IMG/VR virus record: IMGVR_UViG_3300022602_002120
Span: 96,001-160,000 of that record
DNA from: a virus
Length of the DNA: 64,000 nt
Reading direction: 5' to 3' (one strand)
Each line of letters starts with the position of its first letter. Position 1 is the first letter of the stretch. Positions 1 through 64,000 of the stretch are shown in pieces. A program made the position numbers and the translations under genes. The notes beneath the pieces are model-generated. The model did no database searches. It was not told where the DNA came from and saw only the letters and a program-made list of their open reading frames with translations.

Positions 1-1
1 A

Positions 2-577
2 GGTCTAAGTTGCTGGACTAAAGAATTTGTCTATGCAATGAAAACGCATGAAGCCACTGACGGTGATAGTAAGAATGATGTAGAGTTTTGTTTTTACCCT
101 AACTATTGGGCCATGGCAGATTGTTATAGTACAACTTACCCAAATCAAACACCATTTCAAGCATGGAGAGCAGGCTTTAGAGAAGGTGTTAAGATGTGTT
201 TAGATCGAGGCACTAAGCCTAGCCTACAAGAGTTTGAAAGTAAAGTGCATCATCGCAACTATGATCATTTGTGTATTTGGCAAACAGTAGGAGCAGATGT
301 GGAGCATGGTTTTTGGGCAATATATGGCGCACGCTTGGGCACATGTTTAACAATGCTAGAAGATTGGGATTATCGTAAGGTGCAAGATTTTGATGAACTG
401 TCTTTGTTGTGGGAAAAATATAAAGATCCTCAGCCTGGAACGAGTACAGAATACGGCATGCGCTTACGCCAACGTCTAGGCTTGCCTATTGTAGACATGG
501 ATGTAGAACAGAGTCGTTTCTTCAAACATCATTATAAGAGTAATTTCCGTAATCGTGGAATAATGGAGAGAGAATGA
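2..577 (+). CDS. GT-A-like glycosyltransferase family protein, 5'-partial
   Basis: Frame is open from base 2 (GLSCWTKEFVYAM...). YSTTYPNQTPFQAWRAGFREGVKM parallels HYNTTPELTWRTAFREVLKL in 19189..20505. Confidence 0.5.
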   Translation, partial: GLSCWTKEFVYAMKTHEATDGDSKNDVEFCFYPNYWAMADCYSTTYPNQTPFQAWRAGFREGVKMCLDRGTKPSLQEFESKVHHRNYDHLCIWQTVGADVEHGFWAIYGARLGTCLTMLEDWDYRKVQDFDELSLLWEKYKDPQPGTSTEYGMRLRQRLGLPIVDMDVEQSRFFKHHYKSNFRNRGIMERE

Positions 578-1428
578 AATTACTCAATGACTCTTTAACT
601 AACTATTTTGATTTTAAATTTAACATGGATTCTGCGGGGAATCAGGTAAGTTGGTGCCCTTATAATTTTGTGGACAATAATAAAAAGAACCTTGTAATCA
701 CCATTGGTGATTCTTGGACCTGGGGCGCTGATATATGTGATGGCGATGCTACAGAACAAAGACTTAAGGATGTATTTGGAGCAATTATAGCAAATGAACT
801 TTCAGCTGATTTTTTAAATTTAGGGCAAAGCGGATCTTGTAATTTTCATATACTGCGACGACTAGAAGAACTCGACGCTATCATACCACTCCTCGAATAC
901 GACAAAATTTTAATAATTTGTGTGTACACAGAGGCATGCAGATCTATAGATAGCGAGTATGATAGAAAAATTGATTATATAAAGTGGTTTAAGAATAATA
1001 ATTTTCAAGATATATTAAAATATCACAATGGTCTATTTCAAGAAACTATTGTTGATCTAGAAAAGAAGCACCCGCATGTCAAATTAGTAATTGGCAATAA
1101 CTTTGTAGAACCAATTGGCATGGATACACGTTTAAATATATTGTCTAAAAATTGGGTAGAAGTATATAATGAACAAGCCATTCATGGCGAATATGTCAGA
1201 CCCTGTTATGTAATGAGCCATTGGGTTTTTGACAAAATTAGAGATTTTATTATTTTGATGTACCCTGATATTGACCGTGTTGAATTTAATAATTGGATGA
1301 TAGGGCTGATAGAAACAGCAAAAGACAGAAAAGAATTTACAATAAATCCAACATATTTTAAAGGTATAAGCCATCCTCTTAAGCTAGGACACAAAATATG
1401 GGCAAATTATATTCTTGAGAATTTATAA
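574..1428 (+). CDS. SGNH/GDSL-fold hydrolase or acyltransferase-like protein
   Basis: IGDSWTWG, NLGQSGSCN and a C-terminal SHP..GH. Confidence 0.65.
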   Translation: MKLLNDSLTNYFDFKFNMDSAGNQVSWCPYNFVDNNKKNLVITIGDSWTWGADICDGDATEQRLKDVFGAIIANELSADFLNLGQSGSCNFHILRRLEELDAIIPLLEYDKILIICVYTEACRSIDSEYDRKIDYIKWFKNNNFQDILKYHNGLFQETIVDLEKKHPHVKLVIGNNFVEPIGMDTRLNILSKNWVEVYNEQAIHGEYVRPCYVMSHWVFDKIRDFIILMYPDIDRVEFNNWMIGLIETAKDRKEFTINPTYFKGISHPLKLGHKIWANYILENL

Positions 1429-2396
1429 TGAAATATACATTAGAACTTGAGAATGATATATTATGGAATATTATTCCATTGGTTGCTTTTTTAAAAAATA
1501 ACGAAGGCAAAGATATTGAATTAACCGTAAATCAAGAATCTCATTGCCTACGGTTTTGTCGAGTGTATGAACTATTAGATATATTTGAGTTTAACTCTGT
1601 GACAATTTTTACCCGTAACGCATTAGAATATCATGACAAGTATAGAATTATGAATAATAATTGTTCTTGTTCTTGGAATTATTGGTTAGATAACGGAGCA
1701 ACCTACTTTAATCAAAAAACAGATTATAGATGGAACGGAAATAAATTATTTGGATGCTTTTATGGAAGACCGACAGCTGCCAGACTAGGCATAGCAAGTC
1801 ATTTATATAAAGAATATGTTAATAAATCTTTATTGTGTATAAAATTTAAAAATATTAACGAAGATGACCGAAAATTATTTGAGTTAGAACGGTTATATTC
1901 TTGGCACCCAGAAATGTTGCATCTATTATCTAATTTAATTGATAATAATATTAATCAATATTACAATTTTCCAGCATATAACTATGCCAGCGGAGATTAT
2001 GATTTTAATCATCCATTAAACGAGTTATATAGTGATATTTTTGTTGATATAGTAGTCGAAGCACATAATTTAGGTAATAGCTTTTATCCGACAGAAAAAA
2101 TAGCTAGAGCTATATTATGTAAGAAACCGTTTATTGTAATGGCTACAAAAAATTATTTGTATTATTTAAAACAAATAGGGTTTAAAACATTTACTGACTT
2201 GTGGGATGAAAATTACGATTTTCTCTATGGAAAAGATAGATACTATGCTATAATACAATTAATTGACAAATTAGCATCGATGAGTCAAAACGAAATACAA
2301 CAATTACATGAAAAAAGTCAGGATATAGTTGAACATAACTATAATTTATTAACTTCACTTTCATTTAGTAAACTTATAGTGAGAAAGCATGACTAA
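1428..2396 (+). CDS. GT10-like (TEK motif) putative glycosyltransferase
   Basis: DIVVEA...FYPTEKIARAILCKKPF...GFKTF..LWDENYD; AT-rich. Confidence 0.5.
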   Translation: MKYTLELENDILWNIIPLVAFLKNNEGKDIELTVNQESHCLRFCRVYELLDIFEFNSVTIFTRNALEYHDKYRIMNNNCSCSWNYWLDNGATYFNQKTDYRWNGNKLFGCFYGRPTAARLGIASHLYKEYVNKSLLCIKFKNINEDDRKLFELERLYSWHPEMLHLLSNLIDNNINQYYNFPAYNYASGDYDFNHPLNELYSDIFVDIVVEAHNLGNSFYPTEKIARAILCKKPFIVMATKNYLYYLKQIGFKTFTDLWDENYDFLYGKDRYYAIIQLIDKLASMSQNEIQQLHEKSQDIVEHNYNLLTSLSFSKLIVRKHD

Positions 2397-3801
2397 ATCA
2401 AAATTTATGAGCGCAGCAGAAGAAATGAAAGACAAACTAGGTCCTAGTCTTTGCTTGGCTAAATGGCAACAGGTAAGCCTACACCTACCAACAGGACTTA
2501 ACAATAGCTGTTACCATCCCCCATTACATGAGATTGATGCGGCACCTTTAGTGTTTCATCCTAGTGCCTTACATAACACAGCATATAAGAAAGAACAGCG
2601 TAAGAAAATGCTAGAGGGCACTCGTCCTAAAGAGTGTAACTACTGCTGGACCATGGAAGATGCTGGACACTTAAGTGATCGTCACTATCGTAGTGGTGAA
2701 CCCTGGGCGGCAGAACATTATGACACAATTAAAGACCTACCCTGGGATGCTGACGTTACTCCTAGTTATGTAGAAGTAAACTTCAGTCACGGCTGTAATC
2801 TAGCTTGCTCTTACTGTAGCCCACAGTTTAGTACAGAATGGCAGAAAGATATTGATCGTTGGGGTGCTTATCCTACAAGCAAACCTCATAATGCGCCTGA
2901 ACACTTCCAAGGTCGACGCAAACCTATTCCAGTTAAAGATGATAATCCTTATGTAGATGCGTTTTGGTCTTGGTGGCCTGAACTGTATCCTAAACTAAAA
3001 CATTTCCGTATGACAGGTGGTGAACCTCTAATGGACAAGAACACGCATCGTGTGTTCGACTATATCCTAGCGGCACCTAAGAGCGACTTACACGTAGATG
3101 TTACAAGTAACTTTAGCGTAGAGCCAGAACTGTTTAACAAGTATATAGACAAAGTTAAGCAGTTATGTGAAGGCACACGCATTGAACACTTCATGCAGTA
3201 TGTAAGCCTTGACACTGGTATTCCAGAACATGCTAGTTATATTCGTCGTGGCTTAAATCCTAGTAGGGTAGTTGACTATACTACTCGTTTCTTAGAAGAA
3301 ATTCCAGGACGCAATAGCCTAACGTTTATTATTACCATGAACAATCTTAGCATTTTAGGCCTAAAACGCTTGTTAGAAGAAATCTTGTTTTTGCGTAAAC
3401 AATATAGTTCAACTTATCAACGTGTTTGGTTCGATACTCCTGTGCTACGTACACCTAGTTGGCAGAGTCTACAAATACTTCCAGAAAGCTACACTGTGAT
3501 ATTAGCTGATGTAGTCAAGTATATGAAACAGAATCGATTAGACGAAAACAGTGATCGTTTTGATGGTTTCAAAGACTATGAAATACAACGCATGGAACGT
3601 GACCTAGATTGGATGAAGAAAGGCAAGAAACTCAGCGACAAGTATCTACATGAACAACGTGCTGACTTTTACCGTTTCTTCAATGAATATGACAAACGTC
3701 GTGGTGCCACTACCAAGGATGCCCGTGATGAAACATTCTTAGATGTGTTTCCAGAAATGAAAGAATTTTGGATGGAGTGCAAATATCATGCCGAAAATTA
3801 A
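2389..3801 (+). CDS. Radical SAM protein with N-terminal twitch domain
   Basis: CLAKW...SCYHP...CNYCW, then CNLACSYC and MTGGEPL. Confidence 0.9.
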   Translation: MTKSKFMSAAEEMKDKLGPSLCLAKWQQVSLHLPTGLNNSCYHPPLHEIDAAPLVFHPSALHNTAYKKEQRKKMLEGTRPKECNYCWTMEDAGHLSDRHYRSGEPWAAEHYDTIKDLPWDADVTPSYVEVNFSHGCNLACSYCSPQFSTEWQKDIDRWGAYPTSKPHNAPEHFQGRRKPIPVKDDNPYVDAFWSWWPELYPKLKHFRMTGGEPLMDKNTHRVFDYILAAPKSDLHVDVTSNFSVEPELFNKYIDKVKQLCEGTRIEHFMQYVSLDTGIPEHASYIRRGLNPSRVVDYTTRFLEEIPGRNSLTFIITMNNLSILGLKRLLEEILFLRKQYSSTYQRVWFDTPVLRTPSWQSLQILPESYTVILADVVKYMKQNRLDENSDRFDGFKDYEIQRMERDLDWMKKGKKLSDKYLHEQRADFYRFFNEYDKRRGATTKDARDETFLDVFPEMKEFWMECKYHAEN

Positions 3802-4861
3802 TCTGCATACCTTTAATAATCTTCAAGATATAAAATTTTTTGATATTTGTTATAATGTCGCAAATATTGTGCCACACGATGAAATTCATGAGGTGCTCAG
3901 ATGTGATAATCTCAATTATCCTATACTTAATAAAGTAAAAATTATGCAAAATCTTACTCCTATTAGACAATACCTACGCCAAAGTACGAGTAATAAATTA
4001 ATTGTAATTGATTACTTAGAGGGGAATAACTCTATTATGTCGTGGCTAGGTCAGGAAAGAATTGCAGAATATGTAAGATCTAATCAATTGATTATTATAT
4101 CATCGGGGGAATTTGAAAATGGTATTTTTTTAAATTTAGATTTTTTTCTAGGACATATACACAGTACTTATAACCAAGCAATTGCATTAAATACATTTGA
4201 CAAAATTTTTAATCAACTTAATAAACCTTATAAATTTTTATGTTTAAATAAAGCAAAAAGACCTCACCGGGTAGAATTATTAGAATTATTAAAAAATTTA
4301 AATCTATTAGACACCGCACTTTGGAGTGCATTATATGATAATCAGACTATTCCGATGGAATACAACGACTATTTTAATGAGCGAAAGAAAGAAACTACCA
4401 TCAATCAAACTAACCACGATAATCCCTGGATAGATGGTCTTTTAGTTCCGGATCTATATATCGATACATATTTTTCTGTTGTCACTGAGACAAATTTTGA
4501 AATTCCAAGGTGCTATCGTACAGAAAAAATATATAAACCACTATTGATAGGACATCCATTTATTGCGGTGTCGGGATATCATTTTTATCAAGGGTTACAT
4601 AAGTTAGGGTTTAAAACTTTTGGTCATCTAATAGACGAGAGCTTTGATGATATTTTAAATAATAATGATCGATTAGTTAGAATAGCAAACACTATTAACA
4701 ATTTATGTAACAGCAATCTAGTAGAATTTTTAAAAGAAGCAAAACCTATATGTGAATATAATAGAAACTTATACTTTGAATTATTGGGGACAGATCCTTT
4801 AAGAAAATACAATTCTTTAATCAATTTTTTCAATGAACTAATAAATGCCGAAAATACATAA
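3788..4861 (+). CDS. GT10-like (TEK motif) putative glycosyltransferase
   Basis: YFSVVTET...RTEKIYKPLLIGHPF...GFKTF..LIDESFD; AT-rich. Confidence 0.5.
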   Translation: MPKINLHTFNNLQDIKFFDICYNVANIVPHDEIHEVLRCDNLNYPILNKVKIMQNLTPIRQYLRQSTSNKLIVIDYLEGNNSIMSWLGQERIAEYVRSNQLIIISSGEFENGIFLNLDFFLGHIHSTYNQAIALNTFDKIFNQLNKPYKFLCLNKAKRPHRVELLELLKNLNLLDTALWSALYDNQTIPMEYNDYFNERKKETTINQTNHDNPWIDGLLVPDLYIDTYFSVVTETNFEIPRCYRTEKIYKPLLIGHPFIAVSGYHFYQGLHKLGFKTFGHLIDESFDDILNNNDRLVRIANTINNLCNSNLVEFLKEAKPICEYNRNLYFELLGTDPLRKYNSLINFFNELINAENT

Positions 4862-6224
4862 CGAAACAGACGTACAATACAAACGCAGAGTAATTGACAT
4901 CAAGAGTGCTAGTTTCTGTGCGGCTAAATGGTATAATGCCACTATATGGTTAGGTAGCGGACAAACTACTAGTTGTCATCATCCCTTACCACATCAAATT
5001 GATGTTAACGCGGCCTTGATTAATCCTAGTGCTATTCATAATACACCACAAAAGAAAGAACAACGTCGCCAAATGCAGATAGGCGAGCGTCCTGGTGGTT
5101 GCGAATACTGCTGGAAGATAGAAGACATGTATAAAGACTCTGGGTTATTTAATGGAGTTGATGTACCTGTGCCAATCAGTGACCGTGTGTATAAAACAGT
5201 AATATATAGTGATGAGGATTTAGATCTTGCCTATAATACCCCCGCAGAACATGATGTCAACTTACAGACTCTCGAAATTGCTTTTGATCGCACTTGCCAG
5301 TTTGCCTGTAGCTACTGTAATCCTGCTTTCAGCACTAGCTGGGTACGTGACATTAAACAAAACGGACCTTATGTCAATCTTGTCAGTGATGGTAGGAATC
5401 ACTTTACCCACGTTCATGACAGTAGCCAATTATATAAGCCCACAGAAGTAAATCCCTATGTCGAAGCATTTTTTAAGTGGTGGGAATCAGATCTACACAA
5501 GACATTAAAAGAATTACGTATCACAGGTGGCGAGCCCCTGATGTCGGGTCACACTTGGAAATTAATCGATTGGTTCAGAGAGAATCGCGGTAAGAGCTCT
5601 ACCCGATTGGCTATTAACAGTAACCTAGGATTTGAACAAGATAAATTGGAGCGATTATTAGATGCTACAGAAGGTATTGAACTTGATTTGTACACCAGCA
5701 ATGAAAGCATTGGTAGACACGCAATTTATATACGTGATGGCCTGGATTGGAATCAATGGGCTAGCAATGTTAGTTATCTATTGGATAGTAAAAGACTGCG
5801 CGGCCTACACGTCATGTGTACCATCAATGCCCTATGCTTATTAAGCCTAACAGAATTCCTATGGTCAGTTGTTAAACTTAAACAGAAGTATGGCAAGGAT
5901 TCAATTAACTTCAGTCTAAACATCTTACGCTTTCCTAGCTTCCAAAGTCCACTAATCTTACCATTGGCTATGCGTCAAGAGTTTGCTAATGAATTGAGAA
6001 GATTTGGCGATGCAACCAATGAACAGCTTCATGAATATGAGTTCAACCAATTACAACGATTAATTGAATACTTAAACAATGTAGATAGTCCGCACAGTGG
6101 AGCATTGTCACGTGAAGTATTACAACGTGACTTTAAGCACTTTTATCAGCAATACGATGAACGCCGAGGTAAAGACTTTAAATATACATTTCCACAACTA
6201 GCAGAATGGTATGACACACTATGA
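4845..6224 (+). CDS. Radical SAM protein with N-terminal twitch domain
   Basis: CAAKW...SCHHP...CEYCW, CQFACSYC and ITGGEPL. Confidence 0.9.
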   Translation: MPKIHNETDVQYKRRVIDIKSASFCAAKWYNATIWLGSGQTTSCHHPLPHQIDVNAALINPSAIHNTPQKKEQRRQMQIGERPGGCEYCWKIEDMYKDSGLFNGVDVPVPISDRVYKTVIYSDEDLDLAYNTPAEHDVNLQTLEIAFDRTCQFACSYCNPAFSTSWVRDIKQNGPYVNLVSDGRNHFTHVHDSSQLYKPTEVNPYVEAFFKWWESDLHKTLKELRITGGEPLMSGHTWKLIDWFRENRGKSSTRLAINSNLGFEQDKLERLLDATEGIELDLYTSNESIGRHAIYIRDGLDWNQWASNVSYLLDSKRLRGLHVMCTINALCLLSLTEFLWSVVKLKQKYGKDSINFSLNILRFPSFQSPLILPLAMRQEFANELRRFGDATNEQLHEYEFNQLQRLIEYLNNVDSPHSGALSREVLQRDFKHFYQQYDERRGKDFKYTFPQLAEWYDTL

Positions 6225-6886
6225 CAATATTAGCGTTTGGATGTTCAGTAACACACGGTGCAGAATTAGTGCATCCAAATCAGCACGAAGATAATGTCAA
6301 ATACAGCTATCCTAATTTAGTAGCCGAAACCTTAGGAGTTGAGTGTAAGAACTTAGCCGTATGTGGTGCCAGCAACGAAGATATTTTTCACAAAACACTC
6401 AATGTATTAAAAGTTACCAAACCTGATATAACCGCGGTTATTGTGGGATGGACTAGCGATGTCAGGGAATATTGGCGAGCAGATGGCAGGGAATGGTTTT
6501 TTATACCTAGTTGGTGTGCAACTAAGCAAATTGGCTCAGACCTAGAATACTTTAAAGATTATACTAGTAAAGATATTAACCTACACCCAAGGATATGTGC
6601 TGACAAAGAAGAATATTTAGAACCGTTAGCCGTAATGTACGACTATTTAATACGTTATAAATTTGATCAAGAAGAATACAAGTATAAGAAGTATAATTAT
6701 ATATCAAGCATTAGAGATTATTGTCAACTACACAGTATTAAATTAATTGAAACTTGTTGTTTAAATCCTACACCAGAAATAATGAATTTAGACGATATCG
6801 GCACTTGGCGCCAAGGATTGGGTCATCCTACAAAAACAGACCATGAACAAATAGCACAGCAGATACTATTAAAATATGAGCGATAA
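6221..6886 (+). CDS. SGNH-fold protein
   Basis: FGCSVTHG, NLAVCGASN and GHPT. Confidence 0.6.
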   Translation: MTILAFGCSVTHGAELVHPNQHEDNVKYSYPNLVAETLGVECKNLAVCGASNEDIFHKTLNVLKVTKPDITAVIVGWTSDVREYWRADGREWFFIPSWCATKQIGSDLEYFKDYTSKDINLHPRICADKEEYLEPLAVMYDYLIRYKFDQEEYKYKKYNYISSIRDYCQLHSIKLIETCCLNPTPEIMNLDDIGTWRQGLGHPTKTDHEQIAQQILLKYER

Positions 6887-8192
6887 ACAACAAGACGACT
6901 ACTATAAAAATCATCATTACTATACACGTAAACCTGTATATATCAGTGAAGACGACCTACGCACAGATCAGTTAGATCGGTTGACTAAAAGTGATGTATT
7001 TTGTATGATACCATGGATACATATTCATGCTTTTCCGGATGGCCGCGCTTATCCATGTTGTTTAGGTGACGACCGACATCCTGTTGGCAACTTTAAGCAA
7101 GACAGTATAGAAACTGTTTGGAATCAAGACGCATATAAAACCATGCGTAAGAACATGCTTGAAGAAACTCCCTGTAAAGAATGTAGTAAATGTTACGAAC
7201 AAGAAGACAGCGGATTTATGAGTATGCGTAACAGCACTAACAAAAATTTCGGGCATCATATCAACATTGTTGATCAAACACTAGCAGATGGAACATTCCC
7301 AGAATTTAAACTACGCTATTATGATGTGCGGTTTAGTAACCTATGTAACTTTACCTGCAGAACCTGTGGTGGTTGGTTTAGTTCAAGTTGGTACACTGAG
7401 GAAGAAGACCTATACGGCAAACGTAACTATCCCAAGATCATGTTTGCAGGTCGCACTGAATTAGACATGTGGGAACAGTTAGAACCACATATACCTTACT
7501 TAGAACAGGTATACTTTGCTGGCGGCGAACCCATGATGATGGAAGAGCATTATCGTATACTTAAAGAACTAGTTAAACGTGAAATGTTTGATGTTAAGCT
7601 AATCTATAACACAAACTTTAGTCGCTTAAACTTAAAAGATGATAATGTACTTGACTATTGGAAGCTGTTCAAGAATGTCAGTGTTGGTGCTAGTTTGGAT
7701 GCTATGGGTCCACGTGCTGAATATATTCGTAAAGGTACTAAATGGGATCAAATTGAACGCAATCGTGAACAGATGTTAGAAGTATGCCCAACTACAGACT
7801 TTTATGTAAGTAGTACAGTTAGTCTATACAATGTACATCACTTACCTGACTTTCATCGAGAGTGGGTCGATAAAGGATATATTAAACATCAAGATTGGAA
7901 TATTAATATCCTTCAAGGTCCTGATCGCGATCGTATTGATGTATTACCTAACCTACTAAAAGATCAAATACGCAATAAGATTGTTGACCATATTGAATGG
8001 TTGACTCCACATGATCATTTAAAACGTGCTGTCAGTGGCTACGAAGGCATAATTAACTTTATGTATCAAAACTCTAAAACACATTTACTAAACGAATTCT
8101 TTCGAGTCAACAACGTACATGATGCGTATCGTAAAGAATCATTTGAAGCTACATTCCCAGAATTACAAACATTGAGAACGTATGTTGCCTGA
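6876..8192 (+). CDS. Radical SAM protein with N-terminal twitch domain
   Basis: CMIPW...YPCC...CSKC, CNFTCRTC and FAGGEP. Confidence 0.9.
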   Translation: MSDKQQDDYYKNHHYYTRKPVYISEDDLRTDQLDRLTKSDVFCMIPWIHIHAFPDGRAYPCCLGDDRHPVGNFKQDSIETVWNQDAYKTMRKNMLEETPCKECSKCYEQEDSGFMSMRNSTNKNFGHHINIVDQTLADGTFPEFKLRYYDVRFSNLCNFTCRTCGGWFSSSWYTEEEDLYGKRNYPKIMFAGRTELDMWEQLEPHIPYLEQVYFAGGEPMMMEEHYRILKELVKREMFDVKLIYNTNFSRLNLKDDNVLDYWKLFKNVSVGASLDAMGPRAEYIRKGTKWDQIERNREQMLEVCPTTDFYVSSTVSLYNVHHLPDFHREWVDKGYIKHQDWNINILQGPDRDRIDVLPNLLKDQIRNKIVDHIEWLTPHDHLKRAVSGYEGIINFMYQNSKTHLLNEFFRVNNVHDAYRKESFEATFPELQTLRTYVA

Positions 8193-9360
8193 AAAAATTT
8201 GTATGCTACCTTGGATTAGTATTGAGACTAGCCCAATTGGTACTGCTCGCCCTTGCTGTTTGGCTAAAGATGAAATCCCTGGGTATAATCTCAGAGAGCA
8301 TACTCTTGAAGAAATATATCACAGTAACTATATGCAAGATCTACGTCAAGAATTTTTAGATGGTAACAAACCTAGTACCTGTCAACGCTGTTGGGATGAA
8401 GAAGCTGCTGGCCGTACCAGCAAGCGCATGAACAGTCGCATTAGACTAAAGGAATACTATGACAACGTTGATTGGAATAATCTTAACCCTGATCAGTTAT
8501 GGTTTATTGACCTTAAGTTGGGCAATATCTGTAATCTTAAGTGCCGTATTTGTGGAAGTTGGTCAAGTAGTAAGTGGGCTAAAGAAGAGATTGACTACGT
8601 ACCAGGTATTAATCGTAAAGAACACCTTGCTTACAAGTTTCTCGCTGATGGTGCTTGGCCTAGAGAAAATCCTCAATTCTGGGATAACCTAAAAGCTCTA
8701 CTGCCTAACATTAAATACTTTGAATTCACAGGCGGCGAACCTTTCCTTATTCAACAGCATTTTGATCTATTACAATACGCTGTAGACAACGACTATGCTA
8801 AAAATATTGAAATACACTACAACACCAATGGAACGGTGTTTCCTGACAGCTATGAAATATGGAGTCATTTTAAACACGTTGAAGTAGCATTTAGTATTGA
8901 CAATACTGCTGAACGTTTTGAATACGAAAGGTACGGAGCAGACTGGGCAGAAGTAGAGCATAATTTATGTCGATTTTTTGAACTACGTAATAAAAAATTT
9001 AGTACACAATTATGTTTAACAGTTAATATACAAAATGTCTATTATCTGCCAGAGATGTGTAATTGGTTTGCAAACTTACCATTTGACCATGTATACTTTA
9101 ACATGTTGCACGATCCTTGGCACATGTGTATTAGTAAAATGACATTAGATGCACAGGAACTAGTTATAGATAAATTATCTAATAGTGTTATAGATCCTAA
9201 GTATCGTGCAGAAATTTTACGCATTGTTAAGTTTATTCGTAACGGTGAAGGCAGTGACGGTCGAGAGTTTGTAACTAAGATGAAATTAGCGGATGAATAT
9301 CGTAACCAAAGTTTTTTAACTACTCATACAGAAATTGCCAAGGCCATGGGATATGAATAA
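8182..9360 (+). CDS. Radical SAM protein with N-terminal twitch domain
   Basis: CMLPW...RPCC...CQRC, CNLKCRIC and FTGGEP. Confidence 0.9.
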   Translation: MLPEKICMLPWISIETSPIGTARPCCLAKDEIPGYNLREHTLEEIYHSNYMQDLRQEFLDGNKPSTCQRCWDEEAAGRTSKRMNSRIRLKEYYDNVDWNNLNPDQLWFIDLKLGNICNLKCRICGSWSSSKWAKEEIDYVPGINRKEHLAYKFLADGAWPRENPQFWDNLKALLPNIKYFEFTGGEPFLIQQHFDLLQYAVDNDYAKNIEIHYNTNGTVFPDSYEIWSHFKHVEVAFSIDNTAERFEYERYGADWAEVEHNLCRFFELRNKKFSTQLCLTVNIQNVYYLPEMCNWFANLPFDHVYFNMLHDPWHMCISKMTLDAQELVIDKLSNSVIDPKYRAEILRIVKFIRNGEGSDGREFVTKMKLADEYRNQSFLTTHTEIAKAMGYE

Positions 9361-10369
9361 ACGCAAGTTAATACTCATTGGCTGGACTGATTTTAATAGT
9401 AGCTACATCAATTGGTACCTATCTGAATATTTTGATATCGAACCATACAACCTGAATAAAACTTATGCCAACGACTGTATATTTGTCATTTCTCGTAGTG
9501 AATATTGGCATGAACCAATGGTTGAAAAAATTTTAGAAAAAGGACATAAATTAATATTGGCTAATCAGTGGGAAGCTCAACCGTTTTTCCTAGCAGAACA
9601 ATTTACTCCGTATCTTGATAATATTTTGGTAATACTAGGTTGTAAAAACTCATTGGGATTGGGATGGAAAAATATTATAAATGTTCCAAATTGGTTTTGG
9701 TATAATGAAAGTTTATGGTATACATGTGAGTCTAAAATGAGTTATCACAAATACATACCTAATAGGTCTAATGGTAAATTATTTTTTATGCCTATTAATC
9801 GTGTTAAAGATTTTAGAACACGTATAGTTGATCAATTTAATGATGTGCTAGATCGAGCAATTTGGAGCTATGCACAACAGCATAACGGCGGGCAACATTT
9901 ACCTGTCGGGGATGTTAATCCTGTAGCCAGAATAGCATGGGATCGTCAATTTGAGGAATGGTGGTATAATGATTCATATTTTACCGTAACAGTAGAATCT
10001 TCTGTTGACACAGATCTAACAGCACCGTGTGAATTATTTGTCACAGAAAAAACATTTAAACCTATTGCGTTTCAACATCCGTTTTTAGTATGTGGGATGA
10101 AAGGAACCCTGAAATTTTTACATGATAATGGATTTGAGACATTTAATCATATATTTGATGAAAGTTATGATCAACTTGATTTTTTTGAAAACCGTCTAGA
10201 TAGCGTGCATAATAATATTAAAAATTTTGATACTACTAAGTATTTGGATCCGTTAACTAACGAAAAAATAAAACATAATTATGATAGATTTTATAATAGA
10301 GCAATAGTACTTAACGGTCTTAAAATGGATCTATTAGATCCATTATTGGAGTGGATTAATGCAAATTAA
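9353..10369 (+). CDS. GT10-like (TEK motif) putative glycosyltransferase
   Basis: YFTVTVES...VTEKTFKPIAFQHPF...GFETF..IFDESYD; start moved to the coupled ATG at 9353. Confidence 0.5.
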   Translation: MNKRKLILIGWTDFNSSYINWYLSEYFDIEPYNLNKTYANDCIFVISRSEYWHEPMVEKILEKGHKLILANQWEAQPFFLAEQFTPYLDNILVILGCKNSLGLGWKNIINVPNWFWYNESLWYTCESKMSYHKYIPNRSNGKLFFMPINRVKDFRTRIVDQFNDVLDRAIWSYAQQHNGGQHLPVGDVNPVARIAWDRQFEEWWYNDSYFTVTVESSVDTDLTAPCELFVTEKTFKPIAFQHPFLVCGMKGTLKFLHDNGFETFNHIFDESYDQLDFFENRLDSVHNNIKNFDTTKYLDPLTNEKIKHNYDRFYNRAIVLNGLKMDLLDPLLEWINAN

Positions 10370-11003
10370 TATACCATCACTGACATCTAATAGAGGCCAA
10401 CATGTTGATGAATTTGGAATTGTTTGGAATTTGAATTCCGATGGGTTTAGAACTATAGAATTTGATCAGATAGATTTTAATAAACCACGTGCGCTTGCAA
10501 TGGGATGTAGTCACACAAAAGGTAGCGGAGTCAAACAACACGAATCATGGCCCGAAGTACTTAAAGAAAAAATTAATATAGATCAGATCATTAATTTGGG
10601 ACAGTGGGGAGCAAGCAGTGATTATGTTATACGAATTTTACCTGATTGTTTAGAACAATTCAAGCCAGATGTTGTTTTTGTATTTTGGCCAGACTATGTC
10701 AGATTTGAGATTCTTAAAGACGGGATATACAGACAAATTATACCAACGGATAAAGATAGAATTTTATACATAGAATCACATAGTGACGAATTACTGAAAG
10801 AAAATTATGCTAATAATCTTAAAATAGCCGCTGAATTATGTAGAGATCGTGCTGTTAAGTTAATTGGTATTTCGTGGGATGATTTAATACCGGTAATGGA
10901 TCGAGCAGATAAATGGAATAAAGGCGCAGATAATTTACACTTTGATAGCGTCTGGCAACATGGAGTAGCTGAAACTTTTAAGAGATTGTATGAATCAACC
11001 TAA
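10359..11003 (+). CDS. SGNH-fold protein
   Basis: MGCSHTKG, NLGQWGAS and DNLHF. Confidence 0.6.
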   Translation: MQINIPSLTSNRGQHVDEFGIVWNLNSDGFRTIEFDQIDFNKPRALAMGCSHTKGSGVKQHESWPEVLKEKINIDQIINLGQWGASSDYVIRILPDCLEQFKPDVVFVFWPDYVRFEILKDGIYRQIIPTDKDRILYIESHSDELLKENYANNLKIAAELCRDRAVKLIGISWDDLIPVMDRADKWNKGADNLHFDSVWQHGVAETFKRLYEST

Positions 11004-12306
11004 ACCTAGCACGTTATGTATGGCACCTTGGGTACACACATATCTAAGCCCACAAACAGAAAGACGTATGTGCTGTGCTAGTCGCGAGCCTGCGCAGAAC
11101 TTTGAACAGTATATAGATACTAAGTCGGGTACGGGCAAGTATATTCCCATTACCCTAGAAGAACATTGGAACAGCCCTCACATGAAAGATGTGCGAGTGC
11201 GTATGCTGGCTGGTGAAACACTACCAGAGTGCGAAGTATGTAATGACAAGTTACTGAACACAAGCGTTTACCGTAGTTATTTTGATAGTATGTTTGGACA
11301 TAAGTATTCACAAGTACTAGAGAATACTCAACCAGACGGAACTACTACACTTCGTCCTGTTAGTTGGGACTATCGCTTTAGTAACTTATGTAATTTCAAA
11401 TGCCGTATGTGTGGAGATATGTTATCTAGTGCCTGGGAGTCAGAACAGCGCACTCACAATATGATCAATTGGAGTAATCCAAAGAATAATTGGATGCGCC
11501 CCGAAATCAAAGAACAAATAACCGAGTTTCAAGACAGTCAAATTGAACAAGAGTTTGCAAATGCTGTAGAACAACATCAAGTAGAAGAAGTATATTGGGT
11601 AGGCGGAGAGCCCTTAATGTACGAACAACATTGGCGCTACATGAAGCGCATTGTTGAACTAGGAGATGGCAAAAATGTATACGCAAGGTATAACACTAAC
11701 CTTAGCCGTGTCGACTATCGCGGTGTCAATCTTTACAGGGACATTTTATCTGGGCTACGTGACTGGCAAATCTGCGCGAGTCTCGACGGAACAGGAGCAA
11801 TTGGAGAGTACATTAGAACAGGCCTTGGATACAGTCACTGGCTTACAAACTTCCGTCAAGGAGTTAAAATCGCAAGTCACCGACGCCAAATGCGAATTGA
11901 CTTTACTCTCACGCTCCCAGGAATGTTTGAAGTCATCAACATTAGCCGCCTTGCTCAAGAAATGGGTGTAGACATACTTGCCAAAGTAGTCTTTAGTTTT
12001 AGTCCCGATATTATTATGAGTCCTTTAGCACTACCTAGGGAGTTGTTAGATCCTTGGGTAGATGAACTATTAGTTGGCCTTGACTCTGAGGGTTACCCTC
12101 AAAATAGCCCACTAAAGGACATACTGATTCAGCTTAAAACTCGCCCAACCTTTCAAGAACAGTGGCCCGATACTTGGAAAGAAAGTCTTGCTCAAGGTAA
12201 ACGGCGTGTGTTACAATTAGAGCATATCCGTGGTGACGATTACACTATGGCTGACATATTATCGACGAGAGCAGATGTTTATGAGTGGTACAAATCAATT
12301 AATTGA
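10990..12306 (+). CDS. Radical SAM protein with N-terminal twitch domain
   Basis: CMAPW...RMCC...CEVC, CNFKCRMC and WVGGEPL. Confidence 0.9.
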   Translation: MNQPKPSTLCMAPWVHTYLSPQTERRMCCASREPAQNFEQYIDTKSGTGKYIPITLEEHWNSPHMKDVRVRMLAGETLPECEVCNDKLLNTSVYRSYFDSMFGHKYSQVLENTQPDGTTTLRPVSWDYRFSNLCNFKCRMCGDMLSSAWESEQRTHNMINWSNPKNNWMRPEIKEQITEFQDSQIEQEFANAVEQHQVEEVYWVGGEPLMYEQHWRYMKRIVELGDGKNVYARYNTNLSRVDYRGVNLYRDILSGLRDWQICASLDGTGAIGEYIRTGLGYSHWLTNFRQGVKIASHRRQMRIDFTLTLPGMFEVINISRLAQEMGVDILAKVVFSFSPDIIMSPLALPRELLDPWVDELLVGLDSEGYPQNSPLKDILIQLKTRPTFQEQWPDTWKESLAQGKRRVLQLEHIRGDDYTMADILSTRADVYEWYKSIN

Positions 12307-13402
12307 TACAATAGAAATTGTCCTACGTGGGCAGGACAGCCTCTTATCTGTTTATATTGATGTATTTGATAACAGTTTGAGTCATAAATGGTTAGTATCT
12401 CTCAACACTCTACTAAAAAATAATTATCATTTAGAAAAGAATTATTGTTTCTTTGGATTTGCTGATGGTCCTCGTGATGGTAAATTAATTGTTGAGCAAA
12501 TTAATTGTAGTATACAAGCAATCAATGAAGCCAATATCGGATACAAGATTGATGATTATTTTACTTTAGAAAATAGTATAGTTTCTGGTAAAATAATTCC
12601 TGAGCACTTATATCCACTAGGACAACGGCCTGCTAATTTACCAGGCGAAGTTAACCATGATCATTTTAACAATCTGCATCGTTATTTTGAGGATCTACAG
12701 GGAGTAAGTGGTCGCATGACTGAATATTATAATCTTGCAGATTCCACTGTACGATGGCATATCAGACAATTAAATCTATTGTGTCACGAATTTGAAAGTT
12801 GGGCATTAAGTAATAGAAAAAAATATACAGCACCAGACTGGGTACGCCCTAGTCAACTTATGTGTTGGTTAACAGCACCGAGATTTATCCTTACTGAAGA
12901 TGATTATGATCTATTTGGAGTCGAAACAATGAATCGTCCTCTTGGCGGAGTATATGTGGGTGTTAACAAAGCTGTAGGCAAACATCATTGGGAAGTCTTT
13001 GTAGACGAAGCAGGATATAATCCCAATATGATAATTGAAAATTTAACCACAACTACTTTGCGTAGTCAACTTGAGGCAGCTGGCGATTTTGATATAGAGT
13101 GGGGAAATAACCCTGGTGAATATGAATGGCAAAAGAAACATCTGGCAGATTTTAGACAATGGCTAATTAATAATAATTTTGATCCAGCAGATAAAACATT
13201 AACCATTGGGCATCCGCAAGTAGGACAAGTTAATCTAATTCGCAGTTTTGGTACTGATAATTATAAAGATATTTGGGCAAAGTTAGAGCAACATTTAGAT
13301 GTATTCAGTATTAGAACCAAAGAAGAATATGCTGAATATGATTATCAATGGAGCGATAATGATTTTGCCGCTAGACAAGTTGCTATTATAGGTAATCAAT
13401 GA
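12281..13402 (+). CDS. Hypothetical protein (about 370 aa) inside the radical SAM operon
   Basis: Long ORF overlapping both neighbours; start uncertain (12230, 12275 or 12281); no family recognised. Confidence 0.75.
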   Translation: MSGTNQLIDTIEIVLRGQDSLLSVYIDVFDNSLSHKWLVSLNTLLKNNYHLEKNYCFFGFADGPRDGKLIVEQINCSIQAINEANIGYKIDDYFTLENSIVSGKIIPEHLYPLGQRPANLPGEVNHDHFNNLHRYFEDLQGVSGRMTEYYNLADSTVRWHIRQLNLLCHEFESWALSNRKKYTAPDWVRPSQLMCWLTAPRFILTEDDYDLFGVETMNRPLGGVYVGVNKAVGKHHWEVFVDEAGYNPNMIIENLTTTTLRSQLEAAGDFDIEWGNNPGEYEWQKKHLADFRQWLINNNFDPADKTLTIGHPQVGQVNLIRSFGTDNYKDIWAKLEQHLDVFSIRTKEEYAEYDYQWSDNDFAARQVAIIGNQ

Positions 13403-13959
13403 TGATTATTGCTGGCGGGGATAGTATGGTATGGGGTAGTGAGTTAGCTGATAGTCCTCATGGCGGCCACGATGGATACAGTTCTAATACTTTTGCAGCA
13501 TTATTGGCTAAAGATAACTATGTTTGTGCTGCATATCCCGGTATAGGTAATAAAGAAATAGTTCAACGAATAATAGAAGCATTAACGTTAACAGATCCAA
13601 CTGGCGTCCTAGTCTGCTGGACTTGGCCGAGCCGAGATAATAAAATTCACAGCGATGAAGAAATAATACATCTTCAAGAATATTTAGAACATTATAATAT
13701 TCCTTATTTGTTTACCTGTGTAGATAACTGTATAGTTACAGATAATCCTAAAATTAATTGGGATCACTGGTACTTATTTCCGCCAGGCATAGAATTGTAC
13801 GAAACTCTACAACCAAGAGGATTTTATCAATGGGCTGTAGAAAATAAGTACAATATAGGCCCAGAACATCATCCGTTAGAGCAAGCACACGTTGATGCGG
13901 CCAATTTAATGAGGAATAAATTCAATGAACTGGTTAAAAAATCTAATCAATCGAGTTAA
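13399..13959 (+). CDS. SGNH-fold protein
   Basis: GGDSMVWGSEL, YPGIGN and HHPLEQAH. Confidence 0.6.
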   Translation: MMIIAGGDSMVWGSELADSPHGGHDGYSSNTFAALLAKDNYVCAAYPGIGNKEIVQRIIEALTLTDPTGVLVCWTWPSRDNKIHSDEEIIHLQEYLEHYNIPYLFTCVDNCIVTDNPKINWDHWYLFPPGIELYETLQPRGFYQWAVENKYNIGPEHHPLEQAHVDAANLMRNKFNELVKKSNQSS

Positions 13960-14026
13960 ACTAGAAATAGCATACCGCAAGAAGCTTAAAGAGCTTCGCA
14001 AAAGAGATCCTTTTATTTACAAATAA
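13925..14026 (+). CDS. 33-aa cationic peptide MNWLKNLINRVKLEIAYRKKLKELRKRDPFIYK (not in ORF track)
   Basis: Hand-translated; its TAA overlaps the next ATG (TAATG) and it fills the only gap in the operon. Confidence 0.75.
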   Translation: MNWLKNLINRVKLEIAYRKKLKELRKRDPFIYK

Positions 14027-14664
14027 TGCGTTTACTAACTGTTGGTGATAGTTTTACCTACGGGGAAGAACTAAGCGACCTGACGCTCGCTTGGCCATTT
14101 CAGTTATCTGCTACATTAGGATACGATGTAACCAATTTGGCAAAACCCGGTAGCGGCAACACACGTATGGTTAGATATGCTGTTGAAAATATAACCAAGT
14201 ATGACATGATTATTGTTGCGTGGACGCATTGGGCTAGGACTGAAATTGCAGACGAGTGCGGCTTTTATGATATTTGGCCAGGTTGTAGTCCAATACCACA
14301 CAAAGAACATACCCAATGGCGTAGTGATCTGATAGAATATTATTCTCGACACTATAATGATGAATATCTATATAGGCAATATCTATTAAACATAATTTTA
14401 TTACAAAATTATTTTAGTAAAAATAATAAGAAATATCTAATGTTAGATGCCTTTGCTAATCACCAATATCGTGGAAGGAAAACAAATGAGGATCTAATAG
14501 GACAAATTGATACTGGATATTTCGTTGGCTGGCCAGATGAATCAATGATGGAATGGACCTATGGATGCAATCAAGGTCCAATTGGACATTTTCTAGAGTT
14601 AGGGCATCAACGTGTAGCGGAAAAGATATATAATCATATGGTGAAATTAAAATGGGCTGTTTAA
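14026..14664 (+). CDS. SGNH-fold protein
   Basis: VGDSFTYGEEL, NLAKPGSGN and GHFLELGH. Confidence 0.65.
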   Translation: MRLLTVGDSFTYGEELSDLTLAWPFQLSATLGYDVTNLAKPGSGNTRMVRYAVENITKYDMIIVAWTHWARTEIADECGFYDIWPGCSPIPHKEHTQWRSDLIEYYSRHYNDEYLYRQYLLNIILLQNYFSKNNKKYLMLDAFANHQYRGRKTNEDLIGQIDTGYFVGWPDESMMEWTYGCNQGPIGHFLELGHQRVAEKIYNHMVKLKWAV

Positions 14665-15443
14665 TTGCAGGTGGCGATAGTTTTACCTATGGCAGTGAAT
14701 TGTCTGATTGCTTTGTATTGAGTGAATCTTCTACGCCCAAGGAAGTGCATAGTCAAAGTACCTATACAGCGTTAATTGCTAAAGAACTAGATTTAGAATA
14801 TATCTGTGCGGCCCATCCTGGTAATAGCAATAGTGCTATTAGACGAAGTGTAATGAACGCATGTGAAAGTAACACTAACATAGAACAAGTGATAGTTACT
14901 TGGAGCTTCCCTGGCAGGTACGAATTTAATTTCAACAACTCATGGGAACAAATAAATCCATGGAGTGTTGCTGATGATGCAGAAAAAACTATAAAAAAAG
15001 ATTTTCACATAGATAATCCTATAGTGTTTCAACATCATTTGGATAAACTAAAACGTGAACAAGCATTAGGTATAAGTGACTTTGCTAGAATATTTTATAG
15101 CAAGATAGGTGGATTTGAATATTGGGAAGTTTATAACAGTCTACTAGACATTGTATTACTTGAACAATATTTAAAAATAAAAGATATTCCCTACTTGTTC
15201 TTAGGAGTAGATGAGTGTATACTAATAAATGTTAATAAACATGAACATGATGTGAATATAAAGACTCTATACAACCAAATTGATATGACTAAATGGTATT
15301 GGTTTCCGAAACATAAAGGATTTTATACCTGGGCAAGAGATAATAAGTTTCCTTTTGCCACAACACATCCGCGCGAACCAGCACACATTGAAGCGGCAAA
15401 TTTAGTATATGAACATCTGAGATATATTGGTAATATTAGGTGA
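14652..15443 (+). CDS. SGNH-fold protein
   Basis: GGDSFTYGSEL, AHPGNSN and THPREPAH. Confidence 0.6.
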   Translation: MGCLIAGGDSFTYGSELSDCFVLSESSTPKEVHSQSTYTALIAKELDLEYICAAHPGNSNSAIRRSVMNACESNTNIEQVIVTWSFPGRYEFNFNNSWEQINPWSVADDAEKTIKKDFHIDNPIVFQHHLDKLKREQALGISDFARIFYSKIGGFEYWEVYNSLLDIVLLEQYLKIKDIPYLFLGVDECILINVNKHEHDVNIKTLYNQIDMTKWYWFPKHKGFYTWARDNKFPFATTHPREPAHIEAANLVYEHLRYIGNIR

Positions 15444-16093
15444 TTAATAATATACTAGCCATTGGCGATAGTTATACCTATGGATCGGAACTTGAAAATC
15501 CAGGGCGTGATTCTTGGCCGATGCAATTGGCAATTAAGTTAAACAGCTATGTAACTAACTTAGGTATGCCTAGTAGTAGTAATGATAGAATCTTCAGATT
15601 GGCAATTGAACACACACTTGAATTACAATATGATTTAGTAATTTGCGCCTGGACTGAAGTGTCTAGACTAGATTTATGGGCTAATGACCGGGAGTTTCAA
15701 GTAACATCAGCTAGTGTTGATTATCATGCTAAACAGTATCCTTGGATTAAAGAATATTATGCTAGACACTATGATGACAGACATAGTACTAAAACTTGGT
15801 TAACCAGAGTGTTAGCACTACAAGAATATTTTAAAAATAAAGGTCAGCGATACATCTTTGCTAACATGCAACCTAACAATGAGTATCGCGAACATTATAC
15901 AAAATTAGGCCTAACTAAATTTATAGACCAAATTGATACTGATAATTATTTAGGTTGGCCGGAAGGCGAAGGTATGCACGCTTGGATAGGTGATGCAGAA
16001 ATTGGGTCATGTGGCCATCCACTTGAGCTTGGACATAAACGTATAGCGGAAAAGTACTATGAACATATTAGGAATATCGGCTGGCTTTCATGA
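15440..16093 (+). CDS. SGNH-fold protein
   Basis: IGDSYTYGSEL, NLGMPSSSN and GHPLELGH; GTG start. Confidence 0.65.
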   Translation: MINNILAIGDSYTYGSELENPGRDSWPMQLAIKLNSYVTNLGMPSSSNDRIFRLAIEHTLELQYDLVICAWTEVSRLDLWANDREFQVTSASVDYHAKQYPWIKEYYARHYDDRHSTKTWLTRVLALQEYFKNKGQRYIFANMQPNNEYREHYTKLGLTKFIDQIDTDNYLGWPEGEGMHAWIGDAEIGSCGHPLELGHKRIAEKYYEHIRNIGWLS

Positions 16094-17555
16094 TGCCGCT
16101 GTTACATTAATCGACGAACAAGGCAAGATCTTGTTCGCAGGACATGCTGAACGTTACAGCAAGATTAAACATGACAGTGTATTAAATGTCCCTTTGATCA
16201 GAGATGCGTTGCGATATGGTAGTATAGATCAGATTGCCTACTATGAACGTCCATGGGTTAAAAAGACTCGTCAACTATATGCAGGTCAATGGAGTGAACT
16301 TAAAACTCCGTGGACTGTTGCAGGTATATTAAAAGCTCAATTACCCAAGTTACATTTACATAAATTACCAATTAAGTCGTATAATCATCACTTATCACAT
16401 GCGGCGGCAGGATTTCAAACAAGCTCATTTACAGATGCCACTGTAGTGGTTATTGATGCTATCGGTGAGTGGGATACTATTAGTATTTGGCATGCGTATT
16501 TTGATGACCACGGCAACGCTAAGTATCAAAAACTTTGGGGACAACAATATCCACATAGTATTGGACTAATGTATTCAGCATTTACCAAGTATGTGGGATT
16601 AAAACCCATGGATGAAGAATACATTTTAATGGGCATGGCTGGTTGGGGTAAACAGATCAGATGGGATGAAATAGAACAGCTTAAAGATAGTATATTAGGT
16701 GATGAAGGTAATTTTACATTCAAACATAACTTCCATCTAGGATTACCTGGTAAGTTACCTGTAGATTGGTCTGATGAAAACATAGCATTTGCAGCACAGT
16801 ATATAGCAGAAGATTTAATTGCCAGCGTAATGATGAAAGCAAGTAAATTAGGCTATAGTGAAAATTTAGTATACTGTGGCGGTGTAGCACTTAATTGTAG
16901 TGCGAATAGAATATTAGGGGAATATTATGATAACATTTGGATTATGCCTAATCCTGGCGATGCTGGGTCTAGCCTTGGCGCGGCTGCAATGGCTTTGGGC
17001 AGAAGGTTGGTTTGGAAAGATGCTTTCCTTGGCTTTAACATTCCTGGTCGTTATCCTGTTAAAGATATCATTTCCGAGTTAACCACAAATAAAATTTGTG
17101 GCGTGGCGAGCGGGCGGGCTGAGTTTGGCCCGCGAGCCCTTGGTAACCGTAGTTTATTAGCGGACCCTAGAGGTCCAGACATTAAGGATCGAGTAAATGA
17201 AATCAAACGTAGACAAAAGTTTAGACCTTTTGCACCTGTTATACTTGAGGAACTGGTACACGAATATTTCGATATGCCTCCTGGTTGGGATCGTAGCCCT
17301 TATATGCAGGTCGTGGCTCGTTGCCTGCATCCTAACCAGTTTCCTGCTATTCTACATGTTGATGGTACATCTCGCGTGCAGACAGTACCAAAAGATGGCA
17401 GTGGAATCAGACAACTCTTAGAACAATGGTATACTTGGACAGGATGTCCTATGCTGCTTAACACCAGCTTAAATGTCAGAGGCGAACCAATGGTTAATAA
17501 TCGTAAAGATGCAGATCGGTTTGAAAGACTATATGGCATAAAGGTTATGTCGTGA
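16059..17555 (+). CDS. O-carbamoyltransferase (NodU/CmcH/TobZ family)
   Basis: GFHDAA, HHLSHAA, DAIGE, GGVALN, PGDAG, EFGPRALGNRS, RPFAP and LNTSLN. Confidence 0.92.
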   Translation: MNILGISAGFHDAAVTLIDEQGKILFAGHAERYSKIKHDSVLNVPLIRDALRYGSIDQIAYYERPWVKKTRQLYAGQWSELKTPWTVAGILKAQLPKLHLHKLPIKSYNHHLSHAAAGFQTSSFTDATVVVIDAIGEWDTISIWHAYFDDHGNAKYQKLWGQQYPHSIGLMYSAFTKYVGLKPMDEEYILMGMAGWGKQIRWDEIEQLKDSILGDEGNFTFKHNFHLGLPGKLPVDWSDENIAFAAQYIAEDLIASVMMKASKLGYSENLVYCGGVALNCSANRILGEYYDNIWIMPNPGDAGSSLGAAAMALGRRLVWKDAFLGFNIPGRYPVKDIISELTTNKICGVASGRAEFGPRALGNRSLLADPRGPDIKDRVNEIKRRQKFRPFAPVILEELVHEYFDMPPGWDRSPYMQVVARCLHPNQFPAILHVDGTSRVQTVPKDGSGIRQLLEQWYTWTGCPMLLNTSLNVRGEPMVNNRKDADRFERLYGIKVMS

Positions 17556-18337
17556 AAAACTATTGGGAATTAGGAGCAACATTAGATTTAGGAACCTATC
17601 CCCGTAATCAAGAGTTATCGTTTAGCCTAAGTGATCTAGACAATGAAGAACGTTTTAATTCTTTGCCGCCTGGCAATTGGTCTAAGGATAGTTTTACCTA
17701 CAAGTATAATAGCTGCGGATTTCGTAGCTGTGAATTTGATCTCGACGGAATAAATCCTGTAATACTTACATTAGGTTGTAGTCATACAGTAGGTGTGGGT
17801 GTGCCACAGCACAATAATTGGCCTGAACAATTTGGTAGTAGATATTTTCCTGAACATAAGGTATATAATGCTGGTCTGGGGGGTGCGGGGGCAGATACTA
17901 TTGCACGATTAGCAATTAACCTAATTCCTATTATTAAACCTAGTATAGTTGCAGTCTTATGGCCAAGTTTATATCGGTTTGAAACATATGAAAATGGTGC
18001 TGTGTTTAACGGCGCTTGGACTATGGAACAAGACAATCTACAGTACGAGGACAACACAGCATACAATAATCAGACTAAAAATAAAACAATTTTAGAGTTA
18101 CTACAGCAGGTTTATCAATTTAAACTGTTAAGTATAGATTGGGATGACACTGTACAAAAAGTTTACAATACAATTTCTTGGACTAAAGGCCGTGACGGTG
18201 CACACTTTGGTGTAGATTGGCATCAACAGATTGCTTATGATTTTAATTTACAATATTGTAATCCTGATGACTTTGTGTTAAAATATACAAATCCAAAAGT
18301 CTACTGGGACAAATACAAGGATAGGAAAATTAAATGA
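17552..18337 (+). CDS. SGNH-fold protein
   Basis: LGCSHTVG, NAGLGGAG and DGAHFG; N-terminal YKYNSCGFRS resembles 10359..11003. Confidence 0.6.
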   Translation: MKNYWELGATLDLGTYPRNQELSFSLSDLDNEERFNSLPPGNWSKDSFTYKYNSCGFRSCEFDLDGINPVILTLGCSHTVGVGVPQHNNWPEQFGSRYFPEHKVYNAGLGGAGADTIARLAINLIPIIKPSIVAVLWPSLYRFETYENGAVFNGAWTMEQDNLQYEDNTAYNNQTKNKTILELLQQVYQFKLLSIDWDDTVQKVYNTISWTKGRDGAHFGVDWHQQIAYDFNLQYCNPDDFVLKYTNPKVYWDKYKDRKIK

Positions 18338-18759
18338 AAATATTAGTTATGGGCCTACCAGGAAGTGGAAAATCAACCTTGGCCGAACCGTTGGCTAATC
18401 TATTAGGTGCTGTGTGGATCAATGCTGATAAAATTAGAGAACAATACAACGATTGGGATTTTACATCAGAGGGAAGACTGCGCCAAGCTCAACGCATGAA
18501 GTATCTAGCTGACGGGGTTGTATTAGCTGGTAAGATTGCTGTGGCTGATTTTGTCTGCCCAACTGAACAAGCACGTGAATATTTTGCTCCAGACTATACT
18601 GTTTGGATGGATACTATTCGCGAAGGCCGTTACGAAGATACTAACAAAATGTTTGAACCGCCAGCAGAATGTAACTATCATGTTAAAGAATGGTTTAGCG
18701 ACACTGATAAAGAATTAATGAAAGTGGTAATGAACTACATACAAAGAACTAGCAAATGA
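18334..18759 (+). CDS. Adenylyl-sulfate kinase-like P-loop kinase
   Basis: GLPGSGKSTLA, NADKIR, DFTSEGRLRQAQR and DFVCP; short version. Confidence 0.7.
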   Translation: MKILVMGLPGSGKSTLAEPLANLLGAVWINADKIREQYNDWDFTSEGRLRQAQRMKYLADGVVLAGKIAVADFVCPTEQAREYFAPDYTVWMDTIREGRYEDTNKMFEPPAECNYHVKEWFSDTDKELMKVVMNYIQRTSK

Positions 18760-19196
18760 AACCAAAATATAAACTAGCACACATGAAGGCCGCACATCTC
18801 TACGCTGAACTAAGCACAGCACGTAGATTAAAAGTGGGCGCACTTATTGTCAAAGACGATAGAATTATTAGTATCGGCTACAATGGTATGCCTAGTGGAT
18901 GGGATAACGATTGTGAGTACAAATACTACAGCATAGGTAATCCCAATGACTTTGAATTAAAAACTAAACCGGAGGTCCTACATGCTGAAACCAACGCTAT
19001 TGCGAAACTTGCTAGAAGCACTGACAGTGGTGATAATGCCACTTTATTTGTTACTCATAGTCCCTGCCTGGATTGCGCCAAACTTATTTACCAGTCCGGT
19101 ATCAGACAGGTCTACTACGCTACTGATTATCGCGATGATTCCGGGATACGTTTCCTTCATGATTCGGGTGTCACAGTGGAAAAAATAGATGTTTGA
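18756..19196 (+). CDS. dCMP deaminase
   Basis: VGALIV, GYNG, HAETNA and PCLDC. Confidence 0.92.
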   Translation: MKPKYKLAHMKAAHLYAELSTARRLKVGALIVKDDRIISIGYNGMPSGWDNDCEYKYYSIGNPNDFELKTKPEVLHAETNAIAKLARSTDSGDNATLFVTHSPCLDCAKLIYQSGIRQVYYATDYRDDSGIRFLHDSGVTVEKIDV

Positions 19197-20505
19197 TGTT
19201 TTTATAATGGACCTGGGCGGCAATGAAGACAATGTACAGAGTCTTGTACAGCGTTTTCCGCACGCTCGAGTGGTAAGATACTACGATAATCACTTAGCCA
19301 CGTTAAAACGCTGTATTTCACGTTGTAGAACACCTTATGCTTGGGTACTTGCTAGTGTTTGTGACTACAGTAACTTTGATTTTGACTACCGAGCTGTTCC
19401 GTGGGAAGCCTATCAACTACACTGTTGGCATAGTGATCACGAGAAGTTCGGCGACACCTTCCTGGTGAACGTAAGTGAATTTAATAAGCAACAGGATATT
19501 CCTTTACTGGAATGGTATAAGGAAGTTAATTGGCATTATCCGGGTGTACCTAGATTGCCTGTACCTGTTGTTACATACATCAGTGATGACCTAGTTGAGG
19601 TAGTCAAGGCTACTAAATTTGATACTCCATATGTCCTATTCAAACGTGACACGGACTCAACTGTAAACTTTGCGCCTATTTTATGGCGAGATCGAAGTGT
19701 ACATACCTTTAACAAGGCAAACAGTGTATCGTTAGTACCCCGTGAAATTTCCGCACATTTAAAGCATCAAATCTACGATTATCCACATATTTTGAAGCAA
19801 AAAGACTGGTTTTTAGGCGATAATAACCTCGATATTATCTACATCAGCAACGGAGAACCGCAGGCAGAACAGTGGTATGAACACTTATTATCAGTGGTAG
19901 CGGCTAGTGGTGCTACCAATTGGGTACGTAGAGTTAAAGATGTTAATGGACGTAGTGAGGCATATAAAGCTGCAGCTAATGCCAGTCAAACAGATTGGTT
20001 CTTTACTGTGTTTGCTAAATTAGAAGTAGTAGCAGACTTTGATTGGTCTTGGCAACCAGACTATCTACAAGAACCTAAACACTATATCTTTAACAGTCGT
20101 AATCCTGTTAATGGATTGGAATATGGACACATGGGCATTATTGCCTACAACAAGCAACTAGTACTTGATACAGATGAACATGGATTAGACTTTACTCTAA
20201 GCAAGCCACATGCTGTGGTCCCTGTATTAAGTGCTATTGCCCACTATAATACCACACCCGAACTAACATGGCGCACAGCATTCCGTGAAGTGTTAAAACT
20301 TGTAGATGATGTAGAAAAGACTGGAAGTATCGAAAGTCGTTATCGTTTAGATGTTTGGCTCAATGAAGGCGAGCATTGGAGCACGCAAGGTGCAACTGAT
20401 GCTGTTGAATACTACAATAATGTTGCTGGTGATATGGATAAACTCTTACTGAGTTTTGAGTGGGCTTGGTTGAAAGAATACTACTCTAAGAAGTATACTG
20501 TTTAA
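19189..20505 (+). CDS. Internally duplicated GT-A-like protein
   Basis: LDIIYISNGEP...RNPVNGLEYG; C-terminal half parallels the partial ORF 2..577. Confidence 0.5.
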   Translation: MFDVFIMDLGGNEDNVQSLVQRFPHARVVRYYDNHLATLKRCISRCRTPYAWVLASVCDYSNFDFDYRAVPWEAYQLHCWHSDHEKFGDTFLVNVSEFNKQQDIPLLEWYKEVNWHYPGVPRLPVPVVTYISDDLVEVVKATKFDTPYVLFKRDTDSTVNFAPILWRDRSVHTFNKANSVSLVPREISAHLKHQIYDYPHILKQKDWFLGDNNLDIIYISNGEPQAEQWYEHLLSVVAASGATNWVRRVKDVNGRSEAYKAAANASQTDWFFTVFAKLEVVADFDWSWQPDYLQEPKHYIFNSRNPVNGLEYGHMGIIAYNKQLVLDTDEHGLDFTLSKPHAVVPVLSAIAHYNTTPELTWRTAFREVLKLVDDVEKTGSIESRYRLDVWLNEGEHWSTQGATDAVEYYNNVAGDMDKLLLSFEWAWLKEYYSKKYTV

Positions 20506-21601
20506 TAGCATCAACTACAGCTTCAACTTCACTGTCTGACAGTTCTGGATAGATAGGCAAACTTAGGCAGGTGCGACTAAACTGTTCAGCACCTTCTAAC
20601 GCTGTGTAGTCAACTTCAAAGCCAAATGCCACATTAGATAAGTGTAAGGGTCTTTTGTAGGTAATCCTAGTTTCGATTCCTGCTTCTCCAAGGAATTGAT
20701 TCATACCATAACGTTCACGATGATGAATAACATACTTACTCCACGCATGTTCTACATTCATGTCTACACTAGGTATAGTTACATGTCCATCTAGTTCTTC
20801 TGTGTAGTATTCGGCGATTTCTTTCCTACGTTTTTGCCAAGCATCGAAGTATTTTAACTTAATCAGCATCTGTGAACAATCAACTTCTGACATCTTGCTG
20901 TTGGTACCTGAGTTGATATTGTCATTACCTTTGCCATTGTCGTGAAAGTCATTGACCTGTTCCCAGATCTCAGGATCGTCAGTGAGTATCATGCCACCCG
21001 ATCCATAGTTGTTTAGATTTTTTGTAGGGTCAAAGCTCAAGCAACTGATAGTGCCTAGCTTGCCACTTGGTACACCTTTCCAGTAGGCACCAAATGATTG
21101 TGCAGCATCTTCTATGATGGGAATATTATTCTCTGCCCACATCTGTCTATACATGGTTAATTTGTCATAGTCGATGATGTTACCAAATAAGTTAACATAC
21201 ATCACAGCGGCAATCTCATCATGATCCACTGGTATCTTATTTAGATCTATTAGACCGGTAATGGGATCTACATCACAGAACACAGGGTCAAAGCCTGATT
21301 CTATTACTACGTTGAGTGTAGCAATAAAACTCTGTGCTGGAATTAGTACTTTGTTACGAGTCTTATCGTGTATACAGGCCGCACGTAGACTAAAGATCAA
21401 GGCCTGTGTACAACTGCCTACTGCGCAGGCATACTTGCGTTCGGTCATTTTTTGAATAGTTTTTTCAAACAGAAAGGTATAGTCACCGTCAAGGACTTTT
21501 CCAGAAGAATATACATGATCTGTTGCATCAAGTATTTCTTCTTTGATACTAACGTATTGTCTATCTACGCCATAGAACGGGATTTTCGTTGTACCAGTCA
21601 T
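20486..21601 (-). CDS. DegT/DnrJ/EryC1/StrS PLP-dependent sugar aminotransferase
   Basis: EDAAQSFGA, SFDPTKNL and G.NSKMSE. Confidence 0.92.
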   Translation of the reverse strand: MTGTTKIPFYGVDRQYVSIKEEILDATDHVYSSGKVLDGDYTFLFEKTIQKMTERKYACAVGSCTQALIFSLRAACIHDKTRNKVLIPAQSFIATLNVVIESGFDPVFCDVDPITGLIDLNKIPVDHDEIAAVMYVNLFGNIIDYDKLTMYRQMWAENNIPIIEDAAQSFGAYWKGVPSGKLGTISCLSFDPTKNLNNYGSGGMILTDDPEIWEQVNDFHDNGKGNDNINSGTNSKMSEVDCSQMLIKLKYFDAWQKRRKEIAEYYTEELDGHVTIPSVDMNVEHAWSKYVIHHRERYGMNQFLGEAGIETRITYKRPLHLSNVAFGFEVDYTALEGAEQFSRTCLSLPIYPELSDSEVEAVVDAIKQYTS

Positions 21602-22517
21602 AATACTGTTTTAAGCCTTGTTCAAAGTCAATTTTAGGATCATAGCCTAGATCGTTGCGTGCCCGATCTATATTCAAACGTCCACGTTTAGGAAAACTAA
21701 GATCACGATCTAATAATTCTATAGTGCCCTGTCCTGCTACGCTAACAGCAAGTTCGGCAGCGTCCTTTAAGGTCCAAATGCGATCAGCGGAACGGGTAAT
21801 ATTATATGTATGGCCATTTGCAGCATCTAAGGTTGTAGCTAACACAATACCTTGAGCTGTGTCAGTGACATGTGTAAAGTCTAAGACTTCACTGCCACCT
21901 TTAACACGTAGAGTTTCACCACGCATGGCGGCTGTTAGGAATTTACTTACCACACGATCCTCTACATCACGTTCACCATATACAGCACTAGGGCGAACAA
22001 TAGTATAATTTAAATAACGACCATAGTCTTCTACTAGACGCTCGCCCATGAGTTTCATAATACCATATTGTCCTACTGGGCTAGGATTTTTATATTCGCT
22101 GGTATCTGATCCAAAGTCACCATAGACCATCGAACTTGAAACATAGACAAATTTTTCACAATGCTCACGTGCTATTTCTAATAGATTAGTTAGGCCATTA
22201 CACATAACATCTGTGGCTAGTCTAGGATCTTGTTCAACTACTTTCTGACGCGGAAAACTTGCTAGGTGTACAATAACATCAATTTCGTTATTAAGTACCA
22301 AGCTGTTAATTAGTGTTTGATCACGAATATCAACTTTGTATACTTCGCTAGTAATGCGTTTTTCACGTAGACTGTTTAGATATACTAGTTCACTGGTAGG
22401 AATAAAGCCATAGGTAGTAGCTGTATCAACTACAATACACTCATGTCCTTGTGCTTCTAGTAAGCGGACAACATTGTGCCCAATGAAGCCTAATCCACCA
22501 GTGACAAGATATTTCAT
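21561..22517 (-). CDS. NAD-dependent NDP-sugar epimerase/dehydratase
   Basis: TGGLGFIG, SSSMVYG, YGIMK (YxxxK) and DFTHVTD. Confidence 0.92.
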   Translation of the reverse strand: MKYLVTGGLGFIGHNVVRLLEAQGHECIVVDTATTYGFIPTSELVYLNSLREKRITSEVYKVDIRDQTLINSLVLNNEIDVIVHLASFPRQKVVEQDPRLATDVMCNGLTNLLEIAREHCEKFVYVSSSMVYGDFGSDTSEYKNPSPVGQYGIMKLMGERLVEDYGRYLNYTIVRPSAVYGERDVEDRVVSKFLTAAMRGETLRVKGGSEVLDFTHVTDTAQGIVLATTLDAANGHTYNITRSADRIWTLKDAAELAVSVAGQGTIELLDRDLSFPKRGRLNIDRARNDLGYDPKIDFEQGLKQYYDWYNENPVLWRR

Positions 22518-22675
22518 CTACCACGCCCAGCTGATTTCTTAGCAGGCTTGTTTACTGTTACTTGGGACTTGGGCGCACCCTTACCAGTATCAACTTGGGT
22601 TTTACTATTAGTAGCCTGCTGTTCTTGTTGTTTCTTTACTAATGCTGCTTTTACTGTGTCTTTTAAACTTGCCAT
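22514..22675 (-). CDS. 53-aa basic hypothetical protein (not in ORF track)
   Basis: MASLKDTVKAALVKK...KSAGRGR; fills the gap and has an ATGA overlap. Confidence 0.7.
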   Translation of the reverse strand: MASLKDTVKAALVKKQQEQQATNSKTQVDTGKGAPKSQVTVNKPAKKSAGRGR

Positions 22676-22676
22676 T

Positions 22677-22919
22677 TTACTCTCCCCATTTTAATTTATA
22701 GTAGGTTAAATTTTTAGGTTCTAACCACGCATGTATTTTTACAGTATAACCATAACTGCTATAGCCACCTGGTACAATATCAAACATCATCTGCTGATAA
22801 CTATGTTCATGTAGCCATTGCCCTTTTTCAGTCTTTTCCCAATCTATAATAGGACCTGCGGCATAGATCTCAGGATCTTCTACATCACCTAGAGTAATCT
22901 TATGAACTAGTAACTTCAT
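22677..22919 (-). CDS. Small hypothetical protein (dispersed paralog family)
   Basis: C-terminal LEPKNLTYYKLKW. Confidence 0.75.
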   Translation of the reverse strand: MKLLVHKITLGDVEDPEIYAAGPIIDWEKTEKGQWLHEHSYQQMMFDIVPGGYSSYGYTVKIHAWLEPKNLTYYKLKWGE

Positions 22920-23552
22920 TTAGTCCCAAAGACCACGATAGTATTTGCCAAATAAACGTAGGCCGTTATCGATACGGTCATGATGTGCTTTAAGACCTTT
23001 GCGATCTACTTTAATCTTACTAATTTGTGTGTTGAAATTATCTTTTGGATCATCGGACTCGGAGTGATCAAAGAACTTGCTATCACCGTCATCGTCTATT
23101 AGTTGTTCATGTGCCCAGATCATTTCGTCCATGACCCAATCCCAACGTTTAAAATGATTGTCATCTGTGTCCCAGGAATTCTTTTTTGGAGGTGCGCTGG
23201 TACTGCGTAGTTCTTTAGGCACATCTTTATCTTCTACCCAAGGAGCACCATGCTTATGTTCTTTTAGCTTTTTAAGCATGGGCACAACAATAAGACTAAG
23301 TGTACTGTCCATGCTCCAAACGTCATAGTCGTCAATATGGATTTTAATAGTGCGTTGACGTTTTTCGTAAATCCAGTTACAGAACTTTGAAACCCAAGTA
23401 CTAGCTAACCAAGTGCCTAGACGATCATGTAACTGATAGTCCCAGCGTTTAGCTATGTTATCTTCTGGATATTTCTCATGCCAAAAGAACAGCATGTCTA
23501 CTAGTTGATATGGACCAACCCAGCTTAAATATTTGCCAATTTTAACTTTCAT
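22920..23552 (-). CDS. Conserved T4-like phage hypothetical protein
   Basis: DDYDVWSMDSTL...KHGAP...GLRLFGKYY. Confidence 0.75.
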   Translation of the reverse strand: MKVKIGKYLSWVGPYQLVDMLFFWHEKYPEDNIAKRWDYQLHDRLGTWLASTWVSKFCNWIYEKRQRTIKIHIDDYDVWSMDSTLSLIVVPMLKKLKEHKHGAPWVEDKDVPKELRSTSAPPKKNSWDTDDNHFKRWDWVMDEMIWAHEQLIDDDGDSKFFDHSESDDPKDNFNTQISKIKVDRKGLKAHHDRIDNGLRLFGKYYRGLWD

Positions 23553-23878
23553 TTCCAGCTCTCGTCGTGATGATCAAAAAATCTTAAACAATAGTCTACG
23601 TATTCGCTTTCACTCAGGTCAGCATAGAAGCGTACCTGTTTGAACCAATCTATGGTATTACTATCAAAATCAAAATCAAGTTTAATGCTATTGCGTTCAA
23701 CCCAAGCATATTTGTCTGTTTGACTGAATTCTTTTGCTGCTTGGAAGTATAGAGCATCATTGCCCCAACCATTGTTGTGAATTTCGTTTATATGACTTCT
23801 ATATGCGAATAAGCGCACACGATGGGGTCGTTCAAACCGCCATGTTGGCTTTGATTGGCGGGTGATAGTTGTATCCAT
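23549..23878 (-). CDS. Small hypothetical protein (dispersed paralog family)
   Basis: C-terminal [13 protein letters not shown]. Confidence 0.65.
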
Positions 23879-24689
23879 CTAGTCTAAAGTCCTCTATAGT
23901 AAAGTTATTGATATCTTTTACATCAGGGTTAATCCACAATGTGGGAAGAGGTAATGGTTCACGGCTTAACTGTTCTTTTACCTGCTCTACGTGATCAGAA
24001 TATATGTGTGCGTCGCCTAGTGTGTGAACAAACTCGCCTACCCCTAAACCACATACCTGTGCTATCATATGAGTTAATAGTGAGTAGCTTGCGATGTTAA
24101 AAGGTACACCTAAGAACATATCGCAACTACGCTGATACATCTGACACGACAACTTATTATCAGCACTTACGTAGAACTGTGCAAAACAATGACAGGGAGG
24201 TAAGGCCATTTGATCTAACTCACCCGGGTTCCACGCTGTGATAATATGCCTGCGGCCATATGGATCATCTTGGATACCACGTATCAGCGTAGCAATTTGA
24301 TCTACTGCTGATCGTTTACCTGGACCCATATAACTGACCCAATCTCGCCACTGTACACCGTAGACACGACCTAGGTCACCTTGGTATTTGGCTTTAGGAA
24401 TCCAATAAGGAGCAAGAGCATTGGGTGTCCAAATAGTAGTTTTACCTTCAGGGTCGCCGTGGGTAATTTCTGCTAGTCTGCGTTCATCACCCGAACCTTC
24501 AATGAACCATAACAGTTCACCTAAACAGGCCTTGAAAGCCAGTTTCTTAGTAGTCACAGCTGGAAAGCCCTTAGATAGATCGTAGCGTTGTTGCATACCA
24601 AATACCCCAATGGTACCTACACCCGTGCGATCATCACGTACTTCACCGTTCTTAAGAACGAATTCTAATGCGTCAAGATAAGTTTTCAT
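23832..24689 (-). CDS. thyA: Thymidylate synthase
   Basis: [34 protein letters not shown] and DAHIY. Confidence 0.97.
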
Positions 24690-24695
24690 TTTATT

Positions 24696-24724
24696 ATTAT
24701 AACAGAATTAAGGTAGTCTGTCAA
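24696..24724 (-). promoter_or_regulatory. Sigma70-type promoter for thyA
   Basis: TTGACA-17-TATAAT; 6 nt between the -10 box and the ATG. Confidence 0.85.
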
Positions 24725-25222
24725 CTAGAATAGTACACGATCCCAGATTTCGTAAGTACAATTCGTACCTGGGATTACTGTTTTAATACGGAAACAAGCC
24801 AAATAGCGTTCTAAATTAATACGTGTATCACACCAATAATTACCTTTCATGCGTGTTAGGTACACACGTTCTACTAGGTCATTGGTAGCTTCGTATAATT
24901 TTTGCCCACCAATGATATATACATCTTGGCTAGGGTTAGCTGTTTGTACGTTAGCAATAGCGGTTTCTGGACTACTAGGAATCCAGCGTACTTGATGCTG
25001 ATATTGTTGGTCAACGTGCTTACTGCTGACTACATAATTTGTACGATTAGGTAAAGGTTTGGGCATCTTGGGATCTTCCCAAGTATTACGCCCCATGACT
25101 ACGATATTATTTGTAGTATGGGACGCAAACCAACGCATATCTTCTTTATTATGCGGCCAAGGTAAGGTACCACGATTGCCTATGCCCCCCAAGGAGGTAC
25201 TGGCGAGAATAGAGCAAATCAT
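24725..25222 (-). CDS. folA: Dihydrofolate reductase
   Basis: IGNRGTLPW, EDMRWF, VVMGRNTW, LPNRTN and IIGG. Confidence 0.93.
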   Translation of the reverse strand: MICSILASTSLGGIGNRGTLPWPHNKEDMRWFASHTTNNIVVMGRNTWEDPKMPKPLPNRTNYVVSSKHVDQQYQHQVRWIPSSPETAIANVQTANPSQDVYIIGGQKLYEATNDLVERVYLTRMKGNYWCDTRINLERYLACFRIKTVIPGTNCTYEIWDRVLF

Positions 25223-25566
25223 AGACCTTTAAGCACCTTGTCTGTTTCTGGTTGGACAGTATCCACTACTTTAGCAATATCAATTAAGAAATCAACATTG
25301 GAAATATACGCATCGAGTTCGTTAAACTTAGTGTCTAATAGTTCTTCGATTGCGTCGGGATCCATGCCTTCATCGATTAGTTTTTTAATGTCGATGCTAA
25401 TATTAGTGCCATCTACTAATTTTACTTCAATTTCTTGAAGAATATGTATAGGCACTTCTTTTTTATCGACACCTTCAACTATATCTTTCCAACTTTTGTT
25501 TTTGCTTAACGTAATTTTTTTGCTATTCTTACGCAGTGGCTTTTTTGGTTTTGGTTGCTCTGCCAT
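25219..25566 (-). CDS. Hypothetical protein
   Basis: ORF coupled to folA. Confidence 0.7.
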   Translation of the reverse strand: MAEQPKPKKPLRKNSKKITLSKNKSWKDIVEGVDKKEVPIHILQEIEVKLVDGTNISIDIKKLIDEGMDPDAIEELLDTKFNELDAYISNVDFLIDIAKVVDTVQPETDKVLKGL

Positions 25567-26242
25567 TTGTAGCCTTTGCTGGTGTAGGTGTTGCTTTAGC
25601 CTTCGCTGGTGTTGCTTTCTTAACAGGAGCAGGGTTCATTGAAGCTGCTTCTGCTTTTAAACGTTTAGCTTCTGCTAATAATTGTTTAGCCTGAGCTTCC
25701 ATTGATTGTGCTTGGGTTAAATTCATATTAGCTAGATCAGCGTCACTTAATACACCCGTTACAGGAGCCGCTGGCGCGACTTGTGGTCTAGAAGGATCAA
25801 TAGCAGGTTGGCCGAGTTCACGACCTTCAGTGATTTGACTACCTCTGATTCCACGATTCTTATCCATATCTGCTAATTGCTGTGCTGCTTCGCCACCAGC
25901 TTCTAATTTGTCCATGATGTCATTTAATTCATCTAGACGAACTGTTGACTTTGCTGTTGGAGTTACAATAACTTGGTTACATGGAACTTTCTTTAGGTAA
26001 CCAGCTTTATGGATATATGTAAGACAGTTATTACCATCTGGCATAATATGGCGGAATAGTGCATCTGCTAGGTCTTTAGCATTTTGACCTAATTCGCTTT
26101 CTAGGACTTTCATTGACTCATCATGTACCATTGATGGTAGATTGTCTGTATACATAACCAGGGCCATGTGACCTTCATCTGGTACTTTGCGATACACAAT
26201 AGCAACTTTACGTTGATTGTGTCTGCCGACGTGCTTAATCAT
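25529..26242 (-). CDS. Hypothetical protein with Lys/Ala/Pro-rich tail
   Basis: 237 aa; tail KKATPAKAKATPTPAKA. Confidence 0.8.
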   Translation of the reverse strand: MIKHVGRHNQRKVAIVYRKVPDEGHMALVMYTDNLPSMVHDESMKVLESELGQNAKDLADALFRHIMPDGNNCLTYIHKAGYLKKVPCNQVIVTPTAKSTVRLDELNDIMDKLEAGGEAAQQLADMDKNRGIRGSQITEGRELGQPAIDPSRPQVAPAAPVTGVLSDADLANMNLTQAQSMEAQAKQLLAEAKRLKAEAASMNPAPVKKATPAKAKATPTPAKATNGRATKTKKATA

Positions 26243-26243
26243 T

Positions 26244-26498
26244 TTAGTTTTCCTCGGTAGGTGCTGTCGCAGGTGTTAATGCGCCAGTCGCTTGTAAGAA
26301 AGCGATAAGTTTGGTATATAATGTACCAACATCAGCTAGTTCTTCAGCACGGAAAGTACCGCGTTGACTGCCAATTTGAATAATCTGTGCCACTAGCACT
26401 AGATCTTGTAGGGTTAAACTTGGAGCTGCTTGCTCTGGTTGTTGTTCAACTGTTTGTTCAACAACAGGTTCTTCTTGTTTTGTTTTCTTTGTAGCCAT
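26244..26498 (-). CDS. Hypothetical protein
   Basis: AAGGAG ribosome-binding site and TAAATA box upstream. Confidence 0.8.
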   Translation of the reverse strand: MATKKTKQEEPVVEQTVEQQPEQAAPSLTLQDLVLVAQIIQIGSQRGTFRAEELADVGTLYTKLIAFLQATGALTPATAPTEEN

Positions 26499-26524
26499 TA
26501 ATAAAATCTCCTTAGGGATAACTT

Positions 26525-26532
26525 TATTTAAT
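26525..26532 (-). promoter_or_regulatory. T4-type late promoter box
   Basis: ATTAAATA in the intergenic gap ahead of an AAGGAG site. Confidence 0.55.
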
Positions 26533-26558
26533 AGCTCTGCAGGGGATGGAAAAATTTC

Positions 26559-26852
26559 TTAGAAGTAATCTTCGGGATTGATCTGCGGAAGATAAAGACT
26601 AAAGTAAGTAGCTTCGCTGACCAGTTCAAAGGCAACTTTAGTCTGGCGATCAATGATCTTACCGCCCGGAGTACGTGCTAGATCAATATCGCCTAGAAAA
26701 AAACGACCTTCTAGGTTTTCGTAGATCCAATTAGATAGAGTGTTAGGCGTAACATAACTGAGAAAAACTACCTGTTCAAAATGAGGCGGACACCAACTTA
26801 ACTGTCGTAGTCCGTGTACATTTAAGGGATTAACTTCGCCGTGTTTAAGCAT
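26559..26852 (-). CDS. Small hypothetical protein (dispersed paralog family)
   Basis: C-terminal VAFELVSEATYFSLY. Confidence 0.75.
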   Translation of the reverse strand: MLKHGEVNPLNVHGLRQLSWCPPHFEQVVFLSYVTPNTLSNWIYENLEGRFFLGDIDLARTPGGKIIDRQTKVAFELVSEATYFSLYLPQINPEDYF

Positions 26853-27471
26853 TAATAGTCTTTCTAATTAGTTCTGCCCACAGTTCATGAGCTCGTTCAT
26901 TGGGATGAAATCCATCTTCTATATACAGTTTATGATCTTGACTTAGTTCAAATAACCCGTTGCGATCAACGTCTGTGAATATCCACTGACTAAAATCAAT
27001 TTGAAGGTCTAAGTATTCAAATCCCAATCCATATACATCTTCCCAAACATTCATATAGCTCATAAACTTATATTTAATGTTCTGAGCTTGTAGATAACTT
27101 TGTAAGCTGATTATACGTATTAAGCTGTTAAACACACGTTCACGTTGCCCAATATCTATGCTGAGGTTTTTATAAGCAGCTTGTTCGTTGTGTAGGTAGT
27201 GTATGCCAAAGTTATTAACAGATTTAAATCCTGTAGATTGAAGATAGACTTTTTCCTCTACAGCATAATCTAGGCGTTCCAATCCAGTCCACATTACCAA
27301 CACTAGGTCATATGAGTTTTCACTTAACTCTGATATAGTGCTGTCGCATATCCATTGGTTGCCTGCGGCATGCTGGGCTAGGTTTTTAACCGCATCAGTG
27401 CCTAGCAGGTATGGCCAAGTTAGATATGGACTAGGGGCTGTAAAACTACAGCCGTTAGTTAATATCTTCAC
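26845..27471 (-). CDS. SGNH-fold protein
   Basis: NGCSFT, NLAQHAAGN and DGFHPN. Confidence 0.65.
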   Translation of the reverse strand: MKILTNGCSFTAPSPYLTWPYLLGTDAVKNLAQHAAGNQWICDSTISELSENSYDLVLVMWTGLERLDYAVEEKVYLQSTGFKSVNNFGIHYLHNEQAAYKNLSIDIGQRERVFNSLIRIISLQSYLQAQNIKYKFMSYMNVWEDVYGLGFEYLDLQIDFSQWIFTDVDRNGLFELSQDHKLYIEDGFHPNERAHELWAELIRKTINA

Positions 27472-27598
27472 CGTGATTAATCATATGCCAGCTGCGTGTT
27501 GCCTCTGCCCAAACTTTACGAGGATGACGTATAACCATATAAAGACAGATAATAGGTACTCCAACAATAACTGCTGGATATAAGATCCACTTACTCAT
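27455..27598 (-). CDS. 47-aa single-TM protein (not in ORF track)
   Basis: MSKWILYPAVIVGVPIICLYMVIRHPRK...; fills the gap. Confidence 0.6.
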   Translation of the reverse strand: MSKWILYPAVIVGVPIICLYMVIRHPRKVWAEATRSWHMINHGEDIN

Positions 27599-27950
27599 CA
27601 GATTTATCCTTGCCAAAGTCACCTTCTACTACATTTAGTTCAGGTTTCTTTTTTTCAGTTTTAGGATTGGCATTTCGATAATGATCTGCTACTTCTACAA
27701 TAGGAAACACCCAAATGTTTTCATCTTCCTTCTCACCGAAGAAACGTTCTAATAGTCTGCGACCAAATCCTTTGTGATTAGGGATAGCCATGACAATCAA
27801 ACGATTAGTTAGATCTTCATACTCTTCTCTAGAGATATATTCATGACGCCATAACCAACTGAGTGTATCATGTGTAGCACCTGTTAGTTGCTCTGCCATA
27901 CCAGTCGGTGTATAACTAAAACTTTGATATTGCATTATTAAATCTCCCAA
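27591..27950 (-). CDS. Hypothetical protein
   Basis: ORF in a tightly packed run. Confidence 0.7.
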   Translation of the reverse strand: MGDLIMQYQSFSYTPTGMAEQLTGATHDTLSWLWRHEYISREEYEDLTNRLIVMAIPNHKGFGRRLLERFFGEKEDENIWVFPIVEVADHYRNANPKTEKKKPELNVVEGDFGKDKSDE

Positions 27951-28147
27951 TCTTTAAATTTTGATAGCCAAACAGTCTTTAACTTCCAATCTAAAATACC
28001 CCACCAATTCCAGCGGTAGTAGATAGCCCAACCTCTACGACTACGAATCACAGGTCGCCAACAATCTGGAACTAGGACTAACTTGTCTTTTGATACAGGA
28101 GTACGATATATGCCCGTACCGTCTTTATTTCGATTTTGATAGATCAT
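27938..28147 (-). CDS. Trp-rich hypothetical protein
   Basis: ORF in a tightly packed run. Confidence 0.6.
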   Translation of the reverse strand: MIYQNRNKDGTGIYRTPVSKDKLVLVPDCWRPVIRSRRGWAIYYRWNWWGILDWKLKTVWLSKFKDWEI

Positions 28148-28538
28148 TTCTATTATCCTCTGGATAGGGCACAGGACGCCATCCTAAACTAGCTAGATCT
28201 GCGCGAATTTCTTCTGTTACTGTGCTTTCACTAACATAACCATGTCTCTCCATATGACGTATATCATACTCAGTATCGTAATCTATACCGCCACCCATAC
28301 CACTACAGTACCAACTTAGGTAATCACCTTTACCCTGTAGATCTGCCACAACACCACCCGCACTGCGCCAAGTTACTGCCCAAAGCTCATTTGTAAGCAC
28401 AGGCCATACTTCACTTTTCTGCCACTGCATATTACACATAGCCGCATACAAGTTCTGCGCATATGAATCAAGCTTGACCTTTTCAAGTATCATATGGCTC
28501 CGAGACATGTCGTCAGCCATATCATGCTTAATCAACAT
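28125..28538 (-). CDS. Hypothetical protein
   Basis: YAQNLYAAMCN...WRSAGGVVADL...WYCSG; start moved to 28538. Confidence 0.75.
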   Translation of the reverse strand: MLIKHDMADDMSRSHMILEKVKLDSYAQNLYAAMCNMQWQKSEVWPVLTNELWAVTWRSAGGVVADLQGKGDYLSWYCSGMGGGIDYDTEYDIRHMERHGYVSESTVTEEIRADLASLGWRPVPYPEDNRNDLSKSK

Positions 28539-28665
28539 TCTTGTGTTTGCGCTTTCTTGTATACTTGGTACGATCACGTTCTACCTTAGCTTTAAATGGC
28601 AAATCCTTGTTAAACAATGCCTGATGTCTACGTATATTCATTTTAATTTTCTTGGTATTTTTCAT
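28528..28665 (-). CDS. 45-aa ArfA-like basic protein (not in ORF track)
   Basis: MKNTKKIKMNIRRHQALFNKDLPFKAKVERDRTKYTRKRKHKNVD; has its own consensus promoter. Confidence 0.65.
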   Translation of the reverse strand: MKNTKKIKMNIRRHQALFNKDLPFKAKVERDRTKYTRKRKHKNVD

Positions 28666-28672
28666 TGTAGTA

Positions 28673-28701
28673 ATTATACAGTCAATGAATCAAAATGTCA
28701 A
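28673..28701 (-). promoter_or_regulatory. Sigma70-type promoter
   Basis: TTGACA-17-TATAAT. Confidence 0.85.
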
Positions 28702-29159
28702 GCGTAAGCGCCAGACCCACCATCGTCGGCATAGCCGTAACTGTGATCCATTTCTTCGTCATCATCGTCATCTTCGATGATTTCGTGCTCGCTGCCTAAC
28801 TTACCCGTGACTAACTTACCAGTTTTAATAGTCTTCATTAGATGCTTCTTACGTTCCGCATCTTCCTTGGCTGTGCGCTTTGTATTATTAGTAAGTTTAA
28901 GTGTCTCGTCATACTTGCGAGCCCACTCAATACCTTGTAGCCAATGATCAATAGCTTCAATAGTACCACTGAAGAAATAAGTGTCACGACTATAGTGCGG
29001 AAAGTGATCGTCCTTGGGCTTTACGTAAATATCACTAGTACTACCAATGCTGATCCATGCGCTGGTATTGTAAGGCGTGTCCGCGAACATAAACCCAAGT
29101 TGGTTAGCTTTGGCTTCTACGCTCTTCATACGCTGCATGTCGTTCCATGTTAATGCCAT
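28698..29159 (-). CDS. Hypothetical protein
   Basis: 153 aa with acidic tail. Confidence 0.75.
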   Translation of the reverse strand: MALTWNDMQRMKSVEAKANQLGFMFADTPYNTSAWISIGSTSDIYVKPKDDHFPHYSRDTYFFSGTIEAIDHWLQGIEWARKYDETLKLTNNTKRTAKEDAERKKHLMKTIKTGKLVTGKLGSEHEIIEDDDDDEEMDHSYGYADDGGSGAYA

Positions 29160-29389
29160 TATACTACCTTTCCTAATACAGTGCTGATTAATTCATCTAC
29201 TAGATGATCATAAGGTTGCCCACGAACGTGTTTGGCCATGTAGATATCTTGTACTATCTCGTTACCATTTGGACCAGACCACATAGAGCCAGTGGTAGAC
29301 TTACGCTTCTTAAGTTCTTCAACTAGATCCTCAGTTTCAAAGTCATCTAGGTCAACCCAAACTTCTTCTTCAACGGTTACGTATGGCAT
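29159..29389 (-). CDS. Hypothetical protein
   Basis: VWVDLDDFETEDLVEEL; coupled start and stop. Confidence 0.75.
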   Translation of the reverse strand: MPYVTVEEEVWVDLDDFETEDLVEELKKRKSTTGSMWSGPNGNEIVQDIYMAKHVRGQPYDHLVDELISTVLGKVV

Positions 29390-29883
29390 TATTTCTTCTC
29401 CAATTCTTTTAAAAAGTCTTCTGCTAAAGCCGTGCTAGCACTTGAACCTTTATAGCCAGAATCATCACCAGCAGACCACTTCTTAATATCACCCCAATCT
29501 GTTGAACTTGACCAACTTGGACCCCACATAGGCGTTGGTTTAGTTGGATCGTTGGGATTGACCCACGGTGTAGTTGGTGGTTGGTATGGCGGAGTAAATG
29601 GCTCAACTTTTTGTTTTTGTTGATTCCACTGTATCTTACGCATATCATCTTCTAAACTACTTAAACGGCGTGCTAGATTGTGATAGTCTTCAAACACACG
29701 TGCTAGCGGACCGTTCTTTAGCATTTGATCAGGATGTTCCGCTGTACACAGCACAGTTATAGTCATTAACGCACGTAAGGCGTCCTTAATGCGTTGATCG
29801 TCTGACTCAAGTGCTTGGTCAATAATGCTTACAATCTGTTCAAGATCGAAGTCTTTTTGGTCTTTCATTCTGCCTGTGCTCAT
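29389..29883 (-). CDS. Hypothetical protein
   Basis: Coupled ORF with a Pro/Trp-rich segment. Confidence 0.75.
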   Translation of the reverse strand: MSTGRMKDQKDFDLEQIVSIIDQALESDDQRIKDALRALMTITVLCTAEHPDQMLKNGPLARVFEDYHNLARRLSSLEDDMRKIQWNQQKQKVEPFTPPYQPPTTPWVNPNDPTKPTPMWGPSWSSSTDWGDIKKWSAGDDSGYKGSSASTALAEDFLKELEKK

Positions 29884-29886
29884 AGT

Positions 29887-30126
29887 TTAGTGCCTCGTAT
29901 TGCCTGCTGTTAAAATTGGTAGTAGTTCTAGTACTTCTTCGTCGATGTCTTCGAATTCATCAACTGGTATAGCACGTTCTGCCAATTCACCACTGGCAGC
30001 CATCTCTTGAATTGTAGCCACAAGCTCATCTAACTCTTCTTGTGTGCCTTCAAAATCATCAAAGCAACCTTCAGCAAAGGTAACTTTCATTGGTTTGTTT
30101 TCATCATTGTTATCTTGTTCGCTCAT
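29887..30126 (-). CDS. Acidic hypothetical protein
   Basis: FAEGCFDDFEGTQEELDEL. Confidence 0.75.
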   Translation of the reverse strand: MSEQDNNDENKPMKVTFAEGCFDDFEGTQEELDELVATIQEMAASGELAERAIPVDEFEDIDEEVLELLPILTAGNTRH

Positions 30127-30305
30127 TTTGCCTCCATGTCGTTAAGTACACCTTGTAAAAACTGCTCAATCTCTTTAGCTAACGGGTTATTAGCTTTACG
30201 TAGCTCTTGTTCTGCTTGCGCTAGGAACATACAAGCTACTCTAAATTGTAAACTACTACTCCTCGGATCCATCGCTGGCATAATTGTCCTCTTGTAAAAA
30301 TTCAC
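30123..30305 (-). CDS. Hypothetical protein
   Basis: ATGA-coupled ORF. Confidence 0.6.
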   Translation of the reverse strand: MNFYKRTIMPAMDPRSSSLQFRVACMFLAQAEQELRKANNPLAKEIEQFLQGVLNDMEAK

Positions 30306-30474
30306 GTAATGGTGTTACCAGTAACGGCAAACACAACAAACCAATCCAGGCAAACTGCGCTACTGTAAACCATATAGACTTATAATTAACAGTAGCTAAT
30401 AAAACCACAGCTACTTCGAAATAGAATAAAGTAGACCAAAATAACCAAAGTTCAAATGGTTTAAACTTTATCAT
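30256..30474 (-). CDS. Two-TM membrane protein
   Basis: Two hydrophobic stretches. Confidence 0.6.
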   Translation of the reverse strand: MIKFKPFELWLFWSTLFYFEVAVVLLATVNYKSIWFTVAQFAWIGLLCLPLLVTPLREFLQEDNYASDGSEE

Positions 30475-30769
30475 ATTGATCCTCTGCTAGCTTATTAAAA
30501 AGGTTAAGGGCAACGGCTGTTTCTTTAACCTTCTCGACACCTGCCAATACTTCTTGTAATTGTTTGATGGTTTGGTTCAAATGTTTCCCATCTAAATTAC
30601 GCACCCAGAGTGAGGCTTTGATAATACGAGCAAGGTCGATTTCTTCCCCAACTTTAATATCGTCGGAGTCGATATCGTACGCATGTTCTAAACCAACCAT
30701 TAGAGCAAGTTCATCGCGACTTAATTCGCAGAAGAACTTGTTCTCGTCTACCTTAGCAATAATTTTCAT
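30461..30769 (-). CDS. Hypothetical protein
   Basis: Coupled to the VWA gene stop. Confidence 0.7.
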   Translation of the reverse strand: MKIIAKVDENKFFCELSRDELALMVGLEHAYDIDSDDIKVGEEIDLARIIKASLWVRNLDGKHLNQTIKQLQEVLAGVEKVKETAVALNLFNKLAEDQYDKV

Positions 30770-32058
30770 TATGCGTATGCTTTCTTTTTCTCAAATTCAT
30801 AGTAAGCAGTAATACCAAATGTTGCTTCTTCTTTGTTACCACCGTGTACTACAAACAGTGTGTCGCAGTAGTCTGGATCACCCCAACTGTCGCCGTAGTA
30901 ACCATCTGTAAACATCACAAACTTTTTAGGAACAATGTCGTTATCACGCATGTATTCCCAGTTACACATAAACATAGTACCGCCACCGCCACCTGGTTCC
31001 CATTCCATGATGTCATCTAAGTTTTCAGGAGTGAACACTTGTGCGTTATACACACTAGTATCAAATGACCAAAGGTGTAAACGGAAACTTGTGTAAATTT
31101 CCATAATACCTTTAATTTCACTTAGAATATCACGCAACATTTCATCTGTCATAGAACCTGATGCGTCAATTGACACACAGATATCAATTTCTTTGTCAAA
31201 GTCGCTACCTGGCATAACAGCATCCATGTCCCAACCTTTACGTGACGCACGTTGCCATGTGTAGTCTGTACGCATTGTGCTTTGGATTTGTTGCTGTAAC
31301 AAACTACGCCAATCTAGTTGAGGCGCTGTAAGATCTTTAATTAATCTACGTACACCTGCTGGCAATTGACCTGCTTGGCAAGTCTGAGCCGCAGCCATCA
31401 TAGCTTCTTTGATCTCGTCACGGATCTGTTTCTTTTCTTCTTCAGAAAGTTTAGGACGACCTTTGCCATCTTTGTCGCTAGGTGTGCTACCACCATCTTC
31501 ATCACCATCGCCGTCGCTGTCACCTTCACCGTCTAAGTGTTCGTCGATTAGCATTTTTTCTAAGTCATCAATGCTGATTTTCTTAGCATTTTTCATTAGG
31601 TCATCATATACTTCTTCAGCTGACCAACCTTTATATTTGCTATCAAACAATCCAACAGGAATCTTTTCACCAATGCGTTGATCCAACAAGTCTTGATTTA
31701 CACAGTAATCGTCGGCAATATTCCAAATACGTGGGTCACGTTCACCTCTACGTCCCATGTGGTCGTATACACAGTGTAGTACCTCATGCCCCATTAAAAA
31801 TTCTACTTGTTTACTAGGCATTTTGTTAATAAATTCACTGTTATAGTAAAACATACGCCCGTCAGTAGCCGCAGTAGGACACCATTCATCTGCGTTTACT
31901 AATTTTAAACGTGTTGCTAGGTTACCAAAAAATGGCGCCTTAAGTAATAGCGCAATTCTAGCAGTAATAAGTTTTTCACGTACTTTAGCATCAGTTTGTG
32001 CGTTAGTAACCGTACCCTTAAAACCTTTATCTTTTTGTGCTGTAGTGTTAGTTGCCAT
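30769..32058 (-). CDS. DUF2201-type metallopeptidase-like plus VWA domain protein
   Basis: TAATDG, HEVLH (HExxH), IDASGS MIDAS, GGGGT and FTDG; start moved to MATNT after the ribosome-binding site. Confidence 0.85.
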   Translation of the reverse strand: MATNTTAQKDKGFKGTVTNAQTDAKVREKLITARIALLLKAPFFGNLATRLKLVNADEWCPTAATDGRMFYYNSEFINKMPSKQVEFLMGHEVLHCVYDHMGRRGERDPRIWNIADDYCVNQDLLDQRIGEKIPVGLFDSKYKGWSAEEVYDDLMKNAKKISIDDLEKMLIDEHLDGEGDSDGDGDEDGGSTPSDKDGKGRPKLSEEEKKQIRDEIKEAMMAAAQTCQAGQLPAGVRRLIKDLTAPQLDWRSLLQQQIQSTMRTDYTWQRASRKGWDMDAVMPGSDFDKEIDICVSIDASGSMTDEMLRDILSEIKGIMEIYTSFRLHLWSFDTSVYNAQVFTPENLDDIMEWEPGGGGGTMFMCNWEYMRDNDIVPKKFVMFTDGYYGDSWGDPDYCDTLFVVHGGNKEEATFGITAYYEFEKKKAYA

Positions 32059-32086
32059 TTGTTTACCTTTCTCATTTAATGTCTCT

Positions 32087-32115
32087 ATTATACTATCAAT
32101 TCTGCTAGTTGTCAA
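32087..32115 (-). promoter_or_regulatory. Sigma70-type promoter
   Basis: TTGACA-17-TATAAT. Confidence 0.85.
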
Positions 32116-32426
32116 GCTGAATTTACTAGTAAAAAGAAGTCTAAGGCCTTTTCTGTTACGTAGATTCTTAAATTATTGTGTTCAGTTTGCCAAGCCCACA
32201 ACGGAGTTTCCTCAACAACCTCTGGCATCTTACCAACCTTACCAAGTTCACAACTTGGACCAAACTTTTCCCAGAACCAAACACGTGCTCGGAGAAAGTT
32301 TACTTCATTGTTTTGAATACCGCCACCAAAGACACCGCGAGTATAGACAAAAAAGTTTATATAATGCGTGAAAAATTCACGTCCGGTATGTCTACCATCC
32401 ATCTTAGTTACTTTAAAATTACTCAT
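32112..32426 (-). CDS. Small hypothetical protein (dispersed paralog family)
   Basis: WFWEKFGP...IYVTEKALDFFLL. Confidence 0.7.
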   Translation of the reverse strand: MSNFKVTKMDGRHTGREFFTHYINFFVYTRGVFGGGIQNNEVNFLRARVWFWEKFGPSCELGKVGKMPEVVEETPLWAWQTEHNNLRIYVTEKALDFFLLVNSA

Positions 32427-32432
32427 AATGTA

Positions 32433-32454
32433 AAAAGCCCCTTGCGGGGCTTTT
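32433..32454. terminator. Rho-independent terminator, symmetric
   Basis: AAAAGCCCC-TTGC-GGGGCTTTT just after the AAA ATPase stop. Confidence 0.8.
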
Positions 32455-32460
32455 CCTCTA

Positions 32461-33546
32461 CTATGCTACAGCCTGTACAATGTACTTGCCAAAGCGTTTG
32501 TGGAACTCATCAAACGTTTTAAGTTTGTTAGGAACAAACGGCAAGTTGTATACAGTAAGTGCTACACGTGCGCCCATAACTGTTAACTCTGTGGTAAAGT
32601 TCTCCATCATGAACTTGAAGAAGTTATCAGCATAATCATGCCATTTATCTTTGTCTGCTTCTTTGTCTTTTAAGTCTTTCAACTCATAACACATAGAAAT
32701 TGTCAAAGAATACATAGCTGAGATTTCTTTAACTTTAAGTTCTTTAACCTTACCTTCAAGTACGTCACGTGGGTTAGGCATTTGTCCTGCTACCTTACGG
32801 TGCGCCATAAACTTAACTGCTGTACCTTCACCTACTGTACCTGCTACTAAGTCAGTTTCAATGTTAGTAGGCAAGTTACCTTCTAGCAATTCACTAACGA
32901 AAGTCCATGAACGAGGTGTAGCAAACGCACGACTTGAATCTTTTGGATCAAAGTTAAACAAGTCTTGTTTAGCAAATGACACATAACCTACAACGTCTTT
33001 GTGTACACCTGCTGTAACAGCCCATTTTTGCCACGCATCAAAGTCTGGACGCATTTCCAAGTGGATGAAACGGTTAGCTAGTGGACTAGGCATTTTAAAC
33101 GTAATACCCTTGTCACCTTCTCTGTTACCTGCCGCAATCATAACAACGTTCTTAGGCAATACATACTTACCTACACGACGGTTAAGGATCAATTGGTACG
33201 CTGCAGCCTGTACGCTAGGAGCCGCACTGTTCATTTCATCAAAGAACAATACTACTACAGGATGTTTAGCAGCCATTTCTTCACTTGGCAAGTCAATTGG
33301 AGGTGCCCAATCCATCAAGCCTAAATCTTTATTGTAAAACGGAATACCACGGATATCTGTTGGGTCCATTTGTCCTAGGCGCAAGTCAATCATAGTACCA
33401 CCCATCTCTTTAGTGATGCTTTCTACTAGTTCTGACTTACCAATACCTGGAGGACCCCATAGGAACACTGGGCGTTGTTTGTTAAAGCATTGTAGTAATG
33501 CTACACGTGCTTCTTCTGAGGTTACTGTACGATTTTCTGTTGCCAT
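32461..33546 (-). CDS. MoxR-like AAA+ ATPase
   Basis: GPPGIGKS, FFDEMN, AAGNR and PLANRF. Confidence 0.9.
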   Translation of the reverse strand: MATENRTVTSEEARVALLQCFNKQRPVFLWGPPGIGKSELVESITKEMGGTMIDLRLGQMDPTDIRGIPFYNKDLGLMDWAPPIDLPSEEMAAKHPVVVLFFDEMNSAAPSVQAAAYQLILNRRVGKYVLPKNVVMIAAGNREGDKGITFKMPSPLANRFIHLEMRPDFDAWQKWAVTAGVHKDVVGYVSFAKQDLFNFDPKDSSRAFATPRSWTFVSELLEGNLPTNIETDLVAGTVGEGTAVKFMAHRKVAGQMPNPRDVLEGKVKELKVKEISAMYSLTISMCYELKDLKDKEADKDKWHDYADNFFKFMMENFTTELTVMGARVALTVYNLPFVPNKLKTFDEFHKRFGKYIVQAVA

Positions 33547-33591
33547 TTTTGCCCCTATCTCTAATTAAATTAACTTACTAACAAAAAAACA

Positions 33592-33620
33592 ATTGTACTA
33601 TCAAATTTCACTTTTGTCAA
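33592..33620 (-). promoter_or_regulatory. Sigma70-type promoter
   Basis: TTGACA-17-TACAAT. Confidence 0.8.
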
Positions 33621-33625
33621 CTACT

Positions 33626-33796
33626 TTATGCAGGTGCAAACATTCTAGCACCTTCAGCCATAAACTTTCTATAATCTTCACGCATAGTTTGTGGAAACAA
33701 GCCTAATTCTGTGCCCATTTTATCTAAGCCAACTAACAAATCACCGTTACCTTCGAACCGTGCTTGTTCGATTAAATCAGGTAAATTATTAAACAT
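33626..33796 (-). CDS. 56-aa hypothetical protein (not in ORF track)
   Basis: MFNNLPDLIEQARFEG...RMFAPA; AGGAG site and its own promoter. Confidence 0.75.
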   Translation of the reverse strand: MFNNLPDLIEQARFEGNGDLLVGLDKMGTELGLFPQTMREDYRKFMAEGARMFAPA

Positions 33797-33829
33797 TTAT
33801 TGCTCCTGTGTTGTTAGTGTATGTGTAAC

Positions 33830-33858
33830 ATTATACACTCAAACTAACCAAAAGTCAA
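33830..33858 (-). promoter_or_regulatory. Sigma70-type promoter
   Basis: TTGACT-17-TATAAT. Confidence 0.8.
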
Positions 33859-33861
33859 GCA

Positions 33862-34209
33862 CTAAAGGCTCTGATTGTCTAGATATTGTTGTAGATTGTT
33901 TGCGTGTAGGGCTAACATCATAGCGTCACGCTCGCTGACGATGTGTATGGTCTTGCGGTTTTGTACGTAGTAAGGTTCTTTGAACCAACGTTCAAGTTGT
34001 AAAAAGGTCTTGGGTTTTATGTCGTGTATTAATTCAAACTTATGGAACTTAACATGTTTGCGTATGGTTAAGTATGCCTTTTGCGTTAGTCTAAGACTGT
34101 TATGATTGGTTGGATTATACCACCAACTACTAGGACTTACAGATAATGGCGCTAACTCGTAATACTTAGCATGCCATTCTCCTTGCGGGGTTCCGTCACG
34201 TTTGGACAT
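33862..34209 (-). CDS. Small hypothetical protein (dispersed paralog family)
   Basis: IHIVSERDAMMLALH. Confidence 0.75.
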   Translation of the reverse strand: MSKRDGTPQGEWHAKYYELAPLSVSPSSWWYNPTNHNSLRLTQKAYLTIRKHVKFHKFELIHDIKPKTFLQLERWFKEPYYVQNRKTIHIVSERDAMMLALHANNLQQYLDNQSL

Positions 34210-34212
34210 GAT

Positions 34213-34500
34213 TTAGGGATAAATCTGATCGCCAGCTTTGAGTAAAACTACTGTAAATTTGTCTGATTTAAATAAGGTATTAAGTTTCTTAGCTAGATTA
34301 ATAGCATGCCCTGGATTACTAAATGATACTTTTTTATATTTAGGTCCTGGATAGGCTACTAGCATGTTCTGTGTTTTAAGGTTAATAGGTTGGTTATCAT
34401 AAAACACCGCCCAGATGCCTTCAGAGTTAAGAATCTGATCACTCTTATAGTTTGATTTATTGACGTGCTCTAACAGCACTGTTGGTTTAGGTCTTGACAT
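34213..34500 (-). CDS. Conserved phage hypothetical protein
   Basis: MSRPKPTVLLE...; AGGAG site and late box upstream. Confidence 0.8.
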   Translation of the reverse strand: MSRPKPTVLLEHVNKSNYKSDQILNSEGIWAVFYDNQPINLKTQNMLVAYPGPKYKKVSFSNPGHAINLAKKLNTLFKSDKFTVVLLKAGDQIYP

Positions 34501-34521
34501 AATATATGTGTTCTCCTAATA

Positions 34522-34529
34522 TATTTATG
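34522..34529 (-). promoter_or_regulatory. T4-type late promoter box
   Basis: CATAAATA directly before TTAGGAGA. Confidence 0.6.
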
Positions 34530-34533
34530 CCAA

Positions 34534-35379
34534 TTAACTACGTAGATAATGTTTACTTTCAATCCATTTGGTTATTATTTCCAATGGGATGTTGTATTTT
34601 TGTAGTTGCATTGCTGTTATAGCTGTTTTATCCATACTAGTTATTCGTCGATGATGTTTCCAAACAGCTGATTTGTAACGGTCAAAATTCTCAACTACTT
34701 GCAATACATTTTGAATAGTATCAGTATCCCATATACCTCCGCTGGGCATGAACGCTTCTTCACTAAATTTTATAGTAGGAGTCGCATCTATTTTATACGT
34801 ATAATAATAGTAACTAGCAATTTCACTGGATGGATAAAATTCAGTCCAATCAGATAAATTATCAGTATATTTTTTGATAACATACGACCAATATCTACCC
34901 AATTGCTCTACATTCCAAATCCAAGGAGTTATATTTAAAATAGCATTAAATTTATAATCAGTTAGCCCCATTGCAAGATGAACGTTGGGATAAAATTCAT
35001 CGAAAAAGTTTGATATTTGTGTAATACAATAATTGTTAGCGTGTTTAAAATAACTTTCATCTATCGGTTTTAATAAAAAGTCTTTGCAGTCGAATACTAT
35101 GACATCTTGTACTGTATTATCTAAACTGTAAATAATTTTATTTAATTGTTGCAGATCAGAGCCGCCAAGATTAGGCATAATAAGACTGGGGATTAAGTTT
35201 ATGATCCAGTCATTGGAGAATGTTGATTCTATTAAATTTAACACACGATCTTTGATATTGCCCTGATAAATTATTGTAATATGTCTGCGCCCTTGCCAAT
35301 TTTTATTCAAACAATAAATCATTAATTCAAATTGGGGTAAATCTTGGTCGTAGACTACAACCAACAACTTACTAGTCAT
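34534..35379 (-). CDS. AT-rich DUF6492/GT-A-like protein
   Basis: QQLNKI...VIVFDCKDFLLKPI (DxD-like). Confidence 0.45.
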   Translation of the reverse strand: MTSKLLVVVYDQDLPQFELMIYCLNKNWQGRRHITIIYQGNIKDRVLNLIESTFSNDWIINLIPSLIMPNLGGSDLQQLNKIIYSLDNTVQDVIVFDCKDFLLKPIDESYFKHANNYCITQISNFFDEFYPNVHLAMGLTDYKFNAILNITPWIWNVEQLGRYWSYVIKKYTDNLSDWTEFYPSSEIASYYYYTYKIDATPTIKFSEEAFMPSGGIWDTDTIQNVLQVVENFDRYKSAVWKHHRRITSMDKTAITAMQLQKYNIPLEIITKWIESKHYLRS

Positions 35380-35639
35380 TAAAATCCGCCACCTTTTACT
35401 TGAACACTAATAATCTCAGGTTCAGTTGAGTTAACTTCAGTAAGTGCTTGAATTTGTGTTAACAAGTCAAATATATCCGCTTGTAGTTGACGTGCTTCTG
35501 CGGCACTTAGTACTAGATCACGAGCATTAGTTTGATTTAAAACCTTAACGCGATCGTTAAATTTCCTCAGATGCAGGCTTAATAGTTGTTCCATGTAAGG
35601 CTCCGTTGGCAATGCGTAAACGCTCTTGCATTTCTTCAA
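35379..35639 (-). CDS. Hypothetical protein
   Basis: Coupled ORF; start uncertain. Confidence 0.7.
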   Translation of the reverse strand: MKKCKSVYALPTEPYMEQLLSLHLRKFNDRVKVLNQTNARDLVLSAAEARQLQADIFDLLTQIQALTEVNSTEPEIISVQVKGGGF

Positions 35640-36063
35640 ATGTATCGTAAGGACCCGCGTAAGGATAACGATTTAATGTAATTAGTTTTGGGCAATATGA
35701 TTTGACCCACCCATTGTTAAATTTAACAATATAGTAACCTGCACTAAAGAAACTTTTACTTTTAGCACTTTTGGTAAAGATGGGCAACTTATGACGAACA
35801 TCCCAAAGAACATTGTGTGGCTTATGTTCACACGGATAATCATAGACTGTATATGGTTGTGTAAACGCACGCTTAGGTGGTGCCTTTTCTACTATGATAT
35901 TATAGCGATCACTTAGAAGTTTAAGGCTTTTAAACTGTTCACGCTGTTGATCATGCTGATATACTACCCCCGCTGGGTTAGCCATGATGGTACCAATTTT
36001 GATACCACCATCCTCTACAATCCAACACTTGTTTTTTACAATTGATTTAGCAAGTAGCGACAT
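35557..36063 (-). CDS. Hypothetical protein
   Basis: AGYYIVKF..GWVKSYCPKLITLNRYPY.GP. Confidence 0.75.
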   Translation of the reverse strand: MSLLAKSIVKNKCWIVEDGGIKIGTIMANPAGVVYQHDQQREQFKSLKLLSDRYNIIVEKAPPKRAFTQPYTVYDYPCEHKPHNVLWDVRHKLPIFTKSAKSKSFFSAGYYIVKFNNGWVKSYCPKLITLNRYPYAGPYDTFEEMQERLRIANGALHGTTIKPASEEI

Positions 36064-36412
36064 AGATAATTCCAATATAAGTTAGATAATGTAGAGCTTG
36101 GTCCAGACCAAGTAATATCCAAAATCTTCGATCAGCAGTGGTTAGATGTTTATTTAGCTGTTGTTTGTAGAAGTCTACATGATAGTGTATAAAGAAGTCC
36201 ACAGCCGCTAGCGCAATAATCTCATTGCCGTTATGGCAGAAGAACACTAGGATTAGGAATGTAAAGCTGGCATGTAGTAAGGCATGATGGATACCACCTG
36301 TAGCACCGTAGATACCTTTTTCTTTCAGCATGTACTCGAACTGCATTAAGAAGTCTGCTAGGAAATGCTTAATGCCAAATAGTGCTAATAGAATAAAAAC
36401 AGTTGATGTCAT
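36047..36412 (-). CDS. DUF3307-like membrane protein
   Basis: KHFLADF, HALLH, HYHVD and DQALH. Confidence 0.7.
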   Translation of the reverse strand: MTSTVFILLALFGIKHFLADFLMQFEYMLKEKGIYGATGGIHHALLHASFTFLILVFFCHNGNEIIALAAVDFFIHYHVDFYKQQLNKHLTTADRRFWILLGLDQALHYLTYIGIIYVATC

Positions 36413-36591
36413 AGTGTTTCCTTTTTGTTATAACAATCTATACACAATGAGTTAAGACCAGGACCGCCTACATGGGATATAGCCTTGCCACATTCGCAAC
36501 AATGTATAAATGCCTGTGTATAGATGTATCCACGAATGGGTGGATATATGGCAGTTCCATCGGCATGGTAACCTAATATTTCATCACTCAT
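36409..36591 (-). CDS. Small zinc-finger protein
   Basis: CCECGK...CIDC. Confidence 0.6.
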   Translation of the reverse strand: MSDEILGYHADGTAIYPPIRGYIYTQAFIHCCECGKAISHVGGPGLNSLCIDCYNKKETL

Positions 36592-36829
36592 TAATTTCTA
36601 ATTCCTTATAAGTTACTTCCTGTGTTTCTGTACGCTTTACAATAACACACGCACCTTCTGCCCAAATAAGTTCTGCTTCAATTTCTTTCTCTAGAACCTT
36701 TTGAAACTCTGGACTAGCACGTCTACATGAGTGTGCGGCATCGAGTAAGCCTAGGACCAGCTCGCCCCAACTGTCGTTGCTTAATTCAGCACACTCATTT
36801 AAGAACTCTAAACGCTTAGGATCAATCAT
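36584..36829 (-). CDS. Hypothetical protein
   Basis: Start moved to MIDPKR, just after the queD stop. Confidence 0.65.
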   Translation of the reverse strand: MIDPKRLEFLNECAELSNDSWGELVLGLLDAAHSCRRASPEFQKVLEKEIEAELIWAEGACVIVKRTETQEVTYKELEINE

Positions 36830-36830
36830 A

Positions 36831-37379
36831 TTATCTAATGAAAGTGCTACGTGACTTAGGAGTTTCCCACCAATCAATTTGTTTAACAGTAACATCTAAT
36901 TTAGACATTTTTGCTTCAACTAAGTTTGCCATCCAAGCACTTAAATTTTCACTTGTAGGAACAAAGTCAACTACTAGGAATCCTTCAAAATATTCGTATT
37001 CGGGTGTGTTTGGTTCTAATCCATCTAGGTTCAAATGCCAACCTGCTACCACATCTGTGTTAGGAACCATCACAGGTACTAGTTCACGATTGTCCACAAT
37101 GCTGTCATACAAAGGATCACTCTTATCAATTACAAACTGATGATCAATATATTCATTAATCCATTTCTTTAACCATTCCAAATGACGGAAGTCAGTTACC
37201 ATGCCAGTACTATCTAAGTTACCTGTATTGCTTTGTAAGAATACCTGCATCTTACCTTCATGTCCATGTAAATGACGGCAAGCACACTTTAAATCTGCCG
37301 CATATTCGCCATTTAGTTGTTGTGTCCACACACGATGCCCGTAGCAAAACTCGAAGGTCTTATCAATTATCCATGCCAT
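36831..37379 (-). CDS. queD: 6-carboxy-5,6,7,8-tetrahydropterin synthase (QueD)
   Basis: FEFCYGHR, CRHLHGH (CxxxHGH), DHQF, PTSENL and WWETPKS. Confidence 0.9.
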   Translation of the reverse strand: MAWIIDKTFEFCYGHRVWTQQLNGEYAADLKCACRHLHGHEGKMQVFLQSNTGNLDSTGMVTDFRHLEWLKKWINEYIDHQFVIDKSDPLYDSIVDNRELVPVMVPNTDVVAGWHLNLDGLEPNTPEYEYFEGFLVVDFVPTSENLSAWMANLVEAKMSKLDVTVKQIDWWETPKSRSTFIR

Positions 37380-37405
37380 ATTTCTTTTCCTTTATCTATA
37401 TTACT

Positions 37406-37434
37406 ATTATATTTAGGTTTTTGTTTAAAGTCAA
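37406..37434 (-). promoter_or_regulatory. Hybrid sigma70 / late promoter for queD
   Basis: TTGACT-17-TATAAT with CTAAATA overlapping the -10 box. Confidence 0.8.
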
Positions 37435-37688
37435 GCATATTTTAGCACAAACGCTAAGTAGTCATTTTCGCTAGGAAAAACAATATCTACATCTCCGCCA
37501 TTGTATAAACTTTCACCATCAATGTGTGGAACAAACCGAACATTACATAGCTCTTCCCACATTTTTATTCTGTATTCATGAGGACAGTTTGGGTACTGTT
37601 CGAGCAGTTTATTATTAGCGTTTTGGATCACAGTACGTATTTTTTCAGCATCAATCCGATACTCTGTCCCCGTCTCAATGTTAAACAT
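37431..37688 (-). CDS. Small hypothetical protein (dispersed paralog family)
   Basis: IVFPSENDYLAFVLKY. Confidence 0.7.
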   Translation of the reverse strand: MFNIETGTEYRIDAEKIRTVIQNANNKLLEQYPNCPHEYRIKMWEELCNVRFVPHIDGESLYNGGDVDIVFPSENDYLAFVLKYA

Positions 37689-38265
37689 TCTTAGCATCCT
37701 CAACTAAGTATTCCATCTTGCGTTGACGATCAATTAACTTAAAGAAAAGTGCTAGAGTATTGGCCGCATCAACGTCTGCTCTGTGTGCTGTGCCCTTAAA
37801 GTGTAGTTTGAACGCACCCATAGCACTTGCTAATCCTCCACTGGGTTTTTTGTTCTTAGCAAACATTAGTAGAGTATAGAAGGTTTTAGTATCAATCCAA
37901 CGACGCCCAAAGTGAGGAAAGTCTACACACTTGTTACTGAACTCACTGAGTAGTTCGACACTATCCCCGCCACCCCAAGTAACGGGATTAACAAAACAAT
38001 TATGTTCTTTAATTAGAGCACCTAGCTCACGGGCCACAGTTTCGTGACTAACACTGTTAGCACGTATGTCACTGTCTGTAATACCAGTTAGACCAATGAT
38101 AAAGTCGCTGATTGGTTCGTTTGGATCAATATACCATTTCTTAGTCAAATAGTTTTCAAAACGATCATCTGCCTTGCCGATGGCAATACCAACCTGAATG
38201 ATCTTACCACTCGGTTGGTTTAGTTCTAGATCTAATGCTAGGTACTTCTGATTTTTATCTATCAA
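37681..38265 (-). CDS. DEDDh 3'-5' exonuclease
   Basis: ALDLELN, WGGGD, IDTK and HRADVDA. Confidence 0.85.
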   Translation of the reverse strand: MIDKNQKYLALDLELNQPSGKIIQVGIAIGKADDRFENYLTKKWYIDPNEPISDFIIGLTGITDSDIRANSVSHETVARELGALIKEHNCFVNPVTWGGGDSVELLSEFSNKCVDFPHFGRRWIDTKTFYTLLMFAKNKKPSGGLASAMGAFKLHFKGTAHRADVDAANTLALFFKLIDRQRKMEYLVEDAKNV

Positions 38266-38568
38266 TTATATTCCAAAACTGGCAGGATCTGCCCAAAAGA
38301 ATCCCAAACACATTGCATACACACTAACTTTAAGTATTAACCAAATAAATTTTAAAATAGCAAAATGGTGGTAAGCATCAAACATTAAGAATGTTGTGAC
38401 TATAAACCAACCAAGAGTATTACCTTCAAGACTATCTCCGCCACTATTTGAGCGACTGGATCTGGAACCATTGAGTCTATCAATTGCTTCGATTTGACGA
38501 CATGTAGGACAAATCATCGGAGCACCGGGAGGTAAATCACAACGACAATTAATACATCTGTAAACCAT
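38266..38568 (-). CDS. Zinc-ribbon membrane protein
   Basis: CINC...CPTC followed by two hydrophobic helices. Confidence 0.6.
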   Translation of the reverse strand: MVYRCINCRCDLPPGAPMICPTCRQIEAIDRLNGSRSSRSNSGGDSLEGNTLGWFIVTTFLMFDAYHHFAILKFIWLILKVSVYAMCLGFFWADPASFGI

Positions 38569-38602
38569 AATTAACTATCTTTCTTAATTTTGTATAACTT
38601 GC

Positions 38603-38631
38603 ATTATACACGAAGTTAACCAAAATGTCAA
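38603..38631 (-). promoter_or_regulatory. Sigma70-type promoter
   Basis: TTGACA-17-TATAAT. Confidence 0.85.
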
Positions 38632-39650
38632 CTATTTCGTAGATGAAACATAGTAGATTCTTGGGCTGGATATTGTGCCTTTAACCATTCGCTGATACTA
38701 GCAGCATTGTCGCTTAGTTTAACTAAGTCGTATTTGCCACAGAATTTAAGGAAATATGCACCAACATTTGGGTTATTTTTAGCCTGAGCATTAGTTTTAA
38801 TTGTTTCAAAGATTTGATCTTTAATATCTTCTGGCTGCGCACTTAAATCTACTAGTGTGCGGTTACGTTCATAATCATCTAATACACGATGTTCTAGACC
38901 ATTATGGTCAGTCCATCTTTGCAGCATTAAGTTATTCCAGTTATAACCCTTTTTATCTTTGTCACTAAATGCTTCTTCAAGTCCGACCTTATTCTTGGTG
39001 CCCTTAGTGCGAACACCTGGATAAGCACTAAAAATATTATCAGTAGGGTCACCACGCATACACTTTTCAAAAAGGATAAACTTTGGGTCGGGTATTTTCT
39101 TAGGTTCTTTAGTTTTTTTATCGACGACTGCATTACCTTTCTTGTCAAATATGCCTTTAATAGTGTGTAGTTCATCTGCTACACCATTGTATTGTACTAC
39201 ATTTTCTGCCAACAATTGGTGGAAGTCTGTATCACTACTGATAATAGTGTGATGATCATTTGGATGTGTTTGAATAAATCCAGCAATTAAATCGTCGGCT
39301 TCTAGATTGGGATGTTGTAGTACAGTACAGTTAGTCTTTTCAGCAATAAAGACTTTAAGGGCATCAAATGCTTCCCAGAATAATTGATCTTCTTCAGCTT
39401 CTTTTTCTGTAAGAGCTGCACGTGCTACGGCACGATTAGCTTTATATGGTGTGTAGTAATCTTTGCGCCAGCTACGACCTTCTAAACAGAATACCACATG
39501 ATCGGCCTTTTGATCACGCCATGATTTATTAATGCTGGCTAAGGTAACATGAATAGCGAAACCTAGTTTATCCCAAGTGTCGCTTTGTCTATGTGCGCTG
39601 TGTCTAGCACGGAAAAATGTGTTTGCTGTATCTACAAGTAAGTATCTCAT
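38628..39650 (-). CDS. rnh: T4 RNase H-like 5'-3' exonuclease (FEN family)
   Basis: LVDTANTFFR, LEADDLIA, SSDTDF and GDPTDNI. Confidence 0.9.
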   Translation of the reverse strand: MRYLLVDTANTFFRARHSAHRQSDTWDKLGFAIHVTLASINKSWRDQKADHVVFCLEGRSWRKDYYTPYKANRAVARAALTEKEAEEDQLFWEAFDALKVFIAEKTNCTVLQHPNLEADDLIAGFIQTHPNDHHTIISSDTDFHQLLAENVVQYNGVADELHTIKGIFDKKGNAVVDKKTKEPKKIPDPKFILFEKCMRGDPTDNIFSAYPGVRTKGTKNKVGLEEAFSDKDKKGYNWNNLMLQRWTDHNGLEHRVLDDYERNRTLVDLSAQPEDIKDQIFETIKTNAQAKNNPNVGAYFLKFCGKYDLVKLSDNAASISEWLKAQYPAQESTMFHLRNS

Positions 39651-39656
39651 GTAAAC

Positions 39657-39685
39657 ATTATACTTTCAAATTGATTAAATGTCAA
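39657..39685 (-). promoter_or_regulatory. Sigma70-type promoter for rnh
   Basis: TTGACA-17-TATAAT; 6 nt to the ATG. Confidence 0.85.
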
Positions 39686-40176
39686 CTGAATTCTGCTTTC
39701 CCGCCGCCTATGTCTCGACGTTGTATTGGTTGATTGCGTTTATCTGGATCTGCTTGCTCTTGAGCGTATGTTTCCATCACTACATGACGGCAAACATCTT
39801 GGAACCAATTATCTACAATATCTTGATCTGTTTTGCCTTGGTATCCTGATTTAATTAACCTTGCTACAAAAATATCATTCCAATCCAATTCAAATGCACC
39901 TGCGCCTGGATTATCTTGATCTAATTCAATGCCAAGGACATTCACCCAAGGCTCGCCTGCTGCTGTGGCTTTTGCTTTTGGGCCTTCTTCCTCTTTAGCT
40001 TTCTTAGCTTCTTCAGCTAGTTTAGCTTCTTTCTTAGCTTTAGCTTCTGCACGTTTAGCAGCCTTGCGTTCTTTTTCAATTGCTTCAGCTTCTGCCGCTA
40101 GTTGTGATTGTCGGCGTGCTTCTGCTGCTAGTTCCTCACGACGTGCTTTACCTGTTAGTTTATCAAATAAACCCAT
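39682..40176 (-). CDS. Hypothetical protein with Ala/Lys/Glu coiled coil
   Basis: C-terminal EPWVNV...FELDWND. Confidence 0.8.
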   Translation of the reverse strand: MGLFDKLTGKARREELAAEARRQSQLAAEAEAIEKERKAAKRAEAKAKKEAKLAEEAKKAKEEEGPKAKATAAGEPWVNVLGIELDQDNPGAGAFELDWNDIFVARLIKSGYQGKTDQDIVDNWFQDVCRHVVMETYAQEQADPDKRNQPIQRRDIGGGKAEFS

Positions 40177-40179
40177 AAT

Positions 40180-41307
40180 TTAATCCTTAAGTGAATCTAC
40201 TAGGTCCAACTGTTCCCAAGGTAAATGATCTTTACCAAAGTGTCCGTAGTTAGTAGTACTACTGTATATTGGACGGAACAGCTCAAATCTATTTATAATG
40301 CCACGCGGTGTTAGGTCAATATTCTTATTGATCCAAGCAGTTAACCACGCATCATCACTGTGGTCATTGGTATTAACGTACACGCTCATTGGCTGTTCTA
40401 CACCAATAGCATAGCTAATCTGTACAGTTGCCTGCTTGGCATGTCCGCTAGCTACAATGTTCTTAGCAAGGTAGCGAGCCATGTAAGCTGCTGAACGGTC
40501 AACTTTTGTCGGATCCTTACCACTAAAAGCACCGCCACCGTGAGGGCAACTACCACCGTACGTGTCAACGATAATTTTTCGCCCTGTAAGTCCTGTATCA
40601 CCATCGGGACCACCAATGACAAAACGGCCAGTAGGATTGATAAGAAACTCAGTATCAGCATCAATTAACTCCGCGGGTATTACCCCTTCGATATATTCTT
40701 TAACTACTCTGCGTACATCCTCGATGTCAGGTGTTGCGCTATGTTGTGTACTACATACAATTTTAGCAATACGCTTAATAGTGCCATCATCGTTGTATTC
40801 AACGGTTACTTGACTTTTAGCATCTGGTCCCAACCAAGACTGTCCACCTTTACGTTGACGTGCTAGTTCTTTGACAATTTCATGACTGTAGTAAATTGCT
40901 GGAGGCATGTAGTTGGGAGTTTCATTGCTAGCATAGCCAAACATCAGGCCTTGATCACCTGCGCCAAAATTGTCAGTACCAAGAGCAATATCAGCACTCT
41001 GGCCATGTAATAGGTTAGTAATTTCAACGGTCCTCCAATCAAATCCGGATTGTTCGTAGCCGATGTTCTTGATAACCTTGCGTACTGTACTTTCGACTTC
41101 TTCTGGGTGTAGGATGACATTTTTGTATTCTCCAGCTAGAATTACACGGTTTGTAGTAACTAAAGTTTCGCAAGCACAGCGTACACTTGCGTCTTCACTA
41201 GACAGGGCCAAATCTAAAATAGCATCACTGATAGCATCTGCTACCTTATCTGGATGTCCTTCACTAACACTTTCACTTGTAAATAGATAACTCAATTTCT
41301 TCCCCAA
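40180..41307 (-). CDS. metK: S-adenosylmethionine synthetase
   Basis: FTSESVSEGHPDK, GAGDQG, GGGAFSGKD and NYGHFG. Confidence 0.97.
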   Translation of the reverse strand: MGKKLSYLFTSESVSEGHPDKVADAISDAILDLALSSEDASVRCACETLVTTNRVILAGEYKNVILHPEEVESTVRKVIKNIGYEQSGFDWRTVEITNLLHGQSADIALGTDNFGAGDQGLMFGYASNETPNYMPPAIYYSHEIVKELARQRKGGQSWLGPDAKSQVTVEYNDDGTIKRIAKIVCSTQHSATPDIEDVRRVVKEYIEGVIPAELIDADTEFLINPTGRFVIGGPDGDTGLTGRKIIVDTYGGSCPHGGGAFSGKDPTKVDRSAAYMARYLAKNIVASGHAKQATVQISYAIGVEQPMSVYVNTNDHSDDAWLTAWINKNIDLTPRGIINRFELFRPIYSSTTNYGHFGKDHLPWEQLDLVDSLKD

Positions 41308-41468
41308 TTAATTTTTAACCAAATTCTTTCATATATATAATGCCATATCATTAGAAAAAAATGAATGGTTAAAGCCTTGCTTAAACCAATCATTAACGCT
41401 GTTATTATAGTGGCTGTAATTCTATATAATACAACTTTTGCTAATGTTCTAGAATGTGAATCGCTCAT
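41292..41468 (-). CDS. DUF2061-like small membrane protein
   Basis: RTLAKVVLYRI...HYIYERIW.KI.WG. Confidence 0.65.
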   Translation of the reverse strand: MSDSHSRTLAKVVLYRITATIITALMIGLSKALTIHFFLMIWHYIYERIWLKINWGRN

Positions 41469-42331
41469 TTGCCCCAACTATTGCCCCAAAGATCAACATG
41501 TAATCTAGGACTGTAATAATAACCACGACGCATAGCTTCATCAGCTACATTAAATTTATTACCATCATAAACGCTAACAACCCCGCCTACTGGCATAATG
41601 TATACAACTCCTTCAAATCCTTCACTGCGATATTCTGATACAGCATCTTCAACTTCATCAAAGTCTTCTGGGGTCTCAACTACAAACTTCAAATAAGTCC
41701 GGCCTACCTGTTGATAGCTAGCTACAATTTCTGGCTTAATAGCATCTTCCCACTTCTCGCCGCTCGGACTTAGTTTAGCACTAACACTAAATGTAATTTC
41801 ACGCTGTGTGATACTTGGAATACCTACCCAGTTTTGTAAGTATTCCACAAAGTCTGGATGTAGCTCTTGAGTACCGTTAGTTTCGAATGTGATGTTTTTC
41901 AAATCACGCATTTCAATTGCTTCTAACAGCTCTGGATATACTTTTTGCCAACCCAATAATGGCTCGCCACCTGTGATAACAAGATGTACATCATTGCCAT
42001 TGTCTTGAGCCCAGCGACCATTTGGAGTTAGGGCTAACATCCGTTCAACGACCTTAGATGTTTCTTGGGTTGGACTTAAACTTTTAAACTTAGGATGCCA
42101 TGACGCATAGCTGTCACAGCCTGTGTTGACTAAAGGCAAGTCTTCGTATTTGTTATATAACTCAACAGTTTTAGCAACTTCGTCAGCTTCCGTTGAACAT
42201 TCACCTCTAGGCATACCAAATGATGAGCAAGTGAAATTACATCCAAAAGTTCTTAGAAATACGCTAGGTACACCAACAAATCTACCCTCGCCTTGAGCAC
42301 TATAAAATATTTCACTTACTTTTAGTTTCAT
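41465..42331 (-). CDS. queE: 7-carboxy-7-deazaguanine synthase (QueE, radical SAM)
   Basis: EIFYSAQGEG, FLRTFGCNFTC, GCDSY, ITGGEP, ETNGT, SAKL and PRLH. Confidence 0.9.
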   Translation of the reverse strand: MKLKVSEIFYSAQGEGRFVGVPSVFLRTFGCNFTCSSFGMPRGECSTEADEVAKTVELYNKYEDLPLVNTGCDSYASWHPKFKSLSPTQETSKVVERMLALTPNGRWAQDNGNDVHLVITGGEPLLGWQKVYPELLEAIEMRDLKNITFETNGTQELHPDFVEYLQNWVGIPSITQREITFSVSAKLSPSGEKWEDAIKPEIVASYQQVGRTYLKFVVETPEDFDEVEDAVSEYRSEGFEGVVYIMPVGGVVSVYDGNKFNVADEAMRRGYYYSPRLHVDLWGNSWGK

Positions 42332-42599
42332 ATAAATTTGACCATTTCTTTAATTTTTCAACTTTGTTTAATTTAGCTGTATGTAGATTATTTAGGTTGA
42401 TAACACCTTGCTCAACTAAAATATCTACAAGGGCAAGCATGTCACCAACTTCTAACTCTAAATTGGCTCGCTGTGTTAGTCCTGATTTATGTTGATTGTC
42501 TAATCCAAATCTATAACACTTGCTTACTGCTTGAATAACTTCTGCACACTCTTCTTGAAGAATAACCAATGCTTCACGATTCTTTTCGTTCATTGACAA
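42312..42599 (-). CDS. MazG-like nucleotide pyrophosphohydrolase
   Basis: QEECAEVIQAVSK...ELEVGD. Confidence 0.75.
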   Translation of the reverse strand: MSMNEKNREALVILQEECAEVIQAVSKCYRFGLDNQHKSGLTQRANLELEVGDMLALVDILVEQGVINLNNLHTAKLNKVEKLKKWSNLYETKSK

Positions 42600-42674
42600 T
42601 CCATTCTATATAGGTATTCTGTACGTTCATACGCATCCATATAGTTTAACACGGAACTACTAGTCTTGTCAATC

Positions 42675-43202
42675 TTAACATTCCCAAGGGTAGACAATCC
42701 AAACGTCTCGTTCTGCTTTGTTAATTTCTGTTCCACAATAGTTAACCTTTCTACTAAACTCACTACTCAAATTATCAATACACACCGCAAAGCGCACATT
42801 GTTACCCCAAACAGTTTCCCACCATGGATCAGTTGGAAAACATGAACTTTGCCAATCTTGAATGATCCAATCTAAGGTACTACCTGTATCGTTAATATCA
42901 TCAACGATTAATATATTTTTTTTGTTTTTTGGTAACCATTCACCATCTGGTTGCGGATTATAACCAAACGCATCTTCACTCATCCATAGGTTGCTTTCTG
43001 TATTGGCATGATCACGTAGTTTAACTTCTAAGGTGTGCATAGGAATGTCTAACATATTACTCATAATAACTGCTGGCACTAGTCCGCCGCGAGTTAGGCC
43101 TACAATGTAATCAGGACGCCAATTGTCCTTGTACATCTGTAGTGCGATTTTAGTTACCCATTCTTGTATTTGGGCATAACTATAGTATACTTTTTCAGTC
43201 AT
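42675..43202 (-). CDS. Type I phosphoribosyltransferase
   Basis: IVGLTRGGLVPA, LIVDDINDTGST and WIVYPWE. Confidence 0.88.
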   Translation of the reverse strand: MTEKVYYSYAQIQEWVTKIALQMYKDNWRPDYIVGLTRGGLVPAVIMSNMLDIPMHTLEVKLRDHANTESNLWMSEDAFGYNPQPDGEWLPKNKKNILIVDDINDTGSTLDWIIQDWQSSCFPTDPWWETVWGNNVRFAVCIDNLSSEFSRKVNYCGTEINKAERDVWIVYPWEC

Positions 43203-43530
43203 TGTGTAGTTCCTTTATGTATTCTACTTCTTTCATATTATGACCAACAACCAAGTCAGTCCATCTCATTAGCATCATCAGTGCTACACCAGCATCTTCG
43301 CCTCTAAATCTAATTAGGAATTCTGGATTACCTGCTGACTTGTGACTTGATCGCCCAACACCATAGCGTAGTATTGGAGTTTTAGTAACTCGACCTTTAG
43401 CGTCATAGTATTCACCGTACGATATCAAGCCACCAATTTCCTGCCACCAAGCTAGAAAATCTTCAGGCATATCGTGTACTATGACTGTTATTTCATAGTT
43501 AATAGTACAGCCTGGCGGCAGTCTGATCAA
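43195..43530 (-). CDS. Small hypothetical protein (dispersed paralog family)
   Basis: IRFRGEDAGVALMMLMRW. Confidence 0.7.
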   Translation of the reverse strand: MIRLPPGCTINYEITVIVHDMPEDFLAWWQEIGGLISYGEYYDAKGRVTKTPILRYGVGRSSHKSAGNPEFLIRFRGEDAGVALMMLMRWTDLVVGHNMKEVEYIKELHND

Positions 43531-43871
43531 CGTAGATATTCCATAGTGACAATCTTACCTAGTGATTCTACTAGATCGTCGTTGTCACTGATTACATAGC
43601 GACCAATAGCTTCGGTATCACGCTTTTCATCATAGCGATTAGTTTCAACAATCATACCACCGTTAGCACCAAACACTTTAAAACTGATAACACTCTTGTC
43701 GTCATAGTTGTGTTCTACTCTGCGCATACCTTTACTGCTTGGTGCTATACCTGTTCTTCCATTTCGACTAAGTCTTGGACTTTCTTCTAGCATAATACTT
43801 TGATTTTCATCACGACTGCGAGCACGATTGTAACAACGTTGGATCCAACTATCAAACCATTTCATCGCCAC
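43527..43871 (-). CDS. Hypothetical protein
   Basis: FKVFGANGGMIVE. Confidence 0.75.
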   Translation of the reverse strand: MAMKWFDSWIQRCYNRARSRDENQSIMLEESPRLSRNGRTGIAPSSKGMRRVEHNYDDKSVISFKVFGANGGMIVETNRYDEKRDTEAIGRYVISDNDDLVESLGKIVTMEYLR

Positions 43872-44031
43872 GGTCCTTTTTCTCGTTTAAGAATTCATCT
43901 AGAGCAATTGCTTCTTGTATTTTAGCCCACTGCTCTGGAGTATAACTGTGACTACCATCGCAATCACCACTACGACTGCGACCACAACCACATGTGCCAA
44001 AACTACCACTTTCTGTTACTCTTACCTGCAT
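43852..44031 (-). CDS. 59-aa CDGSH-like iron-sulfur protein (not in ORF track)
   Basis: Hand translation gives ...TCGCGRSRSGDCDGSH...; fills the gap. Confidence 0.7.
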   Translation of the reverse strand: MQVRVTESGSFGTCGCGRSRSGDCDGSHSYTPEQWAKIQEAIALDEFLNEKKDRGDEMV

Positions 44032-44034
44032 GAT

Positions 44035-44373
44035 TTATCCTTTGTATGCTCTAACGCTTCTAATTTTATTACCCACAAACTCAATTATATCTACAACTAA
44101 TAATATTGTAGTTGCACCATCGGTATCATATACTTCAATTGAAATCTCAGCTACTACAGTGTTAGCGTCTTGATGTAATACCAACGGAGTAACTGTGATA
44201 GATTCTACACTGTCAAATATATGTTTATTTGCACTTAACACAGATGACTTGCCAGAAGCAGACATTTCCCAATCACGTAGACTAACATGATCATCAAACA
44301 TCCCAGCAAGTTTATCTAGGTCTTTGTTTGAAAATGCTGTGAAGTATTCCAAACATAACTGTTTTAAATCCAT
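44035..44373 (-). CDS. SnoaL/NTF2-like protein
   Basis: YFTAFSNKDLDKLAGMF..V..RDW...G...V. Confidence 0.75.
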   Translation of the reverse strand: MDLKQLCLEYFTAFSNKDLDKLAGMFDDHVSLRDWEMSASGKSSVLSANKHIFDSVESITVTPLVLHQDANTVVAEISIEVYDTDGATTILLVVDIIEFVGNKIRSVRAYKG

Positions 44374-44609
44374 TATTTCTTTTCCTTTATATCTCTAAGT
44401 GTATTAGCGCGATGACGCCAAAATTTAACATCTTCTAACAGACTTTCGCTTAAATTGCGATAACGAACAAGATCTTTACGTACTTCTTCATCTATTTGTT
44501 CGTAGGCCTTTTGGCGATCCTTGGCCTTACGATCATTGTAGATGTTAAGTCCAAAAAATATTCCAAATACCAGTCCTACACCAAACCATACTACGTCAGC
44601 GCCTATCAT
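44373..44609 (-). CDS. Small TM plus coiled-coil protein
   Basis: N-terminal hydrophobic helix. Confidence 0.7.
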   Translation of the reverse strand: MIGADVVWFGVGLVFGIFFGLNIYNDRKAKDRQKAYEQIDEEVRKDLVRYRNLSESLLEDVKFWRHRANTLRDIKEKK

Positions 44610-45316
44610 CTTGGAGCAAACTCCTGTTGAAGTTTAATGTTGTCAAAGAATTCTTTCTTAGTATTTGGATCGTCCTTAAACGCACCTGTAAGTACAGTTG
44701 TCTGCGTTAAACTGCTATGTGCCATAATACCACGATTCTCACAACAACCATGGGTGGCTTGTATGTATACTGCTACGTTATCTGATCCAGTCGCCTTAGC
44801 AATTTCTCTCGTGATATCATTTGCAAGCTCTTCTTGTAAAGTACCACGGCGAGCACACCATTGAGCAATTCTAGTGTATTTAGATAGACCGATAAGTTTG
44901 TTAGCGGCAATAATTCCAATGTAAGCGACTCCTGCGACAGGCTGATGGTGGTGTGAGCACATACTACGTAACTCGCTACGAACCACAAGCATACCTTCGT
45001 ATCTATCCGCGCTATCATTTGGAAAAGCTGTTGCGTCTGGTGCTGGTTCATATCTGCCTGCCATAATTTCATTAAAGTACATTTTAGCCAATCTGCGTGC
45101 TGTGCCGTGACTGTTAGGATCTGTTTCGCGATCAATTAACAGCGTATCTAACACTTGTTCAAAAGCTAGAGTTGCTTCGTCGATTAGGAGTTTTTTACTT
45201 TCTTCTGTGATGTATTCTGAGATGTTATCACCTGCCCAGAAACGTTTGTTGTCTTTCTTTAAGTTAGTACGAATGATTTCGCTAACAGGTTTTATAGGAC
45301 TGTAGTTTGTTACCAT
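44606..45316 (-). CDS. folE: GTP cyclohydrolase I
   Basis: SMCSHH, GLSKYTR, LQEEL, HGCCENRG and GAF. Confidence 0.95.
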   Translation of the reverse strand: MVTNYSPIKPVSEIIRTNLKKDNKRFWAGDNISEYITEESKKLLIDEATLAFEQVLDTLLIDRETDPNSHGTARRLAKMYFNEIMAGRYEPAPDATAFPNDSADRYEGMLVVRSELRSMCSHHHQPVAGVAYIGIIAANKLIGLSKYTRIAQWCARRGTLQEELANDITREIAKATGSDNVAVYIQATHGCCENRGIMAHSSLTQTTVLTGAFKDDPNTKKEFFDNIKLQQEFAPR

Positions 45317-45360
45317 TTATTACTCCGATGTTGAGCCAGTGGATTGGCAATTGATAAGTT

Positions 45361-45390
45361 AGTATAACATGATTATTTAGGTCATGTCAA
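45361..45390 (-). promoter_or_regulatory. Hybrid sigma70 / late promoter for folE
   Basis: TTGACA-18-TATACT with TG extension; CCTAAATA in the spacer. Confidence 0.75.
45363..45390. repeat. Direct repeat copy 1 (25 of 28 nt identical to 50307..50334)
   Basis: tataacatgattatttagg-tca-tgtcaa. Confidence 0.85.
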
Positions 45391-46108
45391 TGGTTTCGTG
45401 TTTTAATTTGCCAAATTGGATAATGTTAAATTGCTCTTTAGAAATATTGTCTTTTATGGTATTATTTAAAGTAATCCCTAGTCTAGGCGCCATATACTGT
45501 TCAACAAAATCCCACTGGGTCAACGGTAAAGGATGTGTATCATTTTCACAATAAATGTGTTTTACTCCTATTCGTTGTTTTTTATTATCCATAAATTCGT
45601 CCATCGAATCTTCTAATCTATAATCATTGGATATAGAATATTTGTTATATATTTTAGATATCTCAGGATCAACAGTTGCTTCGCATTCGCCTAGTAAAAA
45701 TGGAAATGCTGCAAAGTTGTAAATTTGATAGTTATTAACCCTGCTATGTTGATCTAATAATAAGGAATAGTCCATAGTAGTCTGGAATCGTTCTACTCTA
45801 TGATAATGATTAACAAAAAATTGTTTATTTGCGTACGGTATGGCACCAGTATGAACCCAATGGTTATTGGGTACACCGTGCATAAACCATTCCTTGTCCT
45901 GATAAAAAGACCAACGATCAAAACTAGTCCATAACATTACTACTACATCATTTGGCTCTACAATGTCAATAATTCTACGGACATTAGACGCATTATCGGA
46001 ACCGCCTAAGCCAACATTAATGTACGATGGGAAGTGATATCCTAAAATGTCGGCCCAAGTAGTCCAACAATGTCTGGTAAAACTGCATCCTGCTGTGATT
46101 AATTTCAT
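45377..46108 (-). CDS. SGNH-fold protein
   Basis: AGCSFT..WTTWAD, NVGLGGSDN and DTHP. Confidence 0.6.
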   Translation of the reverse strand: MKLITAGCSFTRHCWTTWADILGYHFPSYINVGLGGSDNASNVRRIIDIVEPNDVVVMLWTSFDRWSFYQDKEWFMHGVPNNHWVHTGAIPYANKQFFVNHYHRVERFQTTMDYSLLLDQHSRVNNYQIYNFAAFPFLLGECEATVDPEISKIYNKYSISNDYRLEDSMDEFMDNKKQRIGVKHIYCENDTHPLPLTQWDFVEQYMAPRLGITLNNTIKDNISKEQFNIIQFGKLKHETIDMT

Positions 46109-46117
46109 TTAATTACC

Positions 46118-46930
46118 CTAACACATTTTTTTATGCCATTTATTGTATCGAAATTCCGGAGTCCAACCGTCGTCTAAGATACAATATGGTTGTTTTGCAA
46201 ATATACGACTGTCCCAATGGGTTGCCCAGTCTTTTGCATCTTCGCTGATTTGTAAAGTTTGTTTTAAGCCGGGCAAGATGATGTCAGTAGCATATTTTAA
46301 GTGTTGACTTGGCGAAGGATGATGATCTATCATGCCAGGATGCTTATCATCCTTAAGCTTCATGTGTATGGGTTTAGGATTTTTATATTGATCTATACCA
46401 TAGAGGTATTCGGTCATGCTTGTAGGATAAATTTTTTCGTAGTATTTACTATAAACACCGAAGATATCACGATAACTTTCATCTGCAAATATTACATTAT
46501 ATTGATCTAATCGATCCATTGGAACCATTGACGTAAACAAATATTCACAGCCGGTGGTATCTAATAGATGACTAGCCCCGGCTATTACACTAGAGGTTTT
46601 TAATAATGCGCCACGAAGATCAAACCATTTTCTAACCCAATCTTGCGGGTATATGGTTTGAGTAGACATATTGCCAGCACTGCGCCATTTGCCTTCTAAG
46701 TAACGATCTTCCCTAGAAAAGTTAGTCCAGCAAATAATTACTAAATCATCTTTGTTAATATTATACCTAGCATGCGCTTCAGTTAATCGATGAAACATAA
46801 ATTCATTTCCAGCACCGCACATGGCTAGATTATAAAAATTGTCGCCGAACTCTTGTCCAATTATATCGGCCCATGTAGGCCAATAGTAACTAGTAAAACT
46901 GCAGCCAAAGGCAAAAAATCTTCTATACAT
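46118..46930 (-). CDS. SGNH-fold protein
   Basis: FGCSFT..WPTWAD, NLAMCGAGN and DHHPSP; start moved to MYRRF. Confidence 0.6.
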   Translation of the reverse strand: MYRRFFAFGCSFTSYYWPTWADIIGQEFGDNFYNLAMCGAGNEFMFHRLTEAHARYNINKDDLVIICWTNFSREDRYLEGKWRSAGNMSTQTIYPQDWVRKWFDLRGALLKTSSVIAGASHLLDTTGCEYLFTSMVPMDRLDQYNVIFADESYRDIFGVYSKYYEKIYPTSMTEYLYGIDQYKNPKPIHMKLKDDKHPGMIDHHPSPSQHLKYATDIILPGLKQTLQISEDAKDWATHWDSRIFAKQPYCILDDGWTPEFRYNKWHKKMC

Positions 46931-47672
46931 ATTGATATTCAAAAAAAGGTTTTTTAATGGTTCTGTAAATATTGTGTTTAAATCTACACTGTATTTCTGG
47001 ATGGATAAATGTTGTATTTGCTGAACTATCACTAGGAGTATAACCATCTGTAAATAGATCAATATATTGTGTATTAGTATTGTTTAGTGCTTGCTTAATT
47101 AAAAATCCATCGTATGGTTTTTCTAGAGTTTTTATATGATCACCATATAAAATTTTTAACTCAGCAACAAACTCGTACTTGTCTTGGTGGCTAGCATCAA
47201 AAATTAGTATGCCGCTTTCAACATGATCTTCATTTCTCCAATCAGTTATACCTTTTTCAATTTGACAGGCTATAAATTTATTATCTAGTAGGTCGGGTAT
47301 AAAATTGTTAAAATCAGTAAATGGCTTAAATTCACAATCTCCATCTAACCACACAATGTATCCCTCGGAATATTTTTCTAATATGTCTAAGATTACAAAC
47401 GCTTTATGACTAAACTTAATTCCTAATTGTTTATACCCATTTTGACTAACTGTGTCTGACAGGTAAAAATCATCAGCCCATACTTTGTGTTGTGGTATGC
47501 TAGCATTAAAGTCTACTACTGTTATTCTGTTACTAGGTGCAATAAAGTCAAAATCTGTATAGACTATAGCGGTAACATTTTGTGTATTGGAAATAAACCC
47601 GTCTACCCAAGTTTTACCGTAGGCCTCATATCCCTCTTTAGAGAATGTAGTAATAAAAATAGTGTGTTTCAT
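46923..47672 (-). CDS. GT-A nucleotide-diphospho-sugar transferase-like protein
   Basis: FSHKAF...IVWLDGD...ESG. Confidence 0.65.
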   Translation of the reverse strand: MKHTIFITTFSKEGYEAYGKTWVDGFISNTQNVTAIVYTDFDFIAPSNRITVVDFNASIPQHKVWADDFYLSDTVSQNGYKQLGIKFSHKAFVILDILEKYSEGYIVWLDGDCEFKPFTDFNNFIPDLLDNKFIACQIEKGITDWRNEDHVESGILIFDASHQDKYEFVAELKILYGDHIKTLEKPYDGFLIKQALNNTNTQYIDLFTDGYTPSDSSANTTFIHPEIQCRFKHNIYRTIKKPFFEYQYV

Positions 47673-48256
47673 TTAATAATAATTTTACGTAGATCCGGAT
47701 ACTCTTTGTATTTAGGTTCTTGATCTGCAAATGGTAATTTTTCTAGGGCCTTAACAGCTTCTTCTATAGTTGGACGATAGTGATACCCGACTTCGAAAAT
47801 CTTTTGATCTTGCCAAGGTAATATATTCAAATCACGCCCGTCGCTACGTTGACGTATTAGTTTTTGATATGCTTGAGTATCATCTAATAGAATAGCGCCT
47901 CCTCGACCTATGTCCAGGGGTTTATCATAGCCGAAGCTTAAACACTGCATCTGTCCTGAGCGATACATGCCCATTCGAAGTAGACGTGCGCTATCCCAAA
48001 TACGTGTACCTTTTAGTTGGTATTCACCAGTCCATGTTTCATCTAGTAGATCATAGCTAATATCTAGCTTGTGTAAGGTCATGGGCACGCTCAGATATGT
48101 ATAAGCAGTGAGTTGGCAATGATGAATATGATCATAGCGTAGGCATAGCTCTAAGGCATGGGTACAGCAATCAGTCATGACTACATAAGGTGCGCCAGTA
48201 AGCTGACCTAATGCCTGTTCAAACTTGTATATTGGATCAAATGCGTTCATACCCAA
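47669..48256 (-). CDS. Short DegT-like PLP-binding protein
   Basis: TDCCTHALELCL, DSA and SFGYDKPLDIGRGGAIL; lacks the C-terminal domain. Confidence 0.7.
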   Translation of the reverse strand: MGMNAFDPIYKFEQALGQLTGAPYVVMTDCCTHALELCLRYDHIHHCQLTAYTYLSVPMTLHKLDISYDLLDETWTGEYQLKGTRIWDSARLLRMGMYRSGQMQCLSFGYDKPLDIGRGGAILLDDTQAYQKLIRQRSDGRDLNILPWQDQKIFEVGYHYRPTIEEAVKALEKLPFADQEPKYKEYPDLRKIIIK

Positions 48257-48900
48257 TGTTTTTTTACCTGTATTAATTCTAAATTATTGCTTGGTTTTTG
48301 TCTACTAGTAAACAACAACAATGATGGATCTATAATAGGATCATCTAATAGTTCGTTGTGTCGCCATTCGATGAAGTGTTTGCTAGTATAATCATTGATT
48401 GTATATGGAGTTACTCTGTCAGATATATACACCTGATCTCCAAATCCTCTGGGCCCTGGTGTCCAATACTGTTGAACTATTTCATCTTTATTAGTAATGT
48501 ATTCATCAAATAAGTAACTATAGTCGCCATTCCAAAACATAACACTACTATTAATTTTATTATTTGGTTCTCTAACCATTAAGAATTGATCTTGAGGCAA
48601 CAATAATATATCATCGGTGATGTTCTTGCAGATTACTATATCTAGGTCTAGATATAAGGTTGGCCCTTGCAAAATATCTTTACGAAATAATTCTATTTTA
48701 TTCCAAAAAATATCAGAATTAGTTATTAACGGTATTGTATTGTAATCTGTAGATATGTTTGATAAACACACAAACTCAAATGGTATGTTTAAATTTTTAC
48801 TAATTCCGCGATATAATTTGTCAACCCATTCACTTGAATATTTCGGACCGCGTGGATTATCTTGAACATTTAATACACATGCTACATTAATCTTGTTCAC
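48247..48900 (-). CDS. GT8-like glycosyltransferase
   Basis: WNKIELF, YLDLDIVI, NSSVMFW and GDQ. Confidence 0.7.
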   Translation of the reverse strand: MNKINVACVLNVQDNPRGPKYSSEWVDKLYRGISKNLNIPFEFVCLSNISTDYNTIPLITNSDIFWNKIELFRKDILQGPTLYLDLDIVICKNITDDILLLPQDQFLMVREPNNKINSSVMFWNGDYSYLFDEYITNKDEIVQQYWTPGPRGFGDQVYISDRVTPYTINDYTSKHFIEWRHNELLDDPIIDPSLLLFTSRQKPSNNLELIQVKKHWV

Positions 48901-49246
48901 TTAAGTGATCTCTTTTGACTTCTCTGACCGGACATTCAAGTAGTTCTGCTATTTTATTCTTTACACCAATTCGTTTGTTGTTCCAATCTCTGATTAAAAT
49001 GGCTCTACGTCCAATTTCTGCCAGATCTAATTCTAATTCTTTACCAGATTTTAGTTCTTTCTCTAGTTCCCAAATAGTATTATGAATTTCTTTTAACTCA
49101 TCAAATAAAGTTCGAACAGAATTTAACTCGGATTGACTTACTTGATCTTTATACCATTTTAATTCATCTGAATTGGATTGGGTGCGTTCCCATTTTACTT
49201 CAGCAATAGCTAATCTATCAAAGAACTCAATCACTGGGAATTTCAT
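48887..49246 (-). CDS. Helical hypothetical protein (DUF6165-like)
   Basis: DRLAIAEVK...IWELE...N.KR..VKNKI. Confidence 0.6.
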   Translation of the reverse strand: MKFPVIEFFDRLAIAEVKWERTQSNSDELKWYKDQVSQSELNSVRTLFDELKEIHNTIWELEKELKSGKELELDLAEIGRRAILIRDWNNKRIGVKNKIAELLECPVREVKRDHLSEQD

Positions 49247-50270
49247 ATGTATTATCCTTAATTAATTGTTTTAATGCTTGTACTAAATCGTTTTTATGTG
49301 GATCAAACTTCCCAGAGTAAAAATTATCAATATTACGTTGTCTGCGATTGTGTAAAGCTATATTAATACTTAGTAGATCCTTTGATAATAGATCTTTAAT
49401 CAGAGTGTGTAATTTGTTAAACCTAGTTTCAAAATCTAACTCGCAATCGTAGTAACTATGATCAATCACATCGTCATATACATCAACCCCTTGCTTGCGC
49501 AACCGATCTATATAAAATGGATTTGCTAGGGCTACAAACATTTGTCCTGATAAAATAGGTTTCCAGATCTTTTCGGTTTGATGTATACGATTGATAATCG
49601 TAGTTTCGGGTACAATATTAATGTATGCATCAGTAAACGCAGGATGACTTACATCTGTGCCGACATTGACCCAATTTGGCAATCCTTCGGACTCTGCAAT
49701 TTGATGCCTAGTGGGTAAAGTTACATTAACAATTTCCCACCATTGTTTATAGCAATCATCTAATTGATAATCTTCGTTAATCCGATGATCTAGATTACCC
49801 CCAAAAATTTGATTTATAACTTTATTAGAAGAATATTCTTGCATTTTAAAATAATTTAAAACTCTATGAGGTCTAGGATTTCCGTGCAGACAAGATATAC
49901 TATAAGATTTTTGATCAACAAGCGGTGGAATAACTACTTTTTCTATAGGGGTTAATGTATAATTAAACCCGTGTACAACCTTCTCGTGATACCAATAAGG
50001 GTGGTGTATTAGTTTAGGTCTTGTTAGATGATTTTCATAGATGTGTGTTAATATTAAAAAATTTACATTAGCACGTTCTAATTCATCATACAAAGAGCCT
50101 ATAAAATTATCAGTGCCCCAATTTTCTAAGCAACAATTAATAAGCACAGCGGATTCTTTTGCCAGGGAATTAATTTTATTGATATCCCATCGCCATTGTT
50201 CATTGAGTAATGTCAGTGGATTTTCGATATATGTTACAGGCAGCCGTTGGGCTAATAGGTACATAAACAT
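49227..50270 (-). CDS. GT10-like (TEK motif) putative glycosyltransferase
   Basis: YINIVPET...QTEKIWKPIL...DVIDHSYYD. Confidence 0.5.
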   Translation of the reverse strand: MFMYLLAQRLPVTYIENPLTLLNEQWRWDINKINSLAKESAVLINCCLENWGTDNFIGSLYDELERANVNFLILTHIYENHLTRPKLIHHPYWYHEKVVHGFNYTLTPIEKVVIPPLVDQKSYSISCLHGNPRPHRVLNYFKMQEYSSNKVINQIFGGNLDHRINEDYQLDDCYKQWWEIVNVTLPTRHQIAESEGLPNWVNVGTDVSHPAFTDAYINIVPETTIINRIHQTEKIWKPILSGQMFVALANPFYIDRLRKQGVDVYDDVIDHSYYDCELDFETRFNKLHTLIKDLLSKDLLSINIALHNRRQRNIDNFYSGKFDPHKNDLVQALKQLIKDNTYEIPSD

Positions 50271-50304
50271 TATTTGATATTTTCTAAATGGGAATTTATA
50301 AATT

Positions 50305-50334
50305 AATATAACATGATTATTTAGGCGGTGTCAA
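50305..50334 (-). promoter_or_regulatory. Hybrid sigma70 / late promoter for the glycan island
   Basis: TTGACA-18-TATATT with TG extension; CCTAAATA in the spacer. Confidence 0.7.
50307..50334. repeat. Direct repeat copy 2
   Basis: tataacatgattatttagg-cgg-tgtcaa. Confidence 0.85.
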
Positions 50335-50374
50335 ATATTATTTGACATTTTCTGATATTCTGAAAATATAGATG

Positions 50375-51403
50375 TCATAGGTATAGTGTTTCAATTTGGG
50401 TTGGGTTATTTAAGATATTTTGTATTTCAATATTACTTTTGTTTGGTCTACAAGGTTGACAGAATGACACATTAGTTTTGTTATAAATTTCATTGTGACG
50501 AGCATTTAGCCACAGGTCTCTAAAGTCATCCTTGTCCCATGCTCCTAAAGCATATTGCGGATTACCTTTATTTTCACAGCATACGTAGATTTTACCGTCT
50601 GCACAAAATACAGGAAACTGAAACATTTGATGGCATTTTTTATAGTTTCTAGGTAGAGTCTTGTTAATATTAACCCAATGTGGTATTTGGTATTTCTTAC
50701 TTAACTCTTCTAGCATTGTAAGTGTTTGCGCTGTAATAGGATGTGCTTGCCCGTTGACTATCACAGGTCTAAAGTATAATCCTCTACCTTTAACTGAGCT
50801 AACTAGTCTGAATAAATCATCCATTGCCTGCAGATTGTCGTTTAAGGGATTAATCAAACACTTAAAATCAACATTGACTCCGATCTCTATTAGATTCTTT
50901 GCATTGTCGATAACACGGCTGAATAAACTTTTAGCTGTTAAACTATGTCTGATTTCTTCATAAAGATCTTCGGTACCTGCATCAATATCAATGCCAATCC
51001 ACGCAATTTTTTTTAGTTTTTCTATTACAATACTGTCTAATAACTTGTCTAAGTGACTACCGTTCGATGTAATAGCAGTTAAGAATCCTAGATCTATTGT
51101 GTATTCGATTACATTTTCAAACCCTGTTAGTATACTAGGTTCACCGCCACCTGGATAGGTGATTGTGTGGGTAGTGCCGTAACTGTTTGGGCTATGTGTT
51201 CGCCACCCTGCAAGTTTATCTAATAGTATAATGTATTCGTTATATTTCTTTTGGACCGGTTGCTCTTTTCTAAACTCAGCTGAATTGCAATAATAACAAT
51301 CTTGATTACATACATTAGTTAGATCAATATCCACTTGCGCAGGTAATAAGATCATCGAATCTTTGTTTTTCATCCAATGCACTACTTCAGCATATTGATA
51401 CAT
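50375..51403 (-). CDS. Radical SAM protein with C-terminal twitch/SPASM domain
   Basis: CNQDCYYC, GGGEP and CHQM...DGKIYVCC...CQPC. Confidence 0.9.
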   Translation of the reverse strand: MYQYAEVVHWMKNKDSMILLPAQVDIDLTNVCNQDCYYCNSAEFRKEQPVQKKYNEYIILLDKLAGWRTHSPNSYGTTHTITYPGGGEPSILTGFENVIEYTIDLGFLTAITSNGSHLDKLLDSIVIEKLKKIAWIGIDIDAGTEDLYEEIRHSLTAKSLFSRVIDNAKNLIEIGVNVDFKCLINPLNDNLQAMDDLFRLVSSVKGRGLYFRPVIVNGQAHPITAQTLTMLEELSKKYQIPHWVNINKTLPRNYKKCHQMFQFPVFCADGKIYVCCENKGNPQYALGAWDKDDFRDLWLNARHNEIYNKTNVSFCQPCRPNKSNIEIQNILNNPTQIETLYL

Positions 51404-51407
51404 TATA

Positions 51408-52481
51408 TTATTTAATGTTTTCTAATAGATTGGTAGCACTAAAGAAATAGTGATGTAAGCCTCGAGCCTGTTGCGGAACATATCTAGCATATTCATCATA
51501 GTTAGACATAAACTCACGAATGTGTGCTATCAGCTCTTGCTTGTGATGTAGGTAATTGCTGTAACTTTCTGTCCACTCGCTAGGATAACGCCATATCTCA
51601 GCATACATTTCCGTGTATGACAAACGATCAGGAACCATTGGAATAGCATCAGTTAAGGCACCTTCATACATGCTAATACCTAGAGTTTCTTGTAGGTTAG
51701 CACTAAACACCATCTTAGCTTCGCCTAGTAAGGTATGATAACCTTCTTTACTAAGTCCTAGCTCTTGACAAACAATCCATTCATATTCGGGCATTGCTTG
51801 AGCAAGATCTTTAAAGATTTCTACCTGCTTCTCTGGTGCTATACGATGCGGGAATAAGATTAGGTCACGCTTTGCGGTCTTATAAGGCGTAATAGTCTCT
51901 GGCATATATTCCATAGGCCAACCTGTGCGTACAACTTTACCTGAACGTTTTTCTATAGTCTTCCAAAACTCAGTTGCTGAGTCCTTGCCAAATGTTTTAG
52001 CAAACAAATCAATATGAAAGTCCGTGGCAAAGTAGTTGTGATCAATAGCATGATAGAAACTTTGTTCAGCATGTCTAACCCAAGCCGCATCACCAATAAG
52101 GCGTCCTAAGAAGTCCTGTGGATCATAACTGCCAGCGTGCCAAAGTGCGTGTATAGTTACTTTAATACCCAGTAGTTCAGACATATACTTAAGATTAATA
52201 ATCCCAGGGTGCCAAGCATCAGTAAATATGAAGTGGTCCCCCGACTTAACCCTGCCCTCAGTGAAGAGTCTTCCCATTCGCTCCACTTGACTAGCCTTGT
52301 AGATATTAGTACCACCAAAATTAAGGAAAGCACCAGGAGTTGTGGCACTAGGTATATCAGTCGGGCCCGCGATAACATAGACTTCATGGCCATGCTCCTC
52401 AAGTAACTTAGGTACATGAGTCTTCCACTGACCCGTGTACCTAGTTTCAACTGCTTCTAGATCAACTAGATATACAGTCAT
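51408..52481 (-). CDS. GT-B (GT4-like) glycosyltransferase
   Basis: FPHRIAPEKQ and ETLGISMYE (ExxG-like). Confidence 0.7.
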   Translation of the reverse strand: MTVYLVDLEAVETRYTGQWKTHVPKLLEEHGHEVYVIAGPTDIPSATTPGAFLNFGGTNIYKASQVERMGRLFTEGRVKSGDHFIFTDAWHPGIINLKYMSELLGIKVTIHALWHAGSYDPQDFLGRLIGDAAWVRHAEQSFYHAIDHNYFATDFHIDLFAKTFGKDSATEFWKTIEKRSGKVVRTGWPMEYMPETITPYKTAKRDLILFPHRIAPEKQVEIFKDLAQAMPEYEWIVCQELGLSKEGYHTLLGEAKMVFSANLQETLGISMYEGALTDAIPMVPDRLSYTEMYAEIWRYPSEWTESYSNYLHHKQELIAHIREFMSNYDEYARYVPQQARGLHHYFFSATNLLENIK

Positions 52482-52720
52482 TAGCGTGGATTCCGACCTT
52501 GATAACCGCTAGGCTGGCCGTTGCGTTGTTGCCATTGTTGGCGTTTCTTGCGGCGTTCTTGCCACTCACGATACTCTACTGACTTGTAAAGATCAGCTTC
52601 GTCGAACTTGATCATACGGAAACGACAGTAGTTCAACCATGCGTCCAAGTCGTTATAGATTTTTGTTACTTCTGGGCTCATACGAAGATACTTCTTAAGC
52701 CATACTGGTTGTGATGCCAC
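52481..52720 (-). CDS. Hypothetical protein
   Basis: GTG start with AAGGAG site. Confidence 0.7.
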   Translation of the reverse strand: MASQPVWLKKYLRMSPEVTKIYNDLDAWLNYCRFRMIKFDEADLYKSVEYREWQERRKKRQQWQQRNGQPSGYQGRNPR

Positions 52721-52731
52721 GATAAATCTCC

Positions 52732-53181
52732 TTAAATAGTGACAGTTTGGTAAGGTTGGGTTTGGTTATAAAAGATGGTACACCCGTTTTCACCATCTTC
52801 ACTTACTTCAATGTGAACATCGCGATTGGGATACTTTTGTGCAATCTGCACGTATAGATCATCTGCGATCATCTCGCATGATCTGTAATTTAGTTCTAAT
52901 ACGGAACCTTTACCCACATACAGGCTTTCAAGCCATCGTTTGAACTGGATGAACTCGATGTCCCTGTCATTGTGCCACACATCAATTGACACCCTGAAAT
53001 GAAAAATGTGGCGGTGAGGATTAGCAAGGAACGATACATCATATTCATCTCCAGTTTTAAGTAATGGGTTAACTGCGGCATCTGGGTAGCAATGAATGCC
53101 TTCCTTCTGGAAAGTAACCCAAATCTTTCTCTTAGCTGCAATTAGAATTCTATCTACTAAGTCACGTTCTGCTTGTATCAT
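52732..53181 (-). CDS. QueD-paralog T-fold protein, putative CDG decarboxylase (DpdL-like)
   Basis: LANPHRHIF (LxxxHRHxF), DRDIEFIQFK, SCEMIA and EDGENG. Confidence 0.7.
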   Translation of the reverse strand: MIQAERDLVDRILIAAKRKIWVTFQKEGIHCYPDAAVNPLLKTGDEYDVSFLANPHRHIFHFRVSIDVWHNDRDIEFIQFKRWLESLYVGKGSVLELNYRSCEMIADDLYVQIAQKYPNRDVHIEVSEDGENGCTIFYNQTQPYQTVTI

Positions 53182-53771
53182 CGGTCATACTCGAAAAGAT
53201 TTTGAAAAGTTGATTTACTCATTGATATTACAGTATCCATTCGCCCACTGTCAAGCCTGAAAGCATAACTATTTGAATTATTTACTTGTTCAAGATAGCC
53301 AAAAAATCCTTTGTGCGCACAAGTTTTAATTTTATTATTTTTTAATAACTGTGATCTGCTATGTTCGTAGCTGAGTTTAAAGTGTTCTTGAATATGATCT
53401 TGATCAAAATCAATAATATCGATAGACTCGATAACATTGATTTCAGGCTTATAACCATTTGTAGTAAATCGTAACTGTTTACATATTTTTTTATAAAACG
53501 TAGTGTCAGTCCATTCAGGGGTATTTAAGATATCTTGAATAGTCATCGAGCCTGCTGTCTGCGGACTTGTAGAACGTCGATCTCTTGATTTAACTTCTAG
53601 TTCTAGCTCAGGAATATCCACGGATCCTGTCTTATCAACAGGGACTCCGATAGAAATTAATAAGTCTTCAATTGCTCGCCCAGCTAACCCTTCAAACTTA
53701 GTAGGCAAATGTTTACCTATAAGTTGTTTTCTTAGCATGTCTAAAAATATATTTTCAGCATTGGATATCAT
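53178..53771 (-). CDS. PD-(D/E)xK nuclease (MutH/Sau3AI/MvaI-like)
   Basis: GRAIEDLL...VDIPELELEVKS. Confidence 0.6.
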   Translation of the reverse strand: MISNAENIFLDMLRKQLIGKHLPTKFEGLAGRAIEDLLISIGVPVDKTGSVDIPELELEVKSRDRRSTSPQTAGSMTIQDILNTPEWTDTTFYKKICKQLRFTTNGYKPEINVIESIDIIDFDQDHIQEHFKLSYEHSRSQLLKNNKIKTCAHKGFFGYLEQVNNSNSYAFRLDSGRMDTVISMSKSTFQNLFEYDR

Positions 53772-54295
53772 TTGATAATTTCATCCTTTCCGTACTGATC
53801 CCAGTCAGTAAAAGTTTCTCTAGTAGTTAATGAATGTAAGGTATGACACCAAACTCCTGGATTACTATATTCAAAGTCCAAGTCGTCTAGCTTAATTGTA
53901 GCATTATATCCAAGCTGTGTCAAGTGGGGAATTTTAACTGAAATTTGTGGAATAAATTTACGGTGTCCAATTACAGGCATTTCAAGAACACCTTGTACAA
54001 CACTGACATCAAAGTCTAAAGTACACCAATAGCCTGCATCTAAACACTGATCGATCATACGTTCCCATGGACGCCATTGATCAGCATCATCTGTAGCTAA
54101 CTGTGGAAAACTTTGATTAGCACCAAAGTAGATGTGTGTACAACTATTTGCCACAGCAAGAGTTTTGATTGCAATGAAATCTTGTACACCTACTACAAAC
54201 AATGTTTTCATATCATAGGCAGGAGTCTTTTCAATTTCTACACCTGTGAAGAATTTAACGTTTTCTTTAGTGCCTGTACTATATTCGCGTTTCAT
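53768..54295 (-). CDS. Hypothetical protein in the deazaguanine cluster
   Basis: FFTGVEIEKTP...TLFV...HIYFGAN...KLDD...NPGVW; start moved to MKREY. Confidence 0.75.
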   Translation of the reverse strand: MKREYSTGTKENVKFFTGVEIEKTPAYDMKTLFVVGVQDFIAIKTLAVANSCTHIYFGANQSFPQLATDDADQWRPWERMIDQCLDAGYWCTLDFDVSVVQGVLEMPVIGHRKFIPQISVKIPHLTQLGYNATIKLDDLDFEYSNPGVWCHTLHSLTTRETFTDWDQYGKDEIIK

Positions 54296-54486
54296 TCTAC
54301 ACGGCCATTTTCTTCTGACCACAGCGCATCGTTGCGAGCAAGTTGCTCTGGGGTTAATAAACATTCTATTAGAATAAAACGTTTACTCATATATGGAAGT
54401 TTATCTAATTCAGTGGCTAGGGCTACTCTGGCCTGTAGATTAGCCAGACGTTTGCTTTCTAAATATTCTTTATATAATTTAATCAT
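54292..54486 (-). CDS. Hypothetical protein
   Basis: Coupled ORF. Confidence 0.6.
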   Translation of the reverse strand: MIKLYKEYLESKRLANLQARVALATELDKLPYMSKRFILIECLLTPEQLARNDALWSEENGRVE

Positions 54487-54670
54487 TTAATGAATCCAAT
54501 TTTTGTTTAGTGTCTTCAAGTTGACGACGTACATGGGCTTTTTCTTGTTTCATTTTGCTCAAACCTGCGTCATCCATATAATGAGTATACCCATCTTTTA
54601 TCTTTTTGTCAAGTGTTTTGTGAGTTTCTTCTAAGTGTTTAATATGGTGTTCTAAACTAAGTTTGTCCAT
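54479..54670 (-). CDS. DUF465/YdcH-like coiled-coil protein
   Basis: LEETHKTLDKKI...KQEK..VR. Confidence 0.55.
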   Translation of the reverse strand: MDKLSLEHHIKHLEETHKTLDKKIKDGYTHYMDDAGLSKMKQEKAHVRRQLEDTKQKLDSLND

Positions 54671-54671
54671 G

Positions 54672-56249
54672 TTATTCTCCTAACCCTTCTTCTAAGTTAT
54701 CTAAATTAGCTTCATCAAACCCACTGTCGTCTACATGATGCTCTTCTTCGTCTACTTCAAACAAGTTATTAAACATAGTACTAGCATTAACAGTTTTCTT
54801 ACCTGTAGCCCCGCGAGTACCAATAATGCTCATCCAGAACTTACTGTGATCTTCAATAATCTGTTCAGCACTACTACGATCTGGCGCAGCAAAGATTTGA
54901 TCTACAACGTCACGGAAATAAACACGCTCAAATGTTTCCTGTACTAGCATGTTAGGCACAACGCCTTGGTCATACTGTCTATTAGCTTCTTGTACTGAAT
55001 TAATATGACTCCAAACATTATGACCCATTTGAATAGCATAACTAAAACTATCCCAGCTGGTCTTACCCTCTTTACCAATCTTGTTCAAATCACCTGGGGC
55101 ATACTTACAAACATCGTTGATCTGTATACGATTACTAATAGGACTATCTGTAAAGTTGGGGAATATACCATCTTGTAGAACGGCGTCACTGAACTTGCGT
55201 GTGTCTTTGGCATACTTCTTATTGTCTACACTAGGTACCATACGATATACCCATTTCTTACGATCTTCAATTTCAGTTTGAATATAGATCTGTCCGTTAG
55301 CTGACGCTAGGAATGGACTAGCACAGTCAAAGCTAATAGTAAAATTAGGATTAACATACTTACGAACACTACGTTGAATGTCTGTTAATAAACAAGCCCA
55401 CTCTAGTTTACTTGTACCCAAAAAGTGCATCCAATCATGAACGCCTTCTTGTAGCAGTCCATCATAACGAATAGCCACTAGACGTTTAAGCACTAGATGT
55501 ACATCACACATGTTCTGTCCACCCATTGCCCAACCATTAAAGTGACGACCTGGATATTGCGTAGGATCACAGTACTTTTTCATGCGATCATACCAATCAT
55601 CTGCGTCTGCGTGATTTTCGCCTTGTAGAACGTTCAAGAACTTACAGTTACCATTACGATTATTAATAAACCAATCATTGTTAATGTAAGTACCTTCAAC
55701 TGCTTCGTCGTAGGTATTGATACCAGTGGCCTTACGTCCTGCTGGACTACGAGCCACCCAAGCTGGGATATCTAAACACATACCATAGTCCATGTATGCG
55801 TCCATCCAAGTAAGCACTAGTTCACGTTTCTTTTGTGCTTTGGGACAGTTTGGATCTTTCCAATCACCTTCCCAAACACCCTTACCAATTTGGAAACCAC
55901 CACTATCACCTAAGATAAACGATTTAGTACGATCTCTATTTCTGACCATGTCTTCTTTGGGACTGTGCTTGTTTACATCTAGTTCAGCGTGGCCTGCTGA
56001 ATATAAACTCCAGTGATAGGGAAAGTAAGCTTCAGTTGGATTAAGCCAGTTAAGGCCTTCCATACCGTTTTCAAAGTTTGCTGGAATACGGGTTGACTCT
56101 ACATACAAGTTACCGTTAGCATCCGGAAAACGTTGTTTTCCTACGTAAGTGGCATAGAATCCACTCAATGCTGGAAGAAAAACGGCGTATTGGCTTTGAC
56201 CATCTGTGCCTAGTTGTTTTTCTGTAAGATTGTCTCTTGGTAGTGTCAT
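54672..56249 (-). CDS. dpdA: TGT-fold guanine transglycosylase (DpdA-like, probably DpdA3)
   Basis: DSGGFQ, LDIP, VLQG, WAMGG, HFLG and FDCASP; start could be 56267. Confidence 0.8.
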   Translation of the reverse strand: MTLPRDNLTEKQLGTDGQSQYAVFLPALSGFYATYVGKQRFPDANGNLYVESTRIPANFENGMEGLNWLNPTEAYFPYHWSLYSAGHAELDVNKHSPKEDMVRNRDRTKSFILGDSGGFQIGKGVWEGDWKDPNCPKAQKKRELVLTWMDAYMDYGMCLDIPAWVARSPAGRKATGINTYDEAVEGTYINNDWFINNRNGNCKFLNVLQGENHADADDWYDRMKKYCDPTQYPGRHFNGWAMGGQNMCDVHLVLKRLVAIRYDGLLQEGVHDWMHFLGTSKLEWACLLTDIQRSVRKYVNPNFTISFDCASPFLASANGQIYIQTEIEDRKKWVYRMVPSVDNKKYAKDTRKFSDAVLQDGIFPNFTDSPISNRIQINDVCKYAPGDLNKIGKEGKTSWDSFSYAIQMGHNVWSHINSVQEANRQYDQGVVPNMLVQETFERVYFRDVVDQIFAAPDRSSAEQIIEDHSKFWMSIIGTRGATGKKTVNASTMFNNLFEVDEEEHHVDDSGFDEANLDNLEEGLGE

Positions 56250-56253
56250 TGAT

Positions 56254-56955
56254 TTATTTTGTTCCATTGCGTTTTTGTTCCCATAATTTTTTTCTTGCCT
56301 CAGACATTTTACGTTTAGTTTCTTCTGACATGTCTCTGCCTTTTAACTTAGCACTTATTTTTGCTTTTTGCTCATCAGTGTTCGCTCTACCTTTGTGTGC
56401 TTCACTTAGTTTAGCACGATGTTCTTCTGTAAAGCAACGACCTTTGAGTGATGTTGCGTATTGCTGTACTTTTTCGCTTGTTTCTTTAGACTGACCTTTA
56501 TTCCACGGTATATTGCCCTTACCAGAGTCACTTAACTTTCTTTTGTGTTCTTCTGATTTAGGCTTTCCCTTAAGGGCAGCAGAAATTTTATCACCGTGTT
56601 CTTTTTTAATACCCTTATTTGCTTTACTAATTTTCTCTCTTCCTGCGTCAGTTAAAAAGGAGCCAACTTGCGTATCCTTATTCCACGGAATAATTCCTGC
56701 TGTACCATCTCCACCATCTGTTCTATTATGTAATGTGCCTGTGCCTAAATCTTTTCTACCATACCAGCGTATAAGTCTACGTTCTAAAGCAAATGCCCCA
56801 AGTTCTGATAAATTGGATTCTAATATAACAATCCTATTAAGATCTTTAGGAACAATAACAGAATGTGATTTTTGCCACGCTCTGTCATCTTTACCTTTCC
56901 CAATATAATACGGAGTTAAATCTTTAGTTCTCAAATAAGCATATACATAAAACAT
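56254..56955 (-). mobile_element. Free-standing GIY-YIG homing endonuclease with NUMOD3 repeats
   Basis: YVYAY...YYIGKG, R and E catalytic positions, repeated EEH(K/R)xKLS..KG motifs. Confidence 0.85.
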
Positions 56956-56982
56956 AATAGTTCCTCTATATGTTTATTTATA
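56950..56982 (-). promoter_or_regulatory. Late promoter (TATAAATA) plus translation-sequestering hairpin
   Basis: TATAAATA at 56975..56982; AAACAU-AUAG-[AGGAA]-CUAU-U-AUGUUU covers the SD and AUG. Confidence 0.75.
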
Positions 56983-57003
56983 CTTACTTGCGCTATTAGG
57001 CTT

Positions 57004-57180
57004 TTATTTCACATTGTCATCTTTTAATTTCTCGTATGTTTTATGTTTTTCCCAGCGAAGTTTAAGATCTGGGTTTTGTGCTATAAAGCGTTCGTACCAA
57101 CTCCATTCAGTCAGACGTTCTGCTGTGAGTTTAAACTCTCGTCTATCTGGAATAAGTTTTTCAAGATTTGCTAGACTCAT
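57004..57180 (-). CDS. 58-aa hypothetical protein (not in ORF track)
   Basis: MSLANLEKLIPD...NPDLKLRWEKHKTYEKLKDDNVK; ATGA-type coupling. Confidence 0.7.
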   Translation of the reverse strand: MSLANLEKLIPDRREFKLTAERLTEWSWYERFIAQNPDLKLRWEKHKTYEKLKDDNVK

Positions 57181-57344
57181 TTAGTGTCCTTTAGGGCTTT
57201 GAAAGTTTTAAACTGTTCGTACTTTTCTAGTGTCTTAGGATCTTGCAGCATGAATTCTCTAAATATTCTAATTTCATTTAGTTCGTCCATGAACTTCATC
57301 ATAACACTAGTTATAGGATCACTTTTATTAGCTACCAGCGACAT
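57177..57344 (-). CDS. Small hypothetical protein
   Basis: C-terminal DPKTLEKYEQFKTFKAL; start uncertain. Confidence 0.65.
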   Translation of the reverse strand: MSLVANKSDPITSVMMKFMDELNEIRIFREFMLQDPKTLEKYEQFKTFKALKDTK

Positions 57345-57675
57345 TACCTTCTTCCCTGGTAAGAATATCCATGACTTGAAACTTCTCATAAGCATCTTTA
57401 AGTCCAGGATGTTTTTCCATACGCTCTTTAAGAGTAGCTTCTTCTCGCTGTTTTTCTATAGCCCAACGGATAGCATTGTCGGCATCCCAGCTTAGACCAA
57501 TAGTCACACCCTGACTCATCAGTTGCCAACTACTACCGTCATAGACTTCTACTGATTGGTTAGCGGGATTGTATCGTAACTGCCCAACATTCAGCATACC
57601 ATTATTGTAAATGTTTGGAGGATAGTTTCCTGTAACGGTTACGTAGGCACTATTTGTTGCTAGGTTTTTAATCAT
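57328..57675 (-). CDS. Hypothetical protein with fiber-like GxxRYN..EVYDG..W motif
   Basis: GQLRYNPANQSVEVYDGSSW; C-terminal HPGLKDAYEKF. Confidence 0.75.
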   Translation of the reverse strand: MIKNLATNSAYVTVTGNYPPNIYNNGMLNVGQLRYNPANQSVEVYDGSSWQLMSQGVTIGLSWDADNAIRWAIEKQREEATLKERMEKHPGLKDAYEKFQVMDILTREEGNVAGS

Positions 57676-58249
57676 AAAATTTCACACTCTTATATAACTT
57701 ATAGTCTTCGGCAAAATACTCCTCTAATCTTGCTCGATATAGAGGATTTTGATTGATTTCTTCATTAAAACGAACAATAAATTCACGTTTACTACCTGTA
57801 CTAGTGTTATACTCTAAGGCAATCTGAATATTAGTACGATAGTTAAATTGTTTAACCCAACGCTCTAAATTGTCACGTAGGCGTTCATCTACACGTAAAA
57901 AAGTTGCTTTACTTAACTCAACCCCTTGTATAAAGTATACTTGGTGTTCGGTATGATCGTCAAATGTAATTTGCTCAAGTGCTTGATCTACAGTCAGCAT
58001 TATTCCAGTGTTATAACAATATTCTGCTATTCCACTAATCCAACGTTCGATCGGTTCACGTAGCGCAATTAGATATTCATCAGCAGGCACTAGTGTTTCG
58101 CTATGTCGCCACATACCATAACAGCCAATTAAACAGCCTTTGATAAAACTACTAGCATTTTTAGGAATATGTACATAGGTTAGGTGATGAGTATCATCTA
58201 CCCAACATTCACCTAGTCTATGTCCTAAATGTGCCCACTTACCGTACAT
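57668..58249 (-). CDS. Sulfotransferase family 2-like protein
   Basis: YVHIPKNASS (5'-PSB), REPIERWISG (3'-PB) and Y.EDY.LY. Confidence 0.75.
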   Translation of the reverse strand: MYGKWAHLGHRLGECWVDDTHHLTYVHIPKNASSFIKGCLIGCYGMWRHSETLVPADEYLIALREPIERWISGIAEYCYNTGIMLTVDQALEQITFDDHTEHQVYFIQGVELSKATFLRVDERLRDNLERWVKQFNYRTNIQIALEYNTSTGSKREFIVRFNEEINQNPLYRARLEEYFAEDYKLYKSVKFYD

Positions 58250-58980
58250 TACTTGCTTTGTGCTGGTAGTAAGTAGTTGTATGTTGCTAGACCTGTGTTT
58301 ACAGTGATCTGCGCAACACCTTCGTCGCTGATACTAAATTTCTTATCGCCTGCTAGATTAAGAATAGCAATTACAGCTGCAACAGGCCATGACCATGCTT
58401 TGGTTAATTTACCACTAACACCTGCTTGGAACACAAAGTTACCAGCATGACTACTGTGATCGCCAAAGAAGAATTTTAAGTCAGTACCTTCTGTTTTAGC
58501 TGTAAAATTTGTTTCTTCACTATTAGCACTTGACATAAACTTCAAACGTTGAATACTTGCTACTGTAGGTTCAAATTCTACGTTCCAGTTAACAGTTTTC
58601 ATTTTAACTGTTTTAAGTTTGTCACTAACAATTTCTTGACTCATAAAACGATAGTCGTTCTTAAAGTCACCCGCGGCATTTTCAAAATGCAGGCCCACTG
58701 AAACAGCTTCGCCATTGCGGTCTTGTGTGGTTAATGAAATCTTAGCATTTTCTTTGTATTCTGGAATGTTAAGAATTGTGTTTAGTTTGCCTAGATTAGG
58801 CATACCAAATGTGCCAATAAACTCAGCCACAGGTCCATTTAATTTAGCCTGTACAATAACTGAACGATCTTCAGCTAGGGCTTCGATGTTTGTTTCTTTG
58901 TCGGTGCCTGTTACTTTAACTAAATCAATATTGCCTAGGCCATAAGTGTTTTTAACGATGTCTAATAGATGGTCTCTCAT
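58249..58980 (-). CDS. Putative DNA polymerase sliding clamp (gp45/PCNA-like)
   Basis: 243 aa two-domain beta-rich pattern next to PolB; own promoter and AAGGAG site. Confidence 0.55.
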   Translation of the reverse strand: MRDHLLDIVKNTYGLGNIDLVKVTGTDKETNIEALAEDRSVIVQAKLNGPVAEFIGTFGMPNLGKLNTILNIPEYKENAKISLTTQDRNGEAVSVGLHFENAAGDFKNDYRFMSQEIVSDKLKTVKMKTVNWNVEFEPTVASIQRLKFMSSANSEETNFTAKTEGTDLKFFFGDHSSHAGNFVFQAGVSGKLTKAWSWPVAAVIAILNLAGDKKFSISDEGVAQITVNTGLATYNYLLPAQSK

Positions 58981-59003
58981 GTGTTTCTCCTTGTTGATAA
59001 TAT

Positions 59004-59032
59004 AGTGTATATGATGTATTTAGATCGTGCAA
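59004..59032 (-). promoter_or_regulatory. Hybrid sigma70 / late promoter
   Basis: TTGCAC-17-TACACT; CTAAATA at 59017..59023. Confidence 0.6.
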
Positions 59033-59046
59033 GTCGTTTTGATAAA

Positions 59047-59976
59047 TTATTTTTGTTTTATTTCTCCTAATACAGGATGTCGTTTAGCTGTGGCTAGTGT
59101 ACCGGGTTTCTTAACAGCCAACCAACTGATATATTTTACAGATTGGTCAACATTAGATAAATCGTAATCATATGCTAGTTCATAGCCTAGTTCTTGACAT
59201 GCAACTAATAAATGACGTTTAGGAACATAGCTCATACCACCAGTTTCTGCTAATTCACAACCTTCGAGTTGATCACAATTATTATAACTGAATAGGAATA
59301 TACCCCCTGGTCGCAATAATTCTAACATTTTTTTTAGATAATCTTTAATACAGGTCATGCTGGTATAATTAAATAACATCCAACTAAAAATAAACCCAAA
59401 TTGATTTTGTGGTAACTGTACTACACTGTCGGTGATAATATATTTTTTTAAGCGACCATAATAAACATCGTTAAATTGTCTGGCTATTGTTTCTACATTA
59501 TCTGCATTAAAATCACATAGGTATAACGGATCGCTGGCAACTAGATCATTGGTTAAACGCATACTTGGTGCTGTGCATCCAAACTGTAGTGCAGGATAAT
59601 AAAAGTTAGAGTGTTGGCGAATATTTACAGTAATAGCTTCGATTACTTCGTCGCTAATTTGAAAATCAATACGGTGATACTGTTTAAAGAATTCAAGACT
59701 AACATCAGGAAATTGCGTATTAGCTAGCAGGTCTATAGCATCGTTGATCTTATTAAGAATCTCAGGTAATTGTTCTTTAAGATTAACTGTGTACGGTATT
59801 AATTTTTCATATTCTGCCTGCACCGACCCTAATATATCATGTCCAACATTATGCGGATGAGTTACTCCTAATTGATGTAGTAATTGGCATACATCTGAGA
59901 TAGCAGGCGTTAGATTGATTTGACTCAATGTCGAAATAACATCGTTACGATATCTTATTAAATCACTGACTAGCAT
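59047..59976 (-). CDS. Class I SAM-dependent methyltransferase-like protein
   Basis: ALQFGC, YLCD, FGFIFSW and LRPGGIFLFSY. Confidence 0.6.
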   Translation of the reverse strand: MLVSDLIRYRNDVISTLSQINLTPAISDVCQLLHQLGVTHPHNVGHDILGSVQAEYEKLIPYTVNLKEQLPEILNKINDAIDLLANTQFPDVSLEFFKQYHRIDFQISDEVIEAITVNIRQHSNFYYPALQFGCTAPSMRLTNDLVASDPLYLCDFNADNVETIARQFNDVYYGRLKKYIITDSVVQLPQNQFGFIFSWMLFNYTSMTCIKDYLKKMLELLRPGGIFLFSYNNCDQLEGCELAETGGMSYVPKRHLLVACQELGYELAYDYDLSNVDQSVKYISWLAVKKPGTLATAKRHPVLGEIKQK

Positions 59977-62633
59977 TATTCAAAACTAAACAAACTATCA
60001 AACGTTGTTTTAATCTGTGTACTAGCCGCAATATCCCAATCTAATACGCCTAATAGGTTTTCTACCTTTTGATCTACGATGCCTGTTTCCATAGCATCAT
60101 CATCAAACGGTAGCTCTTTGAACCAAGCTGGTATATGTGTTTCGTCTGTTGGATAGCCTACACTAGTGTAACCTAGAGGATTATCTTTGAGTTTACACAC
60201 AATAGTTTTCATGCCGTCGACGATCTGCATTGAATAGTTATCTCCCATCATGCGGCGTAGATTATTCCAATTCATTGCAGCTCTAACGTGCCCTGGCATA
60301 TTGGCTTTACCTTCACGAACTTCTGCGGCTGTGTACTTGGTTAAGTTGTTTACACGTTTAGGTGTGCCTTTTTCCCAAGCAGGGCGATCTTGGAATATTA
60401 ACTTGAAATCGCGTATCTTTTCGATAATAGTTTCGCGTTGACTACCAGTTAATACATCTAATAAGATTTCGCTTAAGAAATCCTGCATAAATGCTGGAGT
60501 GTCACTGCGTTTCAAGTCTAAGCCCATGGCCTTTAGTTTACCTGGTTTGTCGTGAGTATCTAGGCGCTTTCCTTCTAGGTCATAGATCAGTACAGCATAG
60601 CGTTTCTTCTTGATAAACAGGCCTTTAAGTGCTACAAGCTCACGCCCGCCTTTGATCAACCCACCCTGTTTGCGTGGAGTGTGGAAAGCACGTTCACAGA
60701 ACTGTGGAAAACTTTCGTTAACTTGATCAGCAATAGTATCATAAAGTTGTACAGCAATGTCTTTTGACCATTCCATACGGCCCGCTTCTACATCTTCTTT
60801 GACGATAGGCCATGCACTAAAATAACATGAGTCTGTATCACCGTAGATAATAGCCTTACCTACGTGATCGTACTCACCAGTGATGCACTCATTTATGTAG
60901 GCATCCATGTGCTTGGCAATGGTACGACCGGTAAGGGTAGTGGATTGTCCAATACGCTTATCAAAGAAGCGACAACCAGGATTAAGAATAGCACCATACA
61001 AGCTATTAAGGTTAATCTTTTTAACCAGCTGTCGTTTGTCCCAAAACGCAATATCTTCATCTGTAGTTGCTTCCTTCTTTTTAGCCTGCATTTCTTTACG
61101 TTCAGCATACCAACGTTCTAGTAATCCTGGAATAACACCCTTGCGATCATTACTAAAGATAGTACCGTTAGCACTTAGAATCCAGTTCTTACCACTGTCA
61201 AAGATCAATCGCCAAACATCTGCGGCACTTAGGACATCACTGCCACCTTGTACCCAATCGATGGTAATTTCTGTGCCAGCTTGAGTTTCCATAACGGCTG
61301 TGTATTCTAAACTGCCAAACAAACCTTCCCATGCGTCAGCAAAGCTACTGCCACTATCCATTTTCTGTTTGATATAGTGATCAGTCATGATAGGACGTAG
61401 TTGTCCTACAATAGTTTCTGGACCCATGTTTAATGCACGAATTGCTGATGGATAAAGTGAGTTAATATCAACTGCACCGATATAATCGTGCATACCTGCT
61501 TTAGGAGTTGCTACATACGCACCTGCGGCCTGTGTGTTGAACTGTTCTTCACGGTTACGATTAGGTACAACCATACCAAGTTGATGTGCTTCGTTGATAA
61601 TTGCCTGTTCTGTAACAGCTACAGCACCCATAGTTGTTTGTAGTAACACAGTATTATCATGCGCAAGTTCATTGGCTAGATCTAAAAAGCGTAGTTTCTT
61701 GTCTAGCTTGCCTAGCAACATGGTATCCTGTCTATTATAGTCAATAAACTTAGGAAAGTCTTTGTTGTAGAGTTGATCTAAGGTACCTTCATAGGCAACC
61801 TTACGCTCATCTAGTTCATATTCGCCGATGGCATCTAAGCTATAACTATGACGTTCTTCATATGTGTACTTGCGATACAATTGCATATAGTCTAGATGTA
61901 CACGACCAATCAAGTCAAATGTAATGTTAGTAGCACCAAAGCGTTCAAAATCGCGTTGTTTAGGATATTGACCCCACAAGCACATGCGTCGTGTATCATC
62001 TTTGCTTAAAACACGAATAATACGTCCAATGGTATATGGAATATCATAGCCCTCACTGTTCCAACCACTTAAGATGTCAGCATCATCAATTAGGTTAAGG
62101 AATGTGTCCAACATATCCTGTTCACGATCAAACAAGAAACAGTTTTCATATTGATTACATATTTCCTGTGCTGACTCCCAACTATAACTTTTAGGAGGAA
62201 CTACTAAGGTGACTAGTTTGTCTAACCAATCTAAGTATACCGAGATAGCTGTAATAGCATTAAATGGATCGTTTGTTGGAGCATAACCTCGTTCAGGGTC
62301 AAAGTCTACCTCAATATCGAAGAACGCTGTTTGCAGTTTAGGGGCAGCCTGTCCTAGGTAGTTTTCTTCAAAACATCGAAACACAGGATTGATGTCACTT
62401 TCCCATATTTTCTTATTACCATTGACTCTGACTTCTTTGTGGAATTCCTTGCCTACACGAGTACTAAAGCGACTTACCGGTGTGTCGTAGATAGTGCGGA
62501 ATTTACCTTTGGGATCATCATAATAGAATACATAGTTTGCTGGGTATTCTTTATATTCTCTTTGACCGTTGTTGCGTTCAACAACGTAGATTCGATCTTT
62601 TGTTCGATCGAATAGTGCGTCTACATAACTCAT
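59976..62633 (-). CDS. Family B DNA polymerase
   Basis: FFDIEVD, GWNSEGYD, DINSLYPS, KINLNSLYG, YGDTDS and KKRY. Confidence 0.97.
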   Translation of the reverse strand: MSYVDALFDRTKDRIYVVERNNGQREYKEYPANYVFYYDDPKGKFRTIYDTPVSRFSTRVGKEFHKEVRVNGNKKIWESDINPVFRCFEENYLGQAAPKLQTAFFDIEVDFDPERGYAPTNDPFNAITAISVYLDWLDKLVTLVVPPKSYSWESAQEICNQYENCFLFDREQDMLDTFLNLIDDADILSGWNSEGYDIPYTIGRIIRVLSKDDTRRMCLWGQYPKQRDFERFGATNITFDLIGRVHLDYMQLYRKYTYEERHSYSLDAIGEYELDERKVAYEGTLDQLYNKDFPKFIDYNRQDTMLLGKLDKKLRFLDLANELAHDNTVLLQTTMGAVAVTEQAIINEAHQLGMVVPNRNREEQFNTQAAGAYVATPKAGMHDYIGAVDINSLYPSAIRALNMGPETIVGQLRPIMTDHYIKQKMDSGSSFADAWEGLFGSLEYTAVMETQAGTEITIDWVQGGSDVLSAADVWRLIFDSGKNWILSANGTIFSNDRKGVIPGLLERWYAERKEMQAKKKEATTDEDIAFWDKRQLVKKINLNSLYGAILNPGCRFFDKRIGQSTTLTGRTIAKHMDAYINECITGEYDHVGKAIIYGDTDSCYFSAWPIVKEDVEAGRMEWSKDIAVQLYDTIADQVNESFPQFCERAFHTPRKQGGLIKGGRELVALKGLFIKKKRYAVLIYDLEGKRLDTHDKPGKLKAMGLDLKRSDTPAFMQDFLSEILLDVLTGSQRETIIEKIRDFKLIFQDRPAWEKGTPKRVNNLTKYTAAEVREGKANMPGHVRAAMNWNNLRRMMGDNYSMQIVDGMKTIVCKLKDNPLGYTSVGYPTDETHIPAWFKELPFDDDAMETGIVDQKVENLLGVLDWDIAASTQIKTTFDSLFSFE

Positions 62634-62696
62634 AACTCTCCTGCCACTTATAGCTGGCTAACTTTTCTGCATGTACGTAAGTGTACGATTCTTTTA

Positions 62697-62984
62697 TTAT
62701 AACATTAATATTCTATAAAAACCAATCAAATCGATAGCAAATAATGTTATACTAGTTAATAAAATACCAAAACTACCTCGACTAATAGCTGAGAATATGC
62801 TAATACTTAGTGCAACAAATATAACTGGATAGACAATTAACCAATTAGTGTGTGGTACAGTTAAACTCACACTAAGACTAATGACTATGTTTAGTAACCA
62901 ATTAACAGTCTCTAAACATAGTCTGACAGGATGACTATGCCAATCGTTTTTAATAAAATTAGCTGTCTTGTGCCAATCAATCAA
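62697..62984 (-). CDS. Small multi-TM membrane protein
   Basis: Three hydrophobic segments. Confidence 0.7.
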   Translation of the reverse strand: MIDWHKTANFIKNDWHSHPVRLCLETVNWLLNIVISLSVSLTVPHTNWLIVYPVIFVALSISIFSAISRGSFGILLTSITLFAIDLIGFYRILML

Positions 62985-63241
62985 AGTGTGCGACCAACAG
63001 TTTCAAGGATATCTTGTAGTGTTTCGTGATCTTGGTTAGTTTCACCAAATTTACTTTTTTGTGCGATTTTAATTGCTTTTTTAAGGATAGCTGGTTTAAT
63101 TTCTAATTCTTCTGCTACAGCTTTAATTGTGTCTGATAAGCCTGCGTTTAAGTCCTCTACTTCTTGTAAGACTTGAATACCTTCGTTAACTATTTGTGTT
63201 AATTTGGCTTTTTGTTCTGATGAAAACATACGTGATGACAT
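62981..63241 (-). CDS. T4 DsbA / GapR-like dsDNA-binding protein
   Basis: EVEDLNAGLSDTIKAVAEELEIKPAILKKAIKIA. Confidence 0.65.
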   Translation of the reverse strand: MSSRMFSSEQKAKLTQIVNEGIQVLQEVEDLNAGLSDTIKAVAEELEIKPAILKKAIKIAQKSKFGETNQDHETLQDILETVGRTL

Positions 63242-63266
63242 AGATCATTCCTTGGTTGAAAAATAT

Positions 63267-63295
63267 ATTATATGTTATTTAGACTAGTAGGTCAA
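63267..63295 (-). promoter_or_regulatory. Hybrid sigma70 / late promoter upstream of the PolB run
   Basis: TTGACC-17-TATAAT; CTAAATA at 63276..63282. Confidence 0.8.
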
Positions 63296-63711
63296 GAGAC
63301 TCTACATTTTCTGAGCACTTTACTTGCTGTTTCGAATTGCCAGGCCAGATCATCAAATAGGCCCTCTGCAGGACGTACCATAAAAGCACGTGTTAAATAG
63401 GCATTTTGTCCTAGATCACTATAGTAGTTACCACTAGGCCATTTAAGTTTACCCCATTCCATGCTGTTGATTAACAAGCATTCATCACCGATTTCTTTAA
63501 GTATATGTTTGCGTTGAGATGTAGGCAGATTAACACTAGCTAGTAGTTTAACACCTAATGGTTCTTTATTGACGTTGGGTTTATCTAAATAGTGAGCAAA
63601 TAGATGTACAATGTATGCTTCTATGTTATGTTCTAAATTGACAGTAAGGGCGTTTTCAGCTCGTTTAACGAGTTCATATGACTCTCTAACGTAGATTTCC
63701 CAATTACTCAT
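63292..63711 (-). CDS. Hypothetical protein
   Basis: 139 aa; ATGA-type coupling to the SOD gene. Confidence 0.75.
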   Translation of the reverse strand: MSNWEIYVRESYELVKRAENALTVNLEHNIEAYIVHLFAHYLDKPNVNKEPLGVKLLASVNLPTSQRKHILKEIGDECLLINSMEWGKLKWPSGNYYSDLGQNAYLTRAFMVRPAEGLFDDLAWQFETASKVLRKCRVS

Positions 63712-64000
63712 AGTCTGTGATTAATGACATCCCAGTCAATAATGCGCCAAATGTTAGTTAAATATTTGGCTTTGTCTGCGCCGTAGTCAGTAAACCAAGC
63801 ATGTTCCCACCAATCAATTAATAGGGCAATATCTGTACGCTTTTGGTGATTGTCGATGGTTTTAATAGTGCCAGTTTTGCTTAGATAGATCCAATGGCTG
63901 CCTTGTAGCTTCATGGCCTTAGTAGCTATTTCTTCTTTAAATTTATCAAAGGTACCAAATTTACGTTCAATTAATGCTTTTACAGCGCCAGTTGGTTTGT
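63708..64000 (-). CDS. Fe/Mn superoxide dismutase, 5'-partial
   Basis: Frame is open to the window end: KFGTFDKFKEE...QGSHW...IDWWEHAW...IDWDVIN. Confidence 0.88.
   Translation of the reverse strand, partial: KPTGAVKALIERKFGTFDKFKEEIATKAMKLQGSHWIYLSKTGTIKTIDNHQKRTDIALLIDWWEHAWFTDYGADKAKYLTNIWRIIDWDVINHRL

What the first reader, a model, noticed from the sequence alone, without database searches (positions are those of the whole stretch)
2..22517. A 20 kb or larger phage operon of radical SAM, SGNH, glycosyltransferase and carbamoyltransferase genes: candidate undescribed glycan-tailoring system
Seen: 23 + strand genes in a row with overlapping stops and starts and no promoter-sized gap. They comprise 5 twitch radical SAM, 8 SGNH, 3 GT10-like, 2 GT-A-like, a carbamoyltransferase, an APS-kinase-like gene, dCMP deaminase, one orphan and a peptide. 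The run converges on a DegT aminotransferase and an NDP-sugar epimerase. Known: radical SAM sugar dehydrogenases/epimerases (BtrN, NeoN), DegT-type aminotransferases, TobZ/NodU carbamoyltransferases and SGNH acyl-transfer enzymes are the parts list of aminoglycoside and complex-glycan tailoring. Inference: the phage builds a heavily modified aminosugar polymer. It could sit on virion proteins, on the host surface to exclude competing phages, or on DNA. I know of no characterised phage system of this size.
Basis: partly seen in the sequence, partly recalled or inferred. Interest (0 to 1): 0.9.

Follow-up and report, generated by a model that had tools for sequence, protein, structure and literature searches.

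The report
Jumbo-phage radical-SAM glycan-tailoring gene module
An uncultured, very common group of giant T4-like phages carries, right behind its tail-fibre genes, a tightly packed block of about 27 enzyme genes that most likely builds and decorates an unusual sugar chain, and nothing like it has been described.

Summary
Window 2-20505 carries 22 overlapping + strand ORFs and a 33-aa ORF. They comprise five N-terminal-twitch radical SAM enzymes (NCBIfam NF033640, all above cut-off), eight SGNH-like proteins, a three-member and a two-member unnamed family, a NodU/TobZ-type carbamoyltransferase, a P-loop kinase and a dCMP deaminase. The run converges on DegT and an SDR.

The run continues upstream. 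The window is part of a 189-kb fragment of a T4-like jumbo phage, and the enzymes follow fibre genes in a ~55-kb co-oriented block.

More than 120 IMG/VR contigs, up to 354 kb long, share the order fibre, u7-u10, g01, five rSAMs, g13, peptide, carbamoyltransferase. The SGNH and GT10-like genes are variable accessories.

The 33-aa peptide is the most conserved element. Its C-terminal core is D-P-[FY]-[ILV]-Y. Its constant partner is the carbamoyltransferase, also in clusters that lack rSAMs but hold Pfam-detected GT2/GT10/GT11/GT25, DegT and dehydratase genes. Rare bacterial homologues of the rSAMs lie in deoxysugar and polysaccharide clusters.

Best reading (about 0.45): a cytoplasmic glycan assembly and tailoring system, probably acting on virion fibres or on the peptide. 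Substrate and product remain inferred. Other first-stage notes of this scan cover the same stretch; no follow-up existed. No matching description was found in the paper library.

The parts
2..577 (+). g01 (3' part; the gene starts 316 nt upstream of the window, 297 aa): GT-A-like protein with an invariant DGD motif. Core gene.
   Evidence: AF2 model pLDDT 72. All 50 VIA rows are GT-A or nucleotidyltransferase folds, Z 5.7-7.5 over residues 1-145. Foldseek PDB and BFVD weak lists are dominated by GT-A enzymes. D65-G66-D67 is invariant in 14 orthologues. No Pfam hit.
574..1428 (+). g02: SGNH-like (accessory).
   Evidence: Lipase_GDSL_2 E 0.0029, below cut-off. Paralogue of g15-g17. Ser and His are invariant in the alignment.
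1428..2396 (+). g03: member of the g03/g05/g10 family (GT10-like motif; accessory).
   Evidence: Paralogy. The motif F.VV.ET...F.TEK..KPI aligns with the GT10 motif of a Bacteroidales GT10 (hhalign E 0.007, prob 5.6%). No Pfam or PDB sequence hit.
2389..3801 (+). g04: N-terminal-twitch radical SAM (core).
   Evidence: NF033640 289 bits, cut-off 170. CX3CX2C and four N-terminal Cys are invariant.
3788..4861 (+). g05: g03/g05/g10 family (accessory).
   Evidence: (Atlas lead to GT10 clusters at 0.80-0.81, a lead only).
4845..6224 (+). g06: N-terminal-twitch radical SAM (core). Its orthologue (51% id) sits in the peptide mini-cluster of RsoM2USA.
   Evidence: NF033640 286 bits.
6221..6886 (+). g07: SGNH-like (accessory).
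   Evidence: Lipase_GDSL E 0.0017.
6876..8192 (+). g08: N-terminal-twitch radical SAM (core).
   Evidence: NF033640 405 bits. SPASM hit at residues 43-106, before Radical_SAM at 152-311.
8182..9360 (+). g09: N-terminal-twitch radical SAM (core).
   Evidence: NF033640 342 bits.
9335..10369 (+). g10: g03/g05/g10 family (accessory).
10359..11003 (+). g11: SGNH-like, paralogue of g19 (accessory).
10990..12306 (+). g12: N-terminal-twitch radical SAM. Most conserved of the five (median 74% id).
   Evidence: NF033640 290 bits.
12230..13402 (+). g13: core protein of unknown function with a cyclophilin-like beta-barrel and a helical insertion (about residues 77-200). The true start is probably downstream of the listed GTG.
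   Evidence: AF2 pLDDT 81. No Foldseek PDB hit. VIA wide search gives cyclophilins at Z 8-9.1 with about 140 aligned residues. Atlas shape search returns Pro_isomerase and Cyclophil_like2 clusters. Present in 38 of 40 loci.
13399..13959 (+). g14: SGNH-like (accessory).
13925..14026 (+). 33-aa basic peptide with a conserved C-terminal D-P-[FY]-[ILV]-Y core. It is the most conserved element of the module and the constant partner of the g18-type carbamoyltransferase.
   Evidence: (393 synonymous vs 208 non-synonymous codon differences; SD AAGGAG).
14026..14664 (+). g15: SGNH/DUF6071.
   Evidence: DUF6071 32.7 bits, cut-off 27.
14652..15443 (+). g16: SGNH-like.
15440..16093 (+). g17: SGNH/DUF6071.
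   Evidence: DUF6071 47.9 bits.
16059..17555 (+). g18: NodU/CmcH/TobZ-type carbamoyltransferase (core).
   Evidence: Carbam_trans_N 123 bits and Carbam_trans_C 168 bits. phrog_1601.
17552..18337 (+). g19: SGNH-like.
18334..18759 (+). g20: small P-loop kinase (AAA_33 / APS-kinase-like). Present in about a quarter of loci.
18756..19196 (+). g21: dCMP deaminase. Variable and probably ordinary nucleotide metabolism.
19189..20505 (+). g22: its C-terminal half is a paralogue of the g01 GT-A-like domain.
   Evidence: BLASTP g01 9-182 vs g22 213-382, E 8e-15.
20486..21601 (-). DegT/DnrJ/EryC1 sugar aminotransferase (convergent).
   Evidence: PF01041 270 bits. Best NCBIfam matches are PseC-like and 4-amino-4,6-dideoxyhexose transaminases, all below equivalog cut-offs.
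21561..22517 (-). SDR NDP-sugar epimerase/dehydratase.
   Evidence: PF01370 146 bits. Best NCBIfam match is dTDP-glucose 4,6-dehydratase, 132 bits against a cut-off of 365.

Best explanation
This is a phage-encoded, cytoplasmic system that assembles and tailors a glycan.

Shown:
- The gene families.
- Their strict order and conservation in more than 100 related jumbo-phage contigs.
- The position directly behind fibre genes.
- The peptide-carbamoyltransferase pairing.
- The sugar-cluster context of homologues.

Inferred pathway:
1. The SDR and DegT pair makes an NDP-4-amino-4,6-dideoxyhexose.
2. GT-A-like proteins (u8, u9, g01, g22) and the GT10-like family transfer sugars to an acceptor made by the phage.
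3. The five distinct N-terminal-twitch radical SAM enzymes each carry out one radical step at unactivated sugar carbons. Candidate steps are oxidation, epimerisation, dehydration or C-C/C-methyl chemistry, as BtrN does on an aminocyclitol.
4. The carbamoyltransferase adds O-carbamoyl groups.
5. The lineage-variable SGNH enzymes add or remove O-acyl groups.

The most likely acceptor is a virion fibre protein encoded just upstream. The 33-aa peptide, through its conserved C-terminal Tyr, is the alternative acceptor or primer, or it is a subunit of the carbamoyltransferase.
For: (1) All five rSAMs are NF033640 members at 286-405 bits against a cut-off of 170. They form five separate orthologue groups kept in the same order in 40 loci.

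(2) The family is rare in bacteria: over cut-off in 1 of 151 Acidobacteriota, 3 of 401 Pseudomonadota and 0 of 14 controls. Where present, it lies in sugar clusters.
- An Acidobacteriota contig holds three copies among GT2, GT4, GT9-methyltransferase, YdjC and GT1 genes.
- Neighbours in five other loci include WbsX, RmlC, RmlD/epimerase (three times), TylF, NDP-hexose C-methyltransferase, Acyl_transf_3 (twice) and NTP_transf_3.

(3) The rSAM N-terminal domain aligns with the twitch domain of BtrN (E 0.0013).

(4) The g01 N-terminal 145 residues give only GT-A or nucleotidyltransferase folds, and a DGD motif is invariant. The g03 family carries a GT10-type TEK motif.

(5) DegT and an SDR dehydratase-like gene are adjacent here and in other loci whose flanks reach far enough.

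(6) The same peptide plus an orthologous carbamoyltransferase (53-54% id) lie in rSAM-free clusters with Pfam-detected GT2, GT25, GT11, GT10, DegT, epimerases/dehydratases and Methyltransf_14.

(7) No product has a transmembrane segment, and there is no flippase or polyprenyl-phosphate transferase, so the acceptor is cytoplasmic.

(8) In all loci, and in cultured RsoM2USA, the GT-A-like/rSAM part directly follows Ser/Thr/Gly/Asn-rich fibre genes on the same strand.
Against: - No glycan, donor or acceptor is demonstrated.
- No member of NF033640 has a known reaction.
- The GT10-like family has no Pfam or PDB sequence hit.
- The GT-A calls rest on Z below 8.
- No sugar nucleotidyltransferase was found in the 189-kb fragment, which is only 53% complete.
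- In RsoM2USA the peptide/CarbT/SGNH/rSAM part and the fibre-adjacent GT-A/rSAM part lie about 90 kb apart, so they may be two pathways.
- The extreme conservation of the peptide is not explained by a simple protein-glycosylation model.
- Co-transcription is not shown.
Confidence: 0.45

Rival explanations
1. Peptide-centred natural product. The 33-aa peptide is a ribosomal precursor or scaffold. Its C-terminal D-P-[FY]-[ILV]-Y is modified by rSAM enzymes and the carbamoyltransferase and then glycosylated, as mycofactocin is made from MftA by the rSAM MftC and glycosylated by MftF. The product would be a small glyco-peptide or cofactor-like molecule.
For: - The peptide is the most conserved gene: median 83% id against 36-74% for the enzymes.
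- It is a real coding gene with an SD and an excess of synonymous changes.
- 190 cluster representatives share a short length and a C-terminal core, with a variable or absent last residue.
- It always lies between the rSAM/g13 block and the carbamoyltransferase.
- g13, next to it, has a cyclophilin-like fold, and the peptide has an invariant Asp-Pro.
- Precedent: mycofactocin (PMC7491314).
Against: - The peptide-carbamoyltransferase pair also occurs in clusters with no radical SAM at all.
- Bacterial N_Twi_rSAM loci lack the peptide.
- Pfam finds no RRE/PqqD-like domain, protease or exporter.
- RsoM2USA keeps the peptide without g13.
Confidence: 0.22
2. Host-surface remodelling. The module alters LPS, capsule or S-layer glycans of the infected cell, for superinfection exclusion or to prevent trapping of progeny, in the way 'LPS genes' of T4-like cyanophages are usually read.
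For: - Carbamoyltransferases and GT genes are common auxiliary genes of marine T4-like phages: 126 phage records match g18.
- SGNH enzymes typically handle O-acetyl groups of surface polysaccharides (established knowledge of the family).
Against: - No membrane protein, flippase, polymerase or initiating transferase is present.
- The module is fixed behind fibre genes in a structural block, which is not an early or moron position.
Confidence: 0.12
3. DNA hypermodification. The sugars are placed on modified bases of the phage DNA, with dCMP deaminase, kinase, ThyA and DHFR as part of the same route.
For: - dCMP deaminase and a P-loop kinase end the run, and ThyA and DHFR follow on the other strand.
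- T4-like phages glycosylate DNA (reference list of PMC12619734: Pyle et al. 2024).
Against: - g20 is present in 11 of 40 loci, and g21 only in L019 of those 40 (also in several of the peptide-scan loci), so neither is core.
- No DNA-binding or base-flipping domain was found.
- Earlier first-stage notes, not tested here, place a DpdA-type DNA modification route elsewhere in this genome.
- The sister clusters are typical glycan clusters.
Confidence: 0.08
4. No single pathway. The run is a collection point for unrelated auxiliary genes that merely share a transcription direction.
For: - Accessory content (SGNH, GT10-like, kinase, deaminase) varies strongly between loci.
- The two halves are separate in RsoM2USA.
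Against: The core order u7-u10, g01, five rSAMs, g13, peptide, CarbT is kept in more than 100 contigs whose proteins have diverged to 50-60% identity.
Confidence: 0.08

Closest known systems
Virus-encoded glycosylation of virion proteins: mycobacteriophage capsid and tail-tube glycosylation (Freeman et al. 2023, PMC10527164, as cited in PMC12619734); Mimivirus fibril and chlorovirus capsid glycans (own knowledge)
   Same: - The virus carries its own glycosyltransferases and NDP-sugar enzymes (4,6-dehydratase plus aminotransferase).
- These lie next to structural genes.
- The machinery is cytoplasmic, with no membrane components.
   Different: - No radical SAM enzymes, no peptide-carbamoyltransferase pair and no SGNH array are known in those systems.
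- Here the glycan and its acceptor are unproven.
BtrN and other twitch/SPASM radical SAM enzymes of aminoglycoside and sugar tailoring (PDB 4M7T)
   Same: - CX3CX2C radical SAM core plus a Cys-rich auxiliary-cluster domain.
- That domain of the phage enzymes aligns with the BtrN twitch domain.
- Sugar-pathway gene context.
   Different: - The auxiliary domain is N-terminal, not C-terminal.
- Similarity is weak (E 0.0013).
- The family NF033640 has no characterised member.
- Five paralogues act in one module.
Ralstonia phage RsoM2USA (MG752970, cultured, 343.8 kb)
   Same: - Fibre-like gene, then u7, u8, u9, g01 (41% id), rSAM and a g01-like gene at 217-223 kb.
- SGNH, rSAM (51% id to g06), SGNH, an unannotated 36-aa peptide ending in DPFIYK, SGNH and carbamoyltransferase (46% id) at 123-129 kb.
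   Different: - Only two rSAMs were seen in the two regions examined.
- No g13.
- The two parts are about 90 kb apart.
- All genes are annotated hypothetical, and the published description does not mention them.
Mycofactocin pathway (MftA peptide, rSAM MftC, glycosyltransferase MftF; PMC7491314)
   Same: - Short peptide with a conserved C-terminal hydrophobic-Tyr end.
- Radical SAM enzymes with auxiliary clusters.
- Glycosyltransferases in one cluster.
   Different: - No MftB-type RRE, peptidase or flavoenzyme.
- The peptide occurs with the carbamoyltransferase even where rSAMs are absent.
'Nol-like carbamoyltransferase' auxiliary genes of T4-like cyanophages and pelagiphages, for example Pelagibacter phage Mosig
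   Same: - Same enzyme family (phrog_1601).
- Mosig has MoaA-annotated rSAM genes, a DegT-like aminotransferase, carbamoyltransferase, methyltransferase and epimerase in one run.
   Different: - Only 28-33% identical to g18.
- No peptide.
- No N_Twi_rSAM hits by BLASTP to the window's proteins.
- Function also unknown.

Membership tests
NCBIfam NF033640 (N_Twi_rSAM, twitch domain-containing radical SAM protein) | Whole-protein HMM score above the curated cut-off (170 bits). | tested here: met
   g04 289, g06 286, g08 405, g09 342, g12 290 bits.
NCBIfam NF033640 (N_Twi_rSAM) | CX3CX2C radical SAM cluster motif and GGE SAM-binding motif. | tested here: met
   C157, C161, C164 and G216-G217-E218-P219 are invariant in the five paralogues.
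NCBIfam NF033640 (N_Twi_rSAM) | Cys-rich twitch/SPASM-like domain placed N-terminal to the radical SAM core. | tested here: met
   Pfam SPASM at residues 43-106, 7-71 and 10-85, before Radical_SAM. C43, C62, C103 and C106 are invariant. Weak match to the BtrN twitch domain.
SGNH/GDSL hydrolase superfamily | Block I nucleophile Ser in G-D/C-S near the N-terminus, and block V catalytic His. | tested here: met
   Ser and His are invariant in all eight paralogues. The block III Asn is present in six of the eight.
SGNH/GDSL hydrolase superfamily | Pfam model above the gathering score. | tested here: inconclusive
   DUF6071 is above cut-off for g15 and g17 only. Lipase_GDSL and Lipase_GDSL_2 hits are all below cut-off.
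NodU/CmcH/TobZ carbamoyltransferases | Both Carbam_trans_N and Carbam_trans_C domains above cut-off. | tested here: met
   123 and 168 bits.
NodU equivalog (NF041651) | Score above the equivalog cut-off (1000 bits). | tested here: not met
   146 bits. The protein is a family member, not NodU itself.
Glycosyltransferase family 10 (PF00852), for g03/g05/g10 | Match to the family HMM. | tested here: not met
   None of 22 family members hits PF00852 at E up to 1. No PDB sequence hit.
Glycosyltransferase family 10, for g03/g05/g10 | C-terminal fucosyltransferase motif (hydrophobic-x-x-x-E-N/T ... TEK). | tested here: inconclusive
   The motif aligns in register with a genuine GT10 (hhalign E 0.007, prob 5.6%). 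Atlas lead at 0.80-0.81. Genuine GT10 genes occupy similar positions in sister clusters.
GT-A fold glycosyltransferases, for g01/g22 | Rossmann-like nucleotide-sugar-binding domain with a DXD motif after a central strand. | tested here: inconclusive
   All 50 VIA rows are GT-A or NTase folds, but Z is 5.7-7.5. Best Foldseek E is 0.066. DGD is invariant after strand 60-65.
DegT/DnrJ/EryC1 sugar aminotransferases | Family HMM above cut-off. | tested here: met
   270 bits against 19.8. No equivalog reached.
RiPP pathway with a radical SAM maturase | Precursor peptide gene in the cluster. | tested here: met
   Conserved 33-aa ORF.
RiPP pathway with a radical SAM maturase | Peptide and maturase co-occur obligatorily; a recognition element (RRE) is present. 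| tested here: not met
   The peptide occurs with the carbamoyltransferase in rSAM-free clusters. Pfam finds no PqqD/RRE.
Virion glycosylation systems of phages | Glycan covalently attached to a virion protein. | not testable with these tools
   Needs glycoproteomics of virions.

The most novel reading that the evidence does not exclude
The 33-aa peptide is a dedicated primer. A glycan is built on its conserved C-terminal Tyr (glycogenin-like priming), radical-SAM-tailored, carbamoylated and acylated. The resulting glycopeptide would be a new class of phage-made molecule. It might be incorporated into fibres or released at lysis. The peptide-carbamoyltransferase pair would be a widespread, unrecognised two-gene unit of viral glycan clusters.
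Probability: 0.15. Interest if true: 0.9.

Novelty: new variant of a known kind. Interest (0 to 1): 0.78.

Why it matters
- Self-encoded glycosylation is known for a few viruses. This module adds radical chemistry from an uncharacterised radical SAM family (five enzymes at once) and a strictly conserved micro-peptide. It occurs in a phage lineage with thousands of metagenomic relatives.
- If the product decorates fibres, it bears on host recognition, immune or defence shielding and the ecology of abundant aquatic jumbo phages.
- If the product is peptide-derived, it is a new natural-product class.
- The work gives a first functional context (sugar pathways) for NF033640.
- It names a cultured phage, RsoM2USA, in which the question can be tested.

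Tried and rejected
- Megablast of the region against 50,697 phage records gave no match.
- PHROGs has no family for g01, g03, g05, g10, g13, g17, g19 or g22.
- PDB profile searches for g13, g01, the g03 family, u8/u9 and the peptide gave nothing significant. The glycogenin hit for u8/u9 (E 1.4) is only a lead.
- Pfam on 22 g03-family and 24 u8/u9-family members gave no glycosyltransferase family.
- Foldseek PDB for g13 gave no match.
- Complex prediction with g06, g18 and the peptide returned no verdict: score 0.00 and controls not run.
It was repeated with g08 orthologues.
- tblastn of the peptide against phage records found nothing. The same search also failed to return the RsoM2USA copy, which a local tblastn and ORF listing do find, so this negative result carries no weight.
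- The peptide is not a classic amphipathic helix: its hydrophobic moment of 0.16 is not above shuffles. A membrane-active reading was therefore not pursued.
- The 'moraphage' lineage (PMC12619734) was considered and set aside. It is described as outside the T4 group and its text has no mention of radical SAM.
- Literature searches for the family name, for the gene combination and for RsoM2USA found no description of the module.

Full report
**What is there.** The window is bases 96001-160000 of a 188.8-kb IMG/VR virus record with an estimated completeness of 53%. The whole genome is therefore about 350 kb. Earlier first-stage notes on the genome list T4-type genes (gp55, gp47, gp46).

One search shows an uninterrupted + strand series of ORFs from position 2 to 20505. 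Every stop overlaps or abuts the next start. The series converges on a DegT aminotransferase and an SDR on the - strand. All-against-all BLASTP, Pfam and NCBIfam give these families:
- Five radical SAM paralogues: g04, g06, g08, g09, g12.
- Eight SGNH-like paralogues.
- A family of three: g03, g05, g10.
- A family of two: g01, g22.
- A two-domain carbamoyltransferase (g18), a small P-loop kinase (g20), a dCMP deaminase (g21) and an orphan (g13).
- A 33-aa ORF at 13925-14026.

**The run is longer than reported.** The first ORF starts 316 nt before the window. The co-oriented block begins about 34 kb upstream. It starts with very large Ser/Thr/Gly/Asn-rich proteins, one of about 4,570 aa, and includes proteins matching tail-fibre PHROGs and a Peptidase_G2 intramolecular chaperone domain. 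Five further genes follow (u6-u10). Of these, u6 is fibre-like in composition and u7-u10 are unnamed.

Sigma-70 promoter and terminator scans equal their shuffled controls. The T4 late motif is absent from the region. Co-transcription therefore rests on gene packing alone.

**Conservation.** A scan of IMG/VR with g08 returned 40 loci at 49-90% identity. Classifying their ORFs against the window's proteins shows one order throughout: fibre gene, u6, u7, u8, u9, u10, g01, g04, g06, g08, g09, g12, g13, then variable SGNH genes, g18, and in some loci g20, g22, DegT and SDR.
- The five rSAMs are five orthologue groups with median identities of 54-74%.
- The SGNH genes (0 to 8 per locus) and the g03 family (0 to about 5) come and go.
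- g21 is seen in one of the 40 loci and g20 in 11.
- More than 6,900 metagenomic proteins match g08 at E below 1e-10, on contigs up to 340 kb.

No deposited phage has the region at the DNA level.

**The radical SAM enzymes.** All five exceed the cut-off of NCBIfam NF033640 by a wide margin. The radical SAM motif, the GGEP motif and four N-terminal cysteines are invariant. The Pfam SPASM model matches before the radical SAM core. A profile of the five aligns this N-terminal part with the C-terminal twitch domain of BtrN (E 0.0013). I found no paper on the family.

The family is rare in bacteria. It is over cut-off in 1 of 151 Acidobacteriota, 3 of 401 Pseudomonadota and 0 of 14 control genomes.

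Where the family occurs in bacteria, the neighbours are sugar genes:
- An Acidobacteriota chromosome has three copies among GT2, GT4, a GT9-methyltransferase fusion, YdjC and GT1 genes.
- Neighbours in five further loci include WbsX, RmlC, RmlD-type reductases and epimerases, TylF, an NDP-hexose C-methyltransferase domain, two Acyl_transf_3 proteins and NTP_transf_3.

This is guilt by association. It is nevertheless the only functional context available, and it points to sugars.

**The unnamed proteins.**
- g01: the AlphaFold model (pLDDT 72) gives only GT-A or nucleotidyltransferase folds for residues 1-145 in an exhaustive structural search (Z 5.7-7.5). Weak Foldseek lists against PDB and BFVD are dominated by the same folds. 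A DGD motif after the central strand is invariant.
- g03/g05/g10: no Pfam or PDB sequence hit. The family carries a conserved ...ET...F.TEK..KPI motif that aligns in register with the hallmark motif of a genuine GT10 protein, and there is a weak Atlas lead.
- u8 and u9: paralogues with a DXD-like motif and only a non-significant glycogenin match.
- g13: modelled at pLDDT 81. No Foldseek hit. Two independent shape searches find a cyclophilin-like barrel split by a helical insertion (Z about 9; Atlas).
- SGNH-like proteins: all eight keep the nucleophile Ser and catalytic His.
- None of the products has a transmembrane segment.

**The peptide.** The 33-aa ORF has a Shine-Dalgarno sequence, and its stop overlaps the next start. 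Compared with its 33 other distinct copies in related loci it shows 393 synonymous against 208 non-synonymous codon differences. It is the most conserved gene of the module, with a median identity of 83%.

In the 80 loci fetched, wherever the flanks are visible (about 90% of them), its neighbours are g13 or an SGNH gene upstream and an SGNH gene or the carbamoyltransferase downstream.

A profile search of 1.84 billion cluster representatives found 190 clusters. Nearly all are 30-70 aa proteins ending in D-P-[FY]-[ILV]-Y, with a variable or missing last residue.

Two divergent copies were traced to their contigs:
- In one lineage the peptide sits 4 nt upstream of a carbamoyltransferase that is 53-54% identical to g18. 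That cluster has no radical SAM gene. It does have Pfam-detected GT2, GT25, GT11, GT10, DegT, epimerases/dehydratases and a sugar C-methyltransferase.
- In another lineage there are two peptide copies with rSAMs, a sugar nucleotidyltransferase and the carbamoyltransferase.

Carbamoyltransferases of cyanophages and pelagiphages (28-33% identity) have no such peptide. The constant partner of the peptide is thus the g18-type carbamoyltransferase inside glycan clusters, not the rSAMs. A complex prediction gave no verdict (see Tried and rejected).

**Cultured relatives.** Ralstonia phage RsoM2USA (343.8 kb) carries both halves in reduced form:
- A fibre-like gene followed by u7, u8, u9, a small ORF, g01 (41% id), one rSAM and a g01-like gene.
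- About 90 kb away: SGNH, an rSAM 51% identical to g06, SGNH, an unannotated 36-aa ORF ending in DPFIYK, SGNH and a carbamoyltransferase (46% id).

All of these are annotated hypothetical, and the paper on the phage does not mention them. Pelagibacter phage Mosig has an analogous but not homologous run of MoaA-annotated rSAMs, a DegT-like gene, a carbamoyltransferase, a methyltransferase and an epimerase.

**Interpretation.** The evidence best fits a cytoplasmic glycan assembly and tailoring system. The SDR and DegT would supply a 4-amino-4,6-dideoxyhexose. The GT-A-like and GT10-like proteins would transfer sugars. The five rSAMs would tailor them by radical chemistry. The carbamoyltransferase and the variable SGNH set would add or trim carbamoyl and acyl groups.

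The fixed position behind fibre genes, also in RsoM2USA, and the lack of any membrane component make virion fibres the most likely acceptor. The conserved peptide is the alternative acceptor or a carbamoyltransferase subunit.

All substrate assignments are inferences, and I give this reading about 0.45. The rivals are:
- A peptide-centred, mycofactocin-like product (PMC7491314), at about 0.22. It is weakened by the rSAM-free peptide clusters and the absence of an RRE.
- Host-surface remodelling (0.12).
- DNA hypermodification (0.08).
- A mere collection of unrelated genes (0.08).

**Novelty.** Virus-encoded glycosylation is a known kind of system. A module with five enzymes of an uncharacterised radical SAM family, a cyclophilin-like protein and a strictly conserved micro-peptide coupled to a carbamoyltransferase was not found in the literature searched. 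I therefore rate it a new variant of a known kind, of high interest. The question is directly testable in a cultured phage.

Noticed in passing
outside the window: G000:C1:5942-7189 (- strand), locus L066: A sixth NF033640 radical SAM gene (226 bits) lies about 90 kb from the module, among unidentified - strand genes.
   Followed up: partly
outside the window: L002:16469 to L001:10172 (+ strand): One open reading frame of about 4,570 aa, rich in Ser/Thr/Gly/Asn, heads the fibre block upstream of the module. It is preceded by ORFs of 1109, 690 and 1139 aa.
   Followed up: partly
window 1-64000 and L001: The T4 late-promoter motif TATAAATA is depleted. There are 2 copies in 64 kb against 10.4 expected, and 0 in the 20 kb upstream against 4.4 expected. 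If late promoters exist here, they use another motif.
   Followed up: no
L051:6046-18042 (MAG labelled Bacteriovoracaceae, 83.9-kb contig, GC 42%): Eight N_Twi_rSAM genes in a row, the largest array seen. It is unclear whether the contig is bacterial or a binned phage.
   Followed up: no
L045-L049: Contigs carrying the whole phage module are binned into MAGs labelled Legionellales, Polynucleobacter, Porticoccaceae and Haliscomenobacter. These are probably mis-binned phage DNA. They could also be weak host hints.
   Followed up: no
L044:17168-17278 (RsoM2USA record 125892-126002, complementary strand): An unannotated 36-aa ORF in a deposited, cultured phage genome is the homologue of the conserved peptide.
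   Followed up: yes
L191:9001-9114 and 13188-13301: One metagenomic cluster carries two diverged copies of the peptide, one before and one directly after the carbamoyltransferase.
   Followed up: partly
L003 (Vibrio phage K566, 161-179 kb): Five distant N-twitch-like radical SAM genes (21-25% id) lie in a cultured schizo-T4-like vibriophage, near NAD-salvage genes and a PagP-annotated gene. None of the window's other families is present there.
   Followed up: no
window 22677-23878 (- strand): Three small ORFs (80, 210 and 109 aa) between the SDR and ThyA have no family in Pfam. The 210- and 109-aa ORFs also have none in NCBIfam.
   Followed up: no
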